IMG/VR virus record: IMGVR_UViG_3300035183_000733
Location: 62,001-126,000 of that record
Direction: 5' to 3' (one strand)
DNA length: 64,000 bases
In this document: positions 1 to 64,000 of the stretch, piece after piece
Numbering within the stretch: the stretch's first letter is position 1
Layout: each line of letters starts with the position of its first letter
The notes under the pieces: generated by a model
Database searches by the model: none
Seen by the model: the letters and a program-made list of their open reading frames with translations, nothing else
What the model was told of the DNA's origin: nothing
Made by a program: the position numbers and the translations under genes

Positions 1-98
1 CTATGTGGTTCAACTAACAAAGTAGCGCTTTCACCACATCCACAAACTATTATGTTTGATCCTTTATGTTTGTTTAATATGCTACCTAACTCTATCAT
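1..98 (-). CDS. Partial (5' end) MptE/DUF115-like or glycosyltransferase-like Rossmann protein
   Basis: Manual translation MIELGSILNKHKGSNIIVCGCGESATLLVEPH runs off the window edge; NKHKG..IIVCGCG.S resembles the N-terminus of this family; AT-rich. Confidence 0.5.
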   Translation of the reverse strand, partial: MIELGSILNKHKGSNIIVCGCGESATLLVEPH

Positions 99-189
99 TC
101 AAATAGTTTATCATATTTTGAAGCATATTGCAGGAGTCACATAGTAATCCTCACCGCGCCTGTCATCCTCACACGTTGAACAAATCTTT

Positions 190-392
190 TCATGGTTGCG
201 GATCCAGAATTTCTACCTCCGTGAATGCAGCCAAATGGAGCACATGTTTTTTGTCCTTGTCCAGAACGAGTACATCCCGTCGATATGGTCGAAGAATATA
301 ATCTCGCCGACCTTATCGGCGCGCATCCTACCGGTACGTGCACGTCTTCAAGCACTTTGATAGGTCTCCCTTGGTACGTCGTAAAGTTTCAT
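190..392 (-). pseudogene. Frameshifted small phage hypothetical gene
   Basis: Pieces MKLYDVPRETY / KVLEDVHVPVGCAP / KVGEIIFFDHIDGMYSF / HVLHLAAFTEVEILDPQP lie in different frames and join into one plausible ~65-aa protein. Confidence 0.6.
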
Positions 393-399
393 GTGTATT

Positions 400-1599
400 T
401 TATTTGAATCCTATGCCCTTCGTTGGTTTTGAGTCCCCAAGTAGTACAGTGTCGTCCTCGTCCTGCCTCAGCGAGAATATGTCGGCCAGACTCATAGGCC
501 CGGTTGCCGTATGCTTGATCTCATACTTGTCTATCACCCTCTGAGCATCCTCTTTAGACAGCTTGTTGAACTCCTTTATGGAGAGCATGCGCTGTTTTCT
601 GAGTATCGCTTCGTCTATCATCTTTATGTCGGAGTTGAATGTGGCAAGCACCTGAATGTTCAGGAAGTCGTTGAGTATGCCATCGGACGAGTTGAGTATG
701 TTGGACACGCCGTCTCCGCCGTACTGGTTTATGTCCCTCTTGATGAGCACGCGCTCGGCGTCCTCTATCACGAGCAGTATGCCTGGCTTCTTCTTGCCGC
801 CCTCTTCGTCTATCCTGTCATCAGCCCAGTCGAGCAGGAAGTTGTTGAACACCGGGGTTCCTATCATGTCGACCATGTTGTTCGGCATGTACAGGATATT
901 CTTCTTCGTTTTCGCCAGGTCTCTTATCAGCCTGCGTATGTAGTACGACTTGCCAGTTCCTGGCGTGCCGTACAGGAGTATGATGCCCTTGTTCTTCTCG
1001 CTTATCCTCTTCAGGTTAAGCTCGTGGAACTTGGAAAACCCGTCTCCGTAGTGAATGTCGAGGTCGAACTTCAGGTCCGCGCTTATCATCGGCAGCTCCT
1101 TGGTGTACAATCCGGACTCTGAGTCCTGGCACAACAAGTGAATCCTGTTTATCTCGTCCGACGTCTCGAGCTTTATCTTGTGCAGCGCCTCGACAAGCTC
1201 ATCGGGGACACCCACATACTGATTGTACATGATGTCAACCTCCTGACACACGAGCGTGCCGTGTTCCTTGTCCTTGAACTTCTTCTGCGCCGGCTTTATC
1301 TTGTAGTGATCGTCGTCGGCAGAGTGAGACCTCCTGTTGCGAACGTACACGATGCTGTCCTTGTACTTTATGCGCATGAGGACCTGCTGGTACTCGTCGT
1401 CCTGGTACTTCCAGTCCAGGCTGCAGTCCTCCTTGTAGATGTCCTGTATAACAGATATGAACTGGTTAAACAAGAACGGCCCGTTGATCCGCATCCATGA
1501 CGGTACGACCGAGTTGTCCTTTACGAAGAAGTTTAGCGCGTCAGATTCCTCCTCGTGTATCCTGTGCCCGAGCTTGTCTATCTTTAGTTTATCCATCAT
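400..1599 (-). CDS. AAA+ ATPase
   Basis: Walker A GTPGTGKS, Walker B LLVIEDAE, sensor region ATFN...IDEAILRKQR, C-terminal IGFK. Confidence 0.9.
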   Translation of the reverse strand: MMDKLKIDKLGHRIHEEESDALNFFVKDNSVVPSWMRINGPFLFNQFISVIQDIYKEDCSLDWKYQDDEYQQVLMRIKYKDSIVYVRNRRSHSADDDHYKIKPAQKKFKDKEHGTLVCQEVDIMYNQYVGVPDELVEALHKIKLETSDEINRIHLLCQDSESGLYTKELPMISADLKFDLDIHYGDGFSKFHELNLKRISEKNKGIILLYGTPGTGKSYYIRRLIRDLAKTKKNILYMPNNMVDMIGTPVFNNFLLDWADDRIDEEGGKKKPGILLVIEDAERVLIKRDINQYGGDGVSNILNSSDGILNDFLNIQVLATFNSDIKMIDEAILRKQRMLSIKEFNKLSKEDAQRVIDKYEIKHTATGPMSLADIFSLRQDEDDTVLLGDSKPTKGIGFK

Positions 1600-1659
1600 G
1601 TTGTTTTTATTTGATTTATCTGCAATGTTGCGCCTCCCTGTTTTATATATCGGAAAAAA

Positions 1660-1686
1660 TTAGGGGGCTTTTGTCGCCCCCCCTAA
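1660..1686 (-). terminator. Intrinsic terminator-like hairpin
   Basis: TTAGGGGGC...GCCCCCCCTAA inverted repeat, with a T-run on the - strand, downstream of 1697-2326. Confidence 0.6.
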
Positions 1687-1696
1687 TAAACTGGTT

Positions 1697-2326
1697 TTAA
1701 ATAGTGTAACCGCCACAGCGGATCTTCTTACCGCGGTGCGTGAAATCTGGAGCCGGCGCTTCATCGTACAGCACCACGAAATTCTGGTCTATGTACCTCC
1801 TGAAGTCTTCGGGCGTTATCAGGTTGATGTTATCGTAAGTGTTCAGCCCGAGCAGGTTGACGTAGAACTGCGCGAACTCACTGCAGATGAACCGGTCGGA
1901 CTTGCCGAGACCGGTAAGGTCTATTCCGGTCTTCTTTATTAAAGCGATGCGCAGCAGCAACGTGTTGTCGTACTTGACCTCCTTGCCGCCCCAATAAGAG
2001 AGAATCTCCTTTATGGCAGCCTCCATCTTTGCCTCGCCAACGCGAGGACGCATGATGCAGAAGTCGCTGTACCCGTCCATCCTCCTTGACAGCGGGACGC
2101 AAACGAGACCTCCTGACCACATGTCCAGCGTGAGCACGCGGTCCATGTCATCAGCCTTCCAAACAACCCCTATGTGGTTGTAGTATGCGCGGTCGAAATA
2201 CTGGATGGACCTCGATAGGAAGCTGCTTCCCCTATACAACACAAGGTCTCCAGTCTCAAAACTGTCCCTGTATTTTTTGTACTTCTCAGGTACGTCTTGG
2301 TTCTTGGAACCGATAAGCATTTGCAT
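1697..2326 (-). CDS. Permuted papain-like NlpC/P60 amidase (YiiX/YebB-like)
   Basis: GDLVLYRG, YNHIGVV (His), YD, FICSEF (Cys), ITPEDF in permuted order. Confidence 0.85.
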   Translation of the reverse strand: MQMLIGSKNQDVPEKYKKYRDSFETGDLVLYRGSSFLSRSIQYFDRAYYNHIGVVWKADDMDRVLTLDMWSGGLVCVPLSRRMDGYSDFCIMRPRVGEAKMEAAIKEILSYWGGKEVKYDNTLLLRIALIKKTGIDLTGLGKSDRFICSEFAQFYVNLLGLNTYDNINLITPEDFRRYIDQNFVVLYDEAPAPDFTHRGKKIRCGGYTI

Positions 2327-2346
2327 TATTTCTTAGTTTTTATTTT

Positions 2347-2997
2347 TTATCTAAAACGCATCTCGTTGTCCACGTTCTCGTAATTACCGTTTACAAATAT
2401 GTCGAGCAGCTCGTACATAAGCGAAGTGGTGTATCCGGGCATCTGAGCGAACCCGTTATTCGTGTAATTTATACCGAGCACTGGGTACGAACCGTTCTGC
2501 AGCCACAGGATAATGTGAGGAAGATTCGCATAGTAATAGTCATAGCACATCTCTTTGGTGACCATGTATATCATGGCCACATACGCCTCCGGAAGACGGA
2601 ATGATATTTTTTGGAACGCTGCGAATAGTCGCGATAGGCGAACCTCCCTTGTCCTCGCCGTTAGTATGTTCCAGTTGCGCTCATGCTCAGCTGGTGTGAA
2701 ATAGGTGTCCCACTCACCCTGACTTATGTCTGCGGGGTAGCGGTAGTGTTGCACGCATTTCTTACGATCTTCATACATGAGAGCGCCCCAGTCGGTAACA
2801 AGTATGTCGCGCAACGAATCTCTGAACACGCCATAGTCAAACTTCCTACCGTTCGTCATCGTCAGCAGCGTATCCACCGATGTTACATCGTCTTCATCCT
2901 GGGAAAAGACATGATTATTTGGAACCGTGTAATAGTAGTTCAAAATTCCTTGACTCGTGTCCTGGTGCGGTGTTGTTTTTAGTTTGGCTATCCTCAT
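2347..2997 (-). CDS. Hypothetical virion-associated protein; N-domain paralogous to 3015-4445
   Basis: ORF; MRIA...NYYYTVPNN..F....DDVTSVDTL aligns with MRIA...NYYIVPDN..F....TDVTSPETL. Confidence 0.7.
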   Translation of the reverse strand: MRIAKLKTTPHQDTSQGILNYYYTVPNNHVFSQDEDDVTSVDTLLTMTNGRKFDYGVFRDSLRDILVTDWGALMYEDRKKCVQHYRYPADISQGEWDTYFTPAEHERNWNILTARTREVRLSRLFAAFQKISFRLPEAYVAMIYMVTKEMCYDYYYANLPHIILWLQNGSYPVLGINYTNNGFAQMPGYTTSLMYELLDIFVNGNYENVDNEMRFR

Positions 2998-3014
2998 TTT
3001 AATAACTCTATGAT

Positions 3015-4445
3015 TTATTGTGCTTCCCACATATACACCTGCGCTGTTGTCGTTCCAGTTTCAGTCCATGCAATATCGAATGATGTTGATGTGACGTTCT
3101 GAATGACTCCCGAAATATAACTTCCCCCGCCTGTTGCTAAAAGTATTGCAAAGGTGGTTGAAGATAAACCCGCTTGAGTTGCGGTAATTGTTGCTCCGAA
3201 TCGTTGATATACACACCTGTTTCCGCTTGAGTTCCATATACCAATAGATGATGTGGTTGCGGTTGCAGAGCTGTTTGCGGTAAATGTACCATAACCATAA
3301 ATTCTTATGATAGCTGGAACCTTTCCGAGACCATGTGTGATTGTTGTTGTTTGGGTAGCAGCTGGAGAAGTACCAACACCTGCTGTTGATAACGGGGCTC
3401 CAGAGTAACCAGAAACCCCAGATACTCCGCTGAACCCACTTCGACCGCTGAACCCAGATATTCCGGATGAGCCACTCGTACCGGAGAATCCTGAAGTACC
3501 TGCTGCACCGTTTGTTCCCGAGAATCCTGAAGTCCCGCTATAACCAGAAAACCCAGAGACCCCTGAGTAACCCGACATGCCGCTGAATCCAAAGATCCCT
3601 GAGTAACCCGACAGCCCAGAAAAACCAGATGCGCCAGAGTATCCGGAGAACCCGCTTCGGCCGCTGGTACCAGAAACTCCGGAGTATCCGGAGAACCCTG
3701 AGGAACCATTTGTACCGTCAGTACCACTGAATCCAGATACTCCAGAATAACCGGAGAAACCACTAATGCCGGAGAAACCGGACACGCCCGACACGCCCGA
3801 AAAACCTTGGGTCCCGCTGAAACCAGAAGTACCAGAAATACCGATATTTCCCGAATAACCCGACACGCCACTGAATCCGCTCACTCCAGAGACCCCCGAC
3901 ACGCCAGATGATCCACTCGTGCCGCTTATACCAGAATAACCGGATAAGCCGAGTCCTGAATAACCAGAGACCCCGCTAAATCCAGAAGCAGCTTGTGCAT
4001 CCGCCAAATTTTGCGTTGTTATTAACTTTCCAGATGTACCAAGATCTGGTAGCTCTATCAGTACCGTCTGAGTCAAAGATCTTGGGTCGAATGATATTAC
4101 GTCTGGACGCCATACAAGATCCTGCATGAACTCGTATATCTCGGCCCTTGTAAAGTAGTCGAGAATATTCTCAGAGTTCGGCATAACAAAATGCCTTCTG
4201 TACTCGTATTTCATCTCAGCGGAAACGCCAGACCAATTCGGAATAACGTGCGAATTTGCCGAGTCCTTCCAGTCAAAATACTCCATGCGCTTAACTGAAA
4301 AGAACAAGTACAACGTCTCAGGCGAAGTGACGTCCGTGGCGCCATTGGTGGCAAAGTTATAGTTGTCCGGCACTATGTAATAGTTGCTCAACTGTCCGTC
4401 GACCGTAGATTGAATGCCGTTGCTATCTAATACTGCTATCCTCAT
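3015..4445 (-). CDS. Collagen-like (Ser-Gly-X) fibre protein
   Basis: Long [11 protein letters not shown] triplet tract; C-terminal beta domain with ITHGLGKVP motif seen in phage fibre domains. Confidence 0.8.
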   Translation of the reverse strand: MRIAVLDSNGIQSTVDGQLSNYYIVPDNYNFATNGATDVTSPETLYLFFSVKRMEYFDWKDSANSHVIPNWSGVSAEMKYEYRRHFVMPNSENILDYFTRAEIYEFMQDLVWRPDVISFDPRSLTQTVLIELPDLGTSGKLITTQNLADAQAASGFSGVSGYSGLGLSGYSGISGTSGSSGVSGVSGVSGFSGVSGYSGNIGISGTSGFSGTQGFSGVSGVSGFSGISGFSGYSGVSGFSGTDGTNGSSGFSGYSGVSGTSGRSGFSGYSGASGFSGLSGYSGIFGFSGMSGYSGVSGFSGYSGTSGFSGTNGAAGTSGFSGTSGSSGISGFSGRSGFSGVSGVSGYSGAPLSTAGVGTSPAATQTTTITHGLGKVPAIIRIYGYGTFTANSSATATTSSIGIWNSSGNRCVYQRFGATITATQAGLSSTTFAILLATGGGSYISGVIQNVTSTSFDIAWTETGTTTAQVYMWEAQ

Positions 4446-4447
4446 TT

Positions 4448-6541
4448 TTATATCCTTGTCATTGTAAAGTTCATGTACGATATAGTTATGTCCGCGGCGG
4501 ATGTTATATTCTGCACCCACAACTCTACGTAATCGTTAGTTGCAAGAGATACCAAGCAATTGACTCCAGCTGCGTATTGATCAGTAGAAGTCCTGAAGAA
4601 TGAATTTATCTGCGACTTTGTAACTCGCGCGCCGTTCTTGTAAACAAAGAAACTGAACGTCTCGTTGGCGGATGCAGATACAGACGACACGGACACGTTT
4701 ATTAAAAATTCTCTCGTTGCCGCACCAGTATAAGTCAGTCTTCCATTGGAATGCGTCACGTCTGCCGTAAGATCTCCGGCTGTAGTAGTTCCAGCCACTT
4801 TCAATGGAGTGGATGTTGCCGCGATTGCCGTTGCCGTTGCGTTGCCGTTTAAGTACATTTCTCCGTATGTCGATGCTGGCGAATTTCCAGAAAAACCGCT
4901 CGTGCCAGAGTAACCAGAATATCCGCTAACTCCAGAATAGCCAGAAACGCCAGAGAACCCAGATACACCACTAAAACCACTCACTCCAGAGCGGCCAGAA
5001 ACGCCAGAGAACCCAGATACACCACTAAAACCACTCACTCCAGAGTAACCTGAGGTTCCTGAGGTTCCGGAGTAACCCGAAAATCCCGACGTGCCGGAGT
5101 AACCCGAAAATCCCGACGTGCCGGAGTAACCCGAAAATCCCGACGTGCCGGAGTAACCCGATACGCCGGAGAATCCGCTCGTCCCAGAGTAACCAGATAT
5201 GCCGGAGGTTCCTGAGTATCCGCTTGTTCCTGAGTATCCGCTGAATCCGCTTGTTCCTGAGTATCCAGAAACGCCCGAGTATCCGCTCACACCGGAGTAT
5301 CCAGAAACGCCAGAGTATCCGCTCACACCGGAGTATCCAGAAACGCCCGAGAATCCTGATGTACCGCTGTAACCCGAAAATCCGGAAGTGCCGCTGTAAC
5401 CCGAAAATCCGGAAGTGCCGGAGCCCGAAAATCCGGAGGTGCCAGAGTAACCCGAAGTACCAGAAAAACCAGACACGCCTGAGTAGCCCGATAAACCTAT
5501 GCCAGAGTAACCGGAGATTCCAGACTCACCCTGCACGCCCTGCACGCCGTCAAGATTGACGGTCCACGAAGAATAAGTTCCCGAACCCTCCTCTGTTATG
5601 ACGAGGACTACGAGTTCTCCAGTGCCTGAGTTGTACGACTGCACCTCTCCTATGAAAAGATTTGTAGCGTTGTACGCGACGACAACTCCTTGTCCTACGG
5701 AATACGATAATCCCGACTCAACAAAAATTATTTGTATATTAGGAGACCCAACTGGTATTGTGAGCGAATCAGTTGATGATGTTAAATATCTGTCCGCTTT
5801 GCCAGAGAATCCCGAAAGCCCCGAGTAACCCGAGTAACCCGAGTAACCACTTACCCCAGAGTAGCCGGAGACCCCTGATACCCCGCTTGTACCTGAGTAA
5901 CCAGACTCACCAGAAGTGCCAGAAATTCCAGAAATGCCAGAGTATCCACTGAAACCTGATATGCCCGAATAACCAGACTCGCCTGATGTGCCGCTCGTTC
6001 CAGAGTAACCGCTGAATCCCGAGGTTCCGGAGTATCCGGAGACTCCAGAGTAACCCGAATAGCCCGAGACTCCAGAGTAACCCGAGAACCCGCTCACGCC
6101 AGAGGTTCCACTCGTTCCAGAGTAACCGCTAAAACCGCTCACTCCAGAGTGGCCAGAAACGCCAGAGTAACCCGAGAACCCACTAACGCCAGAGTAACCC
6201 GAGAACCCACTAACGCCAGAGTAACCCGAGATGCCAGAAAATCCAGATATTCCCGAGTGACCACTAACGCCAGAAAACCCACTAAAGCCCGACACACCTG
6301 TTACGAAATTGTAGAAATCGTCAGCTGAAGTAACAGAATATCCATTATAGTTGCCGGTCAATTTACCGTCATCTATAGCTGTTATTAGATCGCGTGAATT
6401 CTGTAATTCCGACAGCGAGTACTCCTCCAGCAGATCATGGTCGACGACTGGATGATAAAAAGTACGTTCACCGAGGTCATAAAGAACCACGATGTCCGGA
6501 CTTCCAACTCCTGTTGTCGTTATTTTTAAAAATGGCACCAT
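4448..6541 (-). CDS. Collagen-like (Ser-Gly-X) fibre protein with C1q/BclA-like head
   Basis: Two long SGX tracts separated by a beta domain; C-terminus [29 protein letters not shown] resembles a C1q/TNF jelly roll. Confidence 0.8.
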
Positions 6542-6546
6542 TTATA

Positions 6547-7632
6547 TTACCTTCTCTTTATTACTATTGTTCCCTTCGGTCTGTCTATGGATGCCCCAGT
6601 CATATACAGTTGAAGTAAATCGCCGGCGTTCACATCCACGTTGTATGTATCTGAGTAATTGCTCGTTTGTGCACCAGTTAAATTTATCACAGCTCCGGTA
6701 AGAGTACCGTTGTTCCGCACCTCTATGCTCCACGCGTTGCCGTTAACCGAGTTGCATGATGCGGACATTGCCACTATAGTGCCATTGTAAGGCATTACGA
6801 CCGGCGCCAGGTTCATGGGCACACCGTCCTCGTCCCTTAGGTATTGATTCGTTGTGTTTGCCGAGTTGCGAGATGCGCTAATGGTAAGCAAGCCGTAGCT
6901 CGGATCACCACTGAGGCCTGAGAATCCGCTCACTCCCGAATAACCGGAAACTCCACTGAATCCAGATACTCCCGATCCGCTCACTCCCGAATAACCACTT
7001 ACGCCAGAAAACCCCGAAACTCCACTGAATCCGGATACTCCAGAAAAACCGGACACGCCACTGAATCCAGATACTCCCAAGTATCCGCTGAACCCTGAGG
7101 TTCCTGAGAATCCGATCACTCCTGAGAATCCACTCACTCCTGAGTATCCAGATATGCCAGAAGTTCCGCTAAATCCACTAACCCCGCTTGTACCGGAGTA
7201 GCCGGAGAACCCCGATGTGCCTGAATAACCGGAGAACCCCGATATACCTGTAACTTTTTTCTCGCCAAGAGTGGTGAGTACCATCCATCCAGCACCGTCG
7301 TTGAATACGAGCTGCTCGTCCGGTTTAAGTATCACGCTTATCAATGTTCTGCTCGTACCCGTGTTGTAGAGCTCGACTGTTATCACCCTGTTGACCGTGT
7401 CGTTGTTGAACACGTTCACGTATTTTATGTTCCTGTATATGGATGCAGCAGGAGGTGCCACAGCCGTTACCGGTGTGTTGCCAGTGAGCACACCGTCATT
7501 GCCACCGGGCGTCATAACTGGTGTTGTCGACTCTATGTCATCGTACGCCGTTACAAATATCGGCTCGCTCGTCGTCGCCGCAGCGTCCGAGTATATCCTG
7601 AGAGATTTGTTTATGGTATCTAATCTTATCAT
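6547..7632 (-). CDS. Collagen-like (Ser-Gly-X) fibre protein, paralogue of 9901-10668
   Basis: N-terminus MIRLDTINKSLRIYSDA near-identical to the 9901 ORF; central SGX tract; C-terminal jelly roll with VNAGD. Confidence 0.8.
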   Translation of the reverse strand: MIRLDTINKSLRIYSDAAATTSEPIFVTAYDDIESTTPVMTPGGNDGVLTGNTPVTAVAPPAASIYRNIKYVNVFNNDTVNRVITVELYNTGTSRTLISVILKPDEQLVFNDGAGWMVLTTLGEKKVTGISGFSGYSGTSGFSGYSGTSGVSGFSGTSGISGYSGVSGFSGVIGFSGTSGFSGYLGVSGFSGVSGFSGVSGFSGVSGFSGVSGYSGVSGSGVSGFSGVSGYSGVSGFSGLSGDPSYGLLTISASRNSANTTNQYLRDEDGVPMNLAPVVMPYNGTIVAMSASCNSVNGNAWSIEVRNNGTLTGAVINLTGAQTSNYSDTYNVDVNAGDLLQLYMTGASIDRPKGTIVIKRR

Positions 7633-7778
7633 CAGCCTACCTGTATTGTAACTATTTCGGCCACTTGGGTGAACGTGTACGCAGAGCCGTCGAGGCTTAT
7701 GCCGACAATAGTGCCGGGGGTCGTGTCTGCGACCTCGAGCACAAATTCTGACGGATCAAAAACTATGTCGTTGATCAT
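7632..7778 (-). CDS. Small hypothetical protein (48 aa), not in ORF track
   Basis: MINDIVFDPSEFVLEVADTTPGTIVGISLDGSAYTFTQVAEIVTIQVG; fills the gap; TGATG overlap with the next start. Confidence 0.65.
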   Translation of the reverse strand: MINDIVFDPSEFVLEVADTTPGTIVGISLDGSAYTFTQVAEIVTIQVG

Positions 7779-7784
7779 GTTCTA

Positions 7785-9899
7785 TTACGCCTGCGTAAGC
7801 AGCGCCCTCACTTTAATTGAACCCGGCAGCGACGTAGCGACGTAACGGATGTAGTTGCCCACGACATCTGCCGAAGAGCTCCATGCGTTCCATACGTTGC
7901 CGTCGGTCGAGTACTGCCACGTTCCGAAGGCGGAAGCCGTCACTGTGTCGTCGACTATCGGCACGCCCGATACCGCGTTGTACAGCCTTATCCTCAGGTC
8001 AGGTATTGTGCCGCCCCATAGGGACGATTGCCTGTACCCGAAGGTGTTAGATGTCACGCTTGACTTGGCCACTGACGGCGTGTAATGAGAATCAGTTGTG
8101 TCGTCCTCGTAAACCACCGTAAGTCCCATTATCCTCGCGGGTATGCACGACTCGCCAAGCACTCTAAATTCGAACTTAAACTGTATAGACGTTGACGGCG
8201 ATATTGATGTTAGCGTGCCACTATCGTCAAGTAGAGTCCACGTACCAGAGTTATCAGATATTCCGGCAGTCCTGACGTAAGTCTTGAACGGCTCCGGATT
8301 CTTAACGAGATAATCATTACCCATCTTCTTAATCTCGTTCACGTAAACCCTATACAGCTTGGTGGCGTTCGACGTGTCCATGGCAGGTGTTATTAGGACC
8401 TGGTTAGTGGTTGACGTGTATGTCCAGTGTGCCTCTATCGGTATGGTGTATATCTGATTGGCCGTTGCTGCCGTACTGTGACGTGCCATATACAGTATTC
8501 CCCCCTCCGACCAAATAGAAAAAGTGGAAGCCTGTATTGAAGGGTGTGGTACTATAGTGGAATCCGCCGTAGACTGGTCGAGCTGTCTGTCGTCTGCGAG
8601 GAATATCAACTCGAACTGCGACGATATTGTGTTATATGTGGTGACGTAGCTGCGGGTACTTGTAGCACCAGTTGTCATTATCACGAGTCTGTCTATCAAG
8701 CTCGAGATCTCTACAGAAGACAACGCGGATGTCGCTGCGAATGTTGCAGTCCCGCCCGGCGGGACCTCGACCATTACGTCCGAGGTCCAGGTTGTGCTAC
8801 CGTTGGTTATGTTAGTCAACGCACACCTGTAAACCCTTGTGGTGGTTACAAAATATAAGCTCTCAACCCCACTTCCAGGACCGTGAGATAACGTACCAAT
8901 CCTGCCGTTATTGATCTGCGACATGGTTCCTGTCAGAACTTGGTTACCAGTCTTAATAATGTTAGTAGTAGTATCCTTGCCCGCGGCAAGCGTTAGCGCC
9001 ATTCTTATGTTATACACGAAGCAGATAGATCCTGTCGCATTCAGTACGTATACATACTGAGATGTCCAAGAAGTCCTCTGTCCTATGGCGGATCCTGCAG
9101 CTGTAGTATTAGTGACCACCGCCGCGTCGGCGAGCCAGTACACAGCCCTTATATTATCGACTGTGGTCGCGGCCGGTATCGTGGTACCGGACGTCGTAAA
9201 ATTTTCTATTCTCAATCCCTTTGTGACGAACAGACCACCATTGGTCGCAGTCGCATTAGTCGTAGACGTCACACACATCAAGTCTTGTATTACGTATGCA
9301 GTTCCACCTGGTATAGTTCCCGCAGAGGTCGTTAACGTTATGGAAGTATCGCCGCCGATGGCCGAGATTTCGTACCACGTGGTTATCGCAGTCGGATCGG
9401 TGGACCCGAATCCAATTCGGCATCCTACGCTCATCCTATCAGTTAGCCAGGCAGATCCGCTTCCGGTCACGGCCGTGCCTGATACAGATACTGTACCAGT
9501 TGTATACGACTCGCATATCATCCTGAACCCCCTTATGGTATGCGCGGTCGCGGTTGGATATGTCAGAGTTATGAAACCCCTCCAGTTGAACATTGACGTG
9601 ACCTTGTTGTACTCATACATAATTATCCTTCTCGTTGCAGCGGCAGCGGCGTTATCGGCAAGGAACACGTAATCGGTATTCGTGTCACAGTTTATTACGT
9701 GCGGGAACATCCCCGGTATCGCCGTGGATTGTTCCATTGGTCTTGCCACACCTATTATCGATGGACCTGCAAACTTGTCGGTAGGGTTGGATCCCGTGTA
9801 TTGCCTGATCTGCGTACCAACGTTGGTCTTGGTGGAGTCGTACGACGTTATAGGCGTCGTGGCTCCGGTGAATAAATGTTCTACTGCTTTCTTTGACAT
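7785..9899 (-). CDS. Large Thr/Ser-rich beta-structured virion (fibre/baseplate) protein
   Basis: 704-aa ORF inside the fibre cluster; GTVSVSGTAVTGSG motif; low charge. Confidence 0.65.
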   Translation of the reverse strand: MSKKAVEHLFTGATTPITSYDSTKTNVGTQIRQYTGSNPTDKFAGPSIIGVARPMEQSTAIPGMFPHVINCDTNTDYVFLADNAAAAATRRIIMYEYNKVTSMFNWRGFITLTYPTATAHTIRGFRMICESYTTGTVSVSGTAVTGSGSAWLTDRMSVGCRIGFGSTDPTAITTWYEISAIGGDTSITLTTSAGTIPGGTAYVIQDLMCVTSTTNATATNGGLFVTKGLRIENFTTSGTTIPAATTVDNIRAVYWLADAAVVTNTTAAGSAIGQRTSWTSQYVYVLNATGSICFVYNIRMALTLAAGKDTTTNIIKTGNQVLTGTMSQINNGRIGTLSHGPGSGVESLYFVTTTRVYRCALTNITNGSTTWTSDVMVEVPPGGTATFAATSALSSVEISSLIDRLVIMTTGATSTRSYVTTYNTISSQFELIFLADDRQLDQSTADSTIVPHPSIQASTFSIWSEGGILYMARHSTAATANQIYTIPIEAHWTYTSTTNQVLITPAMDTSNATKLYRVYVNEIKKMGNDYLVKNPEPFKTYVRTAGISDNSGTWTLLDDSGTLTSISPSTSIQFKFEFRVLGESCIPARIMGLTVVYEDDTTDSHYTPSVAKSSVTSNTFGYRQSSLWGGTIPDLRIRLYNAVSGVPIVDDTVTASAFGTWQYSTDGNVWNAWSSSADVVGNYIRYVATSLPGSIKVRALLTQA

Positions 9900-9900
9900 C

Positions 9901-10668
9901 TTAGTCTTTCATTATTTTGAGGTGCACAGTAACTCTCGTTATAGTTGATACTGAGTCGATGTTAAAGGCGAATATGTCGCCGGCATTGACCGTAGTATCC
10001 GTCCACCCCGTTAGGTTCGTGTTCCTGTTCTTTATCTGCGATACGAGGCGAGGCTTATCGCTGCCCGGTATAGAATCGGCGACAGTCGGCGGATAGTTGT
10101 CGTACGTGTCCTTCCACACGTCCACCTGGATGTCGCCTATTTGGTCGGCGAAAACTACCCACGCTACTATGGTACCAGAGAACGGCACGGTCACGTACGC
10201 TTTAGTTCCTATGGTCAGAGGGTTTGCTCCGTTGTCAAGACCGAACCCGATCGAACCGACCTTTATGTTCTGCCCAGATTCCCCGGTAACTCGTATCTCA
10301 CCAAGAGAGTTCATTACCATCCATCCGGCGGCGTCGCTGAACACGAGCTCTTCCCCTATCTCGAGGTAAACCTTCATCAGCGTACGTTGGTCGACTCCAT
10401 TGAGGAGCTCAATAGTTACCGTATGCGGTGCCGTATCGACATTAGCTACACTTATGTACTTTATGTTCCTGTAGAACGGCGACACAGGCGACGAAACTGC
10501 AGTAACAGGCGTTGTACCATTCAACGATCCGTCCTGACTCCCTGGAGTGAACGCCGGATTGACCACGCGTATATCGTCATACGACGTTACGAATACAGGC
10601 TCGCTCGTCGTCGCCGTAGCGTCCGAGTATATCCTAATGCTCTTCGAGGTCGTATCTAAACGGATCAT
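9901..10668 (-). CDS. Virion fibre-associated protein (stalk-less paralogue of 6547-7632)
   Basis: Shares N-domain and C-domain (VPFSGTIVAW...VNAGD) with 6547-7632 but has no SGX tract. Confidence 0.7.
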   Translation of the reverse strand: MIRLDTTSKSIRIYSDATATTSEPVFVTSYDDIRVVNPAFTPGSQDGSLNGTTPVTAVSSPVSPFYRNIKYISVANVDTAPHTVTIELLNGVDQRTLMKVYLEIGEELVFSDAAGWMVMNSLGEIRVTGESGQNIKVGSIGFGLDNGANPLTIGTKAYVTVPFSGTIVAWVVFADQIGDIQVDVWKDTYDNYPPTVADSIPGSDKPRLVSQIKNRNTNLTGWTDTTVNAGDIFAFNIDSVSTITRVTVHLKIMKD

Positions 10669-10683
10669 ATTTTATATATTTTC

Positions 10684-12222
10684 TTATAGTCCGAGGCTGT
10701 TTATTATCATAGCGAGTATACCAGCATCAAATCCGCTGAAACCAGAGGCGCCGGAGAACCCGCTCACGCCGGAGAACCCGCTCACGCCGGAGAACCCTGA
10801 GGCGCCGAAGTATCCGCTGAAACCAGAGGTGCCCGATAAACCGCTCGTCCCACTCTCTCCCGAGAAACCGCTCGTCCCACTCTCTCCCGAGAATCCTGAG
10901 GCTCCGCTGAATCCTGAGACTCCTGAGTAACCGCTCAAACCAGAGGTGCCCGAGAAACCAGAGGCGCCCGAGAAACCGCTCACCCCGCTGAAACCCGAAA
11001 ATCCAGAGGCTCCAACGAAAGACACCGGCGAGTGAACGTGTGTAGCGTTTGTAAACCCTTCAACGTATAGACTCACCGTTATATTAGACACAGAAGTGGT
11101 CTTAGCATAATACTTGACGAGTATCCTATCCGTGAGGTCGAGGTCGAACTCGCCCTGTAATATCTCTTTAGAATAGAGTGCTACGACCGCGCCGTTTATC
11201 TCGGCAGTCTCAGCACTGAATAAAGGTGTCTCCGTTCCGACGAAATCCCTCTTGTACACGCGTATAACTATTCGCGTGTCTCCAACTGGGTTGTCGACCG
11301 AAGAGTAAGTATCGAATATCCACGAACCACCAGATATGTAAAGCTGGTCTGGGTTAGACGGTAAGGTCAAGAATTGCTGGATAAGAACCTCGCCTGTCGT
11401 ATTATTACACACCGCGGTGAATGAACTCTCTGGATCTATAGAATCGGGATTGATATTCAATTGCCTGAAACCAACTATATCAGAGGCATCGTTCCTCAGG
11501 TAGTATAATGCACCACCGGCTACACCATTGACGCCGGAAAATCCGGAAGCGCCGTCAACACCAGAAAATCCAGAAAATCCAGAGACTCCGGACATACCAT
11601 CCTGTCCATAGTAACCTGATGAACCTGATATTCCGCTGAACCCGGACGTCCCGCTCGCTCCGCTCACACCCGATATGCCACTTGCGCCGGACTCACCAGA
11701 GAAACCCGACGTACCGGAGAATCCTGATACTCCGCTGAATCCGCTCACACCACTGAACCCTGATACGCCCGATGATCCACTCGTGCCGCTTAGACCAGAT
11801 GTGCCGGAAAACCCACTCGTTCCGGAAGTACCGCTGAATCCAGACGTGCCGGAGAATCCTGATACTCCGCTGAATCCGCTCACACCGCTGAACCCTGATA
11901 CGCCCGAGAAACCACTCACGCCCGAAGTACCACTCAATCCGGACGTTCCGGAAATACCGGAAGTGCCGGAGAACCCGGAGGTTCCACTGAATCCTGAAGT
12001 TCCACTCGCGCCGACAAAACTGCCGCTATCGAGCCACTTGACCCCGTCGCCAGTGGTCATAAGTATTTGGCCGGATATACCGGACGAGCCGTCGCCGTCG
12101 ACGAGCGTCGAATTAAGCGCCAGAGGTCCGGACATTGCATCACCCGCCTTGTTCAACTTTGAATCAAGATCGGCCTGCAGTCCATCTATCTGTCGAATGG
12201 GTATTTGACTTTTTGGTGTCAT
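10684..12222 (-). CDS. Collagen-like (Ser-Gly-X) fibre protein
   Basis: [21 protein letters not shown] tail-fibre motif; two SGX tracts flanking a globular domain. Confidence 0.8.
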
Positions 12223-12258
12223 TAAAATATCGTTGCATTCGAAACCTTTCGGCTCTTT

Positions 12259-12300
12259 TTATATATCTAAAACATAACGCTTCAGACAGGCGATATATAC
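12259..12300. promoter_or_regulatory. Divergent putative late promoters (GATATATA)
   Basis: GATATATAA on - (12259-12267) and GATATATAC on + (12292-12300), each ~20-40 bp upstream of a start codon. Confidence 0.6.
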
Positions 12301-12322
12301 TAAAACCAATAATCAGGAACGC

Positions 12323-13036
12323 ATGCTGAAAGTTCTCACACCTACGTGGTTTTTGAAACCTCCATTCGACTTCGAACACAAGCAATACGTCCTGCTCGCC
12401 TACATACGGGACGCCAATAAGGCATTCGAGACCAACAAGCTCGAACCGTACTTCGACGACGTAAGGGCGCAGCTAAAGAATATGGAGTGCTACAGCTCGA
12501 TCCGAGGACTCCTGAAAAGGGAGGGCGACGAGTTCACCGAGGAGGATCTGAAGACCATAGATTACGTGTCCATGCTGCCGGATAACCACCCAGATCGGAT
12601 GGAGGTCGACAAGATAGTAAAGTGGTCGGTGCTGCAACTAAAGGACCTGCAGAGGCACGGATCAGACGTCTGGAAGCACATAGAGAACTGCCTGGCGATG
12701 TCGTTCATCGGCAACAAACCAAAGAAGGTGAGGGGTGGGTACATGTTCATACGGTACCCCGGCTCCTGGATAGTGGAGACGTACAAGTTTTGGGTGGATA
12801 AGGACCAAGTGAAGTCGGAGCTCATAGGGTTCGACGAGAACGAGTCGCCCAAGTACTCAGACGTCATGGCTAAGTACTCAGGCGTGCACGAGGACTACGC
12901 ATACATATCGGTTGAGCCCACCAAACCATTTGACACAAAAGACGGGCTGCTACCTGTGGTACACCAGGTGATCAAGTCCAAAGTAATAACCAAGACGTCT
13001 TCTTCAAAGGAGGACAGCGAGAAGTGGAGAATGTAA
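12323..13036 (+). CDS. Hypothetical protein
   Basis: 237-aa ORF with phage codon usage, flanked by a promoter motif and a terminator. Confidence 0.8.
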   Translation: MLKVLTPTWFLKPPFDFEHKQYVLLAYIRDANKAFETNKLEPYFDDVRAQLKNMECYSSIRGLLKREGDEFTEEDLKTIDYVSMLPDNHPDRMEVDKIVKWSVLQLKDLQRHGSDVWKHIENCLAMSFIGNKPKKVRGGYMFIRYPGSWIVETYKFWVDKDQVKSELIGFDENESPKYSDVMAKYSGVHEDYAYISVEPTKPFDTKDGLLPVVHQVIKSKVITKTSSSKEDSEKWRM

Positions 13037-13060
13037 AAAGCCGGCTAAAAACCGGCTTTT
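13036..13060. terminator. Bidirectional terminator
   Basis: AAAAGCCGG-CTAAAAA-CCGGCTTTT between convergent genes. Confidence 0.8.
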
Positions 13061-13063
13061 AAA

Positions 13064-14017
13064 TTATTCTTGCTCCAGACCCGCAGGGTTATCCTTGCCG
13101 TATTCGTCCTTCAGTCCCGACCAGTAGTCGTCCCACTTTCTCGTGTAGTAGTCGTCCTTGTCCTTCATGAAGTTGATGAACTCATCGTTCACGTACTTTT
13201 CTTTTTCCTTCTTGAAATCGTCAATGGTGATCTCGAGGTCGTTGTTGTCTATGTACTCCTGTATCTCCTCATCAACCTCATCCGCATCTATATCGTTCTC
13301 GAGAAGCTCATCCTTTATGTAAGCGTCGAAGTTCTCATTGACCATGTCAAACACATTGGTGTAGAACTCTACGAAAGTGGCCGTGGCCGTGAGCTGTGGC
13401 TTGACGTCATCTATCAATTTAGCAACCTGAGAATCAAAGTTCAACTCGAACTCCTCCGCACGCCCGCTGCCGGATGACAGCGTGATCGAGTCGTAGTGAC
13501 CGTTATTGTACCTGGCAGCATCGCTGCCGATGATGAGATCACCCTTCTCGAACTCGCCGCGTATGTAACCGGCGAAGTGCACCTCCCTGTAGTTATTGAA
13601 ACTTATATTGAACGTTACGTTGAGTACGAGCTCCGGTTGCGCTATGAACAGGTCGCCCAGTTTCTTCACGTCTTCTCTCGCCGCTTCTTCTATACCGAGA
13701 TCGTCGAACAGTCCACTGTAGTCCGAGACGGACCCTATAGGTATCTGCCTTATCTTATTCTCGAGCTTGTCCAGCTTGAGGTCGAGTCCGCTCTTGAGCA
13801 TCCAGGTGCCGACTTCGTCCATGCCGTCGTCGTATCCCTCCGCGTCGAACGTGTCCGCCATCTCAATTTTCTTGCTGACCTCTGTGAGTCCTGATGCGGA
13901 CAGCTCGAGAATTAGATTGACGTCGACATCCGTCCTGAAGTCGATGCCCGCCCCTCCGCCCTCGTTGAGACGGTAACTCTCGTTTACAAATTCGTTGAAT
14001 CCGAATATCCTTTTCAT
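13064..14017 (-). CDS. Acidic hypothetical protein with capsid-targeting-like leader
   Basis: Likely start MKRIFGFNEFVNESYRLNEG after an A-rich leader. Confidence 0.75.
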   Translation of the reverse strand: MKRIFGFNEFVNESYRLNEGGGAGIDFRTDVDVNLILELSASGLTEVSKKIEMADTFDAEGYDDGMDEVGTWMLKSGLDLKLDKLENKIRQIPIGSVSDYSGLFDDLGIEEAAREDVKKLGDLFIAQPELVLNVTFNISFNNYREVHFAGYIRGEFEKGDLIIGSDAARYNNGHYDSITLSSGSGRAEEFELNFDSQVAKLIDDVKPQLTATATFVEFYTNVFDMVNENFDAYIKDELLENDIDADEVDEEIQEYIDNNDLEITIDDFKKEKEKYVNDEFINFMKDKDDYYTRKWDDYWSGLKDEYGKDNPAGLEQE

Positions 14018-14034
14018 TTTTTGTCTTGTTTTTT

Positions 14035-14487
14035 TTATCGGCCGATGCCCTTCTTTAATTTTTTGTAGTCTTGTAGTAGCTTGTACGATATTAGCGCTGG
14101 GGCGAATACGCCGAAAAATCCACCAGCCGCCCAAGTTATCCAATCGGACTTGTCGCCGGTTATGAACGAGCCGAGGCCTATTGCCGCATTTAGGAACAGA
14201 CCTATTAGGTATGACAACCTCATGTAAATAAGCCACGGCCAGAACTCGTATCCGCCGGTATAGTCCTTCTGAACATCCACTGCGTAATCAATCTCTTCCT
14301 TGGTCCTCTTCTTGAAATTCATGGCACTATTCTTTTTCTTCAGGAGCTTCTCGACGTACCGTACCGATTCGACTGGTCCTATTATAGCGTCGGCCTTCAT
14401 TATCCAGTTCAGTGTAGACTTCGGCTCCTGTTTGTATCTCTCCTTCATCTCCTTGACGTCGGGTAGAATAATCTTGTTGAATCCCAT
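14035..14487 (-). CDS. Hypothetical membrane protein
   Basis: 150-aa ORF with two hydrophobic segments in the C-half; may be two fused small ORFs. Confidence 0.6.
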   Translation of the reverse strand: MGFNKIILPDVKEMKERYKQEPKSTLNWIMKADAIIGPVESVRYVEKLLKKKNSAMNFKKRTKEEIDYAVDVQKDYTGGYEFWPWLIYMRLSYLIGLFLNAAIGLGSFITGDKSDWITWAAGGFFGVFAPALISYKLLQDYKKLKKGIGR

Positions 14488-14490
14488 TCT

Positions 14491-15567
14491 TTATTTTTTG
14501 TAAACTGAGCTGGAGTCGTCCTTGATCTTCATCATTATCTCCGTGCACACGACCGTCATGGCGAGCGCCTCAATTAAAGTTAGTATCTCTTTGTTCATAG
14601 GCAAGAACTTGAGCACACCTTCGGACTTCAGGATCTGGTCCTTCATGTCGCCTGGTATCGTATTGTTCCTGTACTTAACAACCTCCTCCATTACTATGGG
14701 GAGCATTGCGTATTTCTTCGTGGATGGCCCGCCTGCGTCGGCAGTGTACTTGATGTACGCCTCGGCGAATTTCTCTGGTGTGGTGCCGTCAAAACTCCTG
14801 ACAGCACTTATGGATTTAAACGGCTCGGCGTCCTTCAGCTGGTCGGTTATGTCGTCCATGAACGCCCACAGAGCCTGGTTGTCCTCATTAAGCTTCGTAG
14901 GACTGAACTTCATTAGGGAAGTGTGAATATCTGCCGAAACCTCAAGTGACTCCTTCATAATAGCCTTTGAGTAGTTTTGAAGCAGTGCCTTGGACACAAG
15001 TCCTGGAAATACTTTTAGCCAGAACATGCTGACCTCCTTAAGTGCGGCGAGTTCTGCCGCTATGTTGTCGTTGAGATCGGTTCCCTCCTTGCGTAGTTGC
15101 TTTATGCGAGCGAACGCATCGGTCTTGGCCGGGTCGAGCTTTGTCTTGTAGAATCCGAGCGCGCGATCCCACGCTCTGAGAACAAGATCTGCAAGGTATT
15201 TGGAGAATGCACTTGCACTCTTCATTACCTTCTCGAGTTTGTCGATAGTTTCCTCCTTCACCTCAACTCCGTCCTCCTTCAACTTAGGGAGTACTTCGCG
15301 CATCCGGGTGAGGATGCTCTCGTTCAGCGCTTTGTTGTCGAGGCCGGCGGCCTTCATTGCGCTGTATATTCCCTTCTTGTCCGCCTCACTAAAGTACGAC
15401 GACTCCATCACGCCTTTCCAGACGAGTTTCTTCATCTTATCTTCTAATTTATTCATGGTCTGGTTGTTCTCGTGCACGGTTCTCACGGGTTGTACGGCGA
15501 CAGGAGAAACCTCTTCCGGCTTCTTCCTGTCGTTATTGAAATCGTCAAATTTTAGGAGTCTACTCAT
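14491..15567 (-). CDS. Hypothetical helical protein with capsid-targeting-like leader
   Basis: MSRLLKFDDFNN; internal VME-S, LNE-S, LNE-D sites. Confidence 0.75.
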   Translation of the reverse strand: MSRLLKFDDFNNDRKKPEEVSPVAVQPVRTVHENNQTMNKLEDKMKKLVWKGVMESSYFSEADKKGIYSAMKAAGLDNKALNESILTRMREVLPKLKEDGVEVKEETIDKLEKVMKSASAFSKYLADLVLRAWDRALGFYKTKLDPAKTDAFARIKQLRKEGTDLNDNIAAELAALKEVSMFWLKVFPGLVSKALLQNYSKAIMKESLEVSADIHTSLMKFSPTKLNEDNQALWAFMDDITDQLKDAEPFKSISAVRSFDGTTPEKFAEAYIKYTADAGGPSTKKYAMLPIVMEEVVKYRNNTIPGDMKDQILKSEGVLKFLPMNKEILTLIEALAMTVVCTEIMMKIKDDSSSVYKK

Positions 15568-15976
15568 TACTTCTCTGTTTCTTCGTCCTATCCTCAGGCT
15601 TCACCGACTCGTCGATGTCCGAACCAACGATAGTGGCCGTGTTAACTATAACTTCGTTTGGCGTAGCGCCCTTACCGAGACCCTTACCCTGTGTGATGAC
15701 CTCGACCCTGTTGTTCTTGGTCTGGTCGAACAGATGCACGCGGTTGGCGTTCATGCGGTCGTTAACGTTGGCTTCCTGCGCATTGTGCGGAATACCAAAA
15801 GCCTTGTAGGGGTTAGCGTCATTCCTGACATAAGACCCCTCGGCCTTTATCTTGTGGGTTCCGGGGTGAGCGTCCTCGCCGTTCTTCAGCATGACGGTTT
15901 TCCTCGCCTGGTCGTATGCTTCGACAAACTCGTCGAATGACCACACGTCCCTTTTCTTGATGTTCTTCTGATCCAT
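15560..15976 (-). CDS. Hypothetical protein with leader-like WSFDEFVE motif
   Basis: ORF preceded by GATATATATAA (16001-16011). Confidence 0.7.
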   Translation of the reverse strand: MDQKNIKKRDVWSFDEFVEAYDQARKTVMLKNGEDAHPGTHKIKAEGSYVRNDANPYKAFGIPHNAQEANVNDRMNANRVHLFDQTKNNRVEVITQGKGLGKGATPNEVIVNTATIVGSDIDESVKPEDRTKKQRSNE

Positions 15977-16086
15977 TTACAAATGGGGTTCTTTTACTTT
16001 TTATATATATCCAGTCATTTAGTTTCGTTCTGAGCTTTTATCCGAGGGGGCTTCCAAATGTCAAGTATTTTCGCTTTCTTTACAGC

Positions 16087-16662
16087 ATGAATGAAGCAAG
16101 TAAAATAATCATCGTGGAGGGGGCCAAAAACGTAGGAAAGACCTACCTAATGGAAACCTCGGGCATCCCGAGCTACAAATTTCCCTTCGCCGGTTACTTC
16201 AACACGTTCCTCAAGGACAACACGGACAGCATGGGCACCGGGGACAAAACAACCTATCATTTCACCACATCGTTCGACGTGACAATCATGTCGATGGCCA
16301 AGCAGGGTCTCATCTGGGGACCGAGACTGCTCGTGGACCGAGGGTTCCTGTCTAATATCGTGCTGGGTGTCGTCCAAAAAAGGATAACCGACGAGGATGC
16401 GTACGCATACATGGACTTCCTGCGCAGAGAGGGATATATTGGCAGCAACGTCAGAGTCTTGTACATCAAGCGTGGAAATTCACCTGGCGGGCGTGATATG
16501 CCGAAAGACCAGTGGGAATACCTGACGTACGAGGACGTTCACAACAAATACTTGTTGTACATTGAATACCTGAGGGAGAAGTTTAGCTTTGATGTCGAGA
16601 TATTCGAGAACACTTTTGACGGCGAGGCCGTCGTAAAATTCGCAGAGCTATGTCTAAAATAA
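16087..16662 (+). CDS. Nucleoside monophosphate kinase (thymidylate-kinase-like)
   Basis: IIIVEGAKNVGKT P-loop and LLVDRGFLS (DR motif). Confidence 0.7.
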   Translation: MNEASKIIIVEGAKNVGKTYLMETSGIPSYKFPFAGYFNTFLKDNTDSMGTGDKTTYHFTTSFDVTIMSMAKQGLIWGPRLLVDRGFLSNIVLGVVQKRITDEDAYAYMDFLRREGYIGSNVRVLYIKRGNSPGGRDMPKDQWEYLTYEDVHNKYLLYIEYLREKFSFDVEIFENTFDGEAVVKFAELCLK

Positions 16663-16691
16663 GAAAACCGGCTTCTGGCCGGTCTCCTCAC

Positions 16692-17000
16692 TCACACGAA
16701 CGGGTTTCGCCCGTCCGCAATCTTGTACCAAGTCTTACCGCCGGATTCACGAGTCTTCTCAAAGGTCCCGTCCGACAGCATCTCGTTTATGTGCTTCTCG
16801 TGCTTGGTTCCCTTCCAGCTTGCAACGCCGGCAGCGTCACACCATATCCCGTTGAACGTCTGCTCTGAGAACTCTTGCGCCTTCATGTTCTTGAGAACAT
16901 AGACGTAGAGTTCATACATCACATCCATCTTGGTCGGGTAACCCCGACGAGTCTTCCACATTCCGAGTAGGTACTTGAATGGTACTTTGTCAGTATTCAT
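16692..17000 (-). CDS. Hypothetical protein
   Basis: 102-aa ORF whose start overlaps the uvsX stop. Confidence 0.7.
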   Translation of the reverse strand: MNTDKVPFKYLLGMWKTRRGYPTKMDVMYELYVYVLKNMKAQEFSEQTFNGIWCDAAGVASWKGTKHEKHINEMLSDGTFEKTRESGGKTWYKIADGRNPFV

Positions 17001-18277
17001 TACTCAGTGTCGATTTGTTTGTCAAACTCCGTTAGGTCCTCACTGTCAACGTGGTCTGGGAACTTGAACTCGTTCTGAATTACGTTCTCGTCGAGCTGTT
17101 TGATCACCTCATGAGTGAATACGAGCTTGTTGAACAGCTGGCTACCGCTTGATAGCGATTTGCCGAGGTGCTTCACACACCAGCGCCCTGTGTCCTTTTG
17201 CACGAACACGAGCTCCTCCGTGATAGTCTTCTTGATCTCCCCGGTCTCCTTGTCTACGTCGTCGTACGTGTATGTGAACGGATGGCCGTTCTTTACGCCT
17301 TCCTTCTCCGCCTCCTTCTTAGTGTAGATCTTGCCCCTGTCGATTCCGCACGCCTCCCAGTTCACGTACTCCTCAAGTCCAACATAAGGGTTCATACCGC
17401 CAACGAAACTGACGTGCATGCTTATGTTCTTCGGGATCACGTTCCTGCTCTTGCGCGGACGGACGTTAAGGATTACTCCGGTCTTAACCTTGTCCACTCC
17501 CTCGGTCTCGAACTTCTTAGACATAAATAGGAGCGAAGACATTGCGAATATCGGACCATCGCCACCGGCAGACTCTTTAGTAGGGCCTGTGTAAGAACCG
17601 ATACCACCTATGGTCGTGTGGTTGGTGCAAATCAATGGGATCTTGTTAGCGGCGAGGTCGAGCGTTATGGCGCGGAACATCGCGCGGAGCTGCTTGGCTT
17701 TGAGACCCATATCCATCGCGGTCTTGCCTTCGAGCGCGTCGTTAATCTCCTTCTCAGTGCTCAACATACCGAGAGAGTCGAGGAACAGCGCGATCTTCGG
17801 GTTGTGGCCGGCCTCGCGAGCCTCCTGTACACCCTTGATCACCTGCATGGTGAATATCTTGAACTCGTTAACGGTCTTGATAGGCTGGTACCTCATGCGC
17901 ATCGTGTCGATGCCGAACTTCTTAACAGTCACGCGATCAACAGCAGCCTCCGTCTCGCAGTAGATGCAATCGTAGTTTGCTTTCTGAAACTCACGAACGA
18001 AGTTCAAGCACAAGTAGGTCTTGCCCGTCTCGGGATCCCCAACAAGACCGAGACTCCTGCTGTTCGGTATACCGCCGAGCAGCGAGCCCGACAGAACCGC
18101 ATTGAGTAGGTAGTTGCCCGTGTTTATGTACTCAGAAACCTCCGAAAAGGTGTTGTGCTCTATGACCGAACCAAGCTCGAAACCTGGTATCTTACTGAGC
18201 TTCTTGTCAAAATCGAGGAAAGAAAATCCTCCACCTGAATTTGCCGCCGAAGCAGCTTCTGTTTTCTTCTTAGCCAT
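17000..18277 (-). CDS. uvsX: RecA-like recombinase (T4 UvsX type)
   Basis: NTGNYLLNAVLSGS, GDPETGKT, LFLDSLGML, DMG.KA, CTNH, GG.G. Confidence 0.9.
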   Translation of the reverse strand: MAKKKTEAASAANSGGGFSFLDFDKKLSKIPGFELGSVIEHNTFSEVSEYINTGNYLLNAVLSGSLLGGIPNSRSLGLVGDPETGKTYLCLNFVREFQKANYDCIYCETEAAVDRVTVKKFGIDTMRMRYQPIKTVNEFKIFTMQVIKGVQEAREAGHNPKIALFLDSLGMLSTEKEINDALEGKTAMDMGLKAKQLRAMFRAITLDLAANKIPLICTNHTTIGGIGSYTGPTKESAGGDGPIFAMSSLLFMSKKFETEGVDKVKTGVILNVRPRKSRNVIPKNISMHVSFVGGMNPYVGLEEYVNWEACGIDRGKIYTKKEAEKEGVKNGHPFTYTYDDVDKETGEIKKTITEELVFVQKDTGRWCVKHLGKSLSSGSQLFNKLVFTHEVIKQLDENVIQNEFKFPDHVDSEDLTEFDKQIDTE

Positions 18278-18296
18278 CTTTGATAAACTTTGATTC

Positions 18297-18908
18297 TTAT
18301 TTATTTGTGCTTGGGTTGTCTTTCTTTATTATTACGTGTCCTTGCTGCTTTGTTTCGGCAGGTTTATCGCCTTTAAAATCAAGGAAGAACTCGATAGATT
18401 GCGGGGCACTCATCGGCTGCACAGGCACGATGTCGAGCCCTATGGTTTGCGCCTGGACGCGCCTGGACGCGCCTGACCATTGCAGCTTCACCTTGCGTGG
18501 GAATACCTGGCGCCATGCCTTCATGAACCGCAACACGTACTTGTTGGTGTACCACGAGTTGTTAACGTGAAGAACGAACGCGCCCCAGTTTGTCTTCGGC
18601 ACCGGAACGTACTCGGTGTTGGTGCTGAATATGCCCCACGAGCTGTCAAAAATCTTTACGACCATCCTCGTCCAAGTGCTGTCGTCCTGGTTCCACCTGT
18701 AAATCCTCGCGGACTTGCACATTTCGACGAACACGTGTTCCCTGTACTTGTACTCCCAGCGCTTGCCGGTTTTAGTCACGTACACGAAGTTGTCAGAATC
18801 CGCGTCTGCGTCCAGTGTCATAGGATTACTCGTCATCGGGCAATACAGACCTGTCGGCAGTATTACTCTGCGGTGGAACTTTAGGTATTTCTCTGCGATG
18901 TTGCTCAT
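18297..18908 (-). CDS. Hypothetical protein carrying a capsid-protein-like motif
   Basis: C-terminal VQAQTIGLDIVPVQPMSAP..FFLDF matches the MCP segment VAAKTVGFDIVPVIPMPGP..TYLDY. Confidence 0.7.
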   Translation of the reverse strand: MSNIAEKYLKFHRRVILPTGLYCPMTSNPMTLDADADSDNFVYVTKTGKRWEYKYREHVFVEMCKSARIYRWNQDDSTWTRMVVKIFDSSWGIFSTNTEYVPVPKTNWGAFVLHVNNSWYTNKYVLRFMKAWRQVFPRKVKLQWSGASRRVQAQTIGLDIVPVQPMSAPQSIEFFLDFKGDKPAETKQQGHVIIKKDNPSTNK

Positions 18909-20146
18909 GCGAATGGGTCGTAATCATTTAGGTTGTCCTCCGACTTATCGTCATCCGACTTCTTCAAGTCGGTGACGTCCGTCAAACGCTGAAGTCCAAC
19001 CGGTATCTCGGTGTGTCCCATGGCCACCATGATCCTATTTATCGGGTCAAGAATAGTTTTAGAGAACTGCTCGTCGTAATCTATGGCAGGCGCGAACTCG
19101 TACGGATACATACCCGGTATGTAAGCGAACACGTTCTCCTCCGCGTTCTTGTGCTTGGTTTTTGCGTAGTAGAACTTGACCTTGTCGCCAGCCCTGATGA
19201 GCTGGTACTTAGACTTGTACTTGGACTGATTAAGGGTGAAGTTGTAGTAACCAGAAGCGCGGACGTGAATAGGTGTCTGCTTGCCAGTCTCGAATGCAGT
19301 TGTGTCATTCAGGATGTACTTCCCGTAGTCGTTGATGCTCCGGCCCATCGAGATCTTCTCAGGGTCCGCCATCTTGAACTCCTCCTTTATTTTTCGGAGA
19401 ATCGTCACCATCTCGTTCTTGTTCAAAGACTTCTTCTTAGTGAACACATATTTCACCAGCTCCTTGAGCTTCTCGCGAGCGAACGCCGGTGTCGAACTCT
19501 GCGCCAACTCAACTCCCTTAAATATAATGTGAGACAGAGACTCCATGGCTATGCCGGACTCCCACACCTCGTTTATCAGGTATTTCTTCTTAGCGAGCCA
19601 TATACCGGACTCGGAGATGTTTTCAAGCTCAAAGTCCATGTGGTTCTTGGTGTTCCACTTCTCAGCGTACTTATCGAAGCACTTGTTGAGATAGGAGGCG
19701 AGCCTGTGCTCGTTGATTTCGAGTATGAGTTGCTTTGGGTCCCCGGTCCAATTACACGACTCCACAACCTCCTCAAACGACACGTAGCAAGAATCCGTAT
19801 CCGAATAGATGTTCACTGGGCGCTTCACCTGCCTAACCTCGTAGTCTATGCCAAGCTTCGCGTGAAGCTCCGTATCCTTATGCCAAAATTCGTTGAAGTA
19901 CTGGTTGAGCCTCTCCTCAGCGTACTTGATGAGGTTTTGACCCTGCAACGTGATGGTCTCCGCAACCTCAGGGTTGAAGCACACCAGCCACTTGTTACCG
20001 AGCGCCCCGTATATGGAGTTGATGGTTAGCTTGATGGCCTGTTCCTCGTTTTTCCATTCGTTGGAGAGCTGCTTCATGCGCTCTATCTCCGCCTTGATTT
20101 CTTCTACGGTGGCGGTGGAAGGATCTATAGTAGTGTATGTAAACAT
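18905..20146 (-). CDS. Family B DNA polymerase, C-terminal subunit (gp43B-like)
   Basis: KLTINSIYG (motif B), YSDTDS (motif C), KKKY, KGVELAQSSTP; no exonuclease or motif A. Confidence 0.92.
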   Translation of the reverse strand: MFTYTTIDPSTATVEEIKAEIERMKQLSNEWKNEEQAIKLTINSIYGALGNKWLVCFNPEVAETITLQGQNLIKYAEERLNQYFNEFWHKDTELHAKLGIDYEVRQVKRPVNIYSDTDSCYVSFEEVVESCNWTGDPKQLILEINEHRLASYLNKCFDKYAEKWNTKNHMDFELENISESGIWLAKKKYLINEVWESGIAMESLSHIIFKGVELAQSSTPAFAREKLKELVKYVFTKKKSLNKNEMVTILRKIKEEFKMADPEKISMGRSINDYGKYILNDTTAFETGKQTPIHVRASGYYNFTLNQSKYKSKYQLIRAGDKVKFYYAKTKHKNAEENVFAYIPGMYPYEFAPAIDYDEQFSKTILDPINRIMVAMGHTEIPVGLQRLTDVTDLKKSDDDKSEDNLNDYDPFA

Positions 20147-20184
20147 CGAGAATATTTTGTTAATTTTATGGTGTTCAAATTGAT

Positions 20185-20592
20185 TTGTTTCTCGTGGATT
20201 TCCAACCAACAGAAGATGAAAACTATCTTACGCACCGGATGACGTCAGGTCGCGTTGAGATAGGTGTGTACCGCGTAATTTTCGGGTACAGGGTCAGAGC
20301 CGGCTACGTCGGCTCAGGGTTTTACCACATAGACTACTGTTGCGGGGCAGACCAAGATTGGATTAGACGGGTGTATGCTGCCGTGCTTACCGTGCTTACT
20401 GCACGCGAAGAGCAAGATGCCTTCAAGGGGTTCCCGTCACAGACATACAAGCCAATGTCAGAGGATTATGTCTGTTTCGTAAGCCTGTGCCAAATGATGA
20501 AGGGCGTCCCACCGGTGAAAGTCGAAATTAACGTCCCGCCTGTGGATAAGAACAAAATATTCAGCATTGAGTCGATGTTCAATGTTCAATGA
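20185..20592 (+). CDS. Hypothetical protein
   Basis: 135-aa ORF; start uncertain (TTG 20185 or GTG 20194). Confidence 0.55.
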   Translation: MFLVDFQPTEDENYLTHRMTSGRVEIGVYRVIFGYRVRAGYVGSGFYHIDYCCGADQDWIRRVYAAVLTVLTAREEQDAFKGFPSQTYKPMSEDYVCFVSLCQMMKGVPPVKVEINVPPVDKNKIFSIESMFNVQ

Positions 20593-20720
20593 ATAAATCG
20601 GTGAAGATACAGATACTCGAGTATTTGGGGCATTTCATGTTGTGTTGTGGACACAGACTTGTCCGGTGGAGAAGAAGACACTAAATATAGTGAAACAAAA
20701 GTTAGGTGTGTAAACGTATC

Positions 20721-20875
20721 AGACGAGCCTTAAGGTATCCTAAGTGAGGTGTCCGTTGGACTGCGGCTAAGCGTAGCTAAAATATCTTAGATTTCCGGGA
20801 ATCTGAGACTATTTTCTTACGTTCGAAAATGGAAAATGTATAAATTAAGAAGCCGACAAATAAGTCGGCTTTTTC
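20721..20875 (+). ncRNA. Candidate structured small RNA ending in a terminator
   Basis: Non-coding stretch with successive hairpins (10-bp stem with G-U pairs at 20785-20808) and an AAGCCGAC/GTCGGCTT-TTT terminator. Confidence 0.35.
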
Positions 20876-20876
20876 T

Positions 20877-21536
20877 TTAATGATGGTTGTCTATAGCAGT
20901 TGGGACCCGCTTGTCCATTATCTTCTTCAGTTCATCGAAGCTATACGGATAAAGATTGTTAGTATCAACTCCTACGTCCATGGTCCTTGCATTTGGTATC
21001 TCTGCAAGAGATCCGTGACTGTGTCCATAAAGGAACCACGAGCCCCTGTGTGACTGGTCCCACACCCTTGCCGAGTAGTGGAACATGCAGACCATCTGCC
21101 CGTCTATTAGGACCTCCATGTACGAGTCGCACCTCTTGAAATATCTTCTGAGGTTCTCGTCCCTACGGATGTTGTGGTCATGATTACCGTATATCAGGTA
21201 CACGTTCTTGCACACGAGCCTGTCCATAAATATCCCGACGTTCTCGCGTCCGCCGAACGCCACGTCGCCGAGAATGAACAGCACGTCCGTCTGTCTCACC
21301 GTCTCATTATACCTGCTCACGAGTGCCTCGTTCATGTCCTCGAGCGTCGCGAAATCTCTCAGTCCATTCTCTTTACAAAACGCGCTACGCGCATCTCTGT
21401 CAGTCCATTTGTTGTATGGTGTAGGCCAGTCCTCTGGCTTAATCCATGAACTAACCCCAGCCGTGATGTTTTTGTGTCCGTAATGACTATCGGCCGAGAA
21501 ATATACTTGGCATTCGTCAGTTTGTTGTATTTTCAT
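20877..21536 (-). CDS. Calcineurin-like metallophosphoesterase
   Basis: DSHYGH, LGDVA, GNHD, GHSH, DVGVD. Confidence 0.9.
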   Translation of the reverse strand: MKIQQTDECQVYFSADSHYGHKNITAGVSSWIKPEDWPTPYNKWTDRDARSAFCKENGLRDFATLEDMNEALVSRYNETVRQTDVLFILGDVAFGGRENVGIFMDRLVCKNVYLIYGNHDHNIRRDENLRRYFKRCDSYMEVLIDGQMVCMFHYSARVWDQSHRGSWFLYGHSHGSLAEIPNARTMDVGVDTNNLYPYSFDELKKIMDKRVPTAIDNHH

Positions 21537-21585
21537 TATTCAATTTTTTAATATTTACCGGCGCACAAGCCGGTGAAATTCCTAA

Positions 21586-21593
21586 CAAAGATA
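21586..21593 (-). promoter_or_regulatory. Bacteroidota-type -7 promoter box TATCTTTG
   Basis: Exact TAnnTTTG ~50 bp upstream of the 21536 start; similar boxes at 22315-22322 and 55201-55208. Confidence 0.6.
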
Positions 21594-21632
21594 CTATTTG
21601 TTTTTGTGTTAATCCTTGTTCGAAATATAATT

Positions 21633-22262
21633 TTAAATTAGCACTTTTTTACCCGGAGGCAGCTTGAGCGAGAACGATCTCCGGTGGTGCACCGTGTAAC
21701 CGTAGTCCGCTATTGCTTGGAGATGGGCCTCCGTTCCATACCCCTTGTTATTTTCCCACAGATACTGGGGGAACTGTTCGCCGAGCTTCGTCATCAACCT
21801 GTCTCTGTACACCTTCGCAATAACCGAGGCTGCCGCTATGTGGAGATACTTGTCGTCGCCTTTGACCACAGTGACGTGAGGTATGTTTCCATACGGCTTG
21901 AACTGATTGCCATCCGACACGATGAGGCTCACGCTATCGTGCCACATAGATAGGCTGTCTATGGCAAGGTGCATCGCCTTTATAGAAGCGTTCAGGATGT
22001 TCATCTCGTCTATCTTGGACGGCGAAACGACCCCGATGCCATACCCAATCACCATGTCATTATCCTCGGCGGTCAAGAACTCGTACGCCTTGTCCCGCGC
22101 CTTCTCGGTCATCTTCTTGGAATCGCGGATGCCATCGTACTTGAAGTTATCGCCGAGTATGACGGCAGCGGCCACTACCGGACCTGCGCAGCATCCTCGC
22201 CCAACCTCATCGGTGCCTATCTCGGTGCCGGAATCGTATTTAAGTTTAAGTTCCATTTCCAT
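21633..22262 (-). CDS. rnhB: Ribonuclease HII
   Basis: GTDEVGRG, GPVVAAAV, DSKK, DGN, KGD, IAAASVIAKV.RD, NKGYGT, HRRSF. Confidence 0.93.
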   Translation of the reverse strand: MEMELKLKYDSGTEIGTDEVGRGCCAGPVVAAAVILGDNFKYDGIRDSKKMTEKARDKAYEFLTAEDNDMVIGYGIGVVSPSKIDEMNILNASIKAMHLAIDSLSMWHDSVSLIVSDGNQFKPYGNIPHVTVVKGDDKYLHIAAASVIAKVYRDRLMTKLGEQFPQYLWENNKGYGTEAHLQAIADYGYTVHHRRSFSLKLPPGKKVLI

Positions 22263-22329
22263 TAAATGAAAAAAGGCCCTAAGTATTTTACCCAAGCCTC
22301 TTGAATTATCAATACAAATATACACATTT

Positions 22330-23043
22330 TTAGAACGGCAGTTCCGGTTCTGCCTCAATAACGCGGAAATAAGAATTGTTATCCCAGTACACATCCTCTC
22401 CGGAATCGAGGTCAAAACTGTCCCTGGAAACACGCACATACACCTTTCCAAATCTGTGCACATCCGAATCTGACGTATCAGCAAACTGTTCAAGATCCAT
22501 CTTTAGAATCCTATCGAGCTTCTGCTCGAACTCGCGCATCAAGGTTGCCTTTAGGTCCGCAACCCTCAGGTCGCTTCTTTCCCACTTGCCCACCATCACT
22601 CCTGCAGGCTCTATGATAGAGTCCCTGTCGAATCTCGCATCGGCAATGCGATCCAGCTCAATCTTAGTCAGTATCGTCCTCGTCAGTTTGAAGTTCACCT
22701 CGGACGTCGTAGGCGGCAGCAAATAAACACCATGGTTCATGTTCTGCATGTTCTCCTTGAACACCCCAGGTGTGAATGCGATGGAGTATATGCGTACCTT
22801 ACTTCTCGGCTTGAACATGTTGTTAAGCTGAACGGTCACGCACAGGTTACCGTCATCGACCGAACCGTAGACCGAATCGTAGAATGGACTGTCGAGCACT
22901 TCGATCTCGCATCCCGAGAAAAGAGGCATTCTCTCGAGCGCGTCAACAACCCCCCTCAGCTGGTCGCCCTGGTACGTGAATGTGTCGGCGATTGCCGGAC
23001 GCATATCCTCATACAGCTTCTGTATTTCGTTATCCTTGAGCAT
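22330..23043 (-). CDS. Hypothetical protein
   Basis: 237-aa ORF coupled to the clamp gene. Confidence 0.7.
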   Translation of the reverse strand: MLKDNEIQKLYEDMRPAIADTFTYQGDQLRGVVDALERMPLFSGCEIEVLDSPFYDSVYGSVDDGNLCVTVQLNNMFKPRSKVRIYSIAFTPGVFKENMQNMNHGVYLLPPTTSEVNFKLTRTILTKIELDRIADARFDRDSIIEPAGVMVGKWERSDLRVADLKATLMREFEQKLDRILKMDLEQFADTSDSDVHRFGKVYVRVSRDSFDLDSGEDVYWDNNSYFRVIEAEPELPF

Positions 23044-23810
23044 CAGTCAACCCTCCCTATTACGATTAAAGTGTCAGACTCCTGTGACTTCACGACGAGC
23101 TTCGAGTTACCTACCACAAAGGTCGAAATCTCTGGCTCCACCATAGAGAAGTGCTCGTTGAGGATAGCGAAATCTATGTTCGCGTCCTTTGGAACATTGC
23201 CGACCTCGTACTCGAACGACTTGCCCTTGAATACCACCTTGCCATCATTTATCTTGATGTTAAGAAAGTCCTTCACTGAGTCGATCTTACACAGTGAGTT
23301 GATCTTGGCGAAAGACTCCTTAGGAAACGGGAAATCAATGACCTTGTCGTCCATGGCAGCCTTCACGATGCGCTTAATCATCTCACTGCTAATGTATGTC
23401 AACAGCGACAAGTCTGCGCACTCAACCCTGATCCTTAGTGAGTCTGTGTGGAATAGAATCTCAGTGCCAACGTACTCTTCGGATATTACCTCGTACTTGA
23501 TGTCGACGAAAATTTCGTCCGCCTCGGAGAAGTGGTTGAACACATTGATTATTTTGCCGATGTCGAACACCGCAACCTTCATTAGGTCAGCGGGCACTTT
23601 GCCCTCCAAAACGTCACCTATCGCGAGCTTGGAGTACTTGACTATACACTTGTCGCCGGTGTACGACTTCGCCTGTATAGTATCCGGTGTTATCTCTATC
23701 AGCAGGTTCTTGTCAATGGTGGAGAACCTCTTGAGGAACGATATTAAGTTCGACGAGCTCTTGAGCTTGAACTTGGCGACGTTCGTCTTTGTTTTTGTAG
23801 CGGTAGCCAT
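23043..23810 (-). CDS. DNA polymerase sliding clamp (gp45-like)
   Basis: FLKRFSTIDKNLLI resembles the gp45 N-terminus; size ~255 aa; lies in the replication cluster. Confidence 0.7.
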   Translation of the reverse strand: MATATKTKTNVAKFKLKSSSNLISFLKRFSTIDKNLLIEITPDTIQAKSYTGDKCIVKYSKLAIGDVLEGKVPADLMKVAVFDIGKIINVFNHFSEADEIFVDIKYEVISEEYVGTEILFHTDSLRIRVECADLSLLTYISSEMIKRIVKAAMDDKVIDFPFPKESFAKINSLCKIDSVKDFLNIKINDGKVVFKGKSFEYEVGNVPKDANIDFAILNEHFSMVEPEISTFVVGNSKLVVKSQESDTLIVIGRVD

Positions 23811-23880
23811 GCCTTTCTTATTTGTCTTATTGTTTATACGGTAAACTGATTGTTTGTTTCATCGCGTGCGGCGGAAATTA

Positions 23881-25278
23881 TTAGTCCTCGTCCTCCTCGA
23901 TTTCGTCCCCAGTCTCATCCTCGTCTTCACCGTTATACACCTCCACGCCGTCAATGCTCATAGGCTGGTCGTCGAAGAGCGGCACGGACTTCATGTTGAT
24001 CTTACCCTTTGACACAAATGTCTTCTCGAGAGCCTTGCACTTCTTGAGCTGTTCCTCTATGGTTTTCTTCTGGTCGCGTATTTGCTTCTCGAGCTCCTTG
24101 ATTTCCTCCTCCGTCTTCTTAACCGTCTCCGGTGACAGGGCGGTGAGCTTTATGTTATCGAGGCGTGCCGCTATTTTCTTGTTGTATTTTGATATGAATA
24201 CTTTGATCTCCTCGTTCTTGCGCTTCTTCTCCATCATGAACAACAAGAATTCCCTCTTGGCCCTCAAGTAGTCGAGCTCCTCATTGTACACGTGAAGGTC
24301 GTACACCATCCGGTTGTGTATGACGCGCTCCCTGTGCACCTTGAACTCGTCAAGGTAATCACTTATGCTCTCGTACTCTATGACGGAACCGTCCTTAACG
24401 AATATCAGACCCTCAACCACGACAAGCTTCGTCAGTTTCTCTATATCCTCGCACACCGCGGCAAACGTGGATTTATCCCTCCACCTGATGGTGATGTCGA
24501 CTTCCTTCTTGGAGTTGTTCTCTATCTTGATATAGTTGTCGCCGTGCTTCGCAAGCTTCTCGTGCATCCTTACTATGAACGAATCGTACTTCATGAGCGG
24601 CGGGAGATCACCAATGTGCATGGTCATCTTGGCGTCGTCTTTCTCGAACTGCCCCTCTATGAGCCAGGCCTTGTCGAGACCGTTGTGCTTCTTGATGTTG
24701 CCCTTGAACCCAACGAAGTATGGTTTAAGCTGCTTGTTCTCGCCGTTCAAGTATTTTATTACGTCATCCATCTTACGAGGCAGGATGTTGGACCTGTACC
24801 CAACCGCGATACCGACGATGTGCGTGTACAACCCTATTGGCACATCGAGATTCAAGAACTCGAAATTACCTTCCATGTTCCTTACGTTTAACGGCGCGTA
24901 CTTGTCCAGTATCTCTTTGATATGCGGGTCGCTCTTAACCTTTGTGTACCTGGTGGATGCCGGTCTCGGCCGCACCGGGCTTCCGAAGAATCCGTCACCT
25001 ATTATCATGGAGCGCGAGCATCCGAATGGTCGAGCCAGTTTGTTTATAGCCTTCGACAAGCTCATATCGCCGTGGTGATACAGGCCCGTGGCCATTACCG
25101 ACCCAACGAGCGCGACTGTGGTCTGAAACCTCTCGGGCACGTGCAGCAGTATCAATCGCTGAACCGGAGTTATCGAATCGTAGAAGTTCGGGATGCCGCG
25201 ACTCTGAATAACGTACATCGAGTACGTGCGGTAGTCCGTATTTATCTGCTCCTTAATTCCTATTGTAGTTATATCCAT
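23881..25278 (-). CDS. DNA topoisomerase II, breakage-reunion subunit (gp52/GyrA-like)
   Basis: SRGIPNFYDS.TPVQR, YHHGD, GFFGS, ASTRYT catalytic Tyr, GIAVGY. Confidence 0.93.
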   Translation of the reverse strand: MDITTIGIKEQINTDYRTYSMYVIQSRGIPNFYDSITPVQRLILLHVPERFQTTVALVGSVMATGLYHHGDMSLSKAINKLARPFGCSRSMIIGDGFFGSPVRPRPASTRYTKVKSDPHIKEILDKYAPLNVRNMEGNFEFLNLDVPIGLYTHIVGIAVGYRSNILPRKMDDVIKYLNGENKQLKPYFVGFKGNIKKHNGLDKAWLIEGQFEKDDAKMTMHIGDLPPLMKYDSFIVRMHEKLAKHGDNYIKIENNSKKEVDITIRWRDKSTFAAVCEDIEKLTKLVVVEGLIFVKDGSVIEYESISDYLDEFKVHRERVIHNRMVYDLHVYNEELDYLRAKREFLLFMMEKKRKNEEIKVFISKYNKKIAARLDNIKLTALSPETVKKTEEEIKELEKQIRDQKKTIEEQLKKCKALEKTFVSKGKINMKSVPLFDDQPMSIDGVEVYNGEDEDETGDEIEEDED

Positions 25279-25348
25279 TTCTCTCTCTTATTACTTGTAC
25301 AATTTGTTCGAAGAAGTACCTTCTTGACCTCCATCGATGTATTCCATG

Positions 25349-27157
25349 TTATTCAAATTCGTTTGACAACCATTTCTTTCTCGGTGCCGAGTCCATACCG
25401 AATGCCATGTCCAGGAACTTCTTAGCATCCTCTCCACGCTGGATCTGTAACAATTGCTTGTTCGCCATTATGTGCTCCCAATCCTCCTCAGCAAGAGACC
25501 CGAGACCCTTGAGGAACCTAAGACCCTTGTACGATTTCTTCTTGCGCTGAAACTCCTCGAACTCTTTCTTGTCGAAGAAGTACTGCCTGCTTTTGCCCTC
25601 GTCTATAGACATGAGTGGAATCTTAAGCCTGTACAACTTGCCCTCGTCGATTATGTATGGGAACCACCTGTAGAACAAATTGACGAGCAGCGAGCAGATG
25701 TGCCCTCCGTCCTCGTCGGAATCGGACGCTATTATTATTCGCTTGTATGTGAAGTGGTTGCGCTTATTAGGGTCGAGGTCGAGGTCGAGTATCTGCATCA
25801 GTGCTACGATCTCCTCGTTGCCAGACAGGTCCGATACGGAGCGCACGTTGTTTATCTTACCCTTTAGCGAGTACACACCGTCAGTCTTCGTATCACGCTT
25901 CTGCAGGATAGAACCCATAGCGGACTCGCCCTCGACTATGAACAGGTTCTCTATCCTCCCAGAGGGCGGGAAGTACTTGGAAGACTTCTTCATGTTTGTC
26001 TTCTTCTTAACGTTCCTGAGCTTGTTGACCTCGGTGGACATCTTACGGTCCTCAACCCTCTTCAGGATTTTCTGGAACAAGTCGGTTGTGTAGAACTGCT
26101 GGAGCCCCCTTCTGAAGTTTTCTAATATGGTTCCCTCAACGTCGTCTCTCGTGGACGCGAGCCTGGTCTTGTTCTGGTCCTGGAACCTCACCAATTTCGG
26201 CGGGAGGTTGAGCACGAAGAACGTCTCGTAGAAGTGGTGACCAAGCGTGTCGTCGAGCTCCTTGTTGATGTTCTCGTTTATGATCCTCTGATGTATACCA
26301 GTACACATAGCAGAGTTCACGAACGACAAGGACCCAGACGAGTCATAGCTCTCGTACAGTATCAAGTGTCCGAGCTTTGATTTGTAGACAAATGCCGATG
26401 ACGGGTAGAACGGCACGTCGAGCGCAAGCTTCTCGCCATCAAAGAACACCTCGAACTTAAGTGACGCAAGGAACTCGTCCTGCTTGAGGAGAAAATTCTT
26501 GAATATCATCTGTGTCCTTATTATGTCCTTGTTCCATCTCGCCTTCTTGAATATATCCTTGCGCGGTATGAAACCAACCTTCGTGCCGGTAGTCACCTGT
26601 ATGCCCTTCGACACGGTTGTATTGTTGGACTTGAAGTTATTCCACTCCTTGTGAAAGTATGATTCTTTGTTACGCGTCTCAATGTAGAACTTGCTCGACA
26701 GCATGTTAACGAGCGCAGCACCAACTCCATTAGTACCTATAAGCGCGTCATTTATGTTGTCGTTGTTGAAGTTGGAACCGGCCCTCAGCTGGCTTATCGC
26801 GGTCTCGATGTTGGTCAGGCCCGACTTCTTGTTTATCGCGGTCCCGTTATGGAATCCTTCTCCGCCGTCGATAATCTCCACGAGGTTGTTCGTCGAATCG
26901 ATGGTAACCTTTATGGACTTCATCTTTCCCTTCAGTCGCTTTGCCTCGTCCACCGCGTTGTCGAGTATCTCGTGAAACAGCTTGTAAAAACCAACTGATA
27001 TGTCGTGTTGCTCCATGACTATCCTGCCATCGCGGACGATTGGTATCTTCTCCTCGGTTAGCTCCACTGCACCGACATACATAGTCGGTCTCTGTAATAC
27101 GTGCTCGTGCTCGTCGAGTACTACTATTTCCTTATTATTAGACTGTTTGCTTGACAT
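25349..27157 (-). CDS. DNA topoisomerase II, ATPase/TOPRIM subunit (gp39+60/GyrB-like)
   Basis: EHVLQRPTMYVG, EILDNAVDE, GTNGVGA, VEGESA, LKGK, DSDEDGGHI, KGLG. Confidence 0.95.
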   Translation of the reverse strand: MSSKQSNNKEIVVLDEHEHVLQRPTMYVGAVELTEEKIPIVRDGRIVMEQHDISVGFYKLFHEILDNAVDEAKRLKGKMKSIKVTIDSTNNLVEIIDGGEGFHNGTAINKKSGLTNIETAISQLRAGSNFNNDNINDALIGTNGVGAALVNMLSSKFYIETRNKESYFHKEWNNFKSNNTTVSKGIQVTTGTKVGFIPRKDIFKKARWNKDIIRTQMIFKNFLLKQDEFLASLKFEVFFDGEKLALDVPFYPSSAFVYKSKLGHLILYESYDSSGSLSFVNSAMCTGIHQRIINENINKELDDTLGHHFYETFFVLNLPPKLVRFQDQNKTRLASTRDDVEGTILENFRRGLQQFYTTDLFQKILKRVEDRKMSTEVNKLRNVKKKTNMKKSSKYFPPSGRIENLFIVEGESAMGSILQKRDTKTDGVYSLKGKINNVRSVSDLSGNEEIVALMQILDLDLDPNKRNHFTYKRIIIASDSDEDGGHICSLLVNLFYRWFPYIIDEGKLYRLKIPLMSIDEGKSRQYFFDKKEFEEFQRKKKSYKGLRFLKGLGSLAEEDWEHIMANKQLLQIQRGEDAKKFLDMAFGMDSAPRKKWLSNEFE

Positions 27158-27470
27158 GATAAAATTCGAGTACGTTTTTGATTGTGTCCATCAGTATATT
27201 GTTGTCGACCGACATCCCGGAATGTACCGCCTTACCATCGAAGAACAACGGCGACCTGTTACCGGAGGACATGCAGTAAAAATATGATTTTCTTTCGGAA
27301 TTAGAAACTACGAGGTGGATCCTCTCGTCCAACCACTCACAATTGAATGTCGGGTAAATGACGTAATGATCCTTACCTGGCAAGTCGTTGCCAGGCGGGA
27401 CGCGCCATAACTTATACGCAAGACCTTCAGATACAAGGTCCATGACGTTTTCAATGTGTATATCAACCAT
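27138..27470 (-). CDS. Hypothetical protein
   Basis: 110-aa ORF in the operon. Confidence 0.6.
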   Translation of the reverse strand: MVDIHIENVMDLVSEGLAYKLWRVPPGNDLPGKDHYVIYPTFNCEWLDERIHLVVSNSERKSYFYCMSSGNRSPLFFDGKAVHSGMSVDNNILMDTIKNVLEFYHVKQTV

Positions 27471-27500
27471 GGTAATTTTAGGTCAATATACGAAAAAGTT

Positions 27501-27887
27501 TCAGATTAAAATCCGCATGTGGCGCTTGAAGAAGCGTTTCCACTCTATAAAAGTTTCCTTGTGGTTCATCGTGCCACCAACGTATAGGTACTGATATTGG
27601 TGAACCATCTCGTGCGCAAGTGTGGATATGAAGAGCTCCCGGTTGTCGATTGTCTCGTTGATGCTTATCACTATCTCGTTACCATTGTCGCCCTCACAGA
27701 GACCCCATGCGCCGCGTAAACGGCGGATCTTGAATACCGGCATTGGGAGCTTGTTCCTGAATGCGGCCCTGTTGATCACCCCAAACCAGTACACGATGTG
27801 ACGATCGGTGAACTGGAAGTCATTCCCGTTCTTGTATCGCGTCACGTGCGACTTAACCTTCTTCTTCGCTGCCGATGAGCTAAGCAT
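27501..27887 (-). CDS. SprT-like zinc metalloprotease
   Basis: TLAHEMVHQYQ, downstream H...F..W. Confidence 0.85.
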   Translation of the reverse strand: MLSSSAAKKKVKSHVTRYKNGNDFQFTDRHIVYWFGVINRAAFRNKLPMPVFKIRRLRGAWGLCEGDNGNEIVISINETIDNRELFISTLAHEMVHQYQYLYVGGTMNHKETFIEWKRFFKRHMRILI

Positions 27888-27950
27888 AGTTCCTTGAGAT
27901 GGTTAGTTTTGCTGGGTTTGGGTCTTTATCCCATATCTTATATATCAAAT

Positions 27951-27975
27951 AAAAAACCGGCCCTAAGCCGGTTTT
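27951..27975 (-). terminator. Intrinsic terminator
   Basis: AAAACCGGC-CCTAA-GCCGGTTTT. Confidence 0.75.
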
Positions 27976-28020
27976 CCATATTTTTACAAATTTTATTTAC
28001 TTAGTAACTTTAAGCCTTCT

Positions 28021-28344
28021 TTAATCCAGAAAACCATTTTTCAACCATCGGTGTAGCCATTTTCCGAGTCCGGGTATTTCGGATCCTGGGAAATTTTTCT
28101 CGCCGCTGTGCAACGAATACCTGGACCGGACGAGTACTGCGCACTGATGCTGCCGCAAAAGAGGTAAAACGTTTTTTTCGCAGCGCCAAAGAAAGAAATC
28201 TGCGCCACGGTTTTTGTCATCGTCTAAATGGACAATTCTTACCCACCCTATCCGTCCATTATCATAAACTTTCTGCTCTGCTTGTTCTTGATTTTCTGCT
28301 CCACATATACCATATTCGTGTATTAACCGTAGTGCCTTTTGCAA
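28021..28344 (-). other. Doubtful ORF or gene remnant downstream of the repeat array
   Basis: TTG-start ORF with atypical codon usage; an alternative frame contains DPKYPDS, similar to the upstream gene's NVNYPGS. Confidence 0.3.
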
Positions 28345-28345
28345 T

Positions 28346-28502
28346 TACACTTATCAATTCATTTTGAAGTGCTTTTCCAGCGGCTCGTGCGGCTCAGGAG
28401 TAGCATCGTCGCTGCGACACCCTTCATTTTGAAGTGCTTTTCCTGGTTGTAGTTTATATGAAAAAGGCTGCGACACCCTTCATTTTGAAGTGCTTTCCGA
28501 GC
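28346..28502 (-). CRISPR. CRISPR-like mini-array: 3 x 36-nt repeats, 2 spacers, no cas gene in window
   Basis: Repeats at 28467-28502, 28411-28446 and degenerate 28346-28381; + strand consensus GCTGCGACACCCTTCATTTTGAAGTGCTTTTCCAGC; spacers of 20 and 29 nt. Confidence 0.55.
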
Positions 28503-28693
28503 GCACTTTTTATAAAGTCTTGAATCTGAACATAGTTCATATTAAATTCATCTTCAAAAATCTTCCAAAATAGATGGTAGTTTAAAAACACTCTATCATT
28601 TTCAATTTCAAACATAAATTTGTCGTCTCGGAAATATAATATGCTGCCAGGATAATTCACATTGTCTATCTTAACATCTCTGATAAAGTTCAT
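28454..28693 (-). CDS. Small hypothetical protein whose 3' end is repeat 1 of the array
   Basis: MNFIRDVKIDNVNYPGSILYF...WKIFEDEFNMNYVQIQDFIKSALGKHFKMKGVAAFFI; AT-rich; the ORF track extends it to 28825. Confidence 0.7.
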   Translation of the reverse strand: MNFIRDVKIDNVNYPGSILYFRDDKFMFEIENDRVFLNYHLFWKIFEDEFNMNYVQIQDFIKSALGKHFKMKGVAAFFI

Positions 28694-28779
28694 TTCCTCC
28701 GAAGAAAAAACAGGTAACAATGGTTTTGCGTCAGGCTGTGGTTCGGCAGTATCATCTGGTACAGATGCTTCGCACGGTC

Positions 28780-29502
28780 CTAGTCGTTCTTTGCGAAATT
28801 GGGCACCATCTGTTCGTGGAACCACTGGTCGTCCTTGTCCTCCATGGCGCTAATTATGCAGCGCTGCGTGCCGTGGTAGAACACCTTGATGCTGCGGCCG
28901 TTCAACTTCATCTCGCGGATGCTGTTACCGCATCCCACGTCCTTTATCACCCGTGCGTTGCGCACGGTCTTCTGCAGGTGACCGAACTGCTCCTTGGTTA
29001 TGCTTAGCCCGTATCTCTCTTGCAATCTCTTTGACACCTTTTCGAAATATCTGTCGTATTTGCTCGGTGCGGGTCCACCATGCTTAGCTTGGAACTCGTG
29101 CATAGGCATGTCCTTCTTCTTGACGTTGCATATCTCGCACATAGGCTGTAAGTTCTCTATCTCGTCGCTGCCGCCCTTAGACCGAGCATGTATGTGGTCC
29201 TTTGTCATAAGTATCTCGGTCCCGTACTCATTTACGCCGTAGAGATTGAGGTGCCACTCGTTGAATATGGAGTTGCCCTTGCCCATCCTCTCTATGCGGA
29301 AGAATGCGCCCTTGAGTTCGCAATGGACGCAGTCGCATCCCTTGGCCGCGTACAGCCTCACATTAAGCATACCGATGTTAACCTCCGCGCCGTCGAACCA
29401 GGCGGACGTGAATTTTGGGGTGTCTGGCGTTACCTTGGACAGAACCTCATTGAGTGGAATTTTCCTTCCGTTGTAATTCTCTTTAATTCTCATATATTTC
29501 AT
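28780..29502 (-). CDS. HNH endonuclease domain protein
   Basis: CVHC...TKDHIHARSKGGSDEIENLQPMCEICNVKK. Confidence 0.88.
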   Translation of the reverse strand: MKYMRIKENYNGRKIPLNEVLSKVTPDTPKFTSAWFDGAEVNIGMLNVRLYAAKGCDCVHCELKGAFFRIERMGKGNSIFNEWHLNLYGVNEYGTEILMTKDHIHARSKGGSDEIENLQPMCEICNVKKKDMPMHEFQAKHGGPAPSKYDRYFEKVSKRLQERYGLSITKEQFGHLQKTVRNARVIKDVGCGNSIREMKLNGRSIKVFYHGTQRCIISAMEDKDDQWFHEQMVPNFAKND

Positions 29503-29504
29503 AA

Positions 29505-29593
29505 ATACGGGCAGTCGCCTCGTAGCGCACTCGCGCCGATGGGGCTACTATGTAAGCGGCGAACCTGTTTAATCGGTTCTCGATTCTGCCGTA
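29505..29593 (-). ncRNA. Candidate structured 5'-leader RNA
   Basis: Nested stems GGCAG/CUGCC, GAACC/GGUUC, CGCC/GGCG, GUAGC/GCUAC between a TAAATTCG box (29602-29609) and the HNH start. Confidence 0.4.
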
Positions 29594-29649
29594 AAACTTT
29601 ACGAATTTAGATATTATTTTTGACATAATTTTTTGTTTTTGGAATTTTG

Positions 29650-29952
29650 TTATTTCTTTTTACGATTAGCAGTGTCGTTCTTGTCGTAGTAGTCGGGCTC
29701 CTTCTTCTGGACCCACGCTATGAACTTCTGCATGTCCGGGTGCGCAATGACCTTGTTGGGGTCGTTGAACTCTTTCTCGAGCTCCTTCTCAGTCCACAGC
29801 GAGTGAATCTTGCGGTGACATATCTTGTGTAGGTACTCGGAGTCCTTCCCACCGCGGCACTTCGGTGTAAAGTGGTGCTTATCGATGGATGGACCTTTCC
29901 ACATATCCCGCTCGCAAATCGGGCACTGTCCTATTACTACTGGATCGCTCAT
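29650..29952 (-). CDS. Small HNH-family protein
   Basis: CPIC, HHFTPK, LHKICHRKIH. Confidence 0.8.
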   Translation of the reverse strand: MSDPVVIGQCPICERDMWKGPSIDKHHFTPKCRGGKDSEYLHKICHRKIHSLWTEKELEKEFNDPNKVIAHPDMQKFIAWVQKKEPDYYDKNDTANRKKK

Positions 29953-29998
29953 GCCAACTTTATTCAGCTTCTTGGTGATGATGCTTCCTTATATACGA

Positions 29999-30184
29999 CT
30001 ATACGAATTCAAACGCTGCACACAATTCGGCAGACGGAGTTAGGACATCAAGCACCTGGTTCTCGAACTTGCCGATGTCTTTCCCATCAACCATCAAGTT
30101 GATCTTCATCTTGTCGAGTTCCATCTCGACCATCTTCGGGATGCCGTACTCGTCACACTCGCACTTTCCGCTATTGTCCGTCAA
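29999..30184 (-). CDS. Small hypothetical protein
   Basis: 61-aa ORF with phage codon usage; start uncertain. Confidence 0.45.
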   Translation of the reverse strand: MTDNSGKCECDEYGIPKMVEMELDKMKINLMVDGKDIGKFENQVLDVLTPSAELCAAFEFV

Positions 30185-30280
30185 AACAAATCTTCCACGG
30201 GAAGTCTTCTTTATTCACGGGTCTTAGCGCGCTTAGGCTTCTGCTCTACCATCTGCTCTACCATCTGTTTTATGTTGTGG

Positions 30281-30550
30281 TTACTTTTTGATCCAGGTAC
30301 CGTCTTTCAGTTGCACGCACTTTTCGCGTCTCACCATGATGGTGGTCCTTGCGTCTATTTTAACTGGCACCTTGTCGCTGTCCGCCGACTTAGAAATGGC
30401 CGAGCTCTCCGATTTCTGCTGTTCTGCCCACTTCCTCTCCCTCTTGTCCTTCTCCACAGTGGATTTCATTTTCCGGTTCACTCGCTTCATAGCCTCGGCT
30501 CTTAGCGCCTTTAATTGCTCTGGTGTCAGTTCGCTCATTTTTATGCTCAT
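30281..30550 (-). CDS. Basic hypothetical protein
   Basis: C-terminal KVPVKIDARTTIMVRREKCVQLKDGTWIKK is duplicated in the upstream ORF. Confidence 0.7.
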   Translation of the reverse strand: MSIKMSELTPEQLKALRAEAMKRVNRKMKSTVEKDKRERKWAEQQKSESSAISKSADSDKVPVKIDARTTIMVRREKCVQLKDGTWIKK

Positions 30551-31407
30551 AGTTATTCTTGTTTGTCAGTGATGATTTCTTTACCCAGCTACCGTTATCA
30601 AGTCTAACGCACTTGTCTCGTCTAACCCACACCGTCGTTTTGTGATCGATCTTAACGGGAACCTTCCCCTCATTCACGAGCTCCTCCTGCGCTTGCGCAA
30701 TGGTCTTCTGCTTGTAATTTCTTTTGAACTCCGCGAACTTCTCGTTCGCAGCAGAAGCCGCCTTCCTACGTTCAATCGACTCCAGGGATGGTGCCGACTT
30801 GACGCGCTTCGGTTTCTTTAACTGTTTCTGTTTCTCCTTCTCTTCCTTCCTTCTTGCCTGTTCCTTCTTCTTCTCGCGGATACGCACAAAGTTGGCAAAT
30901 TTACTCCTGGAAATTACCATCAAATCTTCAAAACTGTCGAAGTCTCCTGTTCTATAAACGAGCATCTGCCGTTTCTTTAATGGACCATTCAGTGTCTGCC
31001 ATTTAACAAGGTGCCACCTGGATTTACTGTTGTTCCTGCTCCCGCCCTCAATCTTAGCTCTTGACGCCGCAACCTCCTTGTAGTCCACATTAGACAAGAC
31101 GCGCTCCGAGCTCCGCAAGTTTATCGCAGATATAAGTTTTCTTAAATCCGAGAGCTTCTCCGATCTCACGATTGCTCATGGAGTGCATATTATCGCGCAG
31201 GAATTTTTCGTGGTCCTTGGTGAAAACGAGTCGCTGTCCGTCCTTACTCGCAGTCGCTATAATAGCGCGTGCTTCTTCAGGAGTTCTTTTCAACCCGAGT
31301 TTAGTCAGAGCCCTGTATATATTTTTTATGCCCGTGCGCTCAGATAGCTCCGAATTCTTAGTAGTTCTAAAGTTATCTCTCAGGAATAATTCTGTTTCTT
31401 TATCCAT
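30390..31407 (-). pseudogene. Frameshift-split degenerate HNH-type DNA-binding gene
   Basis: 31090-31407 has two FLRDN..N.E repeats; the next frame continues with HLVKWQTLNGP...EDLMVISR, a degenerate phage HNH core; shift near 31090-31105. Confidence 0.5.
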
Positions 31408-31408
31408 C

Positions 31409-33427
31409 TTACAGTGAATTGATTAGGTCCTCGTACGTCATAATCTTGATGCCCTTCTTCTCTGCGTCCTTCATCTTAGAGGTTTTAGAAGTATACGAAT
31501 CGGTAATAAGCAGAGACGCTTTGGCCAGCTTGCCGTGCACATACCCGTAACGTGCGACGTAATTAACAAACTCCTCCTTCGTCTTGTATCCGGCGCTTTC
31601 CGGGCTTCCAGTCATCTCGAATACGATAGCGCCTGCGGCAATCTGCTTCGGCATATTAACTGTGATGCCGTTATCCTTTAAAACTCCGAGGAAAGACTTT
31701 ATGGACTGGGACTGCCAAGAGTTGGCATTTAAGAACGGGTCCACAACCGCCTTCTCCAATCCCATGTTGTCGAAATTCTGTATGCGACCGGCAACGAGGT
31801 CTGCAACCGCCTTTGACCCTGTATCGCCGAGGCCATCAAATTGTAGTGCGAGAATCGCTTTGTCAAGGTCAACCTGTTTGATGGCCTTTATAGCGTTCAG
31901 GACAAGCTCGAGCTGACGTCCAGGCTTGAATACTCCGGCCTTACATAATGCCTGAGTGTTGAATTTGGTGGCATCGAAAACGTCGAAGATGGTCTTAACG
32001 CCGGACTTGATGAGGCCCTCGCAAGTGGAATCGCCGATCCCTTTAACTTTCAACGCGGATATACCAAGAGAAAGTTTGCGAGTGAGTTTACCGGAGCAAT
32101 CGGGGTTGTTGCACATCAAGTGCTCGGTGGGCGCATCATTTTTTTTGTTCGTAGAGTAAACCTCAACATCGATGTTGCCTCCGCAAGCGGGGCAACACGT
32201 AGGGAAGAAGTTCTTGTCGCGGATATATTTGGCGCTATCCGGAGACGGCTGAACTATTTTGATAATTTGCGGGATGATGTCACCGGCCTTGCGGATGGTA
32301 ACCACCGCGCCCGGGAACGTACCGCTCGCGATAATACGCGACTTGTTGTACAACGAAACTCTCGTAATCTCGGAACCGTCAAGATCAACCGGCTCGAGTA
32401 TGCCAACTGGGCTCAGCTCGCCGGTATAACCAACTTCCCAAACGTGTGAAATGATTTTTGTGGTAACCTCTTTGGCAGGGAACTTCAATGCAATCGCCCA
32501 TTTTGGATGACGGCTGTTCTCCCCAATAGCAGCGCGCTTGTTCTCAGGGGTCTTGAATACGATACCGTCAAGCTGGAACGGAGACTGCACCTCGCGGTAA
32601 TGCTTGAATATGTCGTACACTCTACGGTAATCCTGCGCGTTCTGGATTGTCTCAACGCGAACCGGATAGTCCTTGTTGAAGCCGAAGCGCTCGAGGTTTG
32701 CCATTGCGTCTTCCACGTAGTGTACTCTTCCGTTCTGGTGTACCTTCACAGAGTACGCCACGAACGCGCAATCTGACGAGCGCTCGTCCTTATCGTTGTT
32801 GGGATTCAATATGCCGGCAACCAGGTTGCGCGGGTTCTTAAAATCCTTCTGGTATTTGTTTTTGAAAATGGTCATCGGCATACAGACCTCTCCGCGTATC
32901 TCGATGTCCTTGTCGACCGGGAGCTGCTCTGGGATACCCATGGTGAGCAGCTTCTTTGTGACGTCACCTCCCTTGCCGTGTTCTCCTCGTGTTATCGCCA
33001 GCTTAAGCTTTCCGCCACGGTACTGAAGCTCAATTGCGTTACCATCGAATTTGGGAGTTGCCTCGAGCGGATACGTGTGTGTCGCGTTCCACGATTGGAT
33101 CTCCGCCAAAGGGAAGTTATCCTCATCGTTAACCTGAATCTTCTCAAGAGAAAGCATCGGACTCATGTGCGGGTGTATGAGCTTGTCGCGGTCGCCGTCG
33201 GCGCCACCGACCTTCTGTGTGACTTTGGAATCTTCAGACTCCAACCACAACTCCAGCCTGTCAAATTGCGGGTCTGACATGATAGGGTCTCCGCTGTAGT
33301 AGCGGTCCTTAGCCTTAAGGTACAGGGTTTCTTTTTCTTTGAGACTCATCTTCTTTAGACGAGATTCGAAACTGGCATCGGTGATGCCAATGAACGTGTC
33401 CTCTGTGTCGAATAAACTTTTTGCCAT
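31409..33427 (-). CDS. ligA: NAD-dependent DNA ligase
   Basis: YY.G.P.MSD..FD, PMLSL, KFDG, EIRGE, NPRN, DGIVFK, KAGDIIP, Zn finger, C-terminal BRCT. Confidence 0.95.
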   Translation of the reverse strand: MAKSLFDTEDTFIGITDASFESRLKKMSLKEKETLYLKAKDRYYSGDPIMSDPQFDRLELWLESEDSKVTQKVGGADGDRDKLIHPHMSPMLSLEKIQVNDEDNFPLAEIQSWNATHTYPLEATPKFDGNAIELQYRGGKLKLAITRGEHGKGGDVTKKLLTMGIPEQLPVDKDIEIRGEVCMPMTIFKNKYQKDFKNPRNLVAGILNPNNDKDERSSDCAFVAYSVKVHQNGRVHYVEDAMANLERFGFNKDYPVRVETIQNAQDYRRVYDIFKHYREVQSPFQLDGIVFKTPENKRAAIGENSRHPKWAIALKFPAKEVTTKIISHVWEVGYTGELSPVGILEPVDLDGSEITRVSLYNKSRIIASGTFPGAVVTIRKAGDIIPQIIKIVQPSPDSAKYIRDKNFFPTCCPACGGNIDVEVYSTNKKNDAPTEHLMCNNPDCSGKLTRKLSLGISALKVKGIGDSTCEGLIKSGVKTIFDVFDATKFNTQALCKAGVFKPGRQLELVLNAIKAIKQVDLDKAILALQFDGLGDTGSKAVADLVAGRIQNFDNMGLEKAVVDPFLNANSWQSQSIKSFLGVLKDNGITVNMPKQIAAGAIVFEMTGSPESAGYKTKEEFVNYVARYGYVHGKLAKASLLITDSYTSKTSKMKDAEKKGIKIMTYEDLINSL

Positions 33428-33833
33428 TGTGCGAATTTACTAATTATTTTGTTTTCGGAAATTCTTCTGTGGTTCACCGGGTCGGTTTCCGGCAAAACCT
33501 CGTAATACAGTCCTTTCCGCTGGATACCCTCTTAGGGTTCAAGAAATTTGTAAAATCTCAGAGGGGACACATATACATGCAGAAGATCGACGGAACCTGC
33601 CAATGCGGAGGGTCCGTGACATCTGGCAAGAGACTGTAGATATAGGCGAGGCACCTAACGAGAGGATGGTCGAAAAAGCCAGTTCTACGAGGAGAGCGTC
33701 GACAAGTCGTATCTGAACAACTGGTGCGACGAGTCCTGCGACGAGATCAAATCGCTGATCGAACAACCTTCGATTGCAACAAGATCCCTTCATGAAACGG
33801 GTCTGCCTCCAGCGTTGGCGCTATTGTTTTCAT

Positions 33834-34085
33834 TTACTTTATGATCGCGCCATCGTCGATGCTCGCGCGCTGGCGGATGCTCGCGCACCGACCGATTTTC
33901 GCGCCTTCGCCGATGCTCGCGCCTTCGCCGATGTTCGCGCGGGGGCCGATGCTCGCGTCCCATCCGATGCTCGCGCGCTGGCCGATGCTAATGCCACGCT
34001 TTTTGAACTCAGCGGAGATGTCGCTGAGTTTATCGTACTCGAATGTTTCCCACCGTGACTGAGTAAAAAGTTTTACCGATTTCAT
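33834..34085 (-). CDS. Truncated duplicate of the hexapeptide-repeat protein
   Basis: First ~40 codons near-identical to 34082-34969; short repeat run; C-domain missing. Confidence 0.65.
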   Translation of the reverse strand: MKSVKLFTQSRWETFEYDKLSDISAEFKKRGISIGQRASIGWDASIGPRANIGEGASIGEGAKIGRCASIRQRASIDDGAIIK

Positions 34086-34969
34086 CCGATGTGAGACAGC
34101 GCGTTTTTCTCATGCAAATTTGCAATCAACTCGATGTAGTTGCCATACTCCGCGATCTCTTCTGCGCTGTAATCTTCGGTTTCACCGACGCTCTTGAGGT
34201 TATTTTGCCAATATTTTATAGAGTATTTCATGCAGCCGATTTGAATCTCATCTGAGCCCCAATATGACACGTGATGTCTTGAGCCGTTGAAGCTGAGAGA
34301 GCGCACGATAACGCATTCCTCGATGATCGCGCCCCGGCCGATGTTCGCGCGGGGGCCGATGATCGCGCCGTCGCCGATGATCGCGCCCCATCCGACGTTC
34401 GCGCGGGGGCCGATGCTCGCGCCTTCGCCGATGCTCGCGCGTGGGCCGATGCTCGCGCCTTCGCCGATGCTCGCGCGTGGGCCGATGCTCGCGCCTTCGC
34501 CGATGCTCGCGCCTTCGCCGATGTTCGTGCCCCGGCCGATGATCGCGCGGGGGGCGATGCTCGCGCCTTCGCCGATGCTCGCGCCTTCGCCGATGCTCGC
34601 GCCTTCGCCGATGCTCGCGCCTTCGCCGATGTTCGTGCGGGGGTCGATGCTTGCGCCTTCGCCGATGATCGCGCGGGGGGCGATGCTCGCGCCCCATCCG
34701 ATGCTCGCGCGGGGGGCGATGCTCGCGCCTTCGCCGATGCTCGCGCCTTCGCCGATGCTCGCGCCTTCGCCGATGCTCGCGCCTTCGCCGATGCTCGCGC
34801 CTTCGCCGATGCTCGCGCCTTCGCCGATGCTCGCGCCTTCGCCGATGCTCACGCGCTGGCCGATGCTAATGCCGCGCTTTTTGAACTCAGCGGAGATGTC
34901 GCTGAGTTTATCGTACTCGAATGTTTCCCACTGTGACTGAGTAAAAAGTTTTACGGTTTTCATTGTCAT
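34082..34969 (-). CDS. Hexapeptide-repeat (left-handed beta-helix) protein
   Basis: ~30 IGEGAS-type hexads followed by GSRH..IQIGC...YW C-domain. Confidence 0.8.
   Translation of the reverse strand: MTMKTVKLFTQSQWETFEYDKLSDISAEFKKRGISIGQRVSIGEGASIGEGASIGEGASIGEGASIGEGASIGEGASIGEGASIAPRASIGWGASIAPRAIIGEGASIDPRTNIGEGASIGEGASIGEGASIGEGASIAPRAIIGRGTNIGEGASIGEGASIGPRASIGEGASIGPRASIGEGASIGPRANVGWGAIIGDGAIIGPRANIGRGAIIEECVIVRSLSFNGSRHHVSYWGSDEIQIGCMKYSIKYWQNNLKSVGETEDYSAEEIAEYGNYIELIANLHEKNALSHIG
34320..34866. repeat. 18-bp tandem repeat (CGCCGATGCTCGCGCCTT and variants)
   Basis: Directly visible GC-rich tandem array inside the gene. Confidence 0.95.
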
Positions 34970-35077
34970 GATTTTGATTGATTTTATAGTGAAGATAAGA
35001 AGTTTTTTTTAATATATGGAAGCATAACAACAAAAAAAATTCCAAAAAAAAACGGGTGACTTTTATAGCCACCCGTC

Positions 35078-35210
35078 TGTATTCTCGACAGGTCTACCAT
35101 CAGGACCTCAGGATTGGTAGGAAAAACAATCGAAGGTTTTAACGCCTTCCTCGCCGACCAGAAGAAAGAGTCTGGAAACGCGAAGCTAACGCTGTGCCTT
35201 TTTGACGGAG
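35078..35210 (+). pseudogene. vWA-domain gene remnant
   Basis: CILDRS...GL..KTIEGFNAFLADQKKESGNAKLTLCLFD matches a vWA N-terminus; no start codon, DxSxS broken, truncated. Confidence 0.6.
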
Positions 35211-35276
35211 ATGATGTCCGTAGAACCCGACTTGATTCTTACATGTTCCATTGTTGTCGTATTTGTTTTTGTTAAT

Positions 35277-36050
35277 CTATAGTAACTCGCCGCACGATGG
35301 GCAGTACTTCCAGCTTGACTTGCGTATCCTGTTGCGGCATCCAGGGCAATACTGGCGTATCTTGGAAGCCTCAACCGGCTGCATCGACATTGGCAGTATC
35401 TGGTACTCGCTGTTCGCGAAGCTGTAGTACTCGAAAGTCCCGTGATACGTGTCGAAGCTCTGTCCGCTCGCATTACCAGCCTCTATCCTCCCGGTCTCAA
35501 CCTCGTTGAGACTTGATAAGCTGTCGTGCGTGACATTGTTGCACTGAACGTCCCCAATGTTGGCACTGAGGTCCTGGCTAAACAGAGATCGGGCGTCTCC
35601 GGTCGTGGACCTGTACAGCGGACCCATGCCGCTGCCTGTATTTGTGATGTTGAGGCTCGTCCCACCCACACCCCAGGTTATCATGGTGTACGGACGGCAC
35701 TCGCGGTAGAACTCCACCCTGACGAACCCGTTTCGCGATATGGCATGTCTCGCCTCCGGCGTGTCACCCACCTTGTAGGTGTTGAACACGAACTTGCGAT
35801 CCTTGTCGATGTACCGACGAAGCACATCTCTCTCACCCGGGCGAAGCACGACCATCCTGCCGGATATGGCTTTGCCGTTGATGAAGATCTTGGCGCCGAT
35901 AGTGTTCTGTGTTGGATTGAAAAGCTCTATCAAGAACTCCTGGCCGTCTTGGAGATAGACTTTGCTGCCTCCGTAGATTTTGAGTCTGTTTTGGTCCCTG
36001 CCAACGGCCAAATAGGCAGCAGGCGACGAACTCGTTGAAGTTGTCTTCAT
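35277..36050 (-). CDS. Hypothetical protein with C-terminal zinc ribbon
   Basis: YCPGC...WKYCPSCG; N-terminal beta domain. Confidence 0.8.
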   Translation of the reverse strand: MKTTSTSSSPAAYLAVGRDQNRLKIYGGSKVYLQDGQEFLIELFNPTQNTIGAKIFINGKAISGRMVVLRPGERDVLRRYIDKDRKFVFNTYKVGDTPEARHAISRNGFVRVEFYRECRPYTMITWGVGGTSLNITNTGSGMGPLYRSTTGDARSLFSQDLSANIGDVQCNNVTHDSLSSLNEVETGRIEAGNASGQSFDTYHGTFEYYSFANSEYQILPMSMQPVEASKIRQYCPGCRNRIRKSSWKYCPSCGELL

Positions 36051-36079
36051 GTTACTTGTTTTGTTTATTTTGCAATAAA

Positions 36080-36146
36080 TTCGGCAAATGCTATCGGCGC
36101 CTATGGAACGCCTCGAGGGTGTGTTTAGTACCCAGCACTCACTGAA
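36080..36146 (-). ncRNA. Candidate three-way-junction 5'UTR RNA
   Basis: UUCAGUGAGUGCU pairs with AGCAUUUGCCGAA (12/13, including G-U) and encloses GGG/CCC and GGCG/CGCC hairpins. Confidence 0.45.
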
Positions 36147-36190
36147 CGTAAGTACCCTTTATATATCGCGCGGATAAAATGTTTCAAGCG

Positions 36191-36218
36191 AAAGGCCCCA
36201 GATTTTCTGGGGCTTTTT
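36191..36218. terminator. Intrinsic terminator
   Basis: GCCCCAGA-TTT-TCTGGGGC flanked by A/T runs. Confidence 0.75.
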
Positions 36219-36279
36219 GTCATTATCATTTCACTATTTAAGTACGGTACTATTTGACACGGTCGTCCATCCTGGTCGA

Positions 36280-36606
36280 TCAATTTACTTTTTCCTGTAA
36301 GCTTTCATCGAACCCGTCAAACCAGCCCTTCTTCTCGCCGTACTTGACGTGCTCGTCCTCGAGTTGTGACTTGTCGCCCTCCACCGAGTTTATCATCACC
36401 TGGAGCTGGAAGTCTATCGCCTCCGGCGTGATCTCGCCGAGCTTTAACGGCATCAGGAAGAAGAAGTACTCCGTGCCCGACTGCATGTCATCCAGCACCT
36501 TCTTCTGCTCTGGGGTCGCGACCTTCATGACCTCCTTGGACTTGGCCTCGTTGTCCCTCTGGCGCTGATCTCGCTCGCCCTCGTTGAACAATTTCAGGTA
36601 CTTCAT
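36280..36606 (-). CDS. Hypothetical protein with capsid-targeting-like leader
   Basis: MKYLKLFNEG. Confidence 0.75.
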   Translation of the reverse strand: MKYLKLFNEGERDQRQRDNEAKSKEVMKVATPEQKKVLDDMQSGTEYFFFLMPLKLGEITPEAIDFQLQVMINSVEGDKSQLEDEHVKYGEKKGWFDGFDESLQEKVN

Positions 36607-36620
36607 TGTGATTCGTTGTT

Positions 36621-37769
36621 TTAGTTGTACGCTTGCTGCGCTATCATTTTTTTTGCCTTCGCCAGATCAGAAACCGAATCGAGTATGCGCATGGCCTTCT
36701 GCAAGGTCCTCCAGTCAATCTTGATCTTAGGATCCTCCTTCGCTATCGCTTTTATGGTGCTCAGCGCAAACTTCTTCGCTTCCATGCTCTCTTCGGGCAT
36801 GAATCCCTTTATATTCTTCTCCATGTACTCTGCCATGTCCTTAGGTCTCAACGCTCCCTCCACTATGAACGAGCGGCTCTTCAGCGCCGGCGGCAGTGAC
36901 TTTATCGACTTGTTGCTTATGAATATTATCTTACCCTTGAACTCGAACCTCTTTGGAACGGGCTTGTCGTCAGACGTCCTTAGCTTGCTTGCCTTCGCCC
37001 ACGATATTTCCCTGTCATCGGAGTCGAGCGCTCCCTTCAACACATTGACGCCATCCTTGTCATCGAACACACCGTCGCAGTCGTCGAACAGGATGAACTT
37101 CCCGTTGTTCTCGTACAGCTGCGTGTACAAACCGACCGCGGAGGCGGTTCCGGTTATCTTCACGTAATCTACGTCGCGCTTCATTCCCGCTGCATCGAGG
37201 CGGTCCTTGACGATCCTCGTCTTGCCGAGACCTGGCATGCCGGTCAGCATGAGCGCCGGCTGCTTGCCCTTGATTACCATGTCAACGTACGAACGTATCT
37301 GGTCGAACAGCTCGTCCTCATCGTCCGCAAAGATGTACTCGTCGTCAACCTTAGCGTCCTCTGTAGTATCTTCCTTAGCCTTGGGCGCGGCGATGGTCAG
37401 ATCGGTTTCCTTCTCGTTAACCTTCGGGTTGTTAACCAGCTCCGGGAGCTGCGGCACAATATCGTCAACGCTCATCTTGTTAGCATACACGGTGGCCACT
37501 GGTCCCTTCGATTCCGGCTTCCAGATGTCAATACTGTACAGCTTGTTGGTCGCCTTGACGATGTTCAGTGCGAACGACTGCATCTTGTCGTTGCTGAAAA
37601 GTATGGCGGTCTGCACGGGTTCCCCCGGGCGCTTGAATGTGTGGAGGTCCTTGACAACATTAAGCTTGCCCATATCCGGTTCAACCGCAGTCTTCACCTT
37701 GTCCACTATGTCGTCGAACTGTGCAGCCTCGTTGAGGTTGCTCCATCCGTCAAAGCCAAGTACCCTCAT
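36621..37769 (-). CDS. AAA+ ATPase with capsid-targeting-like leader
   Basis: MRVLGFDGWSNLNEA; GMPGLGKT, ILFDDCD, LKGALDS, FISN, ALKSRS. Confidence 0.85.
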   Translation of the reverse strand: MRVLGFDGWSNLNEAAQFDDIVDKVKTAVEPDMGKLNVVKDLHTFKRPGEPVQTAILFSNDKMQSFALNIVKATNKLYSIDIWKPESKGPVATVYANKMSVDDIVPQLPELVNNPKVNEKETDLTIAAPKAKEDTTEDAKVDDEYIFADDEDELFDQIRSYVDMVIKGKQPALMLTGMPGLGKTRIVKDRLDAAGMKRDVDYVKITGTASAVGLYTQLYENNGKFILFDDCDGVFDDKDGVNVLKGALDSDDREISWAKASKLRTSDDKPVPKRFEFKGKIIFISNKSIKSLPPALKSRSFIVEGALRPKDMAEYMEKNIKGFMPEESMEAKKFALSTIKAIAKEDPKIKIDWRTLQKAMRILDSVSDLAKAKKMIAQQAYN

Positions 37770-37773
37770 TGTA

Positions 37774-39117
37774 TTATCCTTTGTTATATGTATCGAACAA
37801 CTCCTCGAGCTCTATGTCCGTCAGACTGCCGTCGAGCTTGTTTTTCTTTTTCTTGTACTCGTAAACCTTGCCTGCGAAATTAACAATACTCATCTGCAAT
37901 GTGCGCATCTTCATCTCCTTATTGTCTCTCTTGTACGCGAACGTCAGCTTGCCGAACAGAGACACCAGGTCGTCCTTCAGCAGCTCGTACCTCTCGTCGG
38001 ATATTGGGCCGGTAGTGTCCTCTATTATGGACTTGGCGTCCTTGAAGAACTTGTCAGTCTCCTTTGTTAGGTCCTCGATCACATCCTTCGCGTCGTCGCC
38101 GACCTTATCTATGGAGTTCTGTATGGTGTCCGCAACGTTTTCCTTGCCGATCTCCGGGGTTGTCACTGGAGTGACCACCTCGGGGTCGCTCTTCACCTCG
38201 TCCTTAACCTTTGCGGAGAACCCAGCCTTCTGCAGGTAGTCTATCTTCTTCTCGAGCGTGCTTATTATGTGCTTGGCCGTGCTCTCGAGCGACGTGCTCG
38301 GACCCTTCTTAGTCTCATCCGCAAGCTTGTCTTTGACTCTCTTTATCTTGCTCGCAAGGTACACCTCGAGGTTCTTCTTTTTCTTGTCGTCGGCCGCTAT
38401 CTCGTCAAGCTCGTCCCTGACGTCGTTCAGATCCTTGTACACCATATCGTCTATATCATCCACGCCGAGCTTTGACAGCGTGCTTTCGCCCGCCCCCCTG
38501 AACTCGCGCATCGAGCCAGTAGATTGTCCGCCATACTTCTTCTTGAACTCTTCCTCCTTCTTGCGCGCGTTCTCTGTGTCGACCTCCACCTTCTTGTAGA
38601 GCGTGTCGACCGTGTCCTTGTCGGACAGTTTCTTCAACTTCTTGTAGCTCTCGTTGGCGACCTCTTCGTCGGCCTTGGCCTTTGCCATGAGGTAGTAATC
38701 GCCGAGCCGTGCGTTACCCTTTATTATGTGCTGCGCCTGGCGCGACAACGCATCGTTGACCTCGTCCCTTGACGAGTCCACAACCCTGAGCAGCTTGTCC
38801 GCCCTCTGCTTCATCTCAAGATACTTCTCTTTCTCAGATGGGTCGCTCGTCTGGCGCATCAACGCGTCTGCCTCGTTGAACTTGAAGTTGGCGTCCGCCC
38901 ACTTAGCCCAGTAGTCATGTTCGTTGGACTTGTACTTGGAGATTATCTTGTCGAGCTTGTCGATCTTACCGCCAAGCAGCTTGGAGAAGTAGTTCATTAT
39001 GCTCGAGAATATGCCCTCGCTCAGGTTCTCCGACTCCATCAGCGAAGTTAGCTCCGCCATATCGACGCCCCCATCGATAGCATTCTTTATTTTCTCAAAC
39101 TGATGGAACTTTATCAT
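37774..39117 (-). CDS. Coiled-coil protein with capsid-targeting-like leader
   Basis: MIKFHQFEKI...LMESENLSEGIFS; N-half paralogous to 39117-39866. Confidence 0.75.
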   Translation of the reverse strand: MIKFHQFEKIKNAIDGGVDMAELTSLMESENLSEGIFSSIMNYFSKLLGGKIDKLDKIISKYKSNEHDYWAKWADANFKFNEADALMRQTSDPSEKEKYLEMKQRADKLLRVVDSSRDEVNDALSRQAQHIIKGNARLGDYYLMAKAKADEEVANESYKKLKKLSDKDTVDTLYKKVEVDTENARKKEEEFKKKYGGQSTGSMREFRGAGESTLSKLGVDDIDDMVYKDLNDVRDELDEIAADDKKKKNLEVYLASKIKRVKDKLADETKKGPSTSLESTAKHIISTLEKKIDYLQKAGFSAKVKDEVKSDPEVVTPVTTPEIGKENVADTIQNSIDKVGDDAKDVIEDLTKETDKFFKDAKSIIEDTTGPISDERYELLKDDLVSLFGKLTFAYKRDNKEMKMRTLQMSIVNFAGKVYEYKKKKNKLDGSLTDIELEELFDTYNKG

Positions 39118-39866
39118 TACGCAGCTTTTTTCTGTTCTTGTTCACCCTCTTTCTTACCGCCCTCGACCTTCTCCAGGTCCTTCTTTGCCGTCTCAATCTC
39201 CTTGTCAAGCTGACCCGTGTTCTTAGCGTCCTTGCCGCCCTTGGCTATCTTCTCGAGCTTGGTAGCGTACTTTTGCTTGAGCGCACCGCGCTTCTTCACG
39301 ATGTCCTCGAGCTTCTTCAACTCTTCCTCGGAACCGTAATTCTGCGCATCCTTCATCTCGAGCTCCGCCATCTTCTGTTGTATCTCGGCGACACGCATCT
39401 GTACGTACGACTTCACGCGGTCCGGCTTGTCCTTTACGAACGTCATGAGCCTGTCCTCTATCGCCTGCATCTGCTTATCCTCCGCGTTCTGTACAATCCT
39501 TGACGCACGCTTCATGCGGTCATCGGCTTCAGCCGCGAGGTCTGCAAGATTCTTGTCGTCTTTGTTGGCGTTGGCCTTTATTTTCGCCTTGAACGCAGTA
39601 GTCCTCAGCGAGCCGATCTTCTTCAACGTGTCCTTCTTGATGTTCTCGTAGTCCTTCAGGATCTTCTCGGCCTTGTTTATAGCCCCGCCTGGCAGCGCCT
39701 TGCTGAGCATGTTTTTGAACTTGTCAAATAGTCCTTCGTTGACGCTCTCGATGTCAGAGATGTCCGACTCGTCGAGCCCGTACGACTCGAGTATCTGCTT
39801 GTCTACTTCTTCCGGCGAGTGGTACTCGAGGAGCGAGCTTATCTTTTCGAATTTGCTGAACTTCAT
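39117..39866 (-). CDS. Coiled-coil protein with capsid-targeting-like leader
   Basis: MKFSKFEKI...VNEGLFD..K.LPGGAINKAEKIL. Confidence 0.75.
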   Translation of the reverse strand: MKFSKFEKISSLLEYHSPEEVDKQILESYGLDESDISDIESVNEGLFDKFKNMLSKALPGGAINKAEKILKDYENIKKDTLKKIGSLRTTAFKAKIKANANKDDKNLADLAAEADDRMKRASRIVQNAEDKQMQAIEDRLMTFVKDKPDRVKSYVQMRVAEIQQKMAELEMKDAQNYGSEEELKKLEDIVKKRGALKQKYATKLEKIAKGGKDAKNTGQLDKEIETAKKDLEKVEGGKKEGEQEQKKAA

Positions 39867-39867
39867 G

Positions 39868-40596
39868 TTATTCTCTACTTTCTTTTTCTACACTCGTCGC
39901 CCTGTTGTTCCTGGTGAACTCCTGGTTGTTGTACGAGGCGAAGGTTATTGGCTTGCCGTCGTCCTTGGTCAGTGATGCGACAGCGCTGTAGTACTTGCCC
40001 TTGAACTTGAAGTACACGCCAAACGTAGGCAGGCCCTTAAACGAATCGTACGGTTCGGACACCGCAAAACCTCCGACCTTTATGCCGTCTATCGAGGATA
40101 TGTATATCGGGGGTAGAACGCCGTGCATATCATCATACTTGTCCTCGGTAATAGCGGCTATCTGCTTCACGTTCTTCAGCTCCTCCGGAATTTCCGACTC
40201 ATTAACCACCTCAGTTGCCTGAAAAGATTCGAACGTCTTTATGCCGTAAAGAAACCTGCCGGTGCTCTCCTGAACAATGGACTCGTACTTGCCGAGGTCG
40301 GTAGCCGGCATCTTCTCGAGCTCGCCCTTTATCTTGGCGGCAAACTCGTCCGGCGTTATCCCGAGCAGGTCCGCGATGGTCTCTGTGGATCCGTCGTTCT
40401 CCACTTCGAGTGTGTCTATGTCGAAGTAAACGGTTCCCATCTCGTCCTCGATTGTTTTCTTGCCGGGGCCGGATAGTGTGAAGTCCTCACCGAGCTTTTT
40501 CATTAGCGTGGCCTTTACCTTGTCCTCGAGGTCTCCTATCGCTATCCTGTTTTCGAAACCCTCAAGCAGGGAATCAAGTCTGTCGTATTTGCTCAT
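39868..40596 (-). CDS. Hypothetical protein with internal IKTFESF..VVNES motif
   Basis: 242-aa ORF in the leader-bearing operon. Confidence 0.75.
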   Translation of the reverse strand: MSKYDRLDSLLEGFENRIAIGDLEDKVKATLMKKLGEDFTLSGPGKKTIEDEMGTVYFDIDTLEVENDGSTETIADLLGITPDEFAAKIKGELEKMPATDLGKYESIVQESTGRFLYGIKTFESFQATEVVNESEIPEELKNVKQIAAITEDKYDDMHGVLPPIYISSIDGIKVGGFAVSEPYDSFKGLPTFGVYFKFKGKYYSAVASLTKDDGKPITFASYNNQEFTRNNRATSVEKESRE

Positions 40597-40610
40597 TTGT
40601 GTTTTGGTTT

Positions 40611-40721
40611 TTATGATATGTATTTGCCGAACATGACCATGTCGTGTCCGTCGTATTTCATATCGTGGTAGGTCTCGTTTAGTTCTCCCACGAATTGTTT
40701 AAATAGCTTGATGTTCTTCAT
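40611..40721 (-). CDS. 36-aa peptide with capsid-targeting-like leader (not in ORF track)
   Basis: MKNIKLFKQFVGELNETYHDMKYDGHDMVMFGKYIS directly after GATATATAA (40725-40733). Confidence 0.55.
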   Translation of the reverse strand: MKNIKLFKQFVGELNETYHDMKYDGHDMVMFGKYIS

Positions 40722-40742
40722 GTCTTATATATCCTCGATTAT

Positions 40743-41198
40743 TTAATCAAGTGAGCCGTAATCGCCGCGGCTCATGGCGGCGCCGAAGTCGCTTATGCCC
40801 TTGTTGTTCATGGTTATGCTTACGCGCTTTGACTTGCCAGGCTCCACGAATTCCGCGAGTTTCTCGAGCCCGGATGCGAGCAGCCTGGTGCTGTTTATGT
40901 AGTTGAGTCTCGAGTCATCTATGCTCCAGATGCAGAGCTTGACCGGGTCCTTCCTGTCGGACCAGTACTTGACCCACTTCTCGAGCTCCGACTTGGCCTC
41001 CTCGAACTTGGCGTAATGGGTCGCGTGCCCGTAGATGTCGGACGGCGTACCCCACTCCATGTCAGGCGCTTTAGCCGCCACCGCGTCTATGAGTTTGAGG
41101 AATTCCTCGGCATCGTACCATTTGTAATCGCCGGTCTTGTACTTCTCTGGGTTCCTCTTCTTGCCCTCCCATAATTGGAAAGTCTTTACGTGCTTCAT
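40743..41198 (-). CDS. Hypothetical protein with capsid-targeting-like leader
   Basis: MKHVKTFQLWEG; AATATATAA upstream. Confidence 0.75.
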   Translation of the reverse strand: MKHVKTFQLWEGKKRNPEKYKTGDYKWYDAEEFLKLIDAVAAKAPDMEWGTPSDIYGHATHYAKFEEAKSELEKWVKYWSDRKDPVKLCIWSIDDSRLNYINSTRLLASGLEKLAEFVEPGKSKRVSITMNNKGISDFGAAMSRGDYGSLD

Positions 41199-41231
41199 TT
41201 GTGCTGGATTAGTTTTTTTATATATTCGACT

Positions 41232-41699
41232 ATGAGACTAATAACGTGGATAAAACTAATAACGTGGATAAAGGGGATTGTTTCGGGCAAAAAGAAGGCC
41301 AAGGCCCTGGTACTGCTCAGAGGAGTGCCCGGTTCTGGCAAATCGACAATGGCCGAGACGCTGTCTGATGGCAAGTACCCGATTCTGGCGGCCGACGACT
41401 ACTTTATGGTTGGCGGCGAGTACAAGTGGGACCGGTTCAAGCTCGGCAAGGCACACGAGGACTGCCAAGGTAGGTGCAGGCGCGCCATGGAAGACGGCAA
41501 GCGGCTCATATTCGTTAGCAACACGTTTATTAAGGTAAGGGACATGAAGGAGTACATCGACATGGCGCAGGAGCACGGATACATGGTGTTCTCTGTCGTG
41601 GTCGAGAACCGCCACGGCGGCAAGGACGTCCACGGCGTCCCAGAAGAAACACTGACGAAGATGGCGGCGGAACTAATGAACAGTATAAAATTGAGATGA
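41232..41699 (+). CDS. P-loop kinase (AAA_33 / polynucleotide-kinase-like)
   Basis: LLRGVPGSGKST, AADDYF, AH..C, VSNTF, HGVP. Confidence 0.85.
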   Translation: MRLITWIKLITWIKGIVSGKKKAKALVLLRGVPGSGKSTMAETLSDGKYPILAADDYFMVGGEYKWDRFKLGKAHEDCQGRCRRAMEDGKRLIFVSNTFIKVRDMKEYIDMAQEHGYMVFSVVVENRHGGKDVHGVPEETLTKMAAELMNSIKLR

Positions 41700-41800
41700 G
41701 TGATCATGCAGAACCTCCGCGAGCTCCAGCTTCGCCCTGTTGCGCAGCCCGGTGGGCAGCTCTTCCATCTTGAAGGCCACCCTCGCCCGAACTTCCCGAC

Positions 41801-42274
41801 ATGGTCGACATGCCCGCCCAGTCGGCGAAGCACATGCACTACAACGAGGCGTACAAGAACAATGGTCCTGAAAGAGTGCAACATGCCAGCGCCAAAAGCA
41901 GCGAGATGTACGAGGCGCGGCTGCACACGGGCAAGGACATAGCGGTGAACAAGATAATGCGCCGCATAAACGACACCACGAGGGGCAAGCTTGGTTCGAA
42001 CGACACTATACAGGTGACCGAGTACAGCAAGCGCTGGACGAAGTGCCTGGCGAAGACGCAGACCGAGATATGCGTGAACACCGCGAAGCTCGACAGGAGC
42101 AACTCCAGCATCACCAACACCATAATACACGAGATGGTGCACTACGTGGACTGGGACACCAACCACCGCTGGGACTACACGCACTACGGGCAGGGGTCCG
42201 AGGATCCGGCGGCATCCGCACCGTACGTGATAGGGATGATAGCGGGGCAACTGACGGAAGAAAACAAGCAGTAA
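41801..42274 (+). CDS. Zinc metalloprotease-like protein (5' end possibly disrupted)
   Basis: NTIIHEMVH...YTH...SAPYVIG. Confidence 0.6.
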   Translation: MVDMPAQSAKHMHYNEAYKNNGPERVQHASAKSSEMYEARLHTGKDIAVNKIMRRINDTTRGKLGSNDTIQVTEYSKRWTKCLAKTQTEICVNTAKLDRSNSSITNTIIHEMVHYVDWDTNHRWDYTHYGQGSEDPAASAPYVIGMIAGQLTEENKQ

Positions 42275-42343
42275 TATGAAAAGAGTAGCGATAGTGGCGC
42301 TGATAATGACGGCGCTGTTTGAAAATTTACTTAAACTGAACTG

Positions 42344-42619
42344 ATGAAATACGCTGAGGTTATAGAGAAGAGGACATGGCACGACGGGCAGTTTCCCGAT
42401 CCGGAGGACGGCAAGCCGTACAAGACGCGCCAGATAGTGTTCAGGACAGACGACGGGAAACGCATACACGTAAACGTCAAGGACAAGAACAAGAACTCGA
42501 TGAAGTTCAATGAGCTTAAGGTTGGCGACAAGATATGTGAGTTCACCATGCTCAAGGGTGGCAACATAATAAATCCCGACTCGAAATTCACAATGTACAG
42601 TAAGAACGCTTTATTCTAA
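42344..42619 (+). CDS. Hypothetical protein
   Basis: 91-aa ORF with phage codon usage. Confidence 0.7.
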   Translation: MKYAEVIEKRTWHDGQFPDPEDGKPYKTRQIVFRTDDGKRIHVNVKDKNKNSMKFNELKVGDKICEFTMLKGGNIINPDSKFTMYSKNALF

Positions 42620-42839
42620 TTAACATGGCATACAAAGTAAACTACTACACCCTTGCTATCATGCAGGACGACAAGATCGGCAACATCAAGCAGGAGACCG
42701 GTCACGTGTTCACAGACAACAAAATCGAGGACATCCCGGCCAAACTCAATGAACACCTGAAACCGAAGAAGAGGGTGGAGTCATAGAGAAGATAGAGGAC
42801 GTCAAGGGCGTTTGCATATAAATTTTAAAACCGACAATA

Positions 42840-43132
42840 ATGAACGAATCAATCAAATCACCCTTATGGTGCAGGGTCTCGAGCACCTACCGAACAAGGA
42901 CATAGCAGGCGAATTCATGGGCGAGCTGCTCATGGGCGCAATCGTCAAGGACGAGGAGGAACGCCAGAAAATGAAGCTCGAGCGCGACAGGCTGCGCGCC
43001 CAGCAGATACGCGAAAAGCAAGCGCTCGTGGAGGATAGCAAGATCCTCCAGGGGAAACTGCTCATGCTGAAGAGGTTCCTGATAGAGAACGACCTGCTCA
43101 AGGAGGTCAACTCCATAATCAACCCGAGATAA
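42840..43132 (+). pseudogene. Coiled-coil hypothetical gene with apparent 1-nt deletion after the start
   Basis: ATG AAC GAA TC AAT CAA ATC: one extra base restores MNE(I)NQITLMVQG; an in-frame ATG follows shortly. Confidence 0.45.
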
Positions 43133-43277
43133 TAAGGTGCGACACGTGCGTACACCTTAGGTTCGAGAACGCGTCAAGCAACCCGGACGTCGGCAGGCCG
43201 TGGCCGGAAGCTTGGTGCGCGCAGGACAAGTGGGGCGGAATGACACCGGAGATGAAGAACATCACAAAGAAACTTAA

Positions 43278-44153
43278 ATGGGAAACGAAATGAAAATAGT
43301 GCACGCACACGTGTACAACCCGGAGAACGCGCTGTTCAAGTCCAGAAGGAACGACAGGGCGGAGTGCCAGATAGTAACGTGCTCGAACTCCGAGAACTGC
43401 GGGCTGTTCAAGCGCGGCGAGTGTGCCACCATAGCCATGCTCGACGCCCGCGACTGCCCGTACGGCAAGAAATCGTACGAGTACGGATTCACAAGGAAGG
43501 CAAGAGGCTTCGGCAAATGGATCTCGGAGCGGAAGGAGAAGTATAAGGACGCGCTCGGCAAGCTGGGATCGTACAAGAAGAAGCTCGCGATAGTCGGGGA
43601 CTACGTGTTCCTACCGTACGCGCACATGAACATGAACATGAACAAGGACCTGCCGGTGTCGAGCCACGGGTCGTTCATGAACAACGGGTCGCACTTCATA
43701 GACATCAAGGCGTTCGACGTGAATCTAATAATGAACATAATAAGGTTCAGACCGCAGGCCTTATTCGGCGGCGAGATAACGTCGTACCAGAAGGAGGTCA
43801 TACCGATGTTCTTGATGCACCTGAAGGAAGAGATGCCCGAGATGTACGCCCTCGTGGTAAAGGAGCACGAGTACGTCGAGAACATAATAAAGAACTTATC
43901 TCCAGTAGGCAGGAAGGCCCTCGTGCACACGCTAAGGCCAGGGACGGTGGTGACCAAGTACCACGACACGACCAAGCTCAGCACGCAGCACTGGACGTGG
44001 GACGGCGAGTACCTCAGTTCGACCGATGCTGGCATGACATTCGCGATAGTAAACTACGATGAGTGCATCATAAAGATGAAGCCAAAGAAGGGTGAGGCGG
44101 TAGTGATAACGAGCGAGGACCAGGTCGATGAAAATACGGAATACGTTGATTAA
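43278..44153 (+). CDS. Hypothetical protein (Cys-containing N-terminus)
   Basis: 291-aa ORF. Confidence 0.8.
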   Translation: MGNEMKIVHAHVYNPENALFKSRRNDRAECQIVTCSNSENCGLFKRGECATIAMLDARDCPYGKKSYEYGFTRKARGFGKWISERKEKYKDALGKLGSYKKKLAIVGDYVFLPYAHMNMNMNKDLPVSSHGSFMNNGSHFIDIKAFDVNLIMNIIRFRPQALFGGEITSYQKEVIPMFLMHLKEEMPEMYALVVKEHEYVENIIKNLSPVGRKALVHTLRPGTVVTKYHDTTKLSTQHWTWDGEYLSSTDAGMTFAIVNYDECIIKMKPKKGEAVVITSEDQVDENTEYVD

Positions 44154-44277
44154 ATGGACATAGACATAGACAGAGGCGTTCTTCTCTGAAAACGAGTCCT
44201 CGACGGTAAATTGGTTGCGGTGGACTACGGAATGAGCAATAAATCACTATATTGAGCACAAATACTAAACTACAGAT

Positions 44278-44967
44278 ATGAACAATAGAGACGAATTCAG
44301 AAAGTATGCCGTCAAACACAGGGGCATCAGTTCAAACACGTTTGATTCCTACACGAAGCACGGCATCAACAGCAGCATAACACCGTACATCATCGAGGAG
44401 CGTCAGCTCAACGTGGCAGAGATGGACGTGTTCTCGCGTCTCATGATGGACCGCATCATCTTCCTCGGAACGGGGATATACGACGAGGTCGCGAACATCA
44501 TACAGGCGCAGCTCCTCTTCCTGCAGTCGCTCGACGGAAAGAAGGACATCCAAATTTACATCAACTCACCAGGCGGCAGCGTATACGCGGGTCTCGGAAT
44601 ATACGACACCATGCAGTACATCACGCCCGACGTAGCGACCATCTGCACCGGGATGGCAGCATCCATGGGAGCGGTACTTATGTGTGCAGGTGCCAGGGGC
44701 AAGCGCTCGGCACTAAAGCACTCGAGGATAATGATACACCAGCCGCTCGGAGGCGCCGAGGGGCAGGCTTCGGACATCGAGATCACCGCCAGAGAGATCC
44801 AGATTCTCAAGAAGGAACTGTACGAGATAATCGCGAACCACTCGGGTCAGACGTACGACAAGGTGTGGACCGACTCGGACCGTGACTACTGGATGACATC
44901 CGGCCAAGCCAAGGAGTACGGAATGATCGATGAGATTCTTATAGCTGACCCTTCTGCTAAGAAGTAA
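44278..44967 (+). CDS. clpP: ATP-dependent Clp protease proteolytic subunit
   Basis: MDVFSRLMMDRIIFLG, YINSPGG, GMAASMG (Ser), MIHQPLGG (His), DRDYWM (Asp). Confidence 0.97.
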   Translation: MNNRDEFRKYAVKHRGISSNTFDSYTKHGINSSITPYIIEERQLNVAEMDVFSRLMMDRIIFLGTGIYDEVANIIQAQLLFLQSLDGKKDIQIYINSPGGSVYAGLGIYDTMQYITPDVATICTGMAASMGAVLMCAGARGKRSALKHSRIMIHQPLGGAEGQASDIEITAREIQILKKELYEIIANHSGQTYDKVWTDSDRDYWMTSGQAKEYGMIDEILIADPSAKK

Positions 44968-45096
44968 TGGGCGGGCCGGACGACTTGATGGATGAGATAC
45001 GCGAGGCAACGAAGGCGGTCGACGGCCTTGTCCTGCTCGACAGATCATCTACGACCACCTTCACCTCGAAAACGAAGAAATAAAAATAAAGCTGAA

Positions 45097-45399
45097 ATGA
45101 AATTAACGAGAGACCAATTCAACAGTTTGGGACCGTTCCACACGGACGACCTCAACATAAATGACGGAGACCAGGACTTCATGTTCCAAGTGTTCAATGA
45201 GCTGCCTGACCATATCCAGGGAGAGGCCGTGAAGTGGGGGTTCCAGGAATCGCTGACGAGAGAAGCCGTGTTTGAGCACCTGGTGAGAACGCTGTACGGC
45301 ATGAGCATCGACGAGTACTATGATAAGAAAGTGTACGAGAGACCGACGCTATCGAACAGGTACGTGCTCGACAAACTAAGGGACAGCGACGGGGAATGA
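45097..45399 (+). CDS. Hypothetical protein
   Basis: Likely start MKLTRDQF. Confidence 0.65.
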   Translation: MKLTRDQFNSLGPFHTDDLNINDGDQDFMFQVFNELPDHIQGEAVKWGFQESLTREAVFEHLVRTLYGMSIDEYYDKKVYERPTLSNRYVLDKLRDSDGE

Positions 45400-46002
45400 G
45401 ATGGATAAGGCGCCTGCTCGGCATAACAGAGCTCGAAGACAGGGGTCAAGAACCTGAACCGACCAAGTGCTCAAGCTGCGCCAGGACTCGACCTCGAGCT
45501 TTACGACAAGGTCATCGAGTACATACGGCAGTGGACGTGACGAAGGTGCGGAACCATGCTCTGCGTGCTCAGCCTCGCGGACTGCATACACGAGTCGACA
45601 AGCTGGAAAACTACGAACAAAAGGTTAAGGAATACGACATGCTCTACATAGGTGGAGCGCCAAAAAGTAATAGCAATGCAATCAAGGAGGGCACAGAGAT
45701 CATCGTTCTTCACCACCACGGTAAAGGACACAAACACGCCGGTCGGGCCCATGACCTTCGACGAATGGAAGACGGTTTTTTCGTACAACGGCGGACCAAG
45801 CCTTAGTACCGGATTGCAGCACATGGAGGATTACAGGACATACCTGCGACAAGCGGCAGTAGAAAACATGATGCAGCACCCGTCCTTGACGACTAATTTT
45901 GTGGAGATAATAATGGAGATAAACGCGGCACGCGACATACCGACGCTCGAGGTAAAGGCCAGGGAGCTCGACGAACTGTCCTCGTACGTATACGCAAATT
46001 GA
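45396..46002 (+). pseudogene. Fragmented hypothetical gene(s)
   Basis: Coding-like segments switch between overlapping frames (45396-45806, 45652-46002). Confidence 0.4.
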
Positions 46003-46019
46003 GAAATTGATAAGGGACG

Positions 46020-46418
46020 ATGACGACGATTGAGAGGGACATGCCCGACGGCCTGGAACCGAGGGTGAACATATTCTACGAGAACTTCCAGGGCTACATG
46101 GACAAGAAGGAGCTGCAGATGGAGTCGGACCTGATAGGGCTGTTCAAGCAGGTGGGCATACACGCCGCGACGAAGACGGACCGCAAGTCGCTCGATCACC
46201 ACGAGTCTATAGAAAAGACGCTGATACTCGAGTCGTGGATACCGGGATGGTTCGAGCACGAGAGGACGTTCAGGGACATCGTGAAGGGGCTGCTCGAGAA
46301 GGACATCACCAAGGTGAGGTTCTACGTGCACATCGAGCCCGTCAAGCTCGATCGGACGTTCTTCCTGATGCCGCTGTACGGCATGAAATACTCATTCAGA
46401 TACTACACACACCGATGA
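46020..46418 (+). CDS. Hypothetical protein
   Basis: 132-aa ORF. Confidence 0.7.
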   Translation: MTTIERDMPDGLEPRVNIFYENFQGYMDKKELQMESDLIGLFKQVGIHAATKTDRKSLDHHESIEKTLILESWIPGWFEHERTFRDIVKGLLEKDITKVRFYVHIEPVKLDRTFFLMPLYGMKYSFRYYTHR

Positions 46419-46801
46419 AAACAATAGACGCAGTAGGAGCAGTAGGAGAGGAAATAGTAATAGGCGCCGAGTACGGGTACTCGAAGAGCCAGAACGGCAT
46501 GACCTGGGTAGTTACCGGGATAGCCACGGCGGCCGAGAACGGGAAGGTCACGCTCGAGAAGATAATCGAGAAGAACTTCACCAGCCTTTACAAGGGCAAC
46601 CAGGACCTGCACAAGATGATACGGCCGAACCGCAGGCGCACGATAGCCTCTGTGCAAGTGTTCAGGATTGCGAGGGACCAGGACAACGGCGCCGTTAAAT
46701 ACGAGAAGCTCAAGTCCGACCTCAAGGAACTGCTCGACATGGATGTGCCGAACAACTTCGAGAACGCCTCAACCAAATTATACCTTGAACTTATTAAGTA
46801 A
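46415..46801 (+). CDS. Hypothetical protein
   Basis: ATGA-coupled start MKTIDAVG. Confidence 0.65.
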   Translation: MKTIDAVGAVGEEIVIGAEYGYSKSQNGMTWVVTGIATAAENGKVTLEKIIEKNFTSLYKGNQDLHKMIRPNRRRTIASVQVFRIARDQDNGAVKYEKLKSDLKELLDMDVPNNFENASTKLYLELIK

Positions 46802-47447
46802 AATACAGCACCTGCACTGGATCGAGGGCAACGGGATAATAATATTCCGAACGAGCATGCTCAGCCCGGCCGAGGAGATCCTCGACGCCCGCAAGGAGTC
46901 GCACAGGGACCTGTCCGCGTGGATGGGATGGGCGCAGGAGTACCCGACCATGGAGAGAGTGGAAGACGACCTGAGAGAGGCGGAGAAGCTCAGGGAGAGC
47001 CGCGCGTCATTCAGGTACGACGTATTCAAGCGCGTCGACAACACGCCGAGGTTCATCGGCAGCGTCGGAATAATACGCGCGCCGTTCAACGCTCACGTGG
47101 CAGAGATAGGGTACTGGATGAGGACGTCGGAGCAAGGCAAGGGTCACACAAAAACCGCGGCAGCTCTGCTCGCGACCGTGCTGAGGCACATGGGAGTGTA
47201 CAGGATAGAGATACGCACCGACGCCGGCAACGAGAAGAGTGTCGGCGTGGCGCGGTCTCTGGAGTTCAACCTCGACGGCATACTGAGGGGAGACCGGATA
47301 ACAATGGATGGACGCATATCGAGCACGTGCGTGTTCTCGGTGATGCCCAACGAAATAATAGCGCACAGGCTCGGTGATGTCAAGTACCGACTCTACTGCA
47401 GCGGAACGCCTGGGATAGACGAGACACATTTGATAACTACATTATGA
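46800..47447 (+). CDS. GNAT acetyltransferase, RimJ/RimL family (start unclear)
   Basis: L.AWM.W, FIGSVGI, AEIGYW, QGKG, N.KS..VA..L.F..DG.LR. Confidence 0.85.
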   Translation, partial: KIQHLHWIEGNGIIIFRTSMLSPAEEILDARKESHRDLSAWMGWAQEYPTMERVEDDLREAEKLRESRASFRYDVFKRVDNTPRFIGSVGIIRAPFNAHVAEIGYWMRTSEQGKGHTKTAAALLATVLRHMGVYRIEIRTDAGNEKSVGVARSLEFNLDGILRGDRITMDGRISSTCVFSVMPNEIIAHRLGDVKYRLYCSGTPGIDETHLITTL

Positions 47448-47587
47448 GGGAGAAGAGAAACATATTCTGGCGCATAGTTGGCGGGATCCTCGTGTTGATG
47501 GGCGTCGCAACTCCCGGTTTGTCGCCTTGGCAGTTGCCAGCTTGCATGGTCGGCGGCATGCTGATCAGTGGAATACTCGACGAATAA
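47444..47587 (+). CDS. Small membrane protein (47 aa)
   Basis: MREKRNIFWRIVGGILVLMGVATPGLSPWQLPACMVGGMLISGILDE; ATGA overlap. Confidence 0.55.
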   Translation: MREKRNIFWRIVGGILVLMGVATPGLSPWQLPACMVGGMLISGILDE

Positions 47588-47609
47588 ATCACGACCGATA
47601 TAAAATAAG

Positions 47610-47636
47610 AAACCCCGAAGTATCCTTCGGGGTTTC
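47610..47636. terminator. Bidirectional terminator
   Basis: AAACCCCGAAG-TATC-CTTCGGGGTTT between convergent units. Confidence 0.8.
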
Positions 47637-47685
47637 GTTATTCCGTGTACTCGTTCAGAGCACCCGTCCTTTACAGGATCATGGA

Positions 47686-49200
47686 TTAGATGATACCTGA
47701 GGTAGGCACCTGGATCGTGAAAGTGAAGTACATTGTCTGTGGGTGGAATCCAGCTGACACGAGGGCGTAGCGAGACTTCACAGCGATCTTCGGAGACATA
47801 GTGCCTTCAGAGATTGTCTGGATAGACTCAGCCATCATGTACGGCATGAACTTCAGACCTGGCTCGTCGTCTGCGCCCTTACGGCCGACAAGTACGCGAG
47901 TGTCAGTCCACTTCATGTTCTGGTCAACGTACACAGTCATACCAGCGAGTGATCCTACTGGGTAGAGAGCACCGTTGTTCTGGCTTGCGGTGTTCGCGAA
48001 CGGAGCTGGCTGGAACTGGCTGATGTCCTGGATCGCCGTAGCAATCTGAGAGTTACATACAACGAAGTTCGCAGGTCCACGACGACCACGGTTTGCTACT
48101 ACGTTAGCGGCAGCAAGTATGCGGCTGAAGATTCTCCTCTGGAACGTCTGGAGGTTCTCGTACGTACCAACCGTAGGCAGAGCCGTAAGGTTGAGGTCGA
48201 GCACCTGTCCTTCAGTTGCAGCGAACTCAGTAGCGTTCTGCGTACCAAGACCGAATGCGGTCACGAGGATGTGTTTGTTGATGTGCTGTGATACATCGTT
48301 AACGAGCGAGTTCTCAACCATCGACACAACGTCGATACCGAACTGCTTGTTAAGGTCTTGTATCTGCTCAGTAGTTACCTGCGCAGCAAGCTGGTAGGTC
48401 TCAGTCTCAACGAACTTGGTGAAAGTCTTGAGGTTAGTCGTCCTGTAGTAGGTAGACTCACCAACTTCACGGGTCATTGGACCAGAGTCGTTAGCATCTG
48501 CGTAAGGACCGGTCCAGTTAGCTGTGTCAGTGTCACCTGCACCAGCGAAACCTTGGATGTGATCTTCGAGCATTGCTACGAGGGCAGCAGCGTTAGTAGC
48601 TGCAACCGGAGCTGCGTCAGTTGTTACTGTCGCGCCAACCACACCAATAACCTGAGCTACAGAGATGGTAGACGGAGTAGATGCACCAACCTTGAAGATT
48701 GGGTAACCGTCGATCCTCGACTTACCAACGAAGGTAAGGGCAAGGGTACCAGCACCTGAAGTTGCGGTGTACGATGTACCGTTAGTCCACGTACCTGTCG
48801 CGTTGAACTTGATCAGGAGTGGCTTATGGTCAGCGTTGTCGATACGTCCACCTGCGTAAACGTAATCGAGGTAGGTGAGAACACCTGTTGGGCCTGGCAT
48901 CGGGATAACCGGAACGATGTCGAAACCTACAGTCTTAGCTGCTACCTGGATAGCGAGCGGAAGAAGTGAAGGGAACTTGTCGCCGGAACCGTTAGCGGAC
49001 CTGGTCGGAGCCAAAGGCTGGCCCATACCGTTAAGCGCGTCGAGAGTGCCGTATCCAGCGTGGATAGCAGACTCATTGAGCGAGTGGTAGTGGCAGTACT
49101 TAGAAAGCCATTCTACTTTGTTCGAGTCTTTGATATTAGTCTTCTCGTTGATAACCGGAGACCAAGTTTCAAAAACCTCTTGTTCGTTGATCATTTTCAT
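47686..49200 (-). CDS. Major capsid protein (T4 gp23-like)
   Basis: WSPVI, DIVPVIPMPGPTG, TTEQIQDL, RRGPANFVV, VG.LAG..VYVD, FMPY, MSPKIAVKSRYAL. Confidence 0.95.
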   Translation of the reverse strand: MKMINEQEVFETWSPVINEKTNIKDSNKVEWLSKYCHYHSLNESAIHAGYGTLDALNGMGQPLAPTRSANGSGDKFPSLLPLAIQVAAKTVGFDIVPVIPMPGPTGVLTYLDYVYAGGRIDNADHKPLLIKFNATGTWTNGTSYTATSGAGTLALTFVGKSRIDGYPIFKVGASTPSTISVAQVIGVVGATVTTDAAPVAATNAAALVAMLEDHIQGFAGAGDTDTANWTGPYADANDSGPMTREVGESTYYRTTNLKTFTKFVETETYQLAAQVTTEQIQDLNKQFGIDVVSMVENSLVNDVSQHINKHILVTAFGLGTQNATEFAATEGQVLDLNLTALPTVGTYENLQTFQRRIFSRILAAANVVANRGRRGPANFVVCNSQIATAIQDISQFQPAPFANTASQNNGALYPVGSLAGMTVYVDQNMKWTDTRVLVGRKGADDEPGLKFMPYMMAESIQTISEGTMSPKIAVKSRYALVSAGFHPQTMYFTFTIQVPTSGII

Positions 49201-49218
49201 GATGCTTGTTTGGTTTTT

Positions 49219-51207
49219 TTACTTTTTAAAACGTTGTCCGAGTTGTGACGCGATTTTGTCCATGTACTCTGTGCCGTAGCCGAGTGTCTTGGTTTTATCG
49301 GTGTTCGCTGGAACTGCCGTTTCATTTTCGTTGAGTTTTACAAGTCCAACAACCTTGCCCCTTACAAATGGCCTGCTTGTCCAGAAGTTCTTGATTTTGT
49401 ACTCGGTGTCGAGGTTCATCAATTTGCTCTGTGCAAGTATGCCTTGCTTTTCGGATTCGGTAAGCGCCTCGTAGAGCGGCTTAATCGACTCCGGAATCAT
49501 TTGCAGGAACTTCGGAGTGTCATCCTGCTTCTCAATCAAAGCTGCTTCCCAAATTTTGGTTACGTCAGCTTCTGAAAAGTACGCACCTGGTTTCAGGGCG
49601 TTTGCGACCTTTTCTTTCTTGGCCTCCTCGAGGGCTTCGAACTCGTTCCTCTTAGCTTCGCTTAGGAAGCGGAAGAAGTGGTACTGGCTCTCGTTCATTT
49701 TGGTGGCGGCTTTCTGTTTAGTAGCGGCCTCCAGCAGTTGGTTTATCTGTGCGGACAAACCAGTGTATTTGTTCGCCTCAGCTACGCTCTCGTTAACCTT
49801 GGCTATCGGTGCAGAACTATTGTTCGTAGCTGCTGGCATTGCGGTAACCGCTGGGGCCGCAGCAACGACGTTTTCAGCTATATATTCGGAATAAGCGATG
49901 TTATTCTCGATTTTTTCTGCCAAATACTCAGAATATCCGATTCCCCTGTCGAGGTTCTCTGCGAGGTACTCGGAATAAGAAATGTTCTTGTCGAGGTTCT
50001 CTGCGAGGTACTCGGAATAAGAAATGTTCTTGTCGAGGTTCTCTGCGAGGTACTCGGAATAAGAAATGTTCTTGTCGAGGTTCTCTGCGAGGTACTCGCT
50101 GTAGTTGATGTTCTTCTCGAGGTTCTCTGCGAGGTAGTCCATAAACGAAATACCGCGGTCGAGGTTCTCTGCGAGGTACTCGCTGTAAGAAATGTTACGG
50201 TCGAGGTTCTCTGCGAGGTACTCGCTGTAAGAAATGTTACGGTCGAGGTTCTCTGCGAGGTACTTAGAATACTCGATGTTCTTGTCGAGGTTCTCAGCCA
50301 CGTACTCAGTGTACTGAATGTTCTTATCAAGGTTGCCTGCGAGATACTTCATGTACCTCTCGTGCTTCTCGATTTTTTCAAGAAGGGTCTTGATAATTTC
50401 AGCATCAGTAGACTCGGTAACCTTCGACTTAACATTTTCAATCTCCTTCATGATTCCGGTACGGAATGCAGCGGACCAATCGTTGAGCTCTTCAGATGTT
50501 ACGAATTGATTCATGTCGTTGTTGGTTTTTTTGTCCTCATCCAGCATCGCCTTCTTAAACGCCGCATTGTTCGGATCTACACTATATATCTTCGTGTGTG
50601 CGGAAAATTCTGGCGCAAAGCTCTCCGAGATGTCCGTAAGCTCTGAAATAACGGACTTTTTAGTGCCCGCATCAAAGTTCGCGCTCTCGTAAATCCTATC
50701 AAGCTGTGCCTTTTCGAAACCAGGGTCTGCGACGAGGTCGTATGTGAATATCTTTTTGATCTTAACCTTCTTGTTCTCCATAACAGAACCGGCAGCACGC
50801 GAAGAAATAGACAGCGGGTATCCGGCGTCTACTAATGTCTTGGCAATCTGTCCGTGTGGAGTGTCGAGCAAGCGCACGCGAATCCTGAGGGTCCTGTCCT
50901 TCTCGTTGTACTCGAGCTTCTCAACTATGTGGGATATGTTCTTGAGGGAAACGTCAAACTTCTCTGGGTGGTCGAGCTCTCCGACCAGGCGCTTCTGCTG
51001 AATCTTCTTGTTTAGGTACTCGAGGTGCGGAAGATACTCCTTTGCCTCGTAAATCCTGTGGTTGTTATTCTCCTCGCCCATGATAGCGGCGATACCTTCG
51101 AGAATGTAGTCTTTCGGATTGCTACCCGTAGCCTCTACCACGAGGTTGCTCTCAGCACGCTCGAGGAGGAACACGTAGTTCTCTTGTAGTTGCAGGTTTG
51201 TATTCAT
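49219..51207 (-). CDS. Prohead protease (gp21-like) fused to a repeat scaffold (gp22-like)
   Basis: N.N.RIY, GELDHP, LDTP.G, ISSRAAG, YDLVADPGF, followed by 14-aa repeats. Confidence 0.92.
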   Translation of the reverse strand: MNTNLQLQENYVFLLERAESNLVVEATGSNPKDYILEGIAAIMGEENNNHRIYEAKEYLPHLEYLNKKIQQKRLVGELDHPEKFDVSLKNISHIVEKLEYNEKDRTLRIRVRLLDTPHGQIAKTLVDAGYPLSISSRAAGSVMENKKVKIKKIFTYDLVADPGFEKAQLDRIYESANFDAGTKKSVISELTDISESFAPEFSAHTKIYSVDPNNAAFKKAMLDEDKKTNNDMNQFVTSEELNDWSAAFRTGIMKEIENVKSKVTESTDAEIIKTLLEKIEKHERYMKYLAGNLDKNIQYTEYVAENLDKNIEYSKYLAENLDRNISYSEYLAENLDRNISYSEYLAENLDRGISFMDYLAENLEKNINYSEYLAENLDKNISYSEYLAENLDKNISYSEYLAENLDKNISYSEYLAENLDRGIGYSEYLAEKIENNIAYSEYIAENVVAAAPAVTAMPAATNNSSAPIAKVNESVAEANKYTGLSAQINQLLEAATKQKAATKMNESQYHFFRFLSEAKRNEFEALEEAKKEKVANALKPGAYFSEADVTKIWEAALIEKQDDTPKFLQMIPESIKPLYEALTESEKQGILAQSKLMNLDTEYKIKNFWTSRPFVRGKVVGLVKLNENETAVPANTDKTKTLGYGTEYMDKIASQLGQRFKK
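49870..50355. repeat. 42-bp tandem repeat encoding YSEYLAENLDKNIS (11 full + 1 partial)
   Basis: Directly visible in DNA and protein. Confidence 0.95.
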
Positions 51208-51233
51208 CCGTTGTAAGGTTGATTCCTTTGTCT

Positions 51234-51400
51234 TTATATATCTGGAAATTTTTGGAAAATCCTTTCAAAAAGGATAAAACTTCCCAGAGCCTTTAGTATT
51301 CTGGGACTCTAAACGCTTGAAAACCTTTGATTGGTCTATATAAATTGGACTTCGAACAGATGGTATCTACTCTGTATATATCAGGAAATTTGCGGAAAAT
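51234..51400 (-). promoter_or_regulatory. Tandem putative late promoters of the head operon
   Basis: Two copies of ATTTTCCnnAAATTTCCwGATATATA, 140 bp apart. Confidence 0.6.
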
Positions 51401-51414
51401 TGTGGTGGATCAAT

Positions 51415-51441
51415 AAAAAAGCCCGGACAAACCGGGCTTTG
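51415..51441 (-). terminator. Intrinsic terminator
   Basis: AAAGCCCGG-ACAAA-CCGGGCTTT with T6 on the - strand. Confidence 0.75.
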
Positions 51442-51598
51442 TTTAATTCATCAGGCTGAGATGATCAACTATTATGACGTCCGGAATGGACGAGTCCCTC
51501 ATGGGGCGATGCACATAACCGTCACTATTGTTATATTATCCTTTTGGCGAGCTCGGATAACCACTTTGCGGCGAGCTCTGCCTTTTCGTATTTGTTTG

Positions 51599-51862
51599 TC
51601 ATTGCTTGGGCTTGAAATGTTTACAGCTGAACTCTGGATCGAAAGATACCGGGCCGAACGGTGACTCACCGGGCCAGTCCCACCTGTAGAAGCCATTCGC
51701 TGTTCTGCCGTACGGAACGCACGCGCTGCGCACATCCTTGTTGTCGCACAGTCCAAGCATTATGTCTTCCAGTCTGTTACCCTGCACCCTGACCTTGTTG
51801 TAGTGCGCGCAGTTACCACAGCAGGGCTTAACTTGCTTCTTGCGTTTAAACGGCCAAATCAT
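51599..51862 (-). CDS. Small Cys-rich hypothetical protein
   Basis: CCGNCAHY...GLC...SCKHF. Confidence 0.65.
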   Translation of the reverse strand: MIWPFKRKKQVKPCCGNCAHYNKVRVQGNRLEDIMLGLCDNKDVRSACVPYGRTANGFYRWDWPGESPFGPVSFDPEFSCKHFKPKQ

Positions 51863-52671
51863 TTCAGGGTCTCCTTTCCGTACTTCCCGTACTCCGAGTT
51901 CACGCTCTCCTTGATTATGTTCATAGAGTCCTTTATCTGCTTGAAGTACGTGTCTATCGGCAGGTCGTTCGGATCGTCCGCGAATGGGTCCTCTATCTCG
52001 TTGCTTATTATCTCGATGCCGGCGACTATGTAGAATATGACCATGACCATCGCTGCGGCCCAGAGTCCGAGGTCGTGAAACAACCCGAATGGCAGGCTCA
52101 GCAGGTATATGAATATCGATGCCTTTATGTGCAGGGCGTACGCCTTCGGTATCGGCGTGCTCTTGATACGCTCGAACGAGTTGGATATGTCAACTATCTC
52201 ATTTAGTTTGTCCTCGAGAATGTTGAGGTCCCTGTCAGACAACTTGGCGTCGCGTATGAGTAACAACATATCGCAAACGAACTTGGTCTGCTTATTATGA
52301 TGTCCCATGACGTTATCGGCGTTCGTCTCTCGCAGGTAGTCGGACAGGTTGCGCAGTATCTGCTTTATGATGTTACGGGCCTGCGTCTTCACGAGGACGT
52401 CGGTGCAGCACGAGTTCAATTTTATTGAGAAGTAAGATATTGAGGTCGACAGCGCGCTGAAGAGCCTGCGTCCCTCCCACCAGCGGTCGTACGCGGTGTT
52501 CGTCCTGAAAACGAGCAGCAAGCCGATGACTATACCTATTAGCGAGTGCATGCTCGCCGGGATCTGAACATGGTAGTACTTACTGTTGACGTATAGCAGG
52601 TTGAGTAAAAACGTATAAACACCTATGACGCGTTGAACTTGCCGGCGAATTCTGTATTGTTGGTCGGGCAT
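51859..52671 (-). CDS. Bestrophin-family (YneE/VccN-like) ion channel
   Basis: LLVFRTNTAYDRWWEGR, ERIKSTPIP.AY, EIEDPF..D.NDLP; 4 hydrophobic segments; N-terminus possibly disrupted. Confidence 0.9.
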   Translation of the reverse strand: MPDQQYRIRRQVQRVIGVYTFLLNLLYVNSKYYHVQIPASMHSLIGIVIGLLLVFRTNTAYDRWWEGRRLFSALSTSISYFSIKLNSCCTDVLVKTQARNIIKQILRNLSDYLRETNADNVMGHHNKQTKFVCDMLLLIRDAKLSDRDLNILEDKLNEIVDISNSFERIKSTPIPKAYALHIKASIFIYLLSLPFGLFHDLGLWAAAMVMVIFYIVAGIEIISNEIEDPFADDPNDLPIDTYFKQIKDSMNIIKESVNSEYGKYGKETLK

Positions 52672-52914
52672 GCCGTGTTCCTCGTACTCGAATCAGAAGC
52701 CACTCGCCAATCTCCTTTCCCTCTCCATGCTTGTCGATGCTGTCCATTGACTTATTGGCCGATGCAAGAAGTCCAGACTATCGGGTGATTTTGCTGATGC
52801 CCACATACATGATGTCTGCGTCAGATTCGTTCTGTCCGTGATAGTTCTCTTCGTTGTATTCTCCGTAGTCGAGCAGTTTTAGGTAGTCTCGACCGAAGCC
52901 GTAAAATATCTTGT

Positions 52915-53406
52915 TCATATCATTGTCATTTCTTGTGTCTTCTCCTTGTAGTGTAAGAACGCCTCGTATAGTTGTTTGTCCTCGATGACCAGATCCTCGC
53001 ACTTGTCCAATCCGGAATTCATGAGCGCCTTATATTCCGACGGCATCGGCAGGTCGTTCTCGCTCGCCCAGTTGCGGGTAGCCACGTAAACGAGCGCGAG
53101 CTTCATACCCTCTTTGGTATGCACCGGTACGAAGCACTTCTCGTAGTGGTTAGGGTAGCCCTCCTTCTTGTCCAGTTCCTCCAGCTGGGCGGTCGACGGC
53201 AACGTGTACAGCACGCCGAACACACTCGACTCGAAGCACGGCTCGATGTTGACGAACGCGAGCGTCCTGTACTTCTGCGACATCTTGTTGCTCCGTAATC
53301 TGTAGTGGTGCAAGTGCCCGTACTCGAACGACTCGAACGCCACGCCTCTCGCAGTCATGCGGTCGGGGTTCATGTTGCTTCCGTATGCGAAATAATATAG
53401 TGACAT
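52915..53406 (-). CDS. Gamma-glutamylcyclotransferase (AIG2-like)
   Basis: YFAYGSNM, VFGVLY, LDKKEGYP, PSEY. Confidence 0.88.
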   Translation of the reverse strand: MSLYYFAYGSNMNPDRMTARGVAFESFEYGHLHHYRLRSNKMSQKYRTLAFVNIEPCFESSVFGVLYTLPSTAQLEELDKKEGYPNHYEKCFVPVHTKEGMKLALVYVATRNWASENDLPMPSEYKALMNSGLDKCEDLVIEDKQLYEAFLHYKEKTQEMTMI

Positions 53407-53407
53407 G

Positions 53408-53896
53408 TTAATCTTTTTTTGGTCCTTTCATGTTGCGCGTCTCGTAGTATATGTTGTCGAGGCTGCGGTCTATCTTCGATCTGACCTCGGCCTCGAGCGC
53501 TGCCCTGCGGCGCTCTATCACCTTGTGCAGGAAAGACGTTATCTTGCCGTTGAGATCGTCTGTGACCGATATGTCATAGTGGTACCTCCCGTTAATTATA
53601 CTAACCGTGCCACGCTCCACTATCACGAATATGTCGCCATAGCGGATGTAAAACTTCTGCGAGATTGGCGCTATCATCAGTTCGGAATCCGACTTGGCCG
53701 CGAGGTTGCGGATGATGCCGAAGCACTTCGCCTGGTCCGAGTTCATCCGGCGGTTCCACATGCCGGACATCCTCACATACTTACGCATGCGCCAGTAGTA
53801 GAACTTGCGTATAATGGCATGCCCCCATCGCGCCAAGAGCGAACCTTCTCCAACTTCCTTATCGGACTCTTCCCCGGTAGTTCCTTCGTTGATCAT
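53408..53896 (-). CDS. Hypothetical protein
   Basis: 162-aa ORF. Confidence 0.65.
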   Translation of the reverse strand: MINEGTTGEESDKEVGEGSLLARWGHAIIRKFYYWRMRKYVRMSGMWNRRMNSDQAKCFGIIRNLAAKSDSELMIAPISQKFYIRYGDIFVIVERGTVSIINGRYHYDISVTDDLNGKITSFLHKVIERRRAALEAEVRSKIDRSLDNIYYETRNMKGPKKD

Positions 53897-54123
53897 TTAA
53901 TCTCTGTTGCGCCGGACCTACTTGTCCAGCTTGTCAAAATAATAATAATTTGCAAGATGATGACGGCACAGCAAAACATGCCGACACCAAATGCAATCCA
54001 TTCCAATGAAGCCATTTTATTTTTCTTCTTGGACGACCTGCCGCTCTTAGGCGTCTCCTCCTTTTTCTCCTCTGTGGTCTTACCCGCGTTGGGGTCTTTC
54101 CATAATTTGTCAAGAAATCCCAT
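53893..54123 (-). CDS. Small membrane protein
   Basis: One TM segment; follows lemA. Confidence 0.55.
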   Translation of the reverse strand: MGFLDKLWKDPNAGKTTEEKKEETPKSGRSSKKKNKMASLEWIAFGVGMFCCAVIILQIIIILTSWTSRSGATEIK

Positions 54124-54127
54124 ATTT

Positions 54128-54729
54128 TTATTTGTCAAAGTTTACGGTTGGTGTTTTTTCTGCTCCCTTGTCTGCCTGGAAGTACGCCTTGGTCTGAAAT
54201 CCGAACATGCCGGCCCACACATTTTTTGGGAACCTTCTGATGTACTTGTTGTAGTCCTGCACAGCGATGTTGAACTCGCGGCGCTCTACGGTTATGCGGT
54301 TCTCCGTGCCCTCGAGCTGCGACATCAGCTGGTTGAACGCCTCATTGGATTTGAGGTTCGGATACTGCTCCATCGTCACCAACAAGCGAGATAGAGTTGT
54401 GCCAAGTTGACCTTGTGCCGCCTCGAATGCCTTCATGGATTCCGGTGTCAGGTTTGTAGGATCAATCTTAACTTGCGTGGCGCTTGCACGCGCTTGAATC
54501 ACCGCTTCGAGCGTTGATTTTTCAAAGTTGGCTTCTGTCTTGACAGTGTTAACCAAGTTCGGAATGAGGTCCGACCTCCGCTGGTATACGTTCTCAACCT
54601 GTGACCACTTAGCCGTTACGGTTTCTTCCATTGATACCATGTTGTTGTAGCTTACATAGCTACTGCAACCTGTGAAGAACAGGACGAACCCGATTACCCC
54701 CAGAAAATGTACTTACGATAGTTTTCCAT
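54128..54729 (-). CDS. lemA: LemA family protein, frameshifted in a G5 tract
   Basis: YQRRSDLIPNLV, E.YP.LK, LEGTENRI.VERR; one more G at 54697-54701 joins the TM N-terminus MENYRKYIFWGVIGFVLFF. Confidence 0.9.
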
Positions 54730-54788
54730 GTTTATCTATTATTTGTTTTGATGAAGTGAAGGTAATAAAAATAGTAAATTGGAAAAAC

Positions 54789-55196
54789 TTACAACCTGCA
54801 CCTGGCCCATTCCATGTATTTGCTGAGGAATTTATCGGCCGGGTTCTTCAGGTCGAGTCGCTTTCGGATGAATATGTCGTATGAGTCCTGTGCGTATTGA
54901 CCGAGTCCGTACAAGTCCTTCGGTTCGCGCCATTCCTTCTCTATGTAGTCCGCGCTCATCTTTATTATCCCTGTGCTGCGTTTGTTTGAGAATCCCAGCG
55001 GCTTTATCAGCTCTGCCATTTCCAATGGATCGGCAGACATGGCCTTCCTGGCGTTCGGCCACCTACGGAAGAATTCGTGCCGAACCCGGTCCACTTGCTG
55101 CCTGGTAGTTTGGTTAAGCATCATACAGCAAACGAAAATCTTCCAGTCGTCCGATCGGTAAATCTCCTGTAATAGATTGTAGGGGGATGTTTTCAC
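54789..55196 (-). CDS. MBD4-like HhH-GPD DNA glycosylase
   Basis: SPYNLLQE, WK.....MLNQT, KPLG, LYGLGQYAQDSY.IF, P.D..L..Y..W; GTG start after TATATTTG. Confidence 0.85.
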   Translation of the reverse strand: MKTSPYNLLQEIYRSDDWKIFVCCMMLNQTTRQQVDRVRHEFFRRWPNARKAMSADPLEMAELIKPLGFSNKRSTGIIKMSADYIEKEWREPKDLYGLGQYAQDSYDIFIRKRLDLKNPADKFLSKYMEWARCRL

Positions 55197-55261
55197 CCGA
55201 CAAATATAATTTTTTCTGCACAAAAATAATAAGCAATATTCTTTTTCCGGTCGAATATATA

Positions 55262-55480
55262 ATGGAAAGGAGAGAAATGGATTCAAACCAAGGCATAGGA
55301 GAAGGTTGCCATGGAGGGAGCGAGAACCTGGCTAAGCTCAGGGAGCTCATTGAGATACTCGACCCTCAGGTGGATGGTACCGAATACCAAAAAGCGGCGG
55401 CCAAAATCAGCGAGATAGTGGAGTCCGGTAAAGGGGGACATCATGACATCATGAAAGCTAAGAACGCTGCGCCGCTATGA
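55262..55480 (+). CDS. Hypothetical protein
   Basis: ATG immediately after AATATATA. Confidence 0.5.
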   Translation: MERREMDSNQGIGEGCHGGSENLAKLRELIEILDPQVDGTEYQKAAAKISEIVESGKGGHHDIMKAKNAAPL

Positions 55481-55539
55481 GTCGTTGTTTGCATCCATCT
55501 CAGCCATACTAACCGGAATAAAAAAAAATTACTCTAAAA

Positions 55540-55875
55540 ATGGAAGAAGAAAGGGGCTGGTCCGAATATGGTAGGTTGGTGTTGAAAGAGCTCGAGAGAC
55601 TTAACAACAACTACGAGTCTCTGCGCAAGGACTTCGACGATAAATTCAAAGAGATTAACGATAGGCTGGCATCCGTCCAGAATACCGAAAAGGTAATGCT
55701 CGAACTGAAGGCGTGGCAGGAGAAGGTCAACGACGTGTGGTCACCGTCCCAGATGAAGGAGTCCAAAGACGAGGTCTACAAGCAGAAGAACCGATGGACA
55801 GCAACCATCGCCATCATCGCGTTCATACAGGTCCTCATAGGCATAATACTCGCTCTAAAGGACAAGATATTCTAA
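55540..55875 (+). CDS. Coiled-coil protein with C-terminal TM (XhlA/holin-like architecture)
   Basis: Heptad N-region, single C-terminal hydrophobic helix. Confidence 0.6.
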   Translation: MEEERGWSEYGRLVLKELERLNNNYESLRKDFDDKFKEINDRLASVQNTEKVMLELKAWQEKVNDVWSPSQMKESKDEVYKQKNRWTATIAIIAFIQVLIGIILALKDKIF

Positions 55876-55878
55876 CAA

Positions 55879-55906
55879 TAAAAACCCCCGATTGAATCGG
55901 GGGTTT
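55879..55906. terminator. Bidirectional terminator
   Basis: AAACCCCGATT-G-AATCGGGGTTT. Confidence 0.75.
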
Positions 55907-55908
55907 CT

Positions 55909-56148
55909 TTAGGCTTGAGCCACAACTTTCTTGCCGGACTTCTCCTTGATGATGTCCTCATACTTGGCCTCGGCTATGCTCTTGATGTCGTAACCGCGGC
56001 TGTCTTCCTTCAGGTACTCCATCATGTTCATCAGCGCCTCGTACAGGCTTTCACCGTTGACAAGGAACCTGGCTTTCTTCACCTTCGGGTTTCCTGTCTC
56101 TTTGTCAATCTTGTCGGTCTCGAAACCGACTACGCATACGTAATTCAT
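55909..56148 (-). CDS. DUF4494-like protein
   Basis: G..KVKK..FLV...S..EA...IKSI.E..YEDII pattern. Confidence 0.6.
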   Translation of the reverse strand: MNYVCVVGFETDKIDKETGNPKVKKARFLVNGESLYEALMNMMEYLKEDSRGYDIKSIAEAKYEDIIKEKSGKKVVAQA

Positions 56149-56168
56149 GGTTGCTTGTTTTTTATTGT

Positions 56169-57596
56169 TTACTTAATATACTCTTCGAGCTTGGCTATCT
56201 CCTTGTTGATGTCGAGCATCTTCTTCTTGGTGGCCTTGCGCTTTGAATAAAGATCCTGCAGTATTGTACGCAAGACGGAGTCCTGTGTTGCGTCGAATAT
56301 GTTATTATTCGCCGTAATGATTTCCCCTTCCTTAGGTTTACCGTCGAGGCTCTTGCCCTTGTACGCCTCCGGAGAGATGTTGAACTGCATCATCGTATTC
56401 GGGTACAGGGACGCAAAGTCATAGCACGCAACCCAGTTGTGGAAACCGATAACCGGCTCCTTAACGTAAGCGCCCTCAAAGTGCTTCTGTTCCTGGTTGC
56501 GTTCCTCTTCCACGAATATCTTGCCCCTCTTGTAGAACTCGCGGCCCATGAGAGCCTCCTGCACAGACACCGGGGAGAACACCCTGTTTACCTCTACGCG
56601 GTCAACCTCTGCGAGCTTGAATAACGTCGTGAGAGTGTTTAGCTTCTTGTCTATGTAGTACACGAGCACGGAGTCAACCGCGTTGTAGAATATGAACTTG
56701 TTGTAGTCCTGCTCATACAAGTCCTTGAACGAACCGTTGTACTTTATCTTACCTATACCCGTCGCCTGCTCGCCGATGTGGTCGAGCTTGTAATTCTCTT
56801 TAATCTTGATGACGCGGTCCCACTTCTTGACAATCTCCAGGTAGTCGACTATGAGCCGGTGTTGCGGCAGCTTGTCCTTTCCAATCAAGGTATTGCTCAC
56901 CGAAGATATTGCTGGATCTATTTTCAATCGCTCGCACCTGTTGACGAGGTACGGCCAGTCAAACCCGCGTATGTTCCAACCAGTGATGCAGGGCATCTTG
57001 TGTATGAACTTAGCGAAGAACGTGTACAACATGTCGTACTCGCTGTCGAACTTGAAGTACCTGAACACCCACTTGTCGTTGAACTTCTTGAAGTGCTCGT
57101 TGACATCGCGCCCTATGGCATCTTGTTCTGCAGCAGTCAGTTCCTTCAGAGCGAGAACGGTTACGGCTTTGTCGGTGCAATTCACTATGGATATTGCAGT
57201 GACCTTATTAAGGGCGAACTCGGGATCGGGAAATCCGTCGGTCACCTCGGTCTCAATATCTATAATGTATTTCTTCGGCACGTTGAACTCAAACACCTCC
57301 TCGAGCTCCTTGGCTCTGTCGTAGAATATCTCCTCTATCCTGTACCTATTCAACCTCAGAGATCGCTCCTTGCGGACGGCACGCAGATTCCATGACATGA
57401 TGCCCGGCTCCGGCTTATCCGTACCGCGAGCATATCCCCAGGTAAACGCGTCCTTCTGCTGCAATGGCAGCTCTTTGTACGCTATCTCTCCGTTCTTGTC
57501 GAAATACGATATGCGCAAGTCCTTTATGCGCTCGCGCATGCCCCGAGTGTTCTCAGTCTCTATCTGTTCGGTTCTTACTTGTACGTCTACTATCAT
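56169..57596 (-). CDS. Family B DNA polymerase, N-terminal subunit (3'-5' exonuclease + motif A)
   Basis: DIETE, TGWNIRGFDWPYL, YN..D, FEGAYVKEP, YDFASLYP; ends in the fingers helix KRKATKK. Confidence 0.93.
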   Translation of the reverse strand: MIVDVQVRTEQIETENTRGMRERIKDLRISYFDKNGEIAYKELPLQQKDAFTWGYARGTDKPEPGIMSWNLRAVRKERSLRLNRYRIEEIFYDRAKELEEVFEFNVPKKYIIDIETEVTDGFPDPEFALNKVTAISIVNCTDKAVTVLALKELTAAEQDAIGRDVNEHFKKFNDKWVFRYFKFDSEYDMLYTFFAKFIHKMPCITGWNIRGFDWPYLVNRCERLKIDPAISSVSNTLIGKDKLPQHRLIVDYLEIVKKWDRVIKIKENYKLDHIGEQATGIGKIKYNGSFKDLYEQDYNKFIFYNAVDSVLVYYIDKKLNTLTTLFKLAEVDRVEVNRVFSPVSVQEALMGREFYKRGKIFVEEERNQEQKHFEGAYVKEPVIGFHNWVACYDFASLYPNTMMQFNISPEAYKGKSLDGKPKEGEIITANNNIFDATQDSVLRTILQDLYSKRKATKKKMLDINKEIAKLEEYIK

Positions 57597-58045
57597 TGGA
57601 GTGTGGATAAAAATTTGTCAAACTCGTCGAGCTCTGCTTGCGTTACCGCATAGAACTCTGCTTGCGTTACCGCATGCTTGTCCGCAAAGTACGCGACGAC
57701 CGGATCTTTGTGCTCCGGCTTTATATTACGTGTGACCAAAGTCTTTGTTCCGTCCTCCTTGGCAAGAATGATGGAAACAATATACTCGCCGATCCTCTTT
57801 GTGTTTAGCATATTGGTGAGCTTCTCGAGATCCTGTACCGCGTTGTCGAATGCGGTCTTGGCTTCGCGTATAATCCTGTACGCATCGTCGGATACGTCCG
57901 TCATATTCAGCGTTAACGCGTTGTTCGATATTTCCCGAGCGTAGCCCTCGAGCATATCGATCGATCTCGAATTGGCCTGGCGTTCGGCGAGCTCCTTGAG
58001 CTTCGCACGCAACTCCTCCACTATTTTATTATGTGTGTTGTCCAT
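57593..58045 (-). CDS. Hypothetical protein
   Basis: 150-aa ORF; short AVTQAE duplication. Confidence 0.7.
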   Translation of the reverse strand: MDNTHNKIVEELRAKLKELAERQANSRSIDMLEGYAREISNNALTLNMTDVSDDAYRIIREAKTAFDNAVQDLEKLTNMLNTKRIGEYIVSIILAKEDGTKTLVTRNIKPEHKDPVVAYFADKHAVTQAEFYAVTQAELDEFDKFLSTLQ

Positions 58046-58047
58046 GG

Positions 58048-58488
58048 TTAGTTTGTTCCGGTTGAACCGAAAGCTCCGGCGCCACGCTCGGTTTCTGTGG
58101 ATATGTCGCTCGACTCCTCAAGTTCGCCCATCCATACCTCTCGCATAACAAGCTGCGAAATCTTGTCCCCTTTTTTTATATGGACATCTGTATCAGAGTT
58201 GTTAAAAAAATGAATATGTACAGTGCCACGATAATCACTATCTACTAATTCTGCACCCTTACTCAATTTCTTTTTCGTTGCTACACCTGATTTGTTATAG
58301 ACTGCAAGGTCCCAACCAAAGGGAATATCAAAACGTATGTCCAGTGGTATAAGTGCATCACCACGTCCAGGTACTACAATGTCTATAGGGGAGAACACAT
58401 CTAACCCAGATGAACCAACAGTACCTCGCACTGGAGCTTTTGCATTCTCGGTCAATAATTGATATTTTAACTTCGGATATTTTTTCAT
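58048..58488 (-). CDS. dut: dUTPase (trimeric)
   Basis: SSGLDV, KSG, VDSDYRG, GDKISQLV, RGAGAFGSTG. Confidence 0.93.
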   Translation of the reverse strand: MKKYPKLKYQLLTENAKAPVRGTVGSSGLDVFSPIDIVVPGRGDALIPLDIRFDIPFGWDLAVYNKSGVATKKKLSKGAELVDSDYRGTVHIHFFNNSDTDVHIKKGDKISQLVMREVWMGELEESSDISTETERGAGAFGSTGTN

Positions 58489-58500
58489 GATATATAGTTT

Positions 58501-59238
58501 ATGAATACCTCTATAATATACATGCTGATAGACCCTGTTTCGGATGAAGTCAAATATATTGGAAAAACTAAGAGGACACTGGCTAAGAGGCTGGAAAATC
58601 ACCTATACGAACTCAAGTATAATACTAAGAAAGTAAATTGGATAAAATCATTAAAGTCTAAAAATTTAATACCTTTTATATTTGAGCTGGACAGAGTTCC
58701 AAATGAAGATGTAAATTTTTGGGAAATACATTACATCTCATTATTTAGAAGTTGGGGTATAGAACTATTGAATGGCACGCCTGGTGGAGACGGACTACCG
58801 CTCGGATATAAACATTCAGCAGAAACTAAGCGCAAAATAGGATTAGCATCTATTAGAACAAGGGCGGGCAAACAAGCCACGGATACAGCGAGATTAAATA
58901 TGTCTATCGCGCACAAAGGTAAAAAACACTCCGAAGAATTTAAAACACATATTTCCAATTGTAACAAACTTCGCAAATTAAAAGGCGAATATAAACCGTT
59001 GTCTAATGAGCACAAATTAAAATTGTCCAATTCCCTAAAGGGTCGTAAGGTACATAATAAGGGTAAACCTATGTCTACCGAGCAAAAATTGAAATTAAAA
59101 ATGGCTAACCTCGGAAAACGATGGTTTAATGATGGTACAAATAATTACTTAATACATCCAGAAAATTCGGCCATGCTCATAAAAGGAAGGATAAAAAAAT
59201 ATGGCCCGAAGGAAAAATCCTCCAGGCCCCCGCGATAG
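58501..59238 (+). mobile_element. Free-standing GIY-YIG homing endonuclease with NUMOD3-like repeats
   Basis: IIY...KYIGKT...R..NH, E..YI, N.TPGGDG, HSAETKRKI/HSEEFK repeats; AT-rich; opposite strand to its neighbours. Confidence 0.88.
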
Positions 59239-59252
59239 CTTGCCAAGCTATT

Positions 59253-61667
59253 TTAATTTGCTGCAGTGTGTTCCTGCGTGCTGTTGTTCTTGATGAAGTC
59301 GCGAATCTTAGACTCGAGCGGCGTGCCCTTGATTGTCTCCATAAGGCCGTCAAAGCTTCCCTTAGCGAACATATCGCCGAGGCCGCCGTTCTGCACCTTG
59401 AGGTTCTTTGCGAGAGTCTCGGTGAAGCTCACTGTGGATATAGCCATCAGCGCCTCGACCATTTTCGGATCAACGGCTTTAGCCTTCTCGACAGTCTCGT
59501 TAACGCGAATATCAGACTCTGCCTTGCTAACGAAAAGCTCCTGGTCGGCCTCAGCCTTCTCACGAGCGAGCTTGCGCTTGGCTATCTCGTCGAGACCATC
59601 CTGACGGTTCTTCTCATCGTTGAGCTTAGCGAGCTCGTTCTTGGCCATCTCCTGGATCTCCTTGAGCTGGATCTCATACTTGAGCATGTTGGTCTTGTTC
59701 TTCTCCTCGATCTGCTTCCTCATTATCTCCTCGGTCTTCGTGGTGTATTCAAGTTCCTGCTGCTTGCTCTGCATATCGAGGTTGTGCTTGACGGTGTTCT
59801 GCTGTGCTCTCCTGAGCATCTCAGCGATACCGGAATCTCCAATCTCTATGTTGAGAACCTCGACGTCGTACACGACCATGCCGTTCTCTTCAAATGTGCG
59901 ACCTGGGCGCTTGCTGTCTTCGTTCTTGCCGAGGATGAGGTCGCGGATTATGTCGGTAGCCGAAAGGTTGAACTCCTCGATCGTCGTTTTCTTGACAGCG
60001 TTGCGCACGACCGAACGTAGGTGCTGTGTGAGCAATTTGACGTAGTTCGATACGCTGAACCACTTCTTGTTGTCCCCGTCGAAATTAACTCTGTAAGAAA
60101 GGCGGATGCTAACGTTGACCGCGTCCTTGGTCTCCGCGTTAATTACGTCGGATACTATGTTGTTGTCGGTCTGTAAGTATACCGTGCGGAACAGGGTGTT
60201 GTCGGTTTTAGGCTTGCCGGTCGAGAGCGCAAGAACTTCGAGTGTCTCATCGAAATCAAGCAATGCAACCTTAGGTCCTTCCACAACCGAGCGCTCGCCG
60301 GTCTTCTTCACTATCTGGACCGCGTAGCCCGGCCACACGTTGATGCAAATAGCCCCCTCGTATTTTGTATCGAGCGTGATAGTACGGGGCTTGGTGAACT
60401 TCTCGCTGCGTTGTAATTCGTCTGCCACGGCAGAGAAACGCACGGTGCTCTTGGCGCGCAAGTCTGCGGTGCCATATTCGGCGAATAAGCCTGTCGGACC
60501 TTCCGAGCCGCTGATGCCCTGCGCTGCCTTCATGCGGGAATTGTAATCCTTCGCCTCGTGATTGCCCGGGAACCAAAGGTCAACCGTTCTGTCGTCGAGA
60601 ACCCTCTTCACAATAACTTCCTTGCGTGGATCCGGCAACAACATGCTCGGCCCCTTGACGGTCTTAACCTCGCCGGTGCTCTTGTCGAGCATGTACCTTG
60701 CCTCACCGGCAGGAACGGCCACCGCGTAGTGCACGACTTGGTCTCCGTATTTAATGATAGCGTGTTCCGGGCGCGGGAAGTAAATCTTCTGCTGCTTGCC
60801 TGTTATGAATAACTCGTCACCGGACTTGTAGTCTTCGTAGTCTGCGATCACCTTTACATAGATGCCCATGTTATCGTTCAGCTCGATGGCTTTGAACTTG
60901 GTGTTGCCGTTCTGCTCCACAAACGTCTCTGTCGGTTTAGGGAACACAACGGAAGGCCCTTCAACGAACCGCTTGTCGCCGTTCTGATCGAGTAGTATGC
61001 AGTACTCAAGACGCTCGAGAGTGACGGCTTTCCTCACGTACTTGCCGCTGTCGTTATCCTTAAGCACCTCGATACCGGTCGGTGGTATGTAGAACGACAC
61101 ATCCGTACCTTTAATGATGAAGAGCTTGCCTATCGCAATGTCCTTCTCGTTTATCGTTGTCGTGGAATTCTTCTTCTGTTCCTCCGCCTCATCGTTGGTC
61201 TTGATGATGGCATTCTTCAGATTCTTCTTAGCGGCATCCTCGTTGTATACGCGGACGAGCAGATACTCGTTGCTCTTAAGTTGGTGACCTGGAATTACGT
61301 TACCAATCTGTCCTGGGAACAGGGCCATTGTGTAAGGTCCCGGGATATTGATCTTGTGACCGATGTAGAGGTCCGGCGACTGCTGCTTGCCCTTGATTGG
61401 ATGTTGGATATTATCGCCCTTGTTCGGGTTGGTTAGGACGATGTACTCGCCCTCGTTTGCTGTTGGGAAGGTCTGTATCGCGTCCATCGCTGTGGATGCC
61501 CTGTGATACCTTCTTTGATTCGGGTCATAAGTTACCGGCTTGTCTGTGTCTGCGAGACTTATCTTGTTTGGTCCCACTATCACATCGACCTGACCGCTTG
61601 CGCCGTCCTGCACGTACACGAATGTGCCCTGTGCCAGAATGATGTCGCCTGTTCTTTCGTTACTCAT
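59253..61667 (-). CDS. Major vault protein (MVP) homologue
   Basis: Repeated vault-type units (V.D..SG.V.VIVGP; LLDQNG.KRFVEGP; LDKSTGEVKTVKGP; KTGERSVVEGP), LSTGKPK, shoulder/SPFH-like domain, long C-terminal coiled coil. Confidence 0.85.
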   Translation of the reverse strand: MSNERTGDIILAQGTFVYVQDGASGQVDVIVGPNKISLADTDKPVTYDPNQRRYHRASTAMDAIQTFPTANEGEYIVLTNPNKGDNIQHPIKGKQQSPDLYIGHKINIPGPYTMALFPGQIGNVIPGHQLKSNEYLLVRVYNEDAAKKNLKNAIIKTNDEAEEQKKNSTTTINEKDIAIGKLFIIKGTDVSFYIPPTGIEVLKDNDSGKYVRKAVTLERLEYCILLDQNGDKRFVEGPSVVFPKPTETFVEQNGNTKFKAIELNDNMGIYVKVIADYEDYKSGDELFITGKQQKIYFPRPEHAIIKYGDQVVHYAVAVPAGEARYMLDKSTGEVKTVKGPSMLLPDPRKEVIVKRVLDDRTVDLWFPGNHEAKDYNSRMKAAQGISGSEGPTGLFAEYGTADLRAKSTVRFSAVADELQRSEKFTKPRTITLDTKYEGAICINVWPGYAVQIVKKTGERSVVEGPKVALLDFDETLEVLALSTGKPKTDNTLFRTVYLQTDNNIVSDVINAETKDAVNVSIRLSYRVNFDGDNKKWFSVSNYVKLLTQHLRSVVRNAVKKTTIEEFNLSATDIIRDLILGKNEDSKRPGRTFEENGMVVYDVEVLNIEIGDSGIAEMLRRAQQNTVKHNLDMQSKQQELEYTTKTEEIMRKQIEEKNKTNMLKYEIQLKEIQEMAKNELAKLNDEKNRQDGLDEIAKRKLAREKAEADQELFVSKAESDIRVNETVEKAKAVDPKMVEALMAISTVSFTETLAKNLKVQNGGLGDMFAKGSFDGLMETIKGTPLESKIRDFIKNNSTQEHTAAN

Positions 61668-61736
61668 TAGTCTCCAACACTTTGTACTCGGAGTTTGGGT
61701 AATCCACTAATACCTTGTATCGTTCTTCTCTGAAAA

Positions 61737-62180
61737 TCATGCGAGATGCCTTTCGTCTTTGTACACCGGTTTCGGTTTGTTATTGTGAGTCCACAGACGT
61801 GCGAATGGCGTATCGAAATAATCGTTATACCTCATGGTGTCGTCTATGTGGAAATCGATACCGTGTTCCTTACAGTAGTCCCCCTTCGCCCTGTCCCACA
61901 GGATGTTGTCCTGATCCTTGTCGCCAGTGTTGATCCACGGGTGGTCGGGGTTAGGGTCGTATCGCATTGGAGTACCCGAGTTGATGTGGTGATCTGTGAT
62001 GCTGAACTGGTGAGTCCACTTTATGCCGAGATCTCTGAGCTGCTTCTCGATGTCTTCGTTCCACTTAGAACCGGTCATAATGTGCACCTCGTGCCCGTTA
62101 TCAACGAGCAATGTCGTTAGCACCGAAAAAACTTTGGGCAGCGCATCTATCACGCCATGAATGTCGAATCCGAACTTCAT
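61737..62180 (-). CDS. HAD-superfamily hydrolase-like protein
   Basis: FGFDIHGVI, IMTG, K...C, HIDD. Confidence 0.7.
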   Translation of the reverse strand: MKFGFDIHGVIDALPKVFSVLTTLLVDNGHEVHIMTGSKWNEDIEKQLRDLGIKWTHQFSITDHHINSGTPMRYDPNPDHPWINTGDKDQDNILWDRAKGDYCKEHGIDFHIDDTMRYNDYFDTPFARLWTHNNKPKPVYKDERHLA

Positions 62181-62527
62181 CTGAACCTCCTTAATTTACT
62201 TATAGATTTGTAGTTTGTCATTATCAAAACGAACATAGATAGTGCACCAATTATCAGGAACACCCAACGCAGCCAGGATACATAAGGGGCCCACCCTGCA
62301 GTGGTAATATCCGGTATCATCCAGCACACGTTCATCAACAGCCAGCAATTGGTGGCTACTGCAACGAGCACCTTGATCAGATGGTAGTCCGCGTGCCAGA
62401 ACATAAGCATGGTCGAGTATACTGTCGGCACTATCAGTACGGCCGCGAGCGTATCTTGGTCGGACATCCAGCAGACGTCCATCAAGAACCATAGTATCGA
62501 CGATATGTCCTCAATCAGTTTCTTCAT
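62177..62527 (-). CDS. Four-TM membrane protein
   Basis: Internal duplication W.LM.VCWM; hydrophobic. Confidence 0.7.
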   Translation of the reverse strand: MKKLIEDISSILWFLMDVCWMSDQDTLAAVLIVPTVYSTMLMFWHADYHLIKVLVAVATNCWLLMNVCWMIPDITTAGWAPYVSWLRWVFLIIGALSMFVLIMTNYKSISKLRRFR

Positions 62528-62658
62528 GCGTTTATTCCCCTTGCGTTTAATTTCTTGATAACAATCTTCTCCTCATCGCGTAGCTTGGCGGCCTCCTCGT
62601 ATTTTTGATTGCGCATTGTGCGGTTCTTTTCCTCCTTTATTCTGCGCAGCTCGAGCAT
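62524..62658 (-). CDS. Stand-alone UVR (UvrB/C, ClpC-type) coiled-coil peptide, 44 aa (not in ORF track)
   Basis: MLELRRIKEEKNRTMRNQKYEEAAKLRDEEK...; overlaps both neighbours' stop/start codons. Confidence 0.65.
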   Translation of the reverse strand: MLELRRIKEEKNRTMRNQKYEEAAKLRDEEKIVIKKLNARGINA

Positions 62659-63575
62659 CAGGTCCTCGATTTCTTTGTCGAGTCTATCAAGCTCGGGTTG
62701 CTTCTAACCGCGCACACGGGGATAGCCACCATCTTGTGACGGTTGGCCCTGTTTCTCGTTCTGTATATGTCGAGCACTTGCTGCTGTCTGTCAGTCAGAT
62801 CATGTTCGAGAGGCTTCTGCATTCTATCGGTCTCCTCGTAATCCATGGCCCACTCGAGCTCGGCATACGTGGCGCCGATCTGGTCCTCGTCCGTGCGGCC
62901 GTCGTCCCAGAGGCCGTCAGTCGGTCTCGCATCCTGTATCTCGGAGATAATGCCCAGGCACTTGGCCAGCTCATAAACCTCGGTCTTGTTGAGGTCGGCT
63001 ATCGGGCTTAAGTCGACCCCGCCATCTCCATACTTGGTGAAAAAACCCACGCCGAAATCCTCGATGCGATTGCCGGTGCCTGCAACGAGCAACTTATGCT
63101 TGGTCGCCAGATAGTACAGGGCAGTCATCCGCATGCGGGCCCTCGTGTTAGCCCTCGACAGGAATTCGGTCTCACGACCTACTTTCTTCTCCAGTCCATT
63201 GTACGGTGAGTTGGGGAACCTGGTAGTGAACACGGAATCGATGTCGTTAAGCGCGAGCATGAAGTGCTCGTACACGCTGGTGAGGTCGTAATGCACGACG
63301 TCAATATTATGCACGCGCTGTTCCTCCGAGATCCTTACAAGGGAGTCAATGTGCTTGTGTGCCCGCCTGACTTCGTCGGTCTTCTGCGCTATTGGCATGA
63401 CAACGCACACGGTGCGCAACCCTGTCATTGAGCACAGCTTGGAAACTACAGCAGAATCTACTCCGCCCGATACTCCGACCACGAAACCGTTCACGTTGGC
63501 ATTGGTAGCATAATCCTTTAACCACTTAACTATGTGGTTTGCCACCGCCGGCATTTTTAAAACTTTACCGGACAT
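62658..63575 (-). CDS. nadE: NH3-dependent NAD+ synthetase
   Basis: GVSGGVDS, NTRARMRM, GTGN..E, GFFTKYGDGGVD, PTDGLW, DEDQIG. Confidence 0.95.
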   Translation of the reverse strand: MSGKVLKMPAVANHIVKWLKDYATNANVNGFVVGVSGGVDSAVVSKLCSMTGLRTVCVVMPIAQKTDEVRRAHKHIDSLVRISEEQRVHNIDVVHYDLTSVYEHFMLALNDIDSVFTTRFPNSPYNGLEKKVGRETEFLSRANTRARMRMTALYYLATKHKLLVAGTGNRIEDFGVGFFTKYGDGGVDLSPIADLNKTEVYELAKCLGIISEIQDARPTDGLWDDGRTDEDQIGATYAELEWAMDYEETDRMQKPLEHDLTDRQQQVLDIYRTRNRANRHKMVAIPVCAVRSNPSLIDSTKKSRT

Positions 63576-63984
63576 TATCTGAATTTATTAGTTTCACCAT
63601 TGTATACGACAGACCGAAATCCTTGGCGACCTCGCCTATCTTCTTTGTTTTACACGCTTCACGAATCTTGGCGTCTCGCTGCTGGCGCTCCTTGGGTGTG
63701 AGTTTCTTCTTCTTGTCCTTGTGCACACCATTGCTGTGCCAGATGCTGTACACGTAATCCTTGCACAGTCCGTGCTTGTCTGCCGTGTACTGTGCCGAGA
63801 ATCCGCCGATCTTGCCCATCTGCACGATGTTCTCGTCGCGGTATCTCTGCGACTCCTTGAACAGATTGTACCCGAGGTTGGATTTTATCTCCCTCATAGT
63901 TTTCTCTCCGTACTTGGATGTGATGCCGCGGTACCAGGTTTTCCATGTTCGGTCGATGCCGCCCGGGTTTTCCTCGGACTTCAT
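63565..63984 (-). CDS. Hypothetical protein with C-terminal HTH
   Basis: RDAKI....KIGEVAKDFGLSY..VKLI. Confidence 0.6.
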   Translation of the reverse strand: MKSEENPGGIDRTWKTWYRGITSKYGEKTMREIKSNLGYNLFKESQRYRDENIVQMGKIGGFSAQYTADKHGLCKDYVYSIWHSNGVHKDKKKKLTPKERQQRDAKIREACKTKKIGEVAKDFGLSYTMVKLINSDNVR

Positions 63985-64000
63985 GTTCTCGTTGGACTTT

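What the first reader, a model, noticed from the sequence alone, without database searches (positions are those of the whole stretch)
3015..12222. Four proline-free (Ser-Gly-X)n collagen-like fibre genes
Seen: hundreds of residues of strict SG[F/Y/V/T/I] triplets in four genes, with synonymous codons varied, so selection acts on the protein pattern. One ends in a C1q/BclA-like head. Known: Gly every third residue fits a collagen triple helix or polyglycine-II bundles, but typical collagens use Pro or charged residues. Inference: this is an unusual Ser/aromatic-stabilised fibre, possibly O-glycosylated; a glycosyltransferase-like gene begins at the window's left edge.
Basis: partly seen in the sequence, partly recalled or inferred. 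Interest (0 to 1): 0.6.

Follow-up and report, generated by a model that had tools for sequence, protein, structure and literature searches.

The report
Serine-rich collagen-like phage fibre genes
A 374-kb uncultured phage from a microbial mat carries a block of fibre genes whose long shafts are collagen-type Gly-X-Ser repeats with no proline or charge; this is an ordinary kind of phage fibre made from an unusual, common but unstudied collagen sequence.

Summary
Four minus-strand genes (3015-4445, 4448-6541, 6547-7632, 10684-12222) hold 320 Gly-X-Y triplets. Y is Ser in 294. X is Phe/Tyr in 43% and Val/Thr/Ile in 43%. Pro is never at X, and all Ser and Gly codons are used.

The window lies in a 373,759-bp jumbo-phage record. 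All four genes pass Pfam Collagen and match PHROG tail-fibre families. The C-terminus of the 697-aa protein folds (pLDDT 95) into a TNF/C1q/BclA-like jelly roll. The N- and C-terminal modules are shared with tract-less paralogues next door and with other metagenomic fibre proteins.

My reading is homotrimeric virion fibres: an anchor, a collagen-like shaft of about 33-110 nm, and a receptor-binding tip.

The composition differs sharply from published viral and bacterial collagens. It is not rare, though: at least 862 protein clusters carry similar tracts, and 71 of the first 120 IMG/VR pattern hits share it.

O-glycosylation is unsupported. The left-edge gene has only a weak sialyltransferase-like hit, and the next gene is an AAA ATPase.

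Verdict: a new member of a known kind, with moderate interest for collagen biophysics.

The parts
10684..12222 (-). g4, 512 aa. Layout: N-terminal 70-aa fibre-type segment, Gly-X-Ser tract (11509-12012, 56 triplets), 165-aa middle domain (11014-11508), second tract (10726-11013, 32 triplets), short hydrophobic C-terminal tail.
   Evidence: Pfam Collagen 130 bits; PHROG 6320/5073 tail fibre. The middle domain recurs inside other metagenomic Gly-X-Ser proteins.
9901..10668 (-). gB, 255 aa, with no tract. Its N-terminal 128 aa are 59% identical to the g3 N-terminus. Its C-terminal domain is a beta-sandwich tip.
   Evidence: paralogy; PHROG 10330/35197 virion structural. Fold pLDDT 91; best structural matches are the phage 7-7-1 tail-fibre C-terminus (Z 9.9), YomS and XepA. 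In BFVD the same domain caps 'Collagen triple helix repeat' phage proteins, TM 0.9+.
7785..9899 (-). gA, 704 aa, a Thr-rich protein of unknown fold. It is the conserved core of the block.
   Evidence: No Pfam, PHROG or NCBIfam hit. 62-65% identical homologues sit in IMG/VR phage contigs of 518,809 and 362,532 bp. Atlas neighbours are all viral.
6547..7632 (-). g3, 361 aa. Layout: anchor domain (7249-7632), Gly-X-Ser tract (6901-7248, 38 triplets with one G-S-G break), 117-aa C-terminal head (6550-6900).
   Evidence: Pfam Collagen 58.5 bits. The head gives a sub-threshold BclA_C hit, E 0.0056, and is 49% identical to a 635-kb uncultured phage. Purifying selection is seen against a wastewater relative.
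4448..6541 (-). g2, 697 aa. Layout: 81-aa N-terminus, tract 1 (5795-6298, 56 triplets), 82-aa knob (5549-5794), tract 2 (4880-5548, 73 triplets with two one-residue breaks), TNF/C1q/BclA-like head (4451-4879).
   Evidence: Pfam Collagen 181 bits. Head fold pLDDT 95.1 with Foldseek matches. 45 sequence homologues of the head sit mostly on non-collagen stalks.
3015..4445 (-). g1, 476 aa. Layout: N-terminal domain (3984-4445), tract (3393-3983, 65 triplets with one G-L-G break), 125-aa Thr/Ser-rich C-terminal domain (3018-3392).
   Evidence: Pfam Collagen 97.8 bits. The N-domain is 33% identical to the next gene's product.
2347..3030 (-). Tract-less paralogue of the g1 N-terminal domain (227-aa ORF; the likely start is the ATG at 2997).
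   Evidence: BLASTP 33% identity over 105 aa, E 3e-9; no family hit.
1697..2326 (-). Last gene of the co-directional block, 209 aa, with a weak YiiX-type permuted papain-like signal.
   Evidence: NCBIfam NF007458 E 0.0023, far below cut-off; PHROG 1128 E 2e-10.
1662..1682 (-). Terminator-like GC-rich hairpin plus T-run that closes the g4-to-209-aa gene block.
   Evidence: It is the strongest site of the scan, but the total number of sites equals the shuffled expectation.
1..98 (-). 5' end of a 199-aa gene that runs off the window's left edge.
   Evidence: PHROG 4603 'alpha-2,3-sialyltransferase' E 1.3e-6; Pfam MptE-like E 0.011, below cut-off; no NCBIfam hit.

Best explanation
The block from 12222 down to about 1662 is a co-directional fibre-gene cassette of an uncultured jumbo phage. 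g1, g2, g3 and g4 encode homotrimeric virion fibres built from three kinds of module. (1) An N-terminal anchor domain. It is shared with a tract-less paralogue next door (g3 with gB, g1 with the 227-aa ORF), so pairs of proteins probably dock at the same kind of site. (2) One or two rod-like shafts of (Gly-X-Ser)n that I infer to be collagen-type, parallel, one-residue-staggered triple helices. At 0.286 nm per residue they would span about 56 nm (g1), 48+64 nm (g2), 33 nm (g3) and 48+27 nm (g4). (3) A globular distal domain that trimerises, sets the register and binds the host surface; in g2 this is a TNF/C1q/BclA-type jelly roll. Within the shaft, Gly is buried on the axis and Ser at Y offers hydroxyls for hydration or hydrogen bonding. 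At X, bulky aromatic residues alternate with beta-branched Val/Thr/Ile, which would put alternating rings of side chains on the rod surface. Shown: the gene structure, the composition, the family matches, the head fold, the module sharing, purifying selection and the wide viral distribution. Inferred: the trimeric state, the triple-helical conformation, virion location (tail versus head) and the receptor-binding role.
For: Strict Gly periodicity over runs of up to 61 triplets with diverse codons. Pfam Collagen above cut-off in all four genes. PHROG tail-fibre families at E 1e-19 to 1e-58. The g2 head folds with pLDDT 95 as a TNF/C1q-like jelly roll; this is my classification from its matches to BclA, ExsF, EDA-A1 and cyanophage A-1(L)/A4 fibre parts, and that the fold is obligately trimeric and often sits C-terminal to collagen stalks rests on my own knowledge. 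The gB tip domain matches the phage 7-7-1 tail-fibre C-terminus (Z 9.9) and caps collagen-repeat phage proteins in BFVD. Modules are shuffled among many Gly-X-Ser proteins. Breaks in the tracts are single-residue G-x-G breaks. One of them is filled by an extra Tyr codon in a wastewater relative, keeping the frame of the repeat. 33 synonymous against 7 non-synonymous differences from that relative. Aromatic-aromatic neighbours at X are half the shuffled expectation: 28 against 56 +/- 4.2, with 0 of 2000 shuffles as low. The genome is a phage: major capsid protein, prohead protease, UvsX, topoisomerase II, ligase.
Against: No trimer or triple-helix prediction could be made. No solved structure has this composition; PDB matches come only through the Gly period. 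From my own memory of the Brodsky host-guest scale, Phe/Tyr at X and Ser at Y are among the less favourable residues, and the usual stabilisers (imino acids, charge pairs, Thr/Gln) are missing, so the expected stability is low. PHROG and Pfam scores are driven by the repeat itself. No tail or baseplate genes adjoin the block, so the virion location is not fixed. There are no proteomic or RNA data. The closest relatives of gA lack such tracts within the 6.7-10 kb of flank fetched.
Confidence: 0.72

Rival explanations
1. The tracts are not collagen triple helices. They adopt another glycine-dependent assembly, such as stacked or bundled polyproline-II helices or a beta-solenoid, which happens to need Gly every third residue.
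For: The composition lacks every known triple-helix stabiliser (against PMC3368898 Table 4). The two-triplet alternation of aromatic and beta-branched residues could reflect a packing rule of a different fold. No structure of this sequence class is solved.
Against: The unbroken runs of 168-183 residues have no turn-forming or Gly-Gly segments. By my own knowledge, known PPII bundles are made of short helices joined by turns. A three-residue period does not fit a beta-sheet's two-residue alternation. The tracts are flanked by a trimeric TNF-like head, as in C1q, BclA and EDA. The breaks are of the one-residue G-x-G type.
Confidence: 0.1
2. The tracts are flexible, largely disordered Ser/Gly-rich tethers that only space the globular domains, with no regular structure.
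For: Ser/Gly-rich sequences are often disordered. Predicted triple-helix propensity is low (my own knowledge). Tract lengths vary and single-codon indels are tolerated.
Against: A tether needs neither Gly at exactly every third position over 61 triplets nor 86% aromatic/beta-branched residues at one position and 92% Ser at the other. It also would not need non-random neighbour rules. The same strict pattern recurs in hundreds of independent phage proteins.
Confidence: 0.1
3. The shafts are triple helices that depend on O-glycosylation of the Y-position serines for stability or masking, as proposed by the first reader. The model is Thr glycosylation in BclA and in worm cuticle collagen.
For: About 92% Ser at the solvent-exposed Y position. 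The phage encodes three GT2 domains and a weakly sialyltransferase/Maf-like gene about 1.6 kb downstream of the block's end.
Against: The GT2 genes are about 175 kb away. The left-edge gene's hits are below curated cut-offs and it lies beyond a terminator-like site and an AAA ATPase gene. No GT1, NeuB or CMP-sugar synthetase genes were found. There are no glycoproteomic data.
Confidence: 0.2
4. The proteins are capsid (head) fibres or decoration whiskers, not tail fibres.
For: The block is not next to tail or baseplate genes. The gB-type beta-sandwich also resembles capsid cement and decoration proteins: KHP40 Z 7.9, Pam1 Z 7.7, GP4 TM 0.56. PHROG 10330 is filed under 'head and packaging'.
Against: The best structural match of the gB tip is a tail-fibre C-terminus (Z 9.9), followed by YomS and a baseplate-cup chain. 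The TNF-like head matches phage tail-fibre and spike tips. The top PHROG hits are tail-fibre families. The fifth Gly-X-Ser gene sits beside DUF2793 fibre and tailspike-like genes.
Confidence: 0.2

Closest known systems
Phage collagen-like tail-fibre / side-tail proteins (Smith et al. 1998 'Bacteriophage collagen'; E. coli O157 prophage EPclA/B, PMC3368898; cyanophage P-SSM2 orf028, PMC1079782; PHROG 6320, 5073, 1806)
   Same: A phage-encoded (Gly-X-Y)n shaft flanked by non-collagen anchor and tip domains. Pfam Collagen is positive. Tract length varies by triplet indels. For P-SSM2, Ser/Thr/Pro in X/Y was already noted.
   Different: EPclPs have 48% Pro and 36% Asp/Glu at X, 31% Lys/Arg at Y, and no Phe/Tyr/Trp at all. 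Here Pro at X is 0, charge is about 2%, aromatics are 43% of X and Ser is 92% of Y. There are no PfN/PfC/Pf2 domains.
BclA of the Bacillus exosporium and C1q/TNF-family collagens (C1q, adiponectin, collagen VIII/X, EDA-A1)
   Same: A collagen-like stalk followed directly by a C-terminal TNF/C1q-type jelly roll that trimerises. The g2 head matches BclA (3tyj, 1wck), ExsF/BxpB and EDA-A1 at TM 0.6-0.7.
   Different: There is no sequence-level membership: no Pfam C1q or BclA_C hit for g2, and only 17 bits against a cut-off of 38 for g3. The BclA stalk is Gly-Pro-Thr and is glycosylated (my own knowledge). g2 has two stalks separated by a knob. The protein is viral, not a spore or animal protein.
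Streptococcal Scl1/Scl2 and Legionella Lcl collagen-like adhesins
   Same: Prokaryotic-world collagen repeats without hydroxyproline. The NCBIfam models align to the tracts.
   Different: Scores of 44-110 bits against cut-offs of 325-500. There is no LPXTG or secretion signal. The Scl tracts are rich in charged residues and Pro.
Polyproline-II (polyglycine-II) bundle domains (snow-flea antifreeze, phage S16 gp38 tip)
   Same: Gly at every third residue in an extended left-handed conformation; found in a phage adhesin.
   Different: Those are compact bundles of short helices joined by turns and rich in Gly-Gly (my own knowledge). Here single unbroken runs reach 183 residues with bulky X residues.

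Membership tests
Collagen triple-helix repeat proteins (Pfam PF01391) | Gly at every third residue over long uninterrupted runs | tested here: met
   Runs of 61, 56+59, 31 and 56+32 triplets; 320 triplets in all.
Collagen triple-helix repeat proteins (Pfam PF01391) | Profile score above the curated gathering cut-off (27.2 bits) | tested here: met
   97.8, 181.1, 58.5 and 130.2 bits.
Collagen triple-helix repeat proteins (Pfam PF01391) | Known stabilisers at X/Y (imino acids, Lys/Arg-Asp/Glu pairs, or Thr/Gln hydration) | tested here: not met
   Pro 0 at X and 2 of 320 at Y. Charged residues about 2%. Thr only at X (16%). Gln 3 of 320 at Y. Published groups have 22-48% Pro at X.
Collagen triple-helix repeat proteins (Pfam PF01391) | Three chains form a staggered triple helix | not testable with these tools
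Phage collagen-like tail fibres (PHROG 6320/5073/1806) | Profile match to the family | tested here: met
   E 8.5e-19 to 5.6e-58 for PHROG 6320. The match is driven largely by the repeat.
Phage collagen-like tail fibres (PHROG 6320/5073/1806) | Modular anchor-shaft-tip architecture with exchangeable tips | tested here: met
   g3 and gB share an anchor (59% identity). The gB tip, g4 middle domain and g2 knob recur in other Gly-X-Ser proteins. The g2 head recurs on 45 other stalks.
Phage collagen-like tail fibres (PHROG 6320/5073/1806) | Presence in the virion, attached to tail or baseplate | not testable with these tools
   The phage is uncultured. There is no proteome and no RNA run holds the locus.
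C1q/TNF-like headed collagens (BclA type) | C-terminal TNF/C1q jelly-roll fold directly after the collagen tract | tested here: met
   g2 residues 550-697: pLDDT 95.1. Foldseek probability 1.0, TM 0.60-0.69 to ExsF, BxpB, BclA, EDA-A1 and TNF ligands.
C1q/TNF-like headed collagens (BclA type) | Sequence-family membership (Pfam C1q or BclA_C above cut-off) | tested here: not met
   No such hit for g2. g3 head gives BclA_C 17 bits against a cut-off of 38. phmmer against PDB gives nothing.
C1q/TNF-like headed collagens (BclA type) | O-glycosylated collagen-like region | not tested
   Only indirect evidence: GT2 domains far away, a weak sialyltransferase-like neighbour, and no NeuB or CMP-synthetase.
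Scl/Lcl bacterial collagen-like adhesins (NCBIfam NF038329, NF046116, NF038330) | Score above the equivalog cut-off | tested here: not met
   37-110 bits against cut-offs of 325-500.
Polyproline-II bundle domains | Short PPII segments joined by regular turns or Gly-Gly motifs (definition from my own knowledge) | tested here: not met
   Unbroken 168-183-residue runs. The only breaks are four isolated single-residue G-x-G sites.

The most novel reading that the evidence does not exclude
(Gly-aromatic/beta-branched-Ser)n may be a distinct natural class of rod-forming sequence that is largely confined to phages. It would form a stable triple helix, or a related PPII assembly, without imino acids, charge pairs or hydroxylation. 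Stability would come instead from alternating aromatic and beta-branched rings at X and serine hydroxyls at Y, possibly with serine glycosylation. If so, it would extend the known sequence rules for collagen folding and give a new proline-free scaffold.
Probability: 0.25. Interest if true: 0.6.

Novelty: new member of a known kind. Interest (0 to 1): 0.38.

Why it matters
For phage biology this is a routine but clear example of modular receptor-binding fibres in a jumbo phage. Paralogues appear with and without a shaft on the same anchor, which suggests the same docking site presents tips at different reaches.

For collagen science the interest lies in the composition. The tracts have no proline, almost no charge, 92% Ser at Y, and aromatic residues alternating with beta-branched residues at X. 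That is outside every group in the published composition tables (PMC3368898), yet it recurs in hundreds of viral proteins, so it must fold into something functional.

No structure or stability measurement exists for this class. A single recombinant construct could therefore settle whether a triple helix can be built this way.

Tried and rejected
1. A trimer prediction of a 102-residue stretch of the g2 tract (3 copies) came back 'NOT FOLDED' on likeness to a listed protein class. The likeness is probably to the streptococcal Scl and Legionella Lcl adhesin models seen.

2. Megablast, blastn and tblastn against 50,697 GenBank phage records gave nothing for the block, for gA or for the g4 tract DNA. 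The g3 protein gave only one hit, to its head domain. BLAST's low-complexity filter hides the tracts in protein mode.

3. Profile-profile comparison of the gB-tip and g2-head alignments showed no relation, so I dropped the idea that all the tips are one family.

4. Searches for NeuB, CMP-sugar synthetase and GT1 in the whole phage were negative.

5. Literature searches for Gly-X-Ser or serine-rich collagen found only lipase motifs. I found no paper describing this composition class, but most subscription literature is not covered.

6. Cluster look-ups of NCBI-sourced homologues returned no names.

7. Relatives of gA (62-65% identical) were checked for tracts in the fetched flanks (6.7 kb to 10 kb a side). 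None were found, so the tracts are not a conserved feature of this phage lineage's block.

Full report
**What is in the sequence**

Between 3015 and 12222 all long ORFs lie on the minus strand. Four of them carry long Gly-X-Y runs:
- g1, 3015-4445
- g2, 4448-6541
- g3, 6547-7632
- g4, 10684-12222

The runs hold 65, 129, 38 and 88 triplets, and the longest unbroken run is 61 triplets. Of the 320 triplets:
- Y is Ser in 294.
- X is Phe 82, Tyr 56, Val 67, Thr 51 and Ile 18.
- Pro never occupies X. It occupies Y only twice, each time in the last triplet of a run.
- Charged residues fill about 2% of the X and Y positions.

All six Ser codons and all four Gly codons are used in near-genomic proportions. 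Tandem Repeats Finder reports only local 18-54-bp arrays, most of them 61-83% matching.

Two genes in the span carry no tract: gA (7785-9899) and gB (9901-10668). g1 starts at the ATG at 4445, two bases after the g2 stop, and the protein database holds that 476-aa form.

**Context**

The window is bases 62,001-126,000 of a 373,759-bp IMG/VR virus record. The record encodes a T4-type major capsid protein, a prohead protease, UvsX, both topoisomerase II subunits, an NAD-dependent ligase and DNA polymerase parts, so it is a jumbo tailed phage. Two microbial-mat metagenome runs hold the locus almost completely.

The genes g4, gB, gA, g3, g2, g1, a 227-aa ORF and a 209-aa ORF follow each other with gaps of 0-150 nt. 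The block ends at the strongest terminator-like hairpin of the region (1682-1662). After it comes an AAA ATPase gene (400-1599).

The gene crossing the left edge is 199 aa and starts at window 98. Its evidence for being a glycosyltransferase is thin:
- a weak PHROG 'alpha-2,3-sialyltransferase' hit (E 1.3e-6)
- a sub-threshold Pfam MptE-like hit
- no NCBIfam hit

In the whole phage I found three GT2 domains at 248-251 kb. I found no GT1, NeuB or CMP-sugar synthetase genes.

A fifth Gly-X-Ser gene (974 aa) lies at about 360-363 kb, beside a DUF2793 fibre-like gene and a tailspike-like gene. A short proline-containing collagen run lies at 164.9 kb.

**Families and folds**

All four proteins pass the Pfam Collagen cut-off (58-181 bits against 27.2). 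Their best PHROG matches are tail-fibre families 6320 and 5073. NCBIfam's Scl and Lcl adhesin models align to the tracts but score far below their cut-offs.

g2 head (residues 550-697):
- Folded with an alignment of 36 homologues, it gives pLDDT 95.1.
- Foldseek places it, at probability 1.0 and TM 0.60-0.69, with ExsF/BxpB, the BclA C-terminal domain, EDA-A1, other TNF ligands, the cyanophage A-1(L) short-tail-fibre binding domain, a cyanophage A4 tail chain and the phi812 spike knob.
- From these matches I class it as a TNF/C1q-type jelly roll; that the fold is trimeric is my own knowledge.
- It has no sequence-level family membership.
- Its 45 sequence homologues (35-45% identical) almost all sit on non-collagen stalks, so the head is a mobile tip module.

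gB C-terminal domain:
- It folds with pLDDT 91 into a beta-sandwich.
- Its best solved matches are the C-terminus of the Agrobacterium phage 7-7-1 tail fibre (Z 9.9), YomS, a Klebsiella phage baseplate-cup chain and XepA.
- In BFVD the same domain caps 'Collagen triple helix repeat' proteins of uncultured phages, with TM above 0.9.

The g3 head gives only a sub-threshold BclA_C hit.

**Modularity**

- The g3 and gB N-terminal 128 residues are 59% identical.
- The g1 N-domain is 33% identical to the next ORF.
- The gB tip, the g4 middle domain, the g2 knob and the g3 anchor all recur in other metagenomic Gly-X-Ser proteins.
- Relatives of gA (62-65% identical), on phage contigs of 518,809 and 362,532 bp, keep a gB-like gene. 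They have no Gly-X-Y run in the flanks fetched, which reach 6.7 kb to 10 kb a side.

The shafts are therefore an exchangeable module, not a lineage trait.

**How common the composition is**

A word-seeded search with the g1 tract found at least 862 protein clusters at E below 1e-10 among the 8,000 candidates scored. Among the best 120:
- 109 have Ser in at least 60% of Y positions.
- 86 have at most 0.03 Pro per triplet.
- 25 meet strict criteria: Ser at least 80%, Pro at most 3%, aromatic X at least 30%.

After translation I asked for at least 20 triplets with a Ser-rich, Pro-poor, aromatic-X composition. 71 of 120 viral loci met this, against only 3 of 120 genome loci.

The published table of collagen compositions (PMC3368898) gives, for viral collagens, 22% Pro and 35% Asp/Glu at X and 38% Lys/Arg at Y. 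It also notes that aromatics are absent from the E. coli prophage collagens. So the class is common in viromes and largely viral, but it lies outside the groups that have been described. My literature searches found no paper on it. The nearest remark is that P-SSM2 orf028 has Gly-X-Y with Pro, Ser or Thr.

**Internal rules of the tract**

- Aromatic-aromatic neighbours at successive X positions occur 28 times, against 56 +/- 4.2 in shuffles.
- Identical neighbours occur 20 times, against 53 +/- 6.2.
- None of 2,000 shuffles was as low for either count.
- The same bias holds in 118 metagenomic homologues.

In effect, aromatic residues alternate with Val/Thr/Ile. Ancient 18-bp duplications could contribute to this pattern.

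The only breaks are four single-residue G-x-G sites.

**Reality and selection**

Contigs of the two source runs cover 3015-7632 without a single difference. They break only inside the second g2 tract (4962-5347), where a perfect 27-bp x 3.5 repeat lies. Copy number there is the one soft spot of the assembly.

Wastewater runs hold a relative about 92% identical over 6234-7059. Of the 40 best-supported differences, 33 are synonymous. That relative also carries an extra codon which, read on the coding strand, turns the g3 G-S-G break into a regular G-Y-S triplet.

**Mechanism**

I read g1-g4 as homotrimeric virion fibres made of an anchor, a collagen-type shaft and a distal binding domain. At 0.286 nm per residue the shafts would be about 56 nm (g1), 48+64 nm (g2), 33 nm (g3) and 48+27 nm (g4).

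The trimeric head would nucleate the helix and set its register, as in C1q, BclA and EDA (established knowledge of those families). Paralogue pairs that share an anchor would place different tips at different distances from the same docking site.

The triple helix itself is inferred and not shown. Imino-poor helices are expected to be of the looser 10/3 type (PMC7824840). From my own memory of the host-guest scale, Phe/Tyr at X and Ser at Y are unfavourable. Stability must then come from tract length, the flanking trimer domains, side-chain packing or a modification.

Aromatic residues are reported to drive lateral association of triple-helical peptides (Kar et al. 2009, listed). That could matter for bundling of the fibres.

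**Rivals**

- Another PPII-type assembly.
- Disordered tethers.
- Glycosylation-dependent helices.
- Head fibres instead of tail fibres.

None is excluded. The evidence for and against each is given in the Rival explanations section.

**Limits**

No proteomic or RNA evidence exists. PHROG and Pfam matches rest mainly on the repeat. The host is unknown.

**Verdict**

This is a real, well-supported fibre-gene cassette and a new member of the known kind 'phage collagen-like fibre proteins'. The noteworthy point is the proline-free Gly-(aromatic/beta-branched)-Ser composition, which is widespread in phages but structurally uncharacterised.

Noticed in passing
window 56169-57596 (-) and 18905-20209 (-): The family-B DNA polymerase appears split into two genes about 36 kb apart. 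The first matches PHROG 262 positions 109-494 and the second matches positions 490-839.
   Followed up: no
L017:5052-7976 (+), genome C1 about 360,052-362,976, outside the window: A fifth Gly-X-Ser collagen-like gene (974 aa, about 45 triplets in short runs). It is followed by a DUF2793 fibre-like gene (829 aa), a 363-aa ORF and a tailspike-like gene (988 aa), forming a second fibre cluster.
   Followed up: partly
genome C1:164864-164962 (-), outside the window: A short conventional collagen run of 11 triplets with Pro and Gln (G-P-P, G-I-Q ...). The same phage therefore also encodes a proline-containing collagen motif.
   Followed up: no
window 6970-6978 (g3 residues 219-221): The one-residue G-S-G break in g3 is a regular G-Y-S triplet in a wastewater relative about 92% identical, which has one extra codon. 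Single-codon indels therefore create or remove breaks in the tract.
   Followed up: yes
window 4962-5347 (second tract of g2): Logan contigs of both source runs fragment here, around a perfect 27-bp x 3.5 repeat (5067-5161). The repeat copy number in the assembly is the least certain part of the locus.
   Followed up: partly
window 1697-2326 (-): The last gene of the fibre block (209 aa) has a weak YiiX-type permuted papain-like signal (NCBIfam E 0.0023; PHROG 1128 E 2e-10). It may be a fibre-associated hydrolase or amidase.
   Followed up: no
L016:9663-11090 (-), genome C1 about 53.7-55.1 kb; window 62658-63575 (-): Metabolic genes in the phage: a glutamate-synthase-domain protein (Pfam PF01645, E 1.8e-76) and an NAD synthetase (PHROG 11189, E 5e-68).
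   Followed up: no
window 44278-44967 (+) and 49219-51207 (-): Two different head-maturation-protease-like genes (PHROG 94 and PHROG 207) lie near the major capsid gene at 47686-49200.
   Followed up: no
genome C1:248434-250682 (-), outside the window: Three GT2 glycosyltransferase domains in two ORFs of about 665 aa. These are the only clear glycosyltransferases found in the phage.
   Followed up: no
L028 (Gallionella sp. MAG contig, 47.5 kb): One of the few 'bacterial' contigs with the strict Gly-X-Ser composition (248 triplets, 85% Ser at Y). It may be a phage or prophage contig binned with the MAG, and so a possible host lead.
   Followed up: no

Follow-up and report, generated by a model that had tools for sequence, protein, structure and literature searches.

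The window, by which we mean the whole stretch of 64,000 nucleotides analyzed here (positions 62,001 to 126,000 of IMG/VR record IMGVR_UViG_3300035183_000733), is part of a 373,759-bp virus genome, a metagenome-derived contig. It carries a family-B DNA polymerase (PolB) in two intein-less genes that lie 36 kb apart, with the break at the fingertip (Table 1). The gene for the N-terminal part (N-half) encodes 475 aa and that for the C-terminal part (C-half) 413 aa, counted from the ATG; an alternative TTG at position 20209 would extend the C-half by 21 aa, and the relatives start at the position equivalent to the ATG. Between the start of the C-half and the stop of the N-half are 36,022 nt with approximately 45 ORFs. 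The first-pass annotation had reported a polymerase of this family divided over two genes about 36 kb apart; both ORFs are indeed where it placed them, with complementary profile coverage, and the terminal sequences it quoted are correct. GC content and GC3 are equal between the two halves.

Table 1. Genes and other features around and between the two polymerase genes (positions in the window).
Feature	Position	Strand	Remarks
RecA/UvsX-like recombinase	17000..18277	-	Downstream of C-half
203-aa ORF, no family match (PHROGs, Pfam)	18297..18908	-	Start overlaps C-half stop
PolB C-half	18905..20146	-	Second fingers helix with motif B, motif C, KKKY, thumb, C-terminal tail
135-aa ORF	20185..20592	+	Divergent from C-half, 38 nt to C-half start; coding-like GC pattern
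Terminator-like hairpin	20850..20871	-	After metallophosphoesterase gene, upstream of C-half unit
Topoisomerase II, A-like (23881-25278) and B-like (25349-27157)	23881..27157	-	Between the halves
DUF4494 small ORF	55909..56148	-	Adjoins N-half downstream
PolB N-half	56169..57596	-	N-terminal domain, 3'-5' exonuclease, palm motif A, first fingers helix
150-aa ORF, no family match (PHROGs, Pfam)	57593..58045	-	Adjoins N-half upstream, stop overlaps N-half start (ATGA); GC3 0.63, coding-like
dUTPase-like gene	58048..58488	-	Head of N-half gene run; GC3 0.34, low; assigned from motifs by eye
Free-standing homing endonuclease, NUMOD3, phrog_314	58501..59238	+	GC3 0.34, low

Within the N-half the three exonuclease motifs are present, Exo I (DxE; D113 and E115), Exo II (Nx2-3FD; N208 and D213) and Exo III (Yx3D; Y304 and D308), followed by palm motif A (DxxSLYP, residues 393–399, starting at D393) and by R453 and K457 in the first fingers helix. 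Its catalytic residues, including those of the exonuclease motifs, are invariant in an alignment of 15 N-half homologues. The C-half contains motif B (KxxxNSxYG, residues 39–47, with K39, N43, and Y46), motif C (YxDTDS, Y114 to S119) and a KKKY motif at residues 186–189, and ends in an acidic/aromatic C-terminal tail.

The profiles divide between the halves in the same way. In Pfam, the N-half matches DNA_pol_B_exo1 (E-value 1.1e-16) and positions 21–144 of the 453 positions of DNA_pol_B, and the C-half matches positions 134–450 of the latter (1.2e-18). PHROGs, which already has a separate family for each half, gives E-values of 4e-87 (N-half) and 2.7e-74 (C-half), and on the full-length profile phrog_262 (856 positions) the N-half covers 109–497 and the C-half 490–839, with no part missing or doubled. 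The N-half matches RB69 gp43 with an E-value of 3e-32; residues 112–488 of T4 gp43 align with N-half residues 115–462, and residues 543–804 with C-half residues 22–297. At the nucleotide level, megablast of the N-half against phage records, from which close relatives may be missing, returned no match. Motifs and profile coverage confirm the halves as a family-B polymerase of the T4 gp43/RB69 type, with predicted activity. They are the sole family-B matches in the 373,759-bp genome; the first pass had named another partner for each half elsewhere in it as a refuting observation. A Pfam scan of the genome for PolA and PolIII-alpha gave no match; a minimal PolIII might be missed by such a scan if it had diverged very far.

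The break corresponds approximately to residues 501–522 of T4 gp43 (end of the N-half at about 501, start of the C-half at about 522), between two antiparallel finger helices. It is at the homologous site in every relative aligned, and in the window each half has its own stop or start there. Together the halves count 888 aa, against 898 aa for T4 and 903 aa for RB69, so that an intein would not fit in. A Pfam Intein_splicing/Hint scan of both halves gave no match, whereas the same scan finds fragments in relatives at motif C. In a search of the whole window with Rfam, no family reached the gathering score and no intron was found, and the two break points share no repeats of 10 nt or more. The earlier observation that intein and intron signatures are absent is thereby upheld.

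The C-half is the first gene of a leftward unit; it diverges from an ORF on the + strand, and a terminator-like hairpin is located upstream. The order of genes at this locus is the same as the gp43/small ORF/uvsX order of T4-like cyanophages. The N-half is part of a gene run with the order dUTPase/150-aa ORF/N-half/DUF4494, and its downstream neighbors DUF4494 and HhH-GPD recur in one relative (G002). The homing endonuclease gene is found upstream of this run, away from the split site. In phage PAU, a dUTPase also adjoins the N-half. Genes on the opposite strand separate the N-half and C-half units, both of which sit among replication and repair genes, and the 36-kb interval includes genes for the capsid protein, the prohead protease, and topoisomerase II, the last also being located between the halves in four relatives (G001, G003, G009, and G013). 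The halves belong to different transcription units. A search for a common promoter word upstream of both units yielded only chance 8–9-mers, part of the region being the dUTPase gene; promoter-like sites in a sigma-70 scan were no commoner than in shuffled sequence, and a terminator scan gave only two convincing terminator-like hairpins. The proposal that the halves are independently regulated needs correction: what the sequence shows is separate transcription units.

Structure prediction of the N-half together with the C-half, suggested as a check in the first-pass annotation, gave an ipSAE of 0.82 in three runs, against 0.00 for the best control. The score may stem from single-chain folds of the RB69 type that the model has learned, and so indicates likeness rather than binding. 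Of 78 solved complexes 51 attain this mark, as do 2 of 108 mismatched pairs. At least 96% of the contacts agree between runs, with a partner pLDDT of 84 and approximately 360 contacts. The predicted interface is mainly formed by the palm, where the motif A strand of the N-half (382–392) packs against residues 121–124 and 174–183 of the C-half, and antiparallel finger helices add to it. The halves are therefore predicted to form a heterodimer, as had been proposed; the extended coiled coil of the fingers that was thought to hold it together needs correction, as the predicted interface is mainly the shared palm sheet with the finger helices added, rather than a coiled coil alone, and the fingers are no longer than in T4 and RB69.

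A survey of synteny in relatives, likewise suggested earlier, showed that 19 of 20 related IMG/VR records contain a single N-half and a single C-half, both on one strand with about 13–32 kb between them; two of these 19, which carry direct terminal repeats, count as complete. The isolated phages PAU, PTm1, and MA9V-1 have the same split with the halves approximately 2 kb apart, and in Lak and other huge phages the halves are 100–280 kb apart. More than 2,000 homologues of N-half length are present in the database, and these are strongly conserved. The dispersed layout is a conserved, clade-wide trait and not peculiar to this genome. In a literature search that covered few subscription journals, and so is no proof of absence, we found no paper on Lak-, PAU-, or PTm1-type phages that describes PolB halves dispersed in this way; Iyer et al. 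(2021; PMC7824862) do not mention dispersed PolB halves.

The arrangement is only moderately new: huge phages of one large clade have the same cut, and polymerase splits of this kind were known before. Fingertip splits into gp43A and gp43B have been described for Aeromonas phages 44RR, 25, 31, and 65 and Acinetobacter phage 133 (Petrov, Ratnayaka and Karam, 2010, reviewed in PMC3061061 and PMC2988022). These T4-related phages also have a T4-like family-B enzyme with the break in the variable tip between the finger helices, in two cistrons with their own stop and start, without intein, that give a two-subunit enzyme (predicted in our case). There, 2 bp to 3 kb separate the cistrons, which belong to one locus, in agreement with the first-pass remark that the genes of such splits are usually close, whereas the halves in the window are in different units of a very large phage from a different clade. 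Since the gene is contiguous in most T4-like phages, the two splits are unlikely to share an origin. An engineered fingertip split of Pfu polymerase, in which separately made fragments gave a stable, fully active 1:1 complex (PMC3061061; PMC2988022), shows that this site tolerates a break; there too the cut is near the fingertip, but the enzyme is archaeal and was split artificially in a bicistronic clone (PMC3061061).

Other divided polymerases offer further comparisons. In the chimallivirus PhiKZ, DNAP-N (gp82) and DNAP-C (gp50) are split inside a large palm insertion rather than at the fingertip, are much larger at 638 and 731 aa, and come with an additional Rhc clamp-like subunit (PMC13648687); neither the palm-insertion split nor subunits of about 640 and 730 aa, by which DNAP-N/DNAP-C are recognized, are found here. 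The PolB of Methanothermobacter thermautotrophicus resembles the present case in its distant genes (85 kb), the lack of an intein and the non-covalent enzyme, but it is archaeal and split in the palm, approximately 83 residues C-terminal to the fingertip (as cited in PMC3061061). Fractured PolB with split inteins (Nanoarchaeum equitans PolB, PolB16 OarG) is also a family-B enzyme in pieces (PMC10189870; PMC2677866); the window genes lack IntN/IntC fragments at their broken ends, while the split intein at motif C of relatives resembles this type.

We consider it likely, with a probability of roughly 85%, that the replicative polymerase is made as two polypeptides that assemble non-covalently into a 1:1 heterodimer, and that the fingertip split is ancestral to the clade. 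The gene structure, the motif complement, the uniqueness of the halves in the genome and the conservation in the clade were observed directly; that the halves assemble (a prediction), that the enzyme is active and how the split came about is inferred. The two transcription units would each provide one polypeptide of a T4 gp43-like replicative polymerase, and post-translational assembly would rebuild the normal single-chain fold. From the N-half would come the exonuclease site, the aspartate of motif A and, in the first fingers helix, the Arg/Lys that bind the triphosphate. The C-half would bring the Lys/Asn/Tyr of motif B, the aspartates of motif C and the thumb, together with a C-terminal tail that, as in T4, would be expected to bind the clamp. 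As the active-site residues are divided between the halves, the polymerase site would be composite and neither half should polymerize alone. The break is at the solvent-exposed fingertip, where splitting is known to be tolerated. The split would go back to an ancestor shared by the big phages of a large clade, after which the gap would have grown or been rearranged, from approximately 2 kb to more than 100 kb.

A bolder version, to which we give rather little credence, is that the split is ancient, clade-defining, and reversible, that spreading the halves over separate transcription units lets the phage gate the assembly of the polymerase through when, or how much of, one half is made, that the N-half perhaps serves as a lone exonuclease and that the open fingertip might alter nucleotide selectivity; the last idea derives from the engineered Pfu split, which does so. 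Less probable still is a functional uncoupling of the halves, with the N-half as a free 3'-5' exonuclease or the halves timed differently to gate replication. The separate transcription units would fit with this, as would the location of the exonuclease domain entirely inside the N-half, but the halves co-occur strictly one-to-one in relatives, their predicted interface is extensive and both units are surrounded by replication and repair genes.

It is very unlikely that the halves are decaying remnants of a broken polymerase and that a host or unrecognized enzyme replicates the genome: both frames are intact with all catalytic motifs kept, homologues of the N-half are strongly conserved, and the genome has no PolA or PolIII-alpha match, even if unusual polymerases are possible in huge phages, as illustrated by the split minimal PolIII-alpha of related jumbo phages (Iyer et al., PMC7824862) that might escape the scan when very divergent. 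We attach equally little weight to covalent joining into a single chain by protein trans-splicing, RNA trans-splicing, or DNA excision. Relatives do use a natural split intein at another site of the same gene, but neither terminus at the fingertip has an intein/Hint signal, the combined length leaves no spare residues, introns and shared repeats at the break points were not found, and the interval that DNA excision would remove includes essential genes. A mis-joined contig with truly adjacent halves, or one gene, is hardly credible even for a metagenome-derived genome, given the proper stop and start of each half at a conserved position, the dispersed layout in 19 independent assemblies (four with topoisomerase II genes between the halves), the shared N-half neighbors in G002 and the same break in cultured phages.

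The result shows that family-B polymerases have a robust natural cut site at the fingertip; the cut is kept throughout a lineage of very large phages, including PAU, PTm1, Lak, and many uncultured members, with the halves from 2 kb to more than 100 kb apart. For annotation, this means that "DNA polymerase" ORFs of approximately 470 and 390–420 aa in such genomes are to be read as parts of one enzyme. The halves need to be paired in PolB phylogenies and marker-gene pipelines, and should not be counted as fragments by completeness tools.

One relative, P0009, has a contiguous polymerase gene (sequencing run SRR21621042). This is probably a secondary re-fusion; the alternative withstood AU tests (p = 0.075 and 0.28), and in the tree the long branch of the outgroup can join that of P0009 itself. 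In other relatives the C-half is interrupted at motif C. An intron was considered as the cause and rejected, Rfam giving no intron family at three relatives' loci; instead, a naturally split intein (Ser1/Ser+1) was found at the DTD|S site of the motif. None of the relatives examined has an intein at the fingertip break. Within one and the same gene, the clade allows two natural kinds of split to be compared, one non-covalent at the fingertip, the other mediated by an intein at motif C.

The window spans bases 62001–126000 of an IMG/VR virus record that comprises 373,759 bp and is rated 100% complete by CheckV. Both polymerase ORFs were recovered where the first-pass annotation had placed them, on the minus strand and about 36 kb apart (36,022 nt between the genes). 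The upstream product (N-half) matches DNA_pol_B_exo1 and positions 21–144 of DNA_pol_B in Pfam, and the other (C-half) matches positions 134–450 of DNA_pol_B. On the full-length family phrog_262 (856 positions), the two cover positions 109–497 and 490–839; the products therefore abut, with nothing missing and nothing duplicated, and the scans identify them as complementary parts of a single enzyme. The two genes are alike in composition (GC 0.495 and 0.493, GC3 0.708 and 0.713). For the C-half, a TTG 63 nt upstream of the ATG is a possible alternative start, but the starts in relatives match the position equivalent to the ATG. The claimed absence of inteins and introns was borne out, as Pfam identified no intein in either half and Rfam no intron or other RNA family across the window. 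Together the halves amount to 888 aa, compared to 898 aa for the T4 and 903 aa for the RB69 polymerase, so an intein would have no room. Whole-genome searches with PF00136, PF03104 and phrog_262 matched these two places only, which leaves neither half another family-B partner, and profiles of PolA and PolIII-alpha gave zero matches.

Features of the split polymerase, its surroundings and its relatives (nucleotide positions in the window unless a locus is given; motifs as residues)
Feature	Position	Strand	Remarks
PolB N-half	56169-57596	-	475 aa
PolB C-half	18905-20146	-	413 aa counted from ATG
Terminator-like hairpin	20871-20850		C-half downstream of hairpin
gp23-like major capsid gene	47686-49200		next after prohead protease
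Prohead protease (Peptidase_S77)	49219-51207	-	662 aa, unusually long, PGEED-type repeats
Bestrophin-family (anion channel) homologue	51859-52671	-	Pfam 9.4e-50
dUTPase-like gene and free-standing NUMOD3 homing endonuclease	58048-59238	- and +	dUTPase from motifs read by eye
Major-vault-protein-like protein, 804 aa	59253-61667	-	Major Vault Protein shoulder 2.1e-27, Vault_3 repeat, SPFH/Band 7
Exo I	N-half D113/E115
Exo II	N-half N208/D213
Exo III	N-half Y304/D308
Motif A	N-half, from D393
Invariant Arg/Lys pair	N-half R453/K457		i,i+4 spacing as in RB69 R482/K486
Motif B	C-half K39, N43, Y46
Motif C	C-half 114-119
KKKY and thumb	C-half
C-half broken at DTD-S of motif C, G001	L096:934-3850
C-half broken at DTD-S of motif C, LR756500	L095:784-4184
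C-half broken at DTD-S of motif C, PTm1	L093:3660-4487

The nearest solved structures are those of RB69 and T4 gp43 (E-values 3e-32 for the N-half and 6e-17 for the C-half). Residues 115–462 of the N-half align with residues 112–488 of T4 gp43, and residues 22–297 of the C-half with residues 543–804, placing the break at approximately T4 residues 501–522, at the fingertip, where one finger helix gives way to its antiparallel partner. The conserved motifs are shared out between the two products, which makes both the dNTP site and the two-metal site composite.

Structure prediction of the complex of the two halves gave an ipSAE of 0.82 in each of three runs, with at least 96% contact agreement between runs and a partner pLDDT of 84, and the best of three controls reached 0.00. 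Of 78 solved complexes, 51 attained the ipSAE mark, as did 2 of 108 mismatched pairs. The confident interface involves residues 373–474 of the N-half with residues 2–77, 112–125 and 164–191 of the C-half. The contacts of lowest predicted error lie between the motif A strand (N-half 382–392) and the motif C hairpin with neighboring palm strands (C-half 121–124 and 174–183), and the finger helices touch at every third or fourth residue, reaching both free termini. The heterodimer proposed in the first-pass annotation is thus predicted, but the extended coiled coil of the fingers, put forward there as what joins the halves, would not be its main hold: this pattern suggests that the shared palm sheet would be the principal contact, with a contribution from the antiparallel finger helices. 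Because single-chain homologues have been solved, the score may partly reflect what the predictor has learned from them; the prediction indicates that the two chains can rebuild the fold, and the score does not imply binding itself. Independent support comes from published work on T4-like phages with a bicistronic fingertip split, in which a gp43A–gp43B enzyme is made, and on Pfu polymerase, which has full activity when cut at the fingertip and whose separately produced fragments reassemble 1:1 (PMC3061061; PMC2988022).

The polymerase belongs to the naturally split, intein-less family-B class and, within it, to the enzymes split at the fingertip. Its clade sets it apart from the T4-like examples, and so does the spacing of its genes, which is 36 kb here and 2 bp to 3 kb there. 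The halves of Methanothermobacter PolB are likewise distant (85 kb), that protein being split in the palm (PMC3061061); PhiKZ gp82/gp50 are also encoded by two separate, non-neighboring genes and are divided within a palm insertion (PMC13648687). Both halves are already annotated and clustered in public resources: each product has a half-length PHROGs family that it matches over the full length (phrog_2062, 502 positions; phrog_1918, 382 positions), so the split is frequent enough in sequenced phages to form families of its own. Our literature search found no paper on phages of the Lak, PAU or PTm1 type in which the dispersal of the halves is described.

In tblastn searches, the closest phage records were the huge uncultured phages LR756500–504 and LR745206 together with Lak megaphages; Sphingomonas phage PAU, Chryseobacterium phage MA9V-1 and Tenacibaculum phages came next. 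In these records the two halves match distant places: LR756504 has them on opposite strands with a separation of 281 kb, and they are 221 kb, 132 kb and 101 kb apart in Lak-A2, LR756502 and LR745206, respectively. A word search across 5.8 billion proteins yielded 2,249 matches at E ≤ 1e-10; among the best 120 of these, all but three are 456–498 aa long, the exceptions being two apparently truncated entries (on contigs of 1.3–1.9 kb) and the 762-aa protein P0009. We surveyed 20 related IMG/VR records with 45–61% identity in the N-half, two of which have direct terminal repeats. In 19 of them we found exactly one N-half ORF, ~466–496 aa long except for a single 536-aa case, and one C-half, mostly in a frame of 382–424 aa. 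The two halves share a strand and lie ~13–32 kb apart, the N-half being the upstream one; in the remaining record the N-half lies at the contig end. The gap is only ~2–2.4 kb in the cultured phages PAU, MA9V-1 and PTm1, and Flavobacterium phage MaF61 and T4-like cyanophages carry a contiguous single gene. When the ends are aligned, the breaks of all split genomes fall at homologous positions in the fingertip.

The stretch between the halves carries genes for Topo II B-like and A-like proteins, in the window as in four relatives. Downstream of the C-half, a small ORF is followed by uvsX, the order found after gene 43 in cyanophages, so the C-half seems to occupy the ancestral gene-43 position. 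The window segment concerned (17000–20146, minus strand), with its UvsX-like recombinase, parallels gp43, small ORF and uvsX of S-H9-1, Syn19 and ACG-2014e. Layouts, break homology and neighboring genes would fit an old insertion at the fingertip, after which the gap may have grown and been rearranged.

P0009 (L005:1320-3608, on a single 3.6-kb Logan contig of SRR21621042) is a near relative encoded in a single open frame. It shares 62% identity with the N-half and 59% with the C-half, and both free termini of the split halves run colinear with its junction. Careful trees place it as the sister of the window's own group, with support of 100/99 and 99/99. Since it thereby falls inside a set of split sequences, two changes of state are implied; a tree with a single change was not rejected by AU tests (p = 0.075 and 0.28), since the long outgroup branch is weakly placed. 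The database searched contained no second contiguous near relative. Secondary re-fusion is favored, but not proven, for P0009.

Three relatives (G001, LR756500 and PTm1) have a further break in the C-half, within motif C, which is the "fractured gene" layout; the C-half of the window has no interruption there. In each of the three, Pfam identified the N-fragment of an intein following DTD, and a weak C-fragment, below the Pfam cut-off, opens the next ORF in G001 and LR756500. That of G001 ends in HN directly before the Ser where the polymerase resumes, and a 400-aa ORF lies between its two C-half pieces; the second piece of PTm1 was not located. The PolB16 OarG intein occupies the same extein site (PMC2677866; PMC10189870). 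These three polymerases are thus encoded in three pieces, with one non-covalent joint and one apparently ligated by an intein. In several of LR756501–504, LR745206 and Lak-A2, tblastn matches to the C-half come as two pieces spanning 1.35–2.1 kb, which suggests that motif C interruptions, possibly inteins, are widespread in the clade.

The N-half and C-half genes are in different transcription units. A divergent plus-strand ORF with a coding-like GC pattern lies 38 nt from the C-half, and several plus-strand genes separate the two units. The N-half run comprises, leftward, the dUTPase-like gene, a 150-aa ORF, the N-half and DUF4494. The dUTPase-like gene and the NUMOD3 endonuclease have a GC3 of 0.34, compared to 0.57–0.74 in the other ORFs measured nearby, and coincide with a local GC dip to 0.435; this island of foreign composition, immediately upstream of the N-half run, has the look of a mobile cassette that was acquired recently. 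In phage PAU, a dUTPase likewise adjoins the N-half. The bestrophin-like gene is placed between the structural genes and the N-half, and the vault-like protein is unusual cargo for a phage genome.

Follow-up and report, generated by a model that had tools for sequence, protein, structure and literature searches.

The three copies of a 36-nt unit that lie at the 3' end of a small gene in the window (the whole 64-kb stretch of phage DNA that was analysed) are a short, worn copy of a phage module that is widespread and apparently undescribed. The reading that accounts best for them, and that we hold to be probable, is a short and degenerate array of the CRISPR type whose leader is the small gene itself, the last 36 nt of that gene serving as the first repeat. 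Phage arrays without cas genes have hitherto been regarded as non-coding duplicates of arrays in the host. In the module described here each added spacer would lengthen a protein by 22 residues, and the same bases appear to be selected as protein, as repeat and as reading frame.

The units in the window and their surroundings

A repeat search of the 64-kb window returned three 36-nt copies, at 28346-28381, 28411-28446 and 28467-28502. A 20-mer taken from the unit has, at up to three mismatches, exactly three matches in the 64 kb, where 0.01 would be expected by chance, and none of 100 shuffles gave three. An earlier note on this DNA had described three 36-nt units with spacers of 20 and 29 nt and a degenerate distal copy, and both searches found them again. 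Since an independent Logan assembly, made from another run, agrees at 100% identity along 15.2 kb, and since depth is flat, the repeats are not an artefact of assembly. The features of the region are these:

28780-29502, minus strand: HNH endonuclease gene, directly upstream of the small gene (Pfam PF01844, E=1.2e-9; HNH families in PHROGs)
28454-28693, minus strand: small gene, 79 aa from the ATG at 28693; a GTG at 28825 would give 123 aa
28467-28502, minus strand: repeat 1, embedded in the gene; codes LGKHFKMKGVAA and matches the leader-proximal repeat
28447-28466, minus strand: spacer 1, 20 nt, abnormally short against the family mode of 30 nt
28411-28446, minus strand: repeat 2; would read QEKHFKMKGVAA, in frame -1 relative to the gene
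28382-28410, minus strand: spacer 2, 29 nt, 62% GC
28346-28381, minus strand: terminal repeat, first ~24 nt kept and last 12 degenerate; LEKHFKMN and then a stop, in the third frame
28021-28344, minus strand: 107-aa ORF with a TTG start right after the terminal repeat; its 3' end crosses the island border
28047-28749, no strand: strain-specific island, holding the gene, the mini-array and most of the ORF at 28021-28344
27953-27975, no strand: terminator-like GC-rich hairpin between A and T runs, in the conserved flank downstream of the module

That repeat 1 forms the C-terminus of the gene, as the earlier note had proposed, agrees with translation of the minus strand: read from 28502 to 28467, the copy codes ...ALGKHFKMKGVAA, is followed by FFI and a stop, and so closes the ORF at 28454-28693. 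The final three sense codons (FFI) and the stop, TAA at 28454-28456, fall within spacer 1. Each of the three units is read in a different frame, the second and third giving QEKHFKMKGVAA and LEKHFKMN-stop. The gene-proximal pair, repeats 1 and 2, are identical at 30 of 36 bases, the distal copy (28346-28381) has kept the gene-proximal part of the unit and lost the remainder, and the 5' ends have diverged among all three. With spacers of 29 nt (28382-28410) and 20 nt (28447-28466), the units stand 65 and 56 nt apart. A last unit made of a 29-nt spacer and a half-degenerate repeat is a shape common at the ends of arrays in the family, where a 29-nt last spacer often precedes the terminal repeat.

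The earlier note also pointed to complementary ends and a central hairpin in the unit. The GCTG/CAGC ends and the CTTCA-TTT-TGAAG hairpin are indeed present as letters, but single units and the whole region fold no better than shuffles (z -1.3 to -2.1), and no covariation of terminal stem and central hairpin beyond shuffled controls emerged from 47 distinct family repeats. Stem and hairpin pair in 84% of cells in that comparison; shuffled columns give as much, and the same holds for compensatory changes. Rfam at E<=10 returned neither CRISPR-DR nor any other credible family. An exact 18-mer of the window repeat occurs in IMG/VR in its own contig and otherwise in chance matches, and megablast of the region against 50,697 cultured phage records gave no match.

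The viral contig of IMG/VR that carries the window is 373,759 bp long, and its source is a T4-like phage with a Gp23-type capsid protein, a prohead protease, a family B polymerase and a split topoisomerase II. In related strains from wastewater and soil the flanks of the array region are mostly 95-99% identical, and other sequence replaces the middle. Coverage by three runs (X3, X4 and X5) is confined to 27403-28046 and 28750-29600, with loose ends at each border; the last of these runs, which lacks 28047-28749, is labelled RNA and is probably DNA, and no RNA run contains the island. Because the flanks are covered and the middle differs in these relatives, the gene, the array and most of the ORF at 28021-28344 are placed on a strain-specific island of about 700 bp. 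The HNH gene whose position directly upstream the earlier note had reported is there, and it is a mere neighbour, with no conserved HNH partner at other family loci. The ORF at 28021-28344 is a doubtful gene; it has no family or homologue, and none lies downstream of other arrays.

The window gene has a GC content of about 29%, against about 50% in its surroundings, and when aligned to its family it lacks the N-terminal helical part, some 45 aa. The window copy is a degenerate, horizontally acquired instance of the module, and probably a decaying one. This is read from the 5'-truncated gene, the spacers of 20 and 29 nt, the diverged 5' ends of the repeats, and an AT-rich island that is absent from sister strains. 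A second fragment of a family gene, 87% similar, was found on another contig from the same microbial-mat sample. Two points go beyond the earlier note: the probable decay of this degenerate copy on its strain-specific island, and the apparent translation of arrays as a C-terminal tail, which is taken up below.

The gene family and its arrays

A word-index search with the window protein finds the protein itself only, and an exhaustive HMMER search brings in 283 homologues at E<=1e-3. Members are mostly 100-150 aa long and consist of a variable helical N-terminus and a 70-aa domain that closes on a conserved C-terminus, ...IQxFIKxxVEEHFKxKGVTP. The AlphaFold model of the domain (pLDDT 84) has four strands and two helices. 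Pfam, PHROGs and PADLOC assign no family to the small protein, a fold search against PDB and BFVD returned nothing at E<0.09, the ESM Atlas holds unnamed clusters only, and tblastn of one family member against the 50,697 cultured phage records gave no match; the protein family is apparently undescribed. Many relatives carry one to three extra copies of a 12-residue motif, nearly always exactly 22 residues apart. Among 151 proteins chosen without any DNA pattern, 29 have in-frame tandem pairs of the motif, nearly all at exactly 22 aa. Within one protein the copies of the motif are identical and the 10-residue linkers unrelated, and 12 plus 10 residues correspond to 36 nt plus 30 nt.

To collect loci, we used a back-translated pattern of two E-x-H-F-K copies 66 nt apart. 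This matched 7 stretches in IMG/VR, 96 in metagenomes and 2 in 185,579 species genomes, neither of the latter belonging to the family (an Elusimicrobiota MAG supplies one, a genuine CRISPR array, and the other is a 33-nt protein repeat). A profile built from the protein alignment recognised 120 family genes in the collected loci, 41 of them with no second copy of the unit. A check set beforehand was whether homologues of the window gene are followed by arrays, and they are: at 65 distinct loci, dereplicated and all on metagenomic phage contigs, an array starts from the last 36 nt of the gene, which are its first repeat, with repeats that are identical within a locus and specific to it, and with unrelated spacers between them. 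Every array of the family type for which upstream sequence is available is joined to the gene. Such arrays recur in dozens of divergent phages, several per genome.

The units of these arrays are sharply bounded. Across the 26 arrays with at least four copies, identity per column is 0.91-1.00 over exactly 36 columns and about 0.5 on either side. The block begins at the third base of a codon and finishes at the second base of a Pro codon, so the edges of the repeat ignore codon boundaries. Of 175 spacers, 135 are 30 nt long, 28 are 29 nt and 5 are 31 nt; the count of 66-nt units, each equal to 22 codons, is inflated by the one 66-nt pair per locus that the pattern imposes, and protein tails gathered free of the pattern show the same period of 22 residues. 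About 21% of spacers have a length that is not a multiple of 3, and together the spacers fall into 159 clusters. Terminal copies agree with the consensus of their array at 91% over the first 18 nt and at 59% over the last 12, the form of wear also seen at the end of the window array. Between loci the repeat is 75% conserved, against 58% for the gene body.

Comparison of related arrays reveals a direction of change: gene-distal spacers are held in common, and gene-proximal spacers differ. The clearest pair, L107 and L063, have an identical downstream flank and the same last three spacers, down to single-base variants in the old repeats. Seven gene-proximal spacers are private to L107 and two to L063, and the repeats beside them carry the variant found in the gene-embedded repeat of their own lineage. 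In another pair (L056 and L087) both flanks are identical and the sole difference is a gene-proximal spacer, and a third pair (L104 and L058) shares its distal spacers. These alignments show that the arrays grow at the gene-proximal end, gaining each time a 30-nt, apparently foreign fragment and a fresh copy of the gene-embedded 36-nt repeat.

Five family spacers match regions outside arrays in other phage contigs that bear the family; three match at 30/30, a fourth at 29/30 and the fifth at 28-29/30. The sites include an aspartyl-protease-like ORF, an intein-bearing ORF and an 804-aa ORF, and the contigs belong to kin phages from the same samples. The matches point to an origin of the spacers that is foreign and apparently phage-derived; what they target could be kin of the carrier phages or the genomes of these phages themselves. 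The search of spacers against phage DNA for which the earlier note had called was thus productive for the family but not for the 29-nt spacer of the window, which has no protospacer in the window (up to three mismatches) or in IMG/VR (exact match), itself aside. The same note had allowed that the spacers might prove to be duplicated 3' ends of genes. They are not: they are unrelated to one another and mostly 30 nt long, their turnover is polarised, and their protospacers lie in other phage contigs. The five protospacers, on mixed strands, have no consistent PAM motif, and an array with 11 repeats has no protospacers in cultured phages.

The first repeat departs from the rest of its gene in the choice of synonymous codons. 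Over 57 non-redundant genes, gene bodies write Phe as TTT 421 times and as TTC 73 times, whereas the first repeat has 10 TTT and 56 TTC (p=1e-30); for Lys, AAA:AAG is 537:123 in the bodies and 56:40 in the repeat. These counts show that the first repeat is, by the evidence of codon choice, under selection at the nucleotide level on top of coding for VEEHFKxKGVTP.

A second signature lies in the stop codons of the spacers. Where the frame is still open, 16 of 86 spacers contain an in-frame stop; the other two frames give 42 and 40, and shuffles give 44.5±4.5. Past the first stop or frameshift the figures are 24 of 49 in frame and 24 and 25 in the others. Since stops are depleted only as long as the frame remains open, the array would be translated up to the first stop. 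The contrast shows arrays that are evidently translated as a C-terminal tail as far as the first stop or frameshift and that appear to evolve neutrally afterwards. Uptake of open spacers in the reading frame of their source was considered and rejected, as it did not hold in the two cases checked; the depletion of stops therefore reflects selection after insertion. Arrays L090 and L096 are fully open over 6-7 units, and in L107, L063 and L075 perfect repeats persist past stops and frameshifts. On a contig of 148 kb, a 760-aa ORF reads through five modules with diverged repeats, and looks like a fossilised, fully translated version of the module.

The description of the window array as Cas-less has been borne out, and extends to the family. 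No cas family is present among ten large neighbours of family loci, nor is there a cas gene among the eight window ORFs of at least 450 aa; cas13b is absent from the family loci examined, a survey of 48 loci found no conserved neighbour cluster of any kind, and no anti-repeat or tracr-like sequence occurs within 3 kb on either side of 59 arrays. Neighbours of family loci are typical phage accessory genes, among them those for SAM lyase, MetK, ThyA, a GmrSD-like protein and TnpB. The phage MetK on contig L107, which bears the family and is distinct from the window, gives an ambiguous hint of the host, pointing to Bacillota rather than Bacteroidota. In the 185,579 species genomes there is no cellular array with the core motif of the family (two copies 66 nt apart), so no matching host repeat is known.

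Explanations of the module

On the reading that we hold to be probable, an adaptation complex acting in trans, with the host as its most probable source, would insert the spacers, by analogy with the type VI-B array of Flavobacterium columnare (F. columnare), which borrows Cas1 of type II-C. The array would be transcribed together with the gene, and its RNAs, with their VI-B-like repeats, may engage a Cas13b-like effector of the host, whether they distract it as decoys or guide it against competing phages. By keeping stops out, selection would hold ribosomes on the array RNA, and their transit could prevent transcriptional polarity or maintain the coupling with the next gene. A more elaborate version, in which the ORF leader, the first repeat that codes a C-terminus, the passage of ribosomes and a protein working with the repeat RNA make up a device built by the phage for a purpose, is possible, and we hold it tentatively and with more doubt than belief. 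The protein could then be an anti-Cas13 factor, a partner in processing or loading, or an effector.

Much of the evidence has also to be set against the simpler idea that the arrays have no function. Host Cas1-Cas2 might occasionally integrate spacers into an infecting phage because the 3' end of the gene happens to resemble a CRISPR repeat, and the resulting 'neo-CRISPR' arrays would be passengers of no selective effect, which the phage can tolerate since every insertion lengthens the gene by exactly 22 codons. The absence of cas or partner genes nearby, the 41 of 120 family genes that lack a second copy, the neutral evolution of out-of-frame spacers, protospacers that lie in kin phage contigs of the same samples and could be self-derived, and the decayed look of the window copy all agree with this. 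It leaves unexplained the strong constraint on synonymous sites of the repeat in 57 non-redundant genes, the conservation of the repeat above that of the gene body between loci (75% and 58%) and the presence of arrays in dozens of divergent phages, several per genome; constraint, conservation and recurrence suggest a repeat maintained for its own sake, and we judge the neutral account unlikely. A system run by the phage alone, in which the small protein binds, processes or recruits the repeat RNA and the guides act independently of host Cas effectors, would fit the attachment of all family-type arrays with available upstream sequence to the gene, the large and well-conserved protein family with its confidently predicted and seemingly novel fold, and the existence of phage guide systems that are not CRISPR, such as VIPR. 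The 70-aa domain, however, contains no recognisable nucleic-acid-binding or catalytic motif, insertion of spacers would still call for an integrase and none was found nearby, and many family genes have no array. The link of gene and array may moreover be purely structural, because the first repeat sits inside the gene, and we find this account distinctly unlikely.

Two further accounts dispense with guides altogether. The regularity in the DNA might be a side effect of a tandem peptide repeat of 22 residues, in which a 12-aa motif is conserved and the 10-aa linkers are hypervariable, as in a precursor peptide with several cores or in a cleavage or docking motif that recurs. Depletion of stops in the open part, arrays open throughout 6-7 units (L090, L096), the 760-aa ORF across five modules and a period divisible by three are all as expected of a tandem-repeat protein. 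When the arrays were tested as such a protein, however, repeats proved identical at synonymous sites, with sharp edges off the codon boundaries, and the arrays outlasted their stops, perfect repeats continuing after stops and frameshifts (L107, L063, L075). About 21% of spacers break the multiple of three, and spacers match unrelated genes of other phages at 28-30/30 nt, with the source frame unkept in the two cases checked; the motif itself is modelled as mostly disordered. We regard an explanation at the level of protein alone as very improbable. The related suggestion that the window copies are frameshifted remnants of a pure peptide repeat was dropped after the DNA-level analysis of the arrays. 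The units might otherwise be scars of recombination, that is, 3' ends of deleted paralogues, or duplications left by homing-endonuclease repair beside the HNH gene, and adjoining HNH genes, a window located in a hyperplastic island and irregular spacings of 56 and 65 nt would suit such an origin. Against it, the copies share no similarity outside the 36-nt unit, HNH is not a conserved neighbour, and deletions yield neither 30-nt spacers throughout a family, nor polarity, nor foreign protospacers. This last account is disfavoured, and we give it hardly any credence.

The probable reading, a CRISPR-type array led by a protein gene, has consequences beyond the window. If it holds, adaptation machinery would here be seen, in nature, to write into the ORF of a phage, and the module would be a candidate mimic directed at type VI, for which a published survey of viral repeat mimics had none. 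The new protein family would become a candidate for anti-CRISPR or RNA-binding activity, and the arrays a system in which to ask whether translation protects the transcription of an array. There is also a warning for annotation, as the VEEHFK repeat tails on hundreds of 'hypothetical proteins' come from translation that reads through arrays. Were the purpose-built device to prove true, it would be the first 'translated CRISPR array', and might offer a view of arrays and leaders arising from the ends of genes.

Comparison with known systems

The earlier note likened the repeat to those of type VI-B (Cas13b) arrays in Bacteroidota, and the likeness persists across the family, within limits. Against the verified VI-B repeat of F. 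columnare, 48 distinct family repeats match at 20/36 positions on average and at 24-25 at most, where shuffles give 10.9±1.8 (z ~5); verified repeats of types II-C, II-A and VI-D, taken together with two CRISPR repeats from metagenomes, reach 13-17/36. The VI-B repeat is thus the best of seven compared, at an identity of only 55-69% and with one verified VI-B repeat in the comparison. In sense orientation both ends align, GGTGGAA... to GTTGGGAA... and ...ATTACACC to ...CTACAAC. This is a moderately supported resemblance between sequences, and no proof of compatibility with any known Cas13b.

The organisation of the arrays can be compared as well. The CRISPR-2 array of F. columnare ATCC 49512 has 9 repeats and 30-bp spacers (PMC5395568). 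The VI-B array of F. columnare has 36-bp repeats, is transcribed from the leader end and acquires spacers in trans via the Cas1 of type II-C (PMC8092290). Like the type VI-B arrays of Bacteroidota, the family has repeats of 36 nt and spacers of 30 nt (from which the window spacers depart), a variable end on the side where transcription starts, and gain of spacers without cas1 or cas2 of the array's own. It differs in that no cas13b lies nearby, the arrays reside in phage genomes, and the repeat overlaps a coding gene.

Other systems share fewer traits with the module. VIPR combines an RNA of 5-nt GGY/NN tandem repeats with a RAMP protein (Vipr) and acts in conflict between phages (bioRxiv 10.64898/2026.04.26.720920). 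The analogy would lie in the pairing of a phage-encoded repeat RNA with a protein, whereas neither 5-nt GGY/NN repeats nor a RAMP protein are found in the family module. A Racr, as described by Camara-Wilpert et al. 2023 (PMC10651486), is a solitary repeat that codes for nothing and shares at least 90% identity with a repeat of the host, and the survey of viral repeat units in that work found them for every CRISPR type except VI. The module resembles a Racr as repeat mimicry by a mobile element in anti-defence regions, an example being the SAM lyase beside L107. Its units, however, are not solitary repeats, and form arrays with turning-over spacers inside an ORF. Spontaneous 'neo-CRISPR' arrays reportedly arose by off-target spacer integration in work by Nivala et al. 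in 2018, as rare laboratory events at random sites. In those events too a target at a non-canonical site is duplicated as a new repeat around the inserted spacer; the site in the family is by contrast single, conserved and under selection across a large gene family.

The closest relatives of the module are the viral arrays that lack cas genes. Huge phages carry Cas-less CRISPR arrays that may borrow host Cas and target other phages (Al-Shayeb et al. 2020, PMC7162821), and mini-arrays borne by viruses have been modelled in interviral conflict (PMC7099407). A term search of the literature, which cannot prove absence, retrieved no array with a protein gene for a leader, a first repeat that codes a C-terminus, and translated units. 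In common with Cas-less viral arrays and mini-arrays, the module is a compact phage array that has no adaptation or interference genes, holds spacers that match other phages, and is presumed to rely on host Cas. It is set apart by its leader, which is a conserved protein gene whose C-terminus the first repeat encodes, and by units of exactly 22 codons that appear to be translated and selected against stops. It is also tied to one protein family, and its repeat has no known counterpart in a host array. The novelty is therefore an array with a protein-coding leader within the known Cas-less viral CRISPR arrays.

The ligase-topoisomerase interval and a strain-specific segment

The interval bounded by the window's ligase and topoisomerase genes holds two neighbouring ORFs, the first identified by a Pfam HNH match and the second by a Cys/His motif recognised by eye.

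28780-29502 (-), HNH gene, 240-aa ORF
29650-29952 (-), 100-aa ORF with an HNH-like Cys/His motif

The 100-aa ORF gave no match to Pfam HNH. A single small gene occupies the same interval in L011, the only distant relative found, and the interval in the window is therefore a hyperplastic insertion zone.

Alignment of sequencing-run contigs, from which the borders were set, revealed that about 700 bp of the window (28047-28749) is replaced by different sequence in related wastewater and soil phage strains, the flanks being mostly 95-99% identical. In run X3 the two flanks are carried on separate long contigs of 70 and 80 kb, so the strains may differ by more than the exchange of one segment for another.

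Large ORFs elsewhere in the window include the following.

3015-12222 (-), collagen triple-helix repeats in three large ORFs (lowest E=3e-54)
59253-61667 (-), 804-aa ORF matching the shoulder and repeat domains of major vault protein as well as the SPFH/Band 7 domain (E=2e-27)

The collagen-repeat ORFs probably encode fibre proteins. The vault/SPFH-type protein is unusual for a phage genome.

Family members and other matches on related contigs

The source microbial-mat sample (run X1) yielded a 1,575-nt contig, record 2, bearing a family gene fragment that aligns to window positions 28421-28676 and is 87% identical to the window's gene. Its repeat core is the same as that of the window and the sequence following the core differs; with this second fragment, at least two family members co-occur in the mat sample. 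On two related contigs, TnpB genes are found a few kb from family arrays, in each case probably as a coincidental IS element.

L058:3979-5211, TnpB gene (IS605 OrfB / Cas12f-like TNB domain)
L104:755-2014, TnpB gene (IS605 OrfB / Cas12f-like TNB domain)

The DNA pattern search, for two E-x-H-F-K copies 66 nt apart, also recovered two ordinary CRISPR arrays, neither of which (0 of 2) has the family gene upstream.

L021:62-430, Elusimicrobiota MAG, 36-nt repeats and 30-nt spacers
L044:1529-2084, metagenome contig, 28-30-nt spacers

Seven further matches, on Planctomycetota-type and metagenome contigs (L022, L024, L037, L054, L076, L105 and L111), are long arrays of a 33-nt coding repeat of 11 residues, E-E-N-H-F-K-A-Q-G-N-K. 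These are unrelated to the family arrays, having been matched solely because two of their periods make 66 nt.

Terminal repeats, fused modules and duplicated spacers

The terminal repeat seems to have a second role, supplying the region in which the gene downstream begins. In one family locus (L019:5980-6060 region), an ATG within the degenerate terminal repeat (...TTCAAAATGAAT...) starts the next gene, whose product has a transmembrane segment; the equivalent ATG in the window (28346-28381) is followed by one codon and then a stop.

Whole modules can themselves be repeated. On a 148-kb contig, a 760-aa ORF (L119:3001-5283) is built of five family domains and, after each domain, between one and three diverged repeat units, with a 288-nt step between tandem copies of the whole module, all in one reading frame. 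This ORF arose by tandem duplication of whole modules and their fusion into one frame. On a smaller scale, the same spacer occurs twice in succession within some arrays, namely those of L058 (reverse-complement coordinates 13055-13220), L112, L087 and L086, and such internal spacer duplications occur in ordinary CRISPR arrays too.

Follow-up and report, generated by a model that had tools for sequence, protein, structure and literature searches.

A seven-gene phage operon that probably encodes internal head proteins with T4-type capsid-targeting leaders

A 374-kb uncultivated phage from a microbial-mat metagenome carries a seven-gene operon on the minus strand (41198-36280) of the window, by which we mean the whole analysed stretch of 64,000 nucleotides. 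A RATATATA promoter-like motif lies on its 5′ side and a terminator-like hairpin on its 3′ side. The locus is composed as follows (a slash marks a putative cleavage site):

41219..41226, minus strand: promoter-like motif AATATATA(A), 21 nt upstream of the operon's first gene
40743..41198, minus strand: p151, 151 aa; leader MKHVKTFQLWE, then G; predicted cut after E11
40726..40733, minus strand: another promoter-like motif, GATATATA(A), 5 nt ahead of p36
40611..40721, minus strand: p36, 36-aa ORF, mostly leader (MKNIKLFKQFVGELNE, then T)
39868..40596, minus strand: p242, 242 aa, acidic; divergent leader MSKYDRLDSLLE, then G
39117..39866, minus strand: p249, 249 aa, basic and helix-rich; leader MKFSKFE; SVNE44/G with invariant E-G
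37774..39117, minus strand: p447, 447 aa, charged and coiled-coil-like; leader MIKFHQFE; invariant NLSE34/G
36621..37769, minus strand: AAA382, 382-aa AAA+ ATPase (phrog_1250); leader MRVLGFDGWSNLNE, then A; own N-domain
36280..36606, minus strand: p108, 108 aa, acidic; leader MKYLKLFNE, then G
36195..36213, minus strand: terminator-like GC-rich hairpin, 67 nt past the stop of the last operon gene

All N-termini quoted in a preliminary description of this DNA were found in place on the minus strand. The same description had put the genes downstream of RATATATA motifs. The motif is clearly enriched, with 16 sites observed against 1.9 expected and 14 of the 16 intergenic, but only two sites (41226 and 40733) lie within the operon region and five genes have none of their own; these five look co-transcribed. 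The next site after the hairpin, at 36167, starts the following gene. RATATATA is also located 5′ of the head protease gene and of tail-fibre genes. Further genes behind such a motif are an SprT-like gene (27887), another AAA gene (1599) and, in the flanking DNA, one for an M50 peptidase. Because genes without an obvious virion role are thus among those preceded by the motif, it can be called a late promoter only tentatively.

Six of the seven operon genes start with M-K/R and have a hydrophobic residue at position 4 and Phe at position 7 (or at 3 and 6). The seventh, p242, has a divergent form (Y4, L7 and L-L-E12) rather than the classic one. Each leader precedes a hydrophobic-x-Glu, usually L/V-N-E before G/S/A. 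The corresponding T4 leaders (NC_000866) are MKTYQEFIAE in ipII and ipIII and MKTFKEF... in ipI, and in T4 residues 4 and 7 of the leader are responsible for targeting and residues 8 and 10 for processing (PMC9026906). In p447 (QFE) and p249 (KFE) the first Glu after Phe7 does not fit hydrophobic-x-Glu, which counts against a head function, and the cuts in these two proteins are predicted to lie well beyond it, at residue 34 or 44. The pair E34-G35 (alignment numbering) is invariant in both families and the linker before it is variable; in the p447 family, the most conserved segment directly follows NLSE34/G.

A loose leader pattern, defined as Phe or Trp at position 6/7 plus Lys/Arg at 2/3, was present in 11 of the 77 called window genes, six of them in the seven-gene block, and in 5 of 162 genes from unrelated phage loci. 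Its clustering in the block was significant (p = 1e-5; 9e-4 after correction for 71 blocks). A strict rule built from the T4 leaders, which recovers ipI, ipII and ipIII in T4, matched 6 of 77 window genes (five in the block; clustering p = 6e-6, corrected 4e-4), 10 of 92 genes of relatives and 1 of 162 in the unrelated loci (Fisher p = 0.005 for the window and 1.4e-4 for the relatives). The leader is therefore enriched over other phage N-termini. The strict rule also flags T4 rI.-1, 57B and 61.1, none of which is known to be a packaged protein, and the leaders showed no excess of helical amphipathicity over other N-termini; both observations count against a head function. The replication genes of the window (UvsX, polymerase, topoisomerase) carry no leader, and in the 19 kb of flanking DNA it occurs in only one of 30 genes. 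Elsewhere in the window, leaders were found at two further places:

33834..34969, minus strand: paralogous pair of hexapeptide-repeat (LbH) proteins; leader MK(S/T)VKLFTQS.WE
13064..15976, minus strand: leader-bearing genes of a second operon (15976-15560, 15567-14491 and 14017-13064), preceded by RATATATA at 16011

The gene at 14017-13064 has the leader MKRIFGFNEFVNE..LNE/GGGAG, and in 11 homologues of this 317-aa family M1, F7 and N18-G24, including N18-E19-G20, are invariant.

The operon products had been described as unrelated. This holds for most members, which show no mutual similarity, but not for p447 and p249, which are paralogues. After removal of the first 20 residues, 22 leader proteins from four related genomes fell into at least 19 groups not linked by BLAST. 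Since the key residues survive synonymous codon changes and the leaders share no DNA repeats, selection acts on the protein. The leader lies outside the fold, as it forms a low-confidence appendage in the AF2 models of AAA382 and p151. In the p151 model, residues 1-10 have a pLDDT of 55 and the confident alpha/beta core exceeds 90; in AAA382, residues 1-5 are below 50 and residues 6-13 form a short helix, which a break at residues 14-15 separates from a helix of high confidence. The homologues of p151 keep the leader. F6 is invariant in 25 AAA382 homologues, and W9 and E14 are present in at least 90% of them. This conservation alone is no proof of a detachable tag, because the whole N-domain is conserved in the family.

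A head protease and a capsid protein related to those of T4 are encoded in the same window:

49219..51207, minus strand: head maturation protease (Peptidase_S77) fused to a scaffold-like C-terminal region
47686..49200, minus strand: major capsid protein (Pfam Gp23), N-terminal propeptide ending SLNE43/S

The protease shares 30% identity with T4 gp21, and the GELDHP and SSRAAGS motifs are kept in the alignment. In its C-terminal region, which is conserved in four relatives, a 14-aa unit containing Y-[LIV]-A-E-N is repeated in tandem 11 times. The capsid protein is closest to megaphage capsid proteins (LR756500, 45%; Lak, 40%), and its L-N-E43/S aligns with the T4 gp23 maturation site L-T-E65/A. 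The cluster had also been reported as rich in [LIV]-x-E-[SGA] sites. This richness is not a special property of the cluster, because the roughly twofold excess over shuffles (11 versus 5.3) recurs in all other genes (82 versus 43.5). The narrower motif hydrophobic-N-E-[GSANT] occurs six times in the cluster, versus 0.4 in shuffles, and near the N-termini. Among 42 putative sites, which were chosen by eye, P3 is L/V/I in 36, P2 is N in 26 and P1′ is G/S/A in 35. Besides its leader, p242 contains a conserved internal leader-like segment, IKTFESF..VVNE (residues 119-133), which ends VVNE/S at residue 133.

In four related genomes (L009, L013, L014 and L020), the ATPase gene and the genes of the two coiled-coil paralogues are located about 3.5 kb or less from the protease-capsid genes and are surrounded by further small leader proteins. 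The small genes vary between relatives and the leader is kept: in L009, three different leader-bearing genes replace p151, p36 and p242, and p108, which has a homologue in L008, is missing from the L009 locus. The three largest genes (p447, p249 and AAA382) are conserved between lineages with 37-50% identity and lie beside head genes in every relative examined, a pattern more suggestive of core head machinery, or of core internal proteins, than of fast-changing effectors. AAA382 matches phrog_1250 at 2e-40 and has a MoxR/RuvB-like fold; its ATPase domain is 38% identical over 135 residues to that of T4 NrdC.10. NrdC.10 has another N-terminal domain and no leader, and the same is true for the domain-only homologues (L002-L007), whereas AAA382 has a conserved N-domain of its own and belongs to the head module.

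Taken from sequence comparison, the operon probably encodes internal head (prohead-core) proteins with T4-type capsid-targeting propeptides, since all its products begin with a T4-like head-loading tag. It is unlikely, but deserves some weight, that the leader is instead a peptide for docking or assembly which stays uncleaved and does not serve capsid loading, and that the proteins act in the cytoplasm as assembly or takeover factors; the leader could, for example, be a common handle for the AAA+ ATPase of the operon or another shared partner. The presence of this MoxR/RuvB-like remodeller in the same operon in all relatives fits such a role, as do the position of T4 NrdC.10, leaderless, among the non-structural nrdC genes and the RATATATA motifs in front of genes with no obvious virion role. 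An uncleaved peptide would, however, leave unexplained why the leaders end in hydrophobic-N-Glu-small, as the capsid maturation and scaffold sites do, why a Glu-Gly pair is invariant after a variable linker and why the genes lie beside protease-MCP in four lineages; moreover, the ATPase itself carries the leader. Quite improbable is an origin of the shared N-terminus as a by-product of AT-rich, weakly structured start codons (favouring K, N, I and F), of an RNA-level element or of paralogy, to the point that we regard it as largely refuted. Across the window, codons 2-11 are indeed AT-richer than whole genes (0.43 versus 0.51 GC), and two cluster genes, like the two hexapeptide genes, are paralogues. 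Yet the starts of the leader genes are no AT-richer than those of other genes (0.27-0.53), and the pattern depends on position (residues 4 and 7, followed by x-Glu) and is seldom seen in unrelated phage loci (1/162). Its key residues persist through synonymous changes in leaders that differ in DNA, and the cluster proteins lack mutual similarity save for one pair.

The preliminary description had gone further and read the set as putative injected cargo and candidate anti-defence proteins, on the model of T4 IPI*. Its analogy with T4 capsid targeting is supported by the gp21 and gp23 families, the aligned maturation site and the leader residues, but its steps to injection and to anti-defence roles find no support in these results, and we consider them doubtful for the set as a whole. 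The T4 internal proteins with such a leader do include an anti-restriction protein (PMC3012670), which provides a precedent. The promoter-proximal small genes vary between relatives with the leader kept, as would arms-race cargo, and p151 has a confident fold without a known relative (fold comparison of its AF2 model matched no known fold). On the other hand, searches of the cargo proteins for known families, folds or anti-defence relatives gave no match apart from the phrog_1250/NrdC.10 ATPase domain of the 382-aa protein, and for p242 neither family nor fold searches gave one. The three largest genes are well conserved across lineages, unlike the T4 IP genes, which are poorly conserved (PMC9026906), and sequence cannot reveal ejection.

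For the operon products as prohead-core proteins, we propose the following course of events. RATATATA promoters would drive the operon, as they would the tail-fibre genes and the operon of head protease and capsid protein. The leader (M-K/R, hydrophobic 4, Phe/Trp 7) would bind the assembling scaffold core, presumably made up of the C-terminal repeat region of the protease-scaffold fusion, and the gp23-like shell would close around it. The gp21-like serine protease would then cut after Glu in hydrophobic-x-Glu motifs. The small proteins and the ATPase would lose their leader by a cut after residue 9-16, the coiled-coil paralogues by one after residue 34 or 44; the protease would also remove the 43-residue capsid propeptide and cut the scaffold once per repeat. 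The mature proteins would remain in the head with the DNA. The cargo would thus comprise a conserved part, the two coiled-coil paralogues and the AAA+ ATPase, and a variable set of small leader proteins.

Such a system would closely resemble the T4 internal proteins IPI, IPII and IPIII. Their M-K leader of about 10-20 residues is likewise hydrophobic or aromatic at positions 4 and 7, with hydrophobic-x-Glu before a small residue (PMC9026906, PMC5694885). It too is found on proteins whose mature parts are unrelated, and T4 likewise combines a protease of the gp21 type with a capsid protein of the gp23 type. In contrast to T4, the mature operon proteins have no sequence similarity to the IPs, their sites favour Asn in P2 and Gly or Ser in P1′, and in two members the propeptide is longer, with 34 and 44 residues. 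The T4 IPs are only small proteins, whereas the cargo here extends to long coiled-coil proteins and an AAA+ ATPase of 382 aa; and the ip genes are scattered, whereas those described here form one operon, located in relatives beside head genes. T4 Alt is an enzyme packaged via its propeptide (PMC5694885, PMC9026906), and AAA382 may be another. The phiKZ-like giant phages phiKZ, 201phi2-1 and SPN3US have ejection proteins with propeptides. There, a gp21-related protease processes many inner-head proteins behind a Glu residue, and the propeptides are believed to direct these proteins to the prohead (PMC5694885, PMC9026906). Those propeptides mostly exceed 100 residues and have the motif S/A-x-E, unlike the short T4-like leaders found here, and the capsid protein here is of the gp23 type.

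Of the variable genes, p36 is missing from L008, a relative at 78% identity, and is possibly a remnant cassette. The p447/p249 family showed no relation to gp22 or gp68 in profile comparison. As in the T4 prohead core (gp21, gp22, gp67, gp68 and Alt; PMC5694885, PMC9026906), a core inside the shell, a scaffold with many cleavage sites and one protease cutting after Glu are predicted, but here protease and scaffold-like repeats form a single 662-aa polypeptide. Tenacibaculum phage PTm1 has an annotated protease-scaffold fusion as well.

Seven minus-strand genes, p151, p36, p242, p249, p447, AAA382 (an AAA+ ATPase) and p108, fill the region 41198-36280 with intergenic gaps of 0-21 nt. The promoter-like motif RATATATA is present as AATATATA 21 nt upstream of the block start, and a second copy, GATATATA, lies directly before p36. 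At the other end, a GC-rich hairpin is located 67 nt past the last stop codon, followed by RATATATA ahead of the next gene. Because the block is led by the motif, ends with a hairpin and has the next RATATATA only beyond it, it looks like one transcription unit of approximately 5 kb. In the whole window the motif occurs 16 times (1.9 expected). It is found upstream of the cluster operon, of the operon encoding the head protease and the major capsid protein (MCP) and of tail-fibre genes, but also of some genes without a virion role. The preliminary description had placed the cluster genes downstream of such motifs; the motif is real, but only the first two genes have a copy of their own. At 41232-41267 (plus strand), an 18-nt tandem duplication at the start of an AAA_33 kinase gene gives MRLITWIKLITWIK. 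The kinase gene lies divergently next to the operon, an arrangement conserved in the related loci L008 and L009 and in one further relative.

The N-termini originally ascribed to the cluster match its genes as written; MKNIKLF... is from a 36-aa ORF (p36), and the segment IKTFESF..VVNE lies inside p242. These leaders, short N-terminal tags likened to the capsid targeting sequence (CTS) of phage T4, have V, I, L or F at position 4 and F at position 7, with the pair shifted one register earlier, to positions 3 and 6, in p249 and AAA382; p242 has Y4 and L7. Under a loose rule (Phe or Trp at position 6 or 7 plus Lys or Arg at 2 or 3), 11 of the 77 called window genes matched, 6 of them in the seven-gene block, compared with 5/162 in six unrelated phage loci. 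A strict rule was built from T4 and not from the window, requiring a hydrophobic residue at position 4 and an aromatic one at 7 (or one register earlier), a basic residue within positions 2-5 and hydrophobic-x-Glu within 6-21. Among 182 T4 genes it recovered ipI, ipII and ipIII together with three others, namely 61.1 (MKTFKEFIKE), rI.-1 and 57B (T4 loci L012 and L015), which are not known to us as head proteins. The strict rule was passed by 6/77 window genes, 10/92 genes in four relatives and 1/162 genes in the unrelated loci (Fisher p = 0.005 for the window and 1.4e-4 for the window plus relatives); the motif is commoner here than in those unrelated loci. Five of the six strict matches are cluster genes, and their occurrence within a single block of seven has a chance probability of 6e-6, or 4e-4 when corrected for all blocks. 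In p447 both F4 and F7 are present and the Glu part of the rule failed. Beyond the window, 19 kb of the same contig contain the leader in only one of 30 further genes, and the replication genes of the window lack it, save for a loose-rule match in the ligase. A leader of like kind is borne by two paralogous hexapeptide-repeat (left-handed beta-helix) proteins (phrog_5353; 33834-34969, minus strand), whose region is GC-rich and highly repetitive.

Base composition and shared DNA elements were considered as sources of the N-terminal likeness. Codons 2-11 are AT-richer than whole genes throughout the window, and the leader genes do not stand out by this measure. Key leader residues are retained across synonymous changes in orthologues, and no DNA repeats turned up when leaders or cassettes were compared with one another. 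Selection therefore acts on the leader peptide. The helical hydrophobic moment of the leaders gave no signal.

The leaders end in L/I/V-x-Glu followed by a small residue, and the Glu is conserved within families. Cuts would accordingly fall after E9 (p108), E11 (p151), E12 (p242), E14 (AAA382) and E16 (p36). In p447 and p249 the first Glu is off-motif, and cleavage would likely occur further in, at the invariant Glu-Gly (residues 34 and 44, respectively). The 42 putative sites have L, V or I at P3 in 36 cases, Asn at P2 in 26 and Gly, Ser or Ala at P1' in 35; as they were picked by eye via the hydrophobic-x-Glu rule, only P2 and P1' are independent observations. The claim that the cluster is rich in [LIV]-x-E-[SGA] sites did not hold as a specific property, with 11 sites against 5.3 expected in the cluster and 82 against 43.5 in all other genes. 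The narrower pattern hydrophobic-N-E-[GSANT] occurs six times in the cluster (0.4 expected), near N-termini.

A candidate enzyme for such cleavage is encoded next to the capsid gene. The 662-aa protein at 49219-51207 (minus strand) has an N-terminal Peptidase_S77 (T4 gp21) domain (Pfam PF03420, 38.4 bits at a cut-off of 27) and a long C-terminal extension. It is 30% identical to T4 gp21 over 118 residues, and its His/Ser motifs GELDHP and SSRAAGS align with GELNHP and SSRGLGS. The C-terminal part consists of 11 tandem 14-aa repeats, each containing Y-[LIV]-A-E-N and conserved in relatives; they are encoded by a 42-nt tandem array of approximately 9.6 copies at 49947-50348. This region resembles T4 gp22, but is fused to the protease. 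In T4, gp22 is the scaffold and is cut into small pieces. A fused protease-scaffold architecture is also annotated in Tenacibaculum phage PTm1. The adjoining capsid protein (47686-49200, minus strand) matches Pfam Gp23 at 9e-42, and in GenBank it is closest to proteins of metagenomic huge phages (LR756500, 45%; Lak phages, 40%). In a MAFFT alignment its SLNE43|S falls on FLTE65|A of T4 gp23, with L and E invariant and a similar G-Y-N segment following, and the capsid proteins of all four relatives have the HSLNE site. An N-terminal capsid propeptide cut at hydrophobic-x-Glu is thus predicted from the alignment.

The corresponding T4 sequences were read from NC_000866. The leader MKTYQEFIAE attributed to T4 internal proteins was found in ipII and ipIII, where it is followed by A; ipI starts MKTFKEF and its propeptide ends ITE, then A; gp24 starts MAKINELLRE, then S; and the gp23 cut site is FLTE65, then AEIGG. 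In the T4 leader, residues 4 and 7 are reported to serve targeting and residues 8 and 10 processing (PMC9026906), and T4 propeptides are usually 10-20 residues long (PMC5694885). The residues at positions 4 and 7 of the window leaders agree with this. Unlike the window leaders, the propeptides of phiKZ-like phages mostly exceed 100 residues and have the motif S/A-x-E (PMC5694885). On every sequence-level criterion that could be tested, the window system resembles the CTS/internal-protein system of T4. It differs in the preference for Asn at P2, the two long propeptides (p447 and p249), the nature of the cargo (the leader-bearing cluster proteins), the operon arrangement beside head genes and the protease-scaffold fusion. 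We found no paper on such leaders in huge or mega phages.

The leader is conserved in several families. The ATPase family comprises 174 homologues at E < 1e-10; in 25 full-length homologues (approximately 40% identity) F6 is invariant and W9 and E14 occur in at least 90%, with MKFSDWKLLKE and MKFNTWNTLNE as typical leaders. Homologues related to it through the ATPase domain alone, T4 NrdC.10 among them, have different N-termini. Across both paralogue families of p447 and p249, F4, E34 and G35 are invariant and the intervening linker differs in both length and sequence. M1, F7 and N18-E19-G20-G21-G22-A23-G24 are present in 11/11 members of the family of a 317-aa leader protein (13064-14017). 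In the p151 family, a leader of like kind was seen in five to six of ten distant homologues. This family also has a near-invariant G-D-Y-G-S-L-D at the extreme C-terminus (window 40743-40763), of low confidence in the structure model, which may be a second functional tail.

The cluster proteins had been described as unrelated to one another. This holds except for p447 and p249, which are paralogues with approximately 140 N-terminal residues in common. After removal of the first 20 residues, 22 leader proteins from four genomes fell into at least 19 BLAST-unlinked groups. The two paralogues adjoin the ATPase in the related loci L008 (78%), L009 (50%) and L013, L014 and L020 (about 40% ATPase identity). 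In L009, L013, L014 and L020 the paralogue-ATPase group is at most approximately 3.5 kb from the protease-MCP genes, with small leader proteins around; in the window approximately 6.5 kb of plus-strand genes lie between the two. L009 is without p151, p36, p242 and p108, and has three other leader-like proteins at the promoter-proximal end. Judged by the capsid protein, the nearest GenBank records are PTm1 and LR756500; these are too diverged, and inspection for the leader gave at most one candidate. The motifs FYHGS and HVGT in a 198-aa leader protein of L009 (6520-7116, plus strand) prompted the idea of an ADP-ribosyltransferase. T4 Alt is such an enzyme; an Alt-like identity of the L009 protein found no support in Pfam, PHROGs or PDB.

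AlphaFold2 models were built with family alignments for the ATPase and p151. The ATPase has the Walker A motif GMPGLGKT and matches phrog_1250 at 2e-40. Its model has a mean pLDDT of 87.5, with residues 1-5 below 50, a short low-confidence helix at 6-13 and a confident one at 16-33; the break between the two, at 14-15, coincides exactly with N-E|A-A. The ATPase part resembles MoxR-type NorQ/CbbQ, Bcs1 and RuvB (Foldseek to NorQ, CbbQ and RuvB at 1e-6 to 3e-8). The p151 model has a mean pLDDT of 89.3 and a pTM of 0.78; the average is 55 over residues 1-10, and values exceed 90 in the alpha/beta core, which starts at residue 21. In a Foldseek comparison with PDB and AlphaFold DB clusters no match was significant, and a faint NTF2-like likeness was all that emerged. 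The leader stands outside the fold as an appendage in the ATPase and p151 models alike, as expected of a removable tag, although this is not proof of one.

GenBank phages contained no match to the region or to p447, p242 and p151 in near-identical DNA and tblastn searches, and for the cargo proteins Pfam, PHROGs, NCBIfam, PADLOC, PDB sequence and profile searches and ESM Atlas returned nothing usable. The sole PADLOC match, p249 to PbeC, was weak and coiled-coil (2e-4). Matches of profile A7 to designed helical bundles were compositional, and profile comparison gave no relation of the p447/p249 family to T4 gp22 or gp68. No likeness to described anti-defence proteins was found in Pfam, PHROGs, NCBIfam, PDB sequences, ESM Atlas or Foldseek of p151, which does not exclude that function.

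Taken together, the leaders are rather probably capsid-targeting propeptides removed by the head protease. A T4-type mechanism is best supported, and we infer every step that goes past the sequence features. A RATATATA promoter, shared with the protease/MCP operon and tail-fibre genes, would drive the cluster genes; the scaffold core would dock the leader and be enclosed by the capsid shell; cleavage after Glu would then free the mature proteins, trim the capsid protein and dismantle the scaffold. The AAA+ remodeller and the two coiled-coil paralogues, one basic and one near-neutral, form a conserved trio that behaves as a component of the head module; these proteins may contribute to core architecture, aid assembly or be abundant internal proteins. 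The small variable proteins are better candidates for delivered effectors. A wider reading, in which the leader is a clade-wide 'address label' readable from sequence alone, the head takes up dozens of unrelated proteins of these uncultivated huge phages, the AAA+ remodeller included, for delivery into the host with the DNA, and the small variable members are novel counter-defence or takeover factors of unfamiliar fold, appears rather unlikely.

Should the leader function as it does in T4, sequence alone would show which proteins uncultivated huge phages package, yielding a short candidate list of first-entering proteins for takeover, counter-defence and DNA protection. The T4 loading and trimming system would then extend to a distant megaphage-related clade with a fused protease-scaffold and an ATPase cargo. 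The T4 tag has been used for loading foreign proteins into capsids, and the tag described here could serve as a portable handle for doing so with capsids of this clade.

The window comprises bases 62001-126000 of the 373,759-bp viral contig IMGVR_UViG_3300035183_000733 (JGI Ga0373637_0000024), from an uncultivated phage in a microbial-mat metagenome. Its GC content of approximately 50% rules out identity with the 'Jug' gut phages of similar size (27-30%; PMC12880540). Neither Rfam families nor tRNAs were detected in scans of the window. T4-like replication genes (UvsX, a two-subunit topoisomerase II, a split family-B polymerase and an NAD ligase) are accompanied by collagen-like tail-fibre genes and the T4-type head module. 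The two polymerase genes, 36 kb apart, and the auxiliary genes are as follows:

18905-20146, minus strand: family-B DNA polymerase, C-terminal part
56169-57596, minus strand: family-B DNA polymerase, exonuclease and N-terminal part
44278-44967, plus strand: ClpP protease
51859-52551, minus strand: bestrophin-like channel
52915-53406, minus strand: gamma-glutamyl cyclotransferase-like protein
62658-63554, minus strand: NAD synthase
27501-27887, minus strand: SprT-like metalloprotease
41801-42274, plus strand: SprT-like metalloprotease

Between uvsX and the polymerase C-terminal gene lies a 203-aa ORF (18297-18908, minus strand; also at L021 5112-5723). A stretch of 29 residues in it is 48% identical to the conserved FDIVPV.PM segment of the capsid protein (residues 85-113). 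In T4, the gp40 gene adjoins uvsX; no similarity of the ORF to gp40 was found. Finally, an 804-aa protein (59253-61667, minus strand) contains a major-vault-protein shoulder domain (Pfam, 2e-27), a vault repeat and an SPFH/Band 7 domain, and its residues 443-681 match the eukaryotic major vault protein at 2e-17 (phmmer against PDB).
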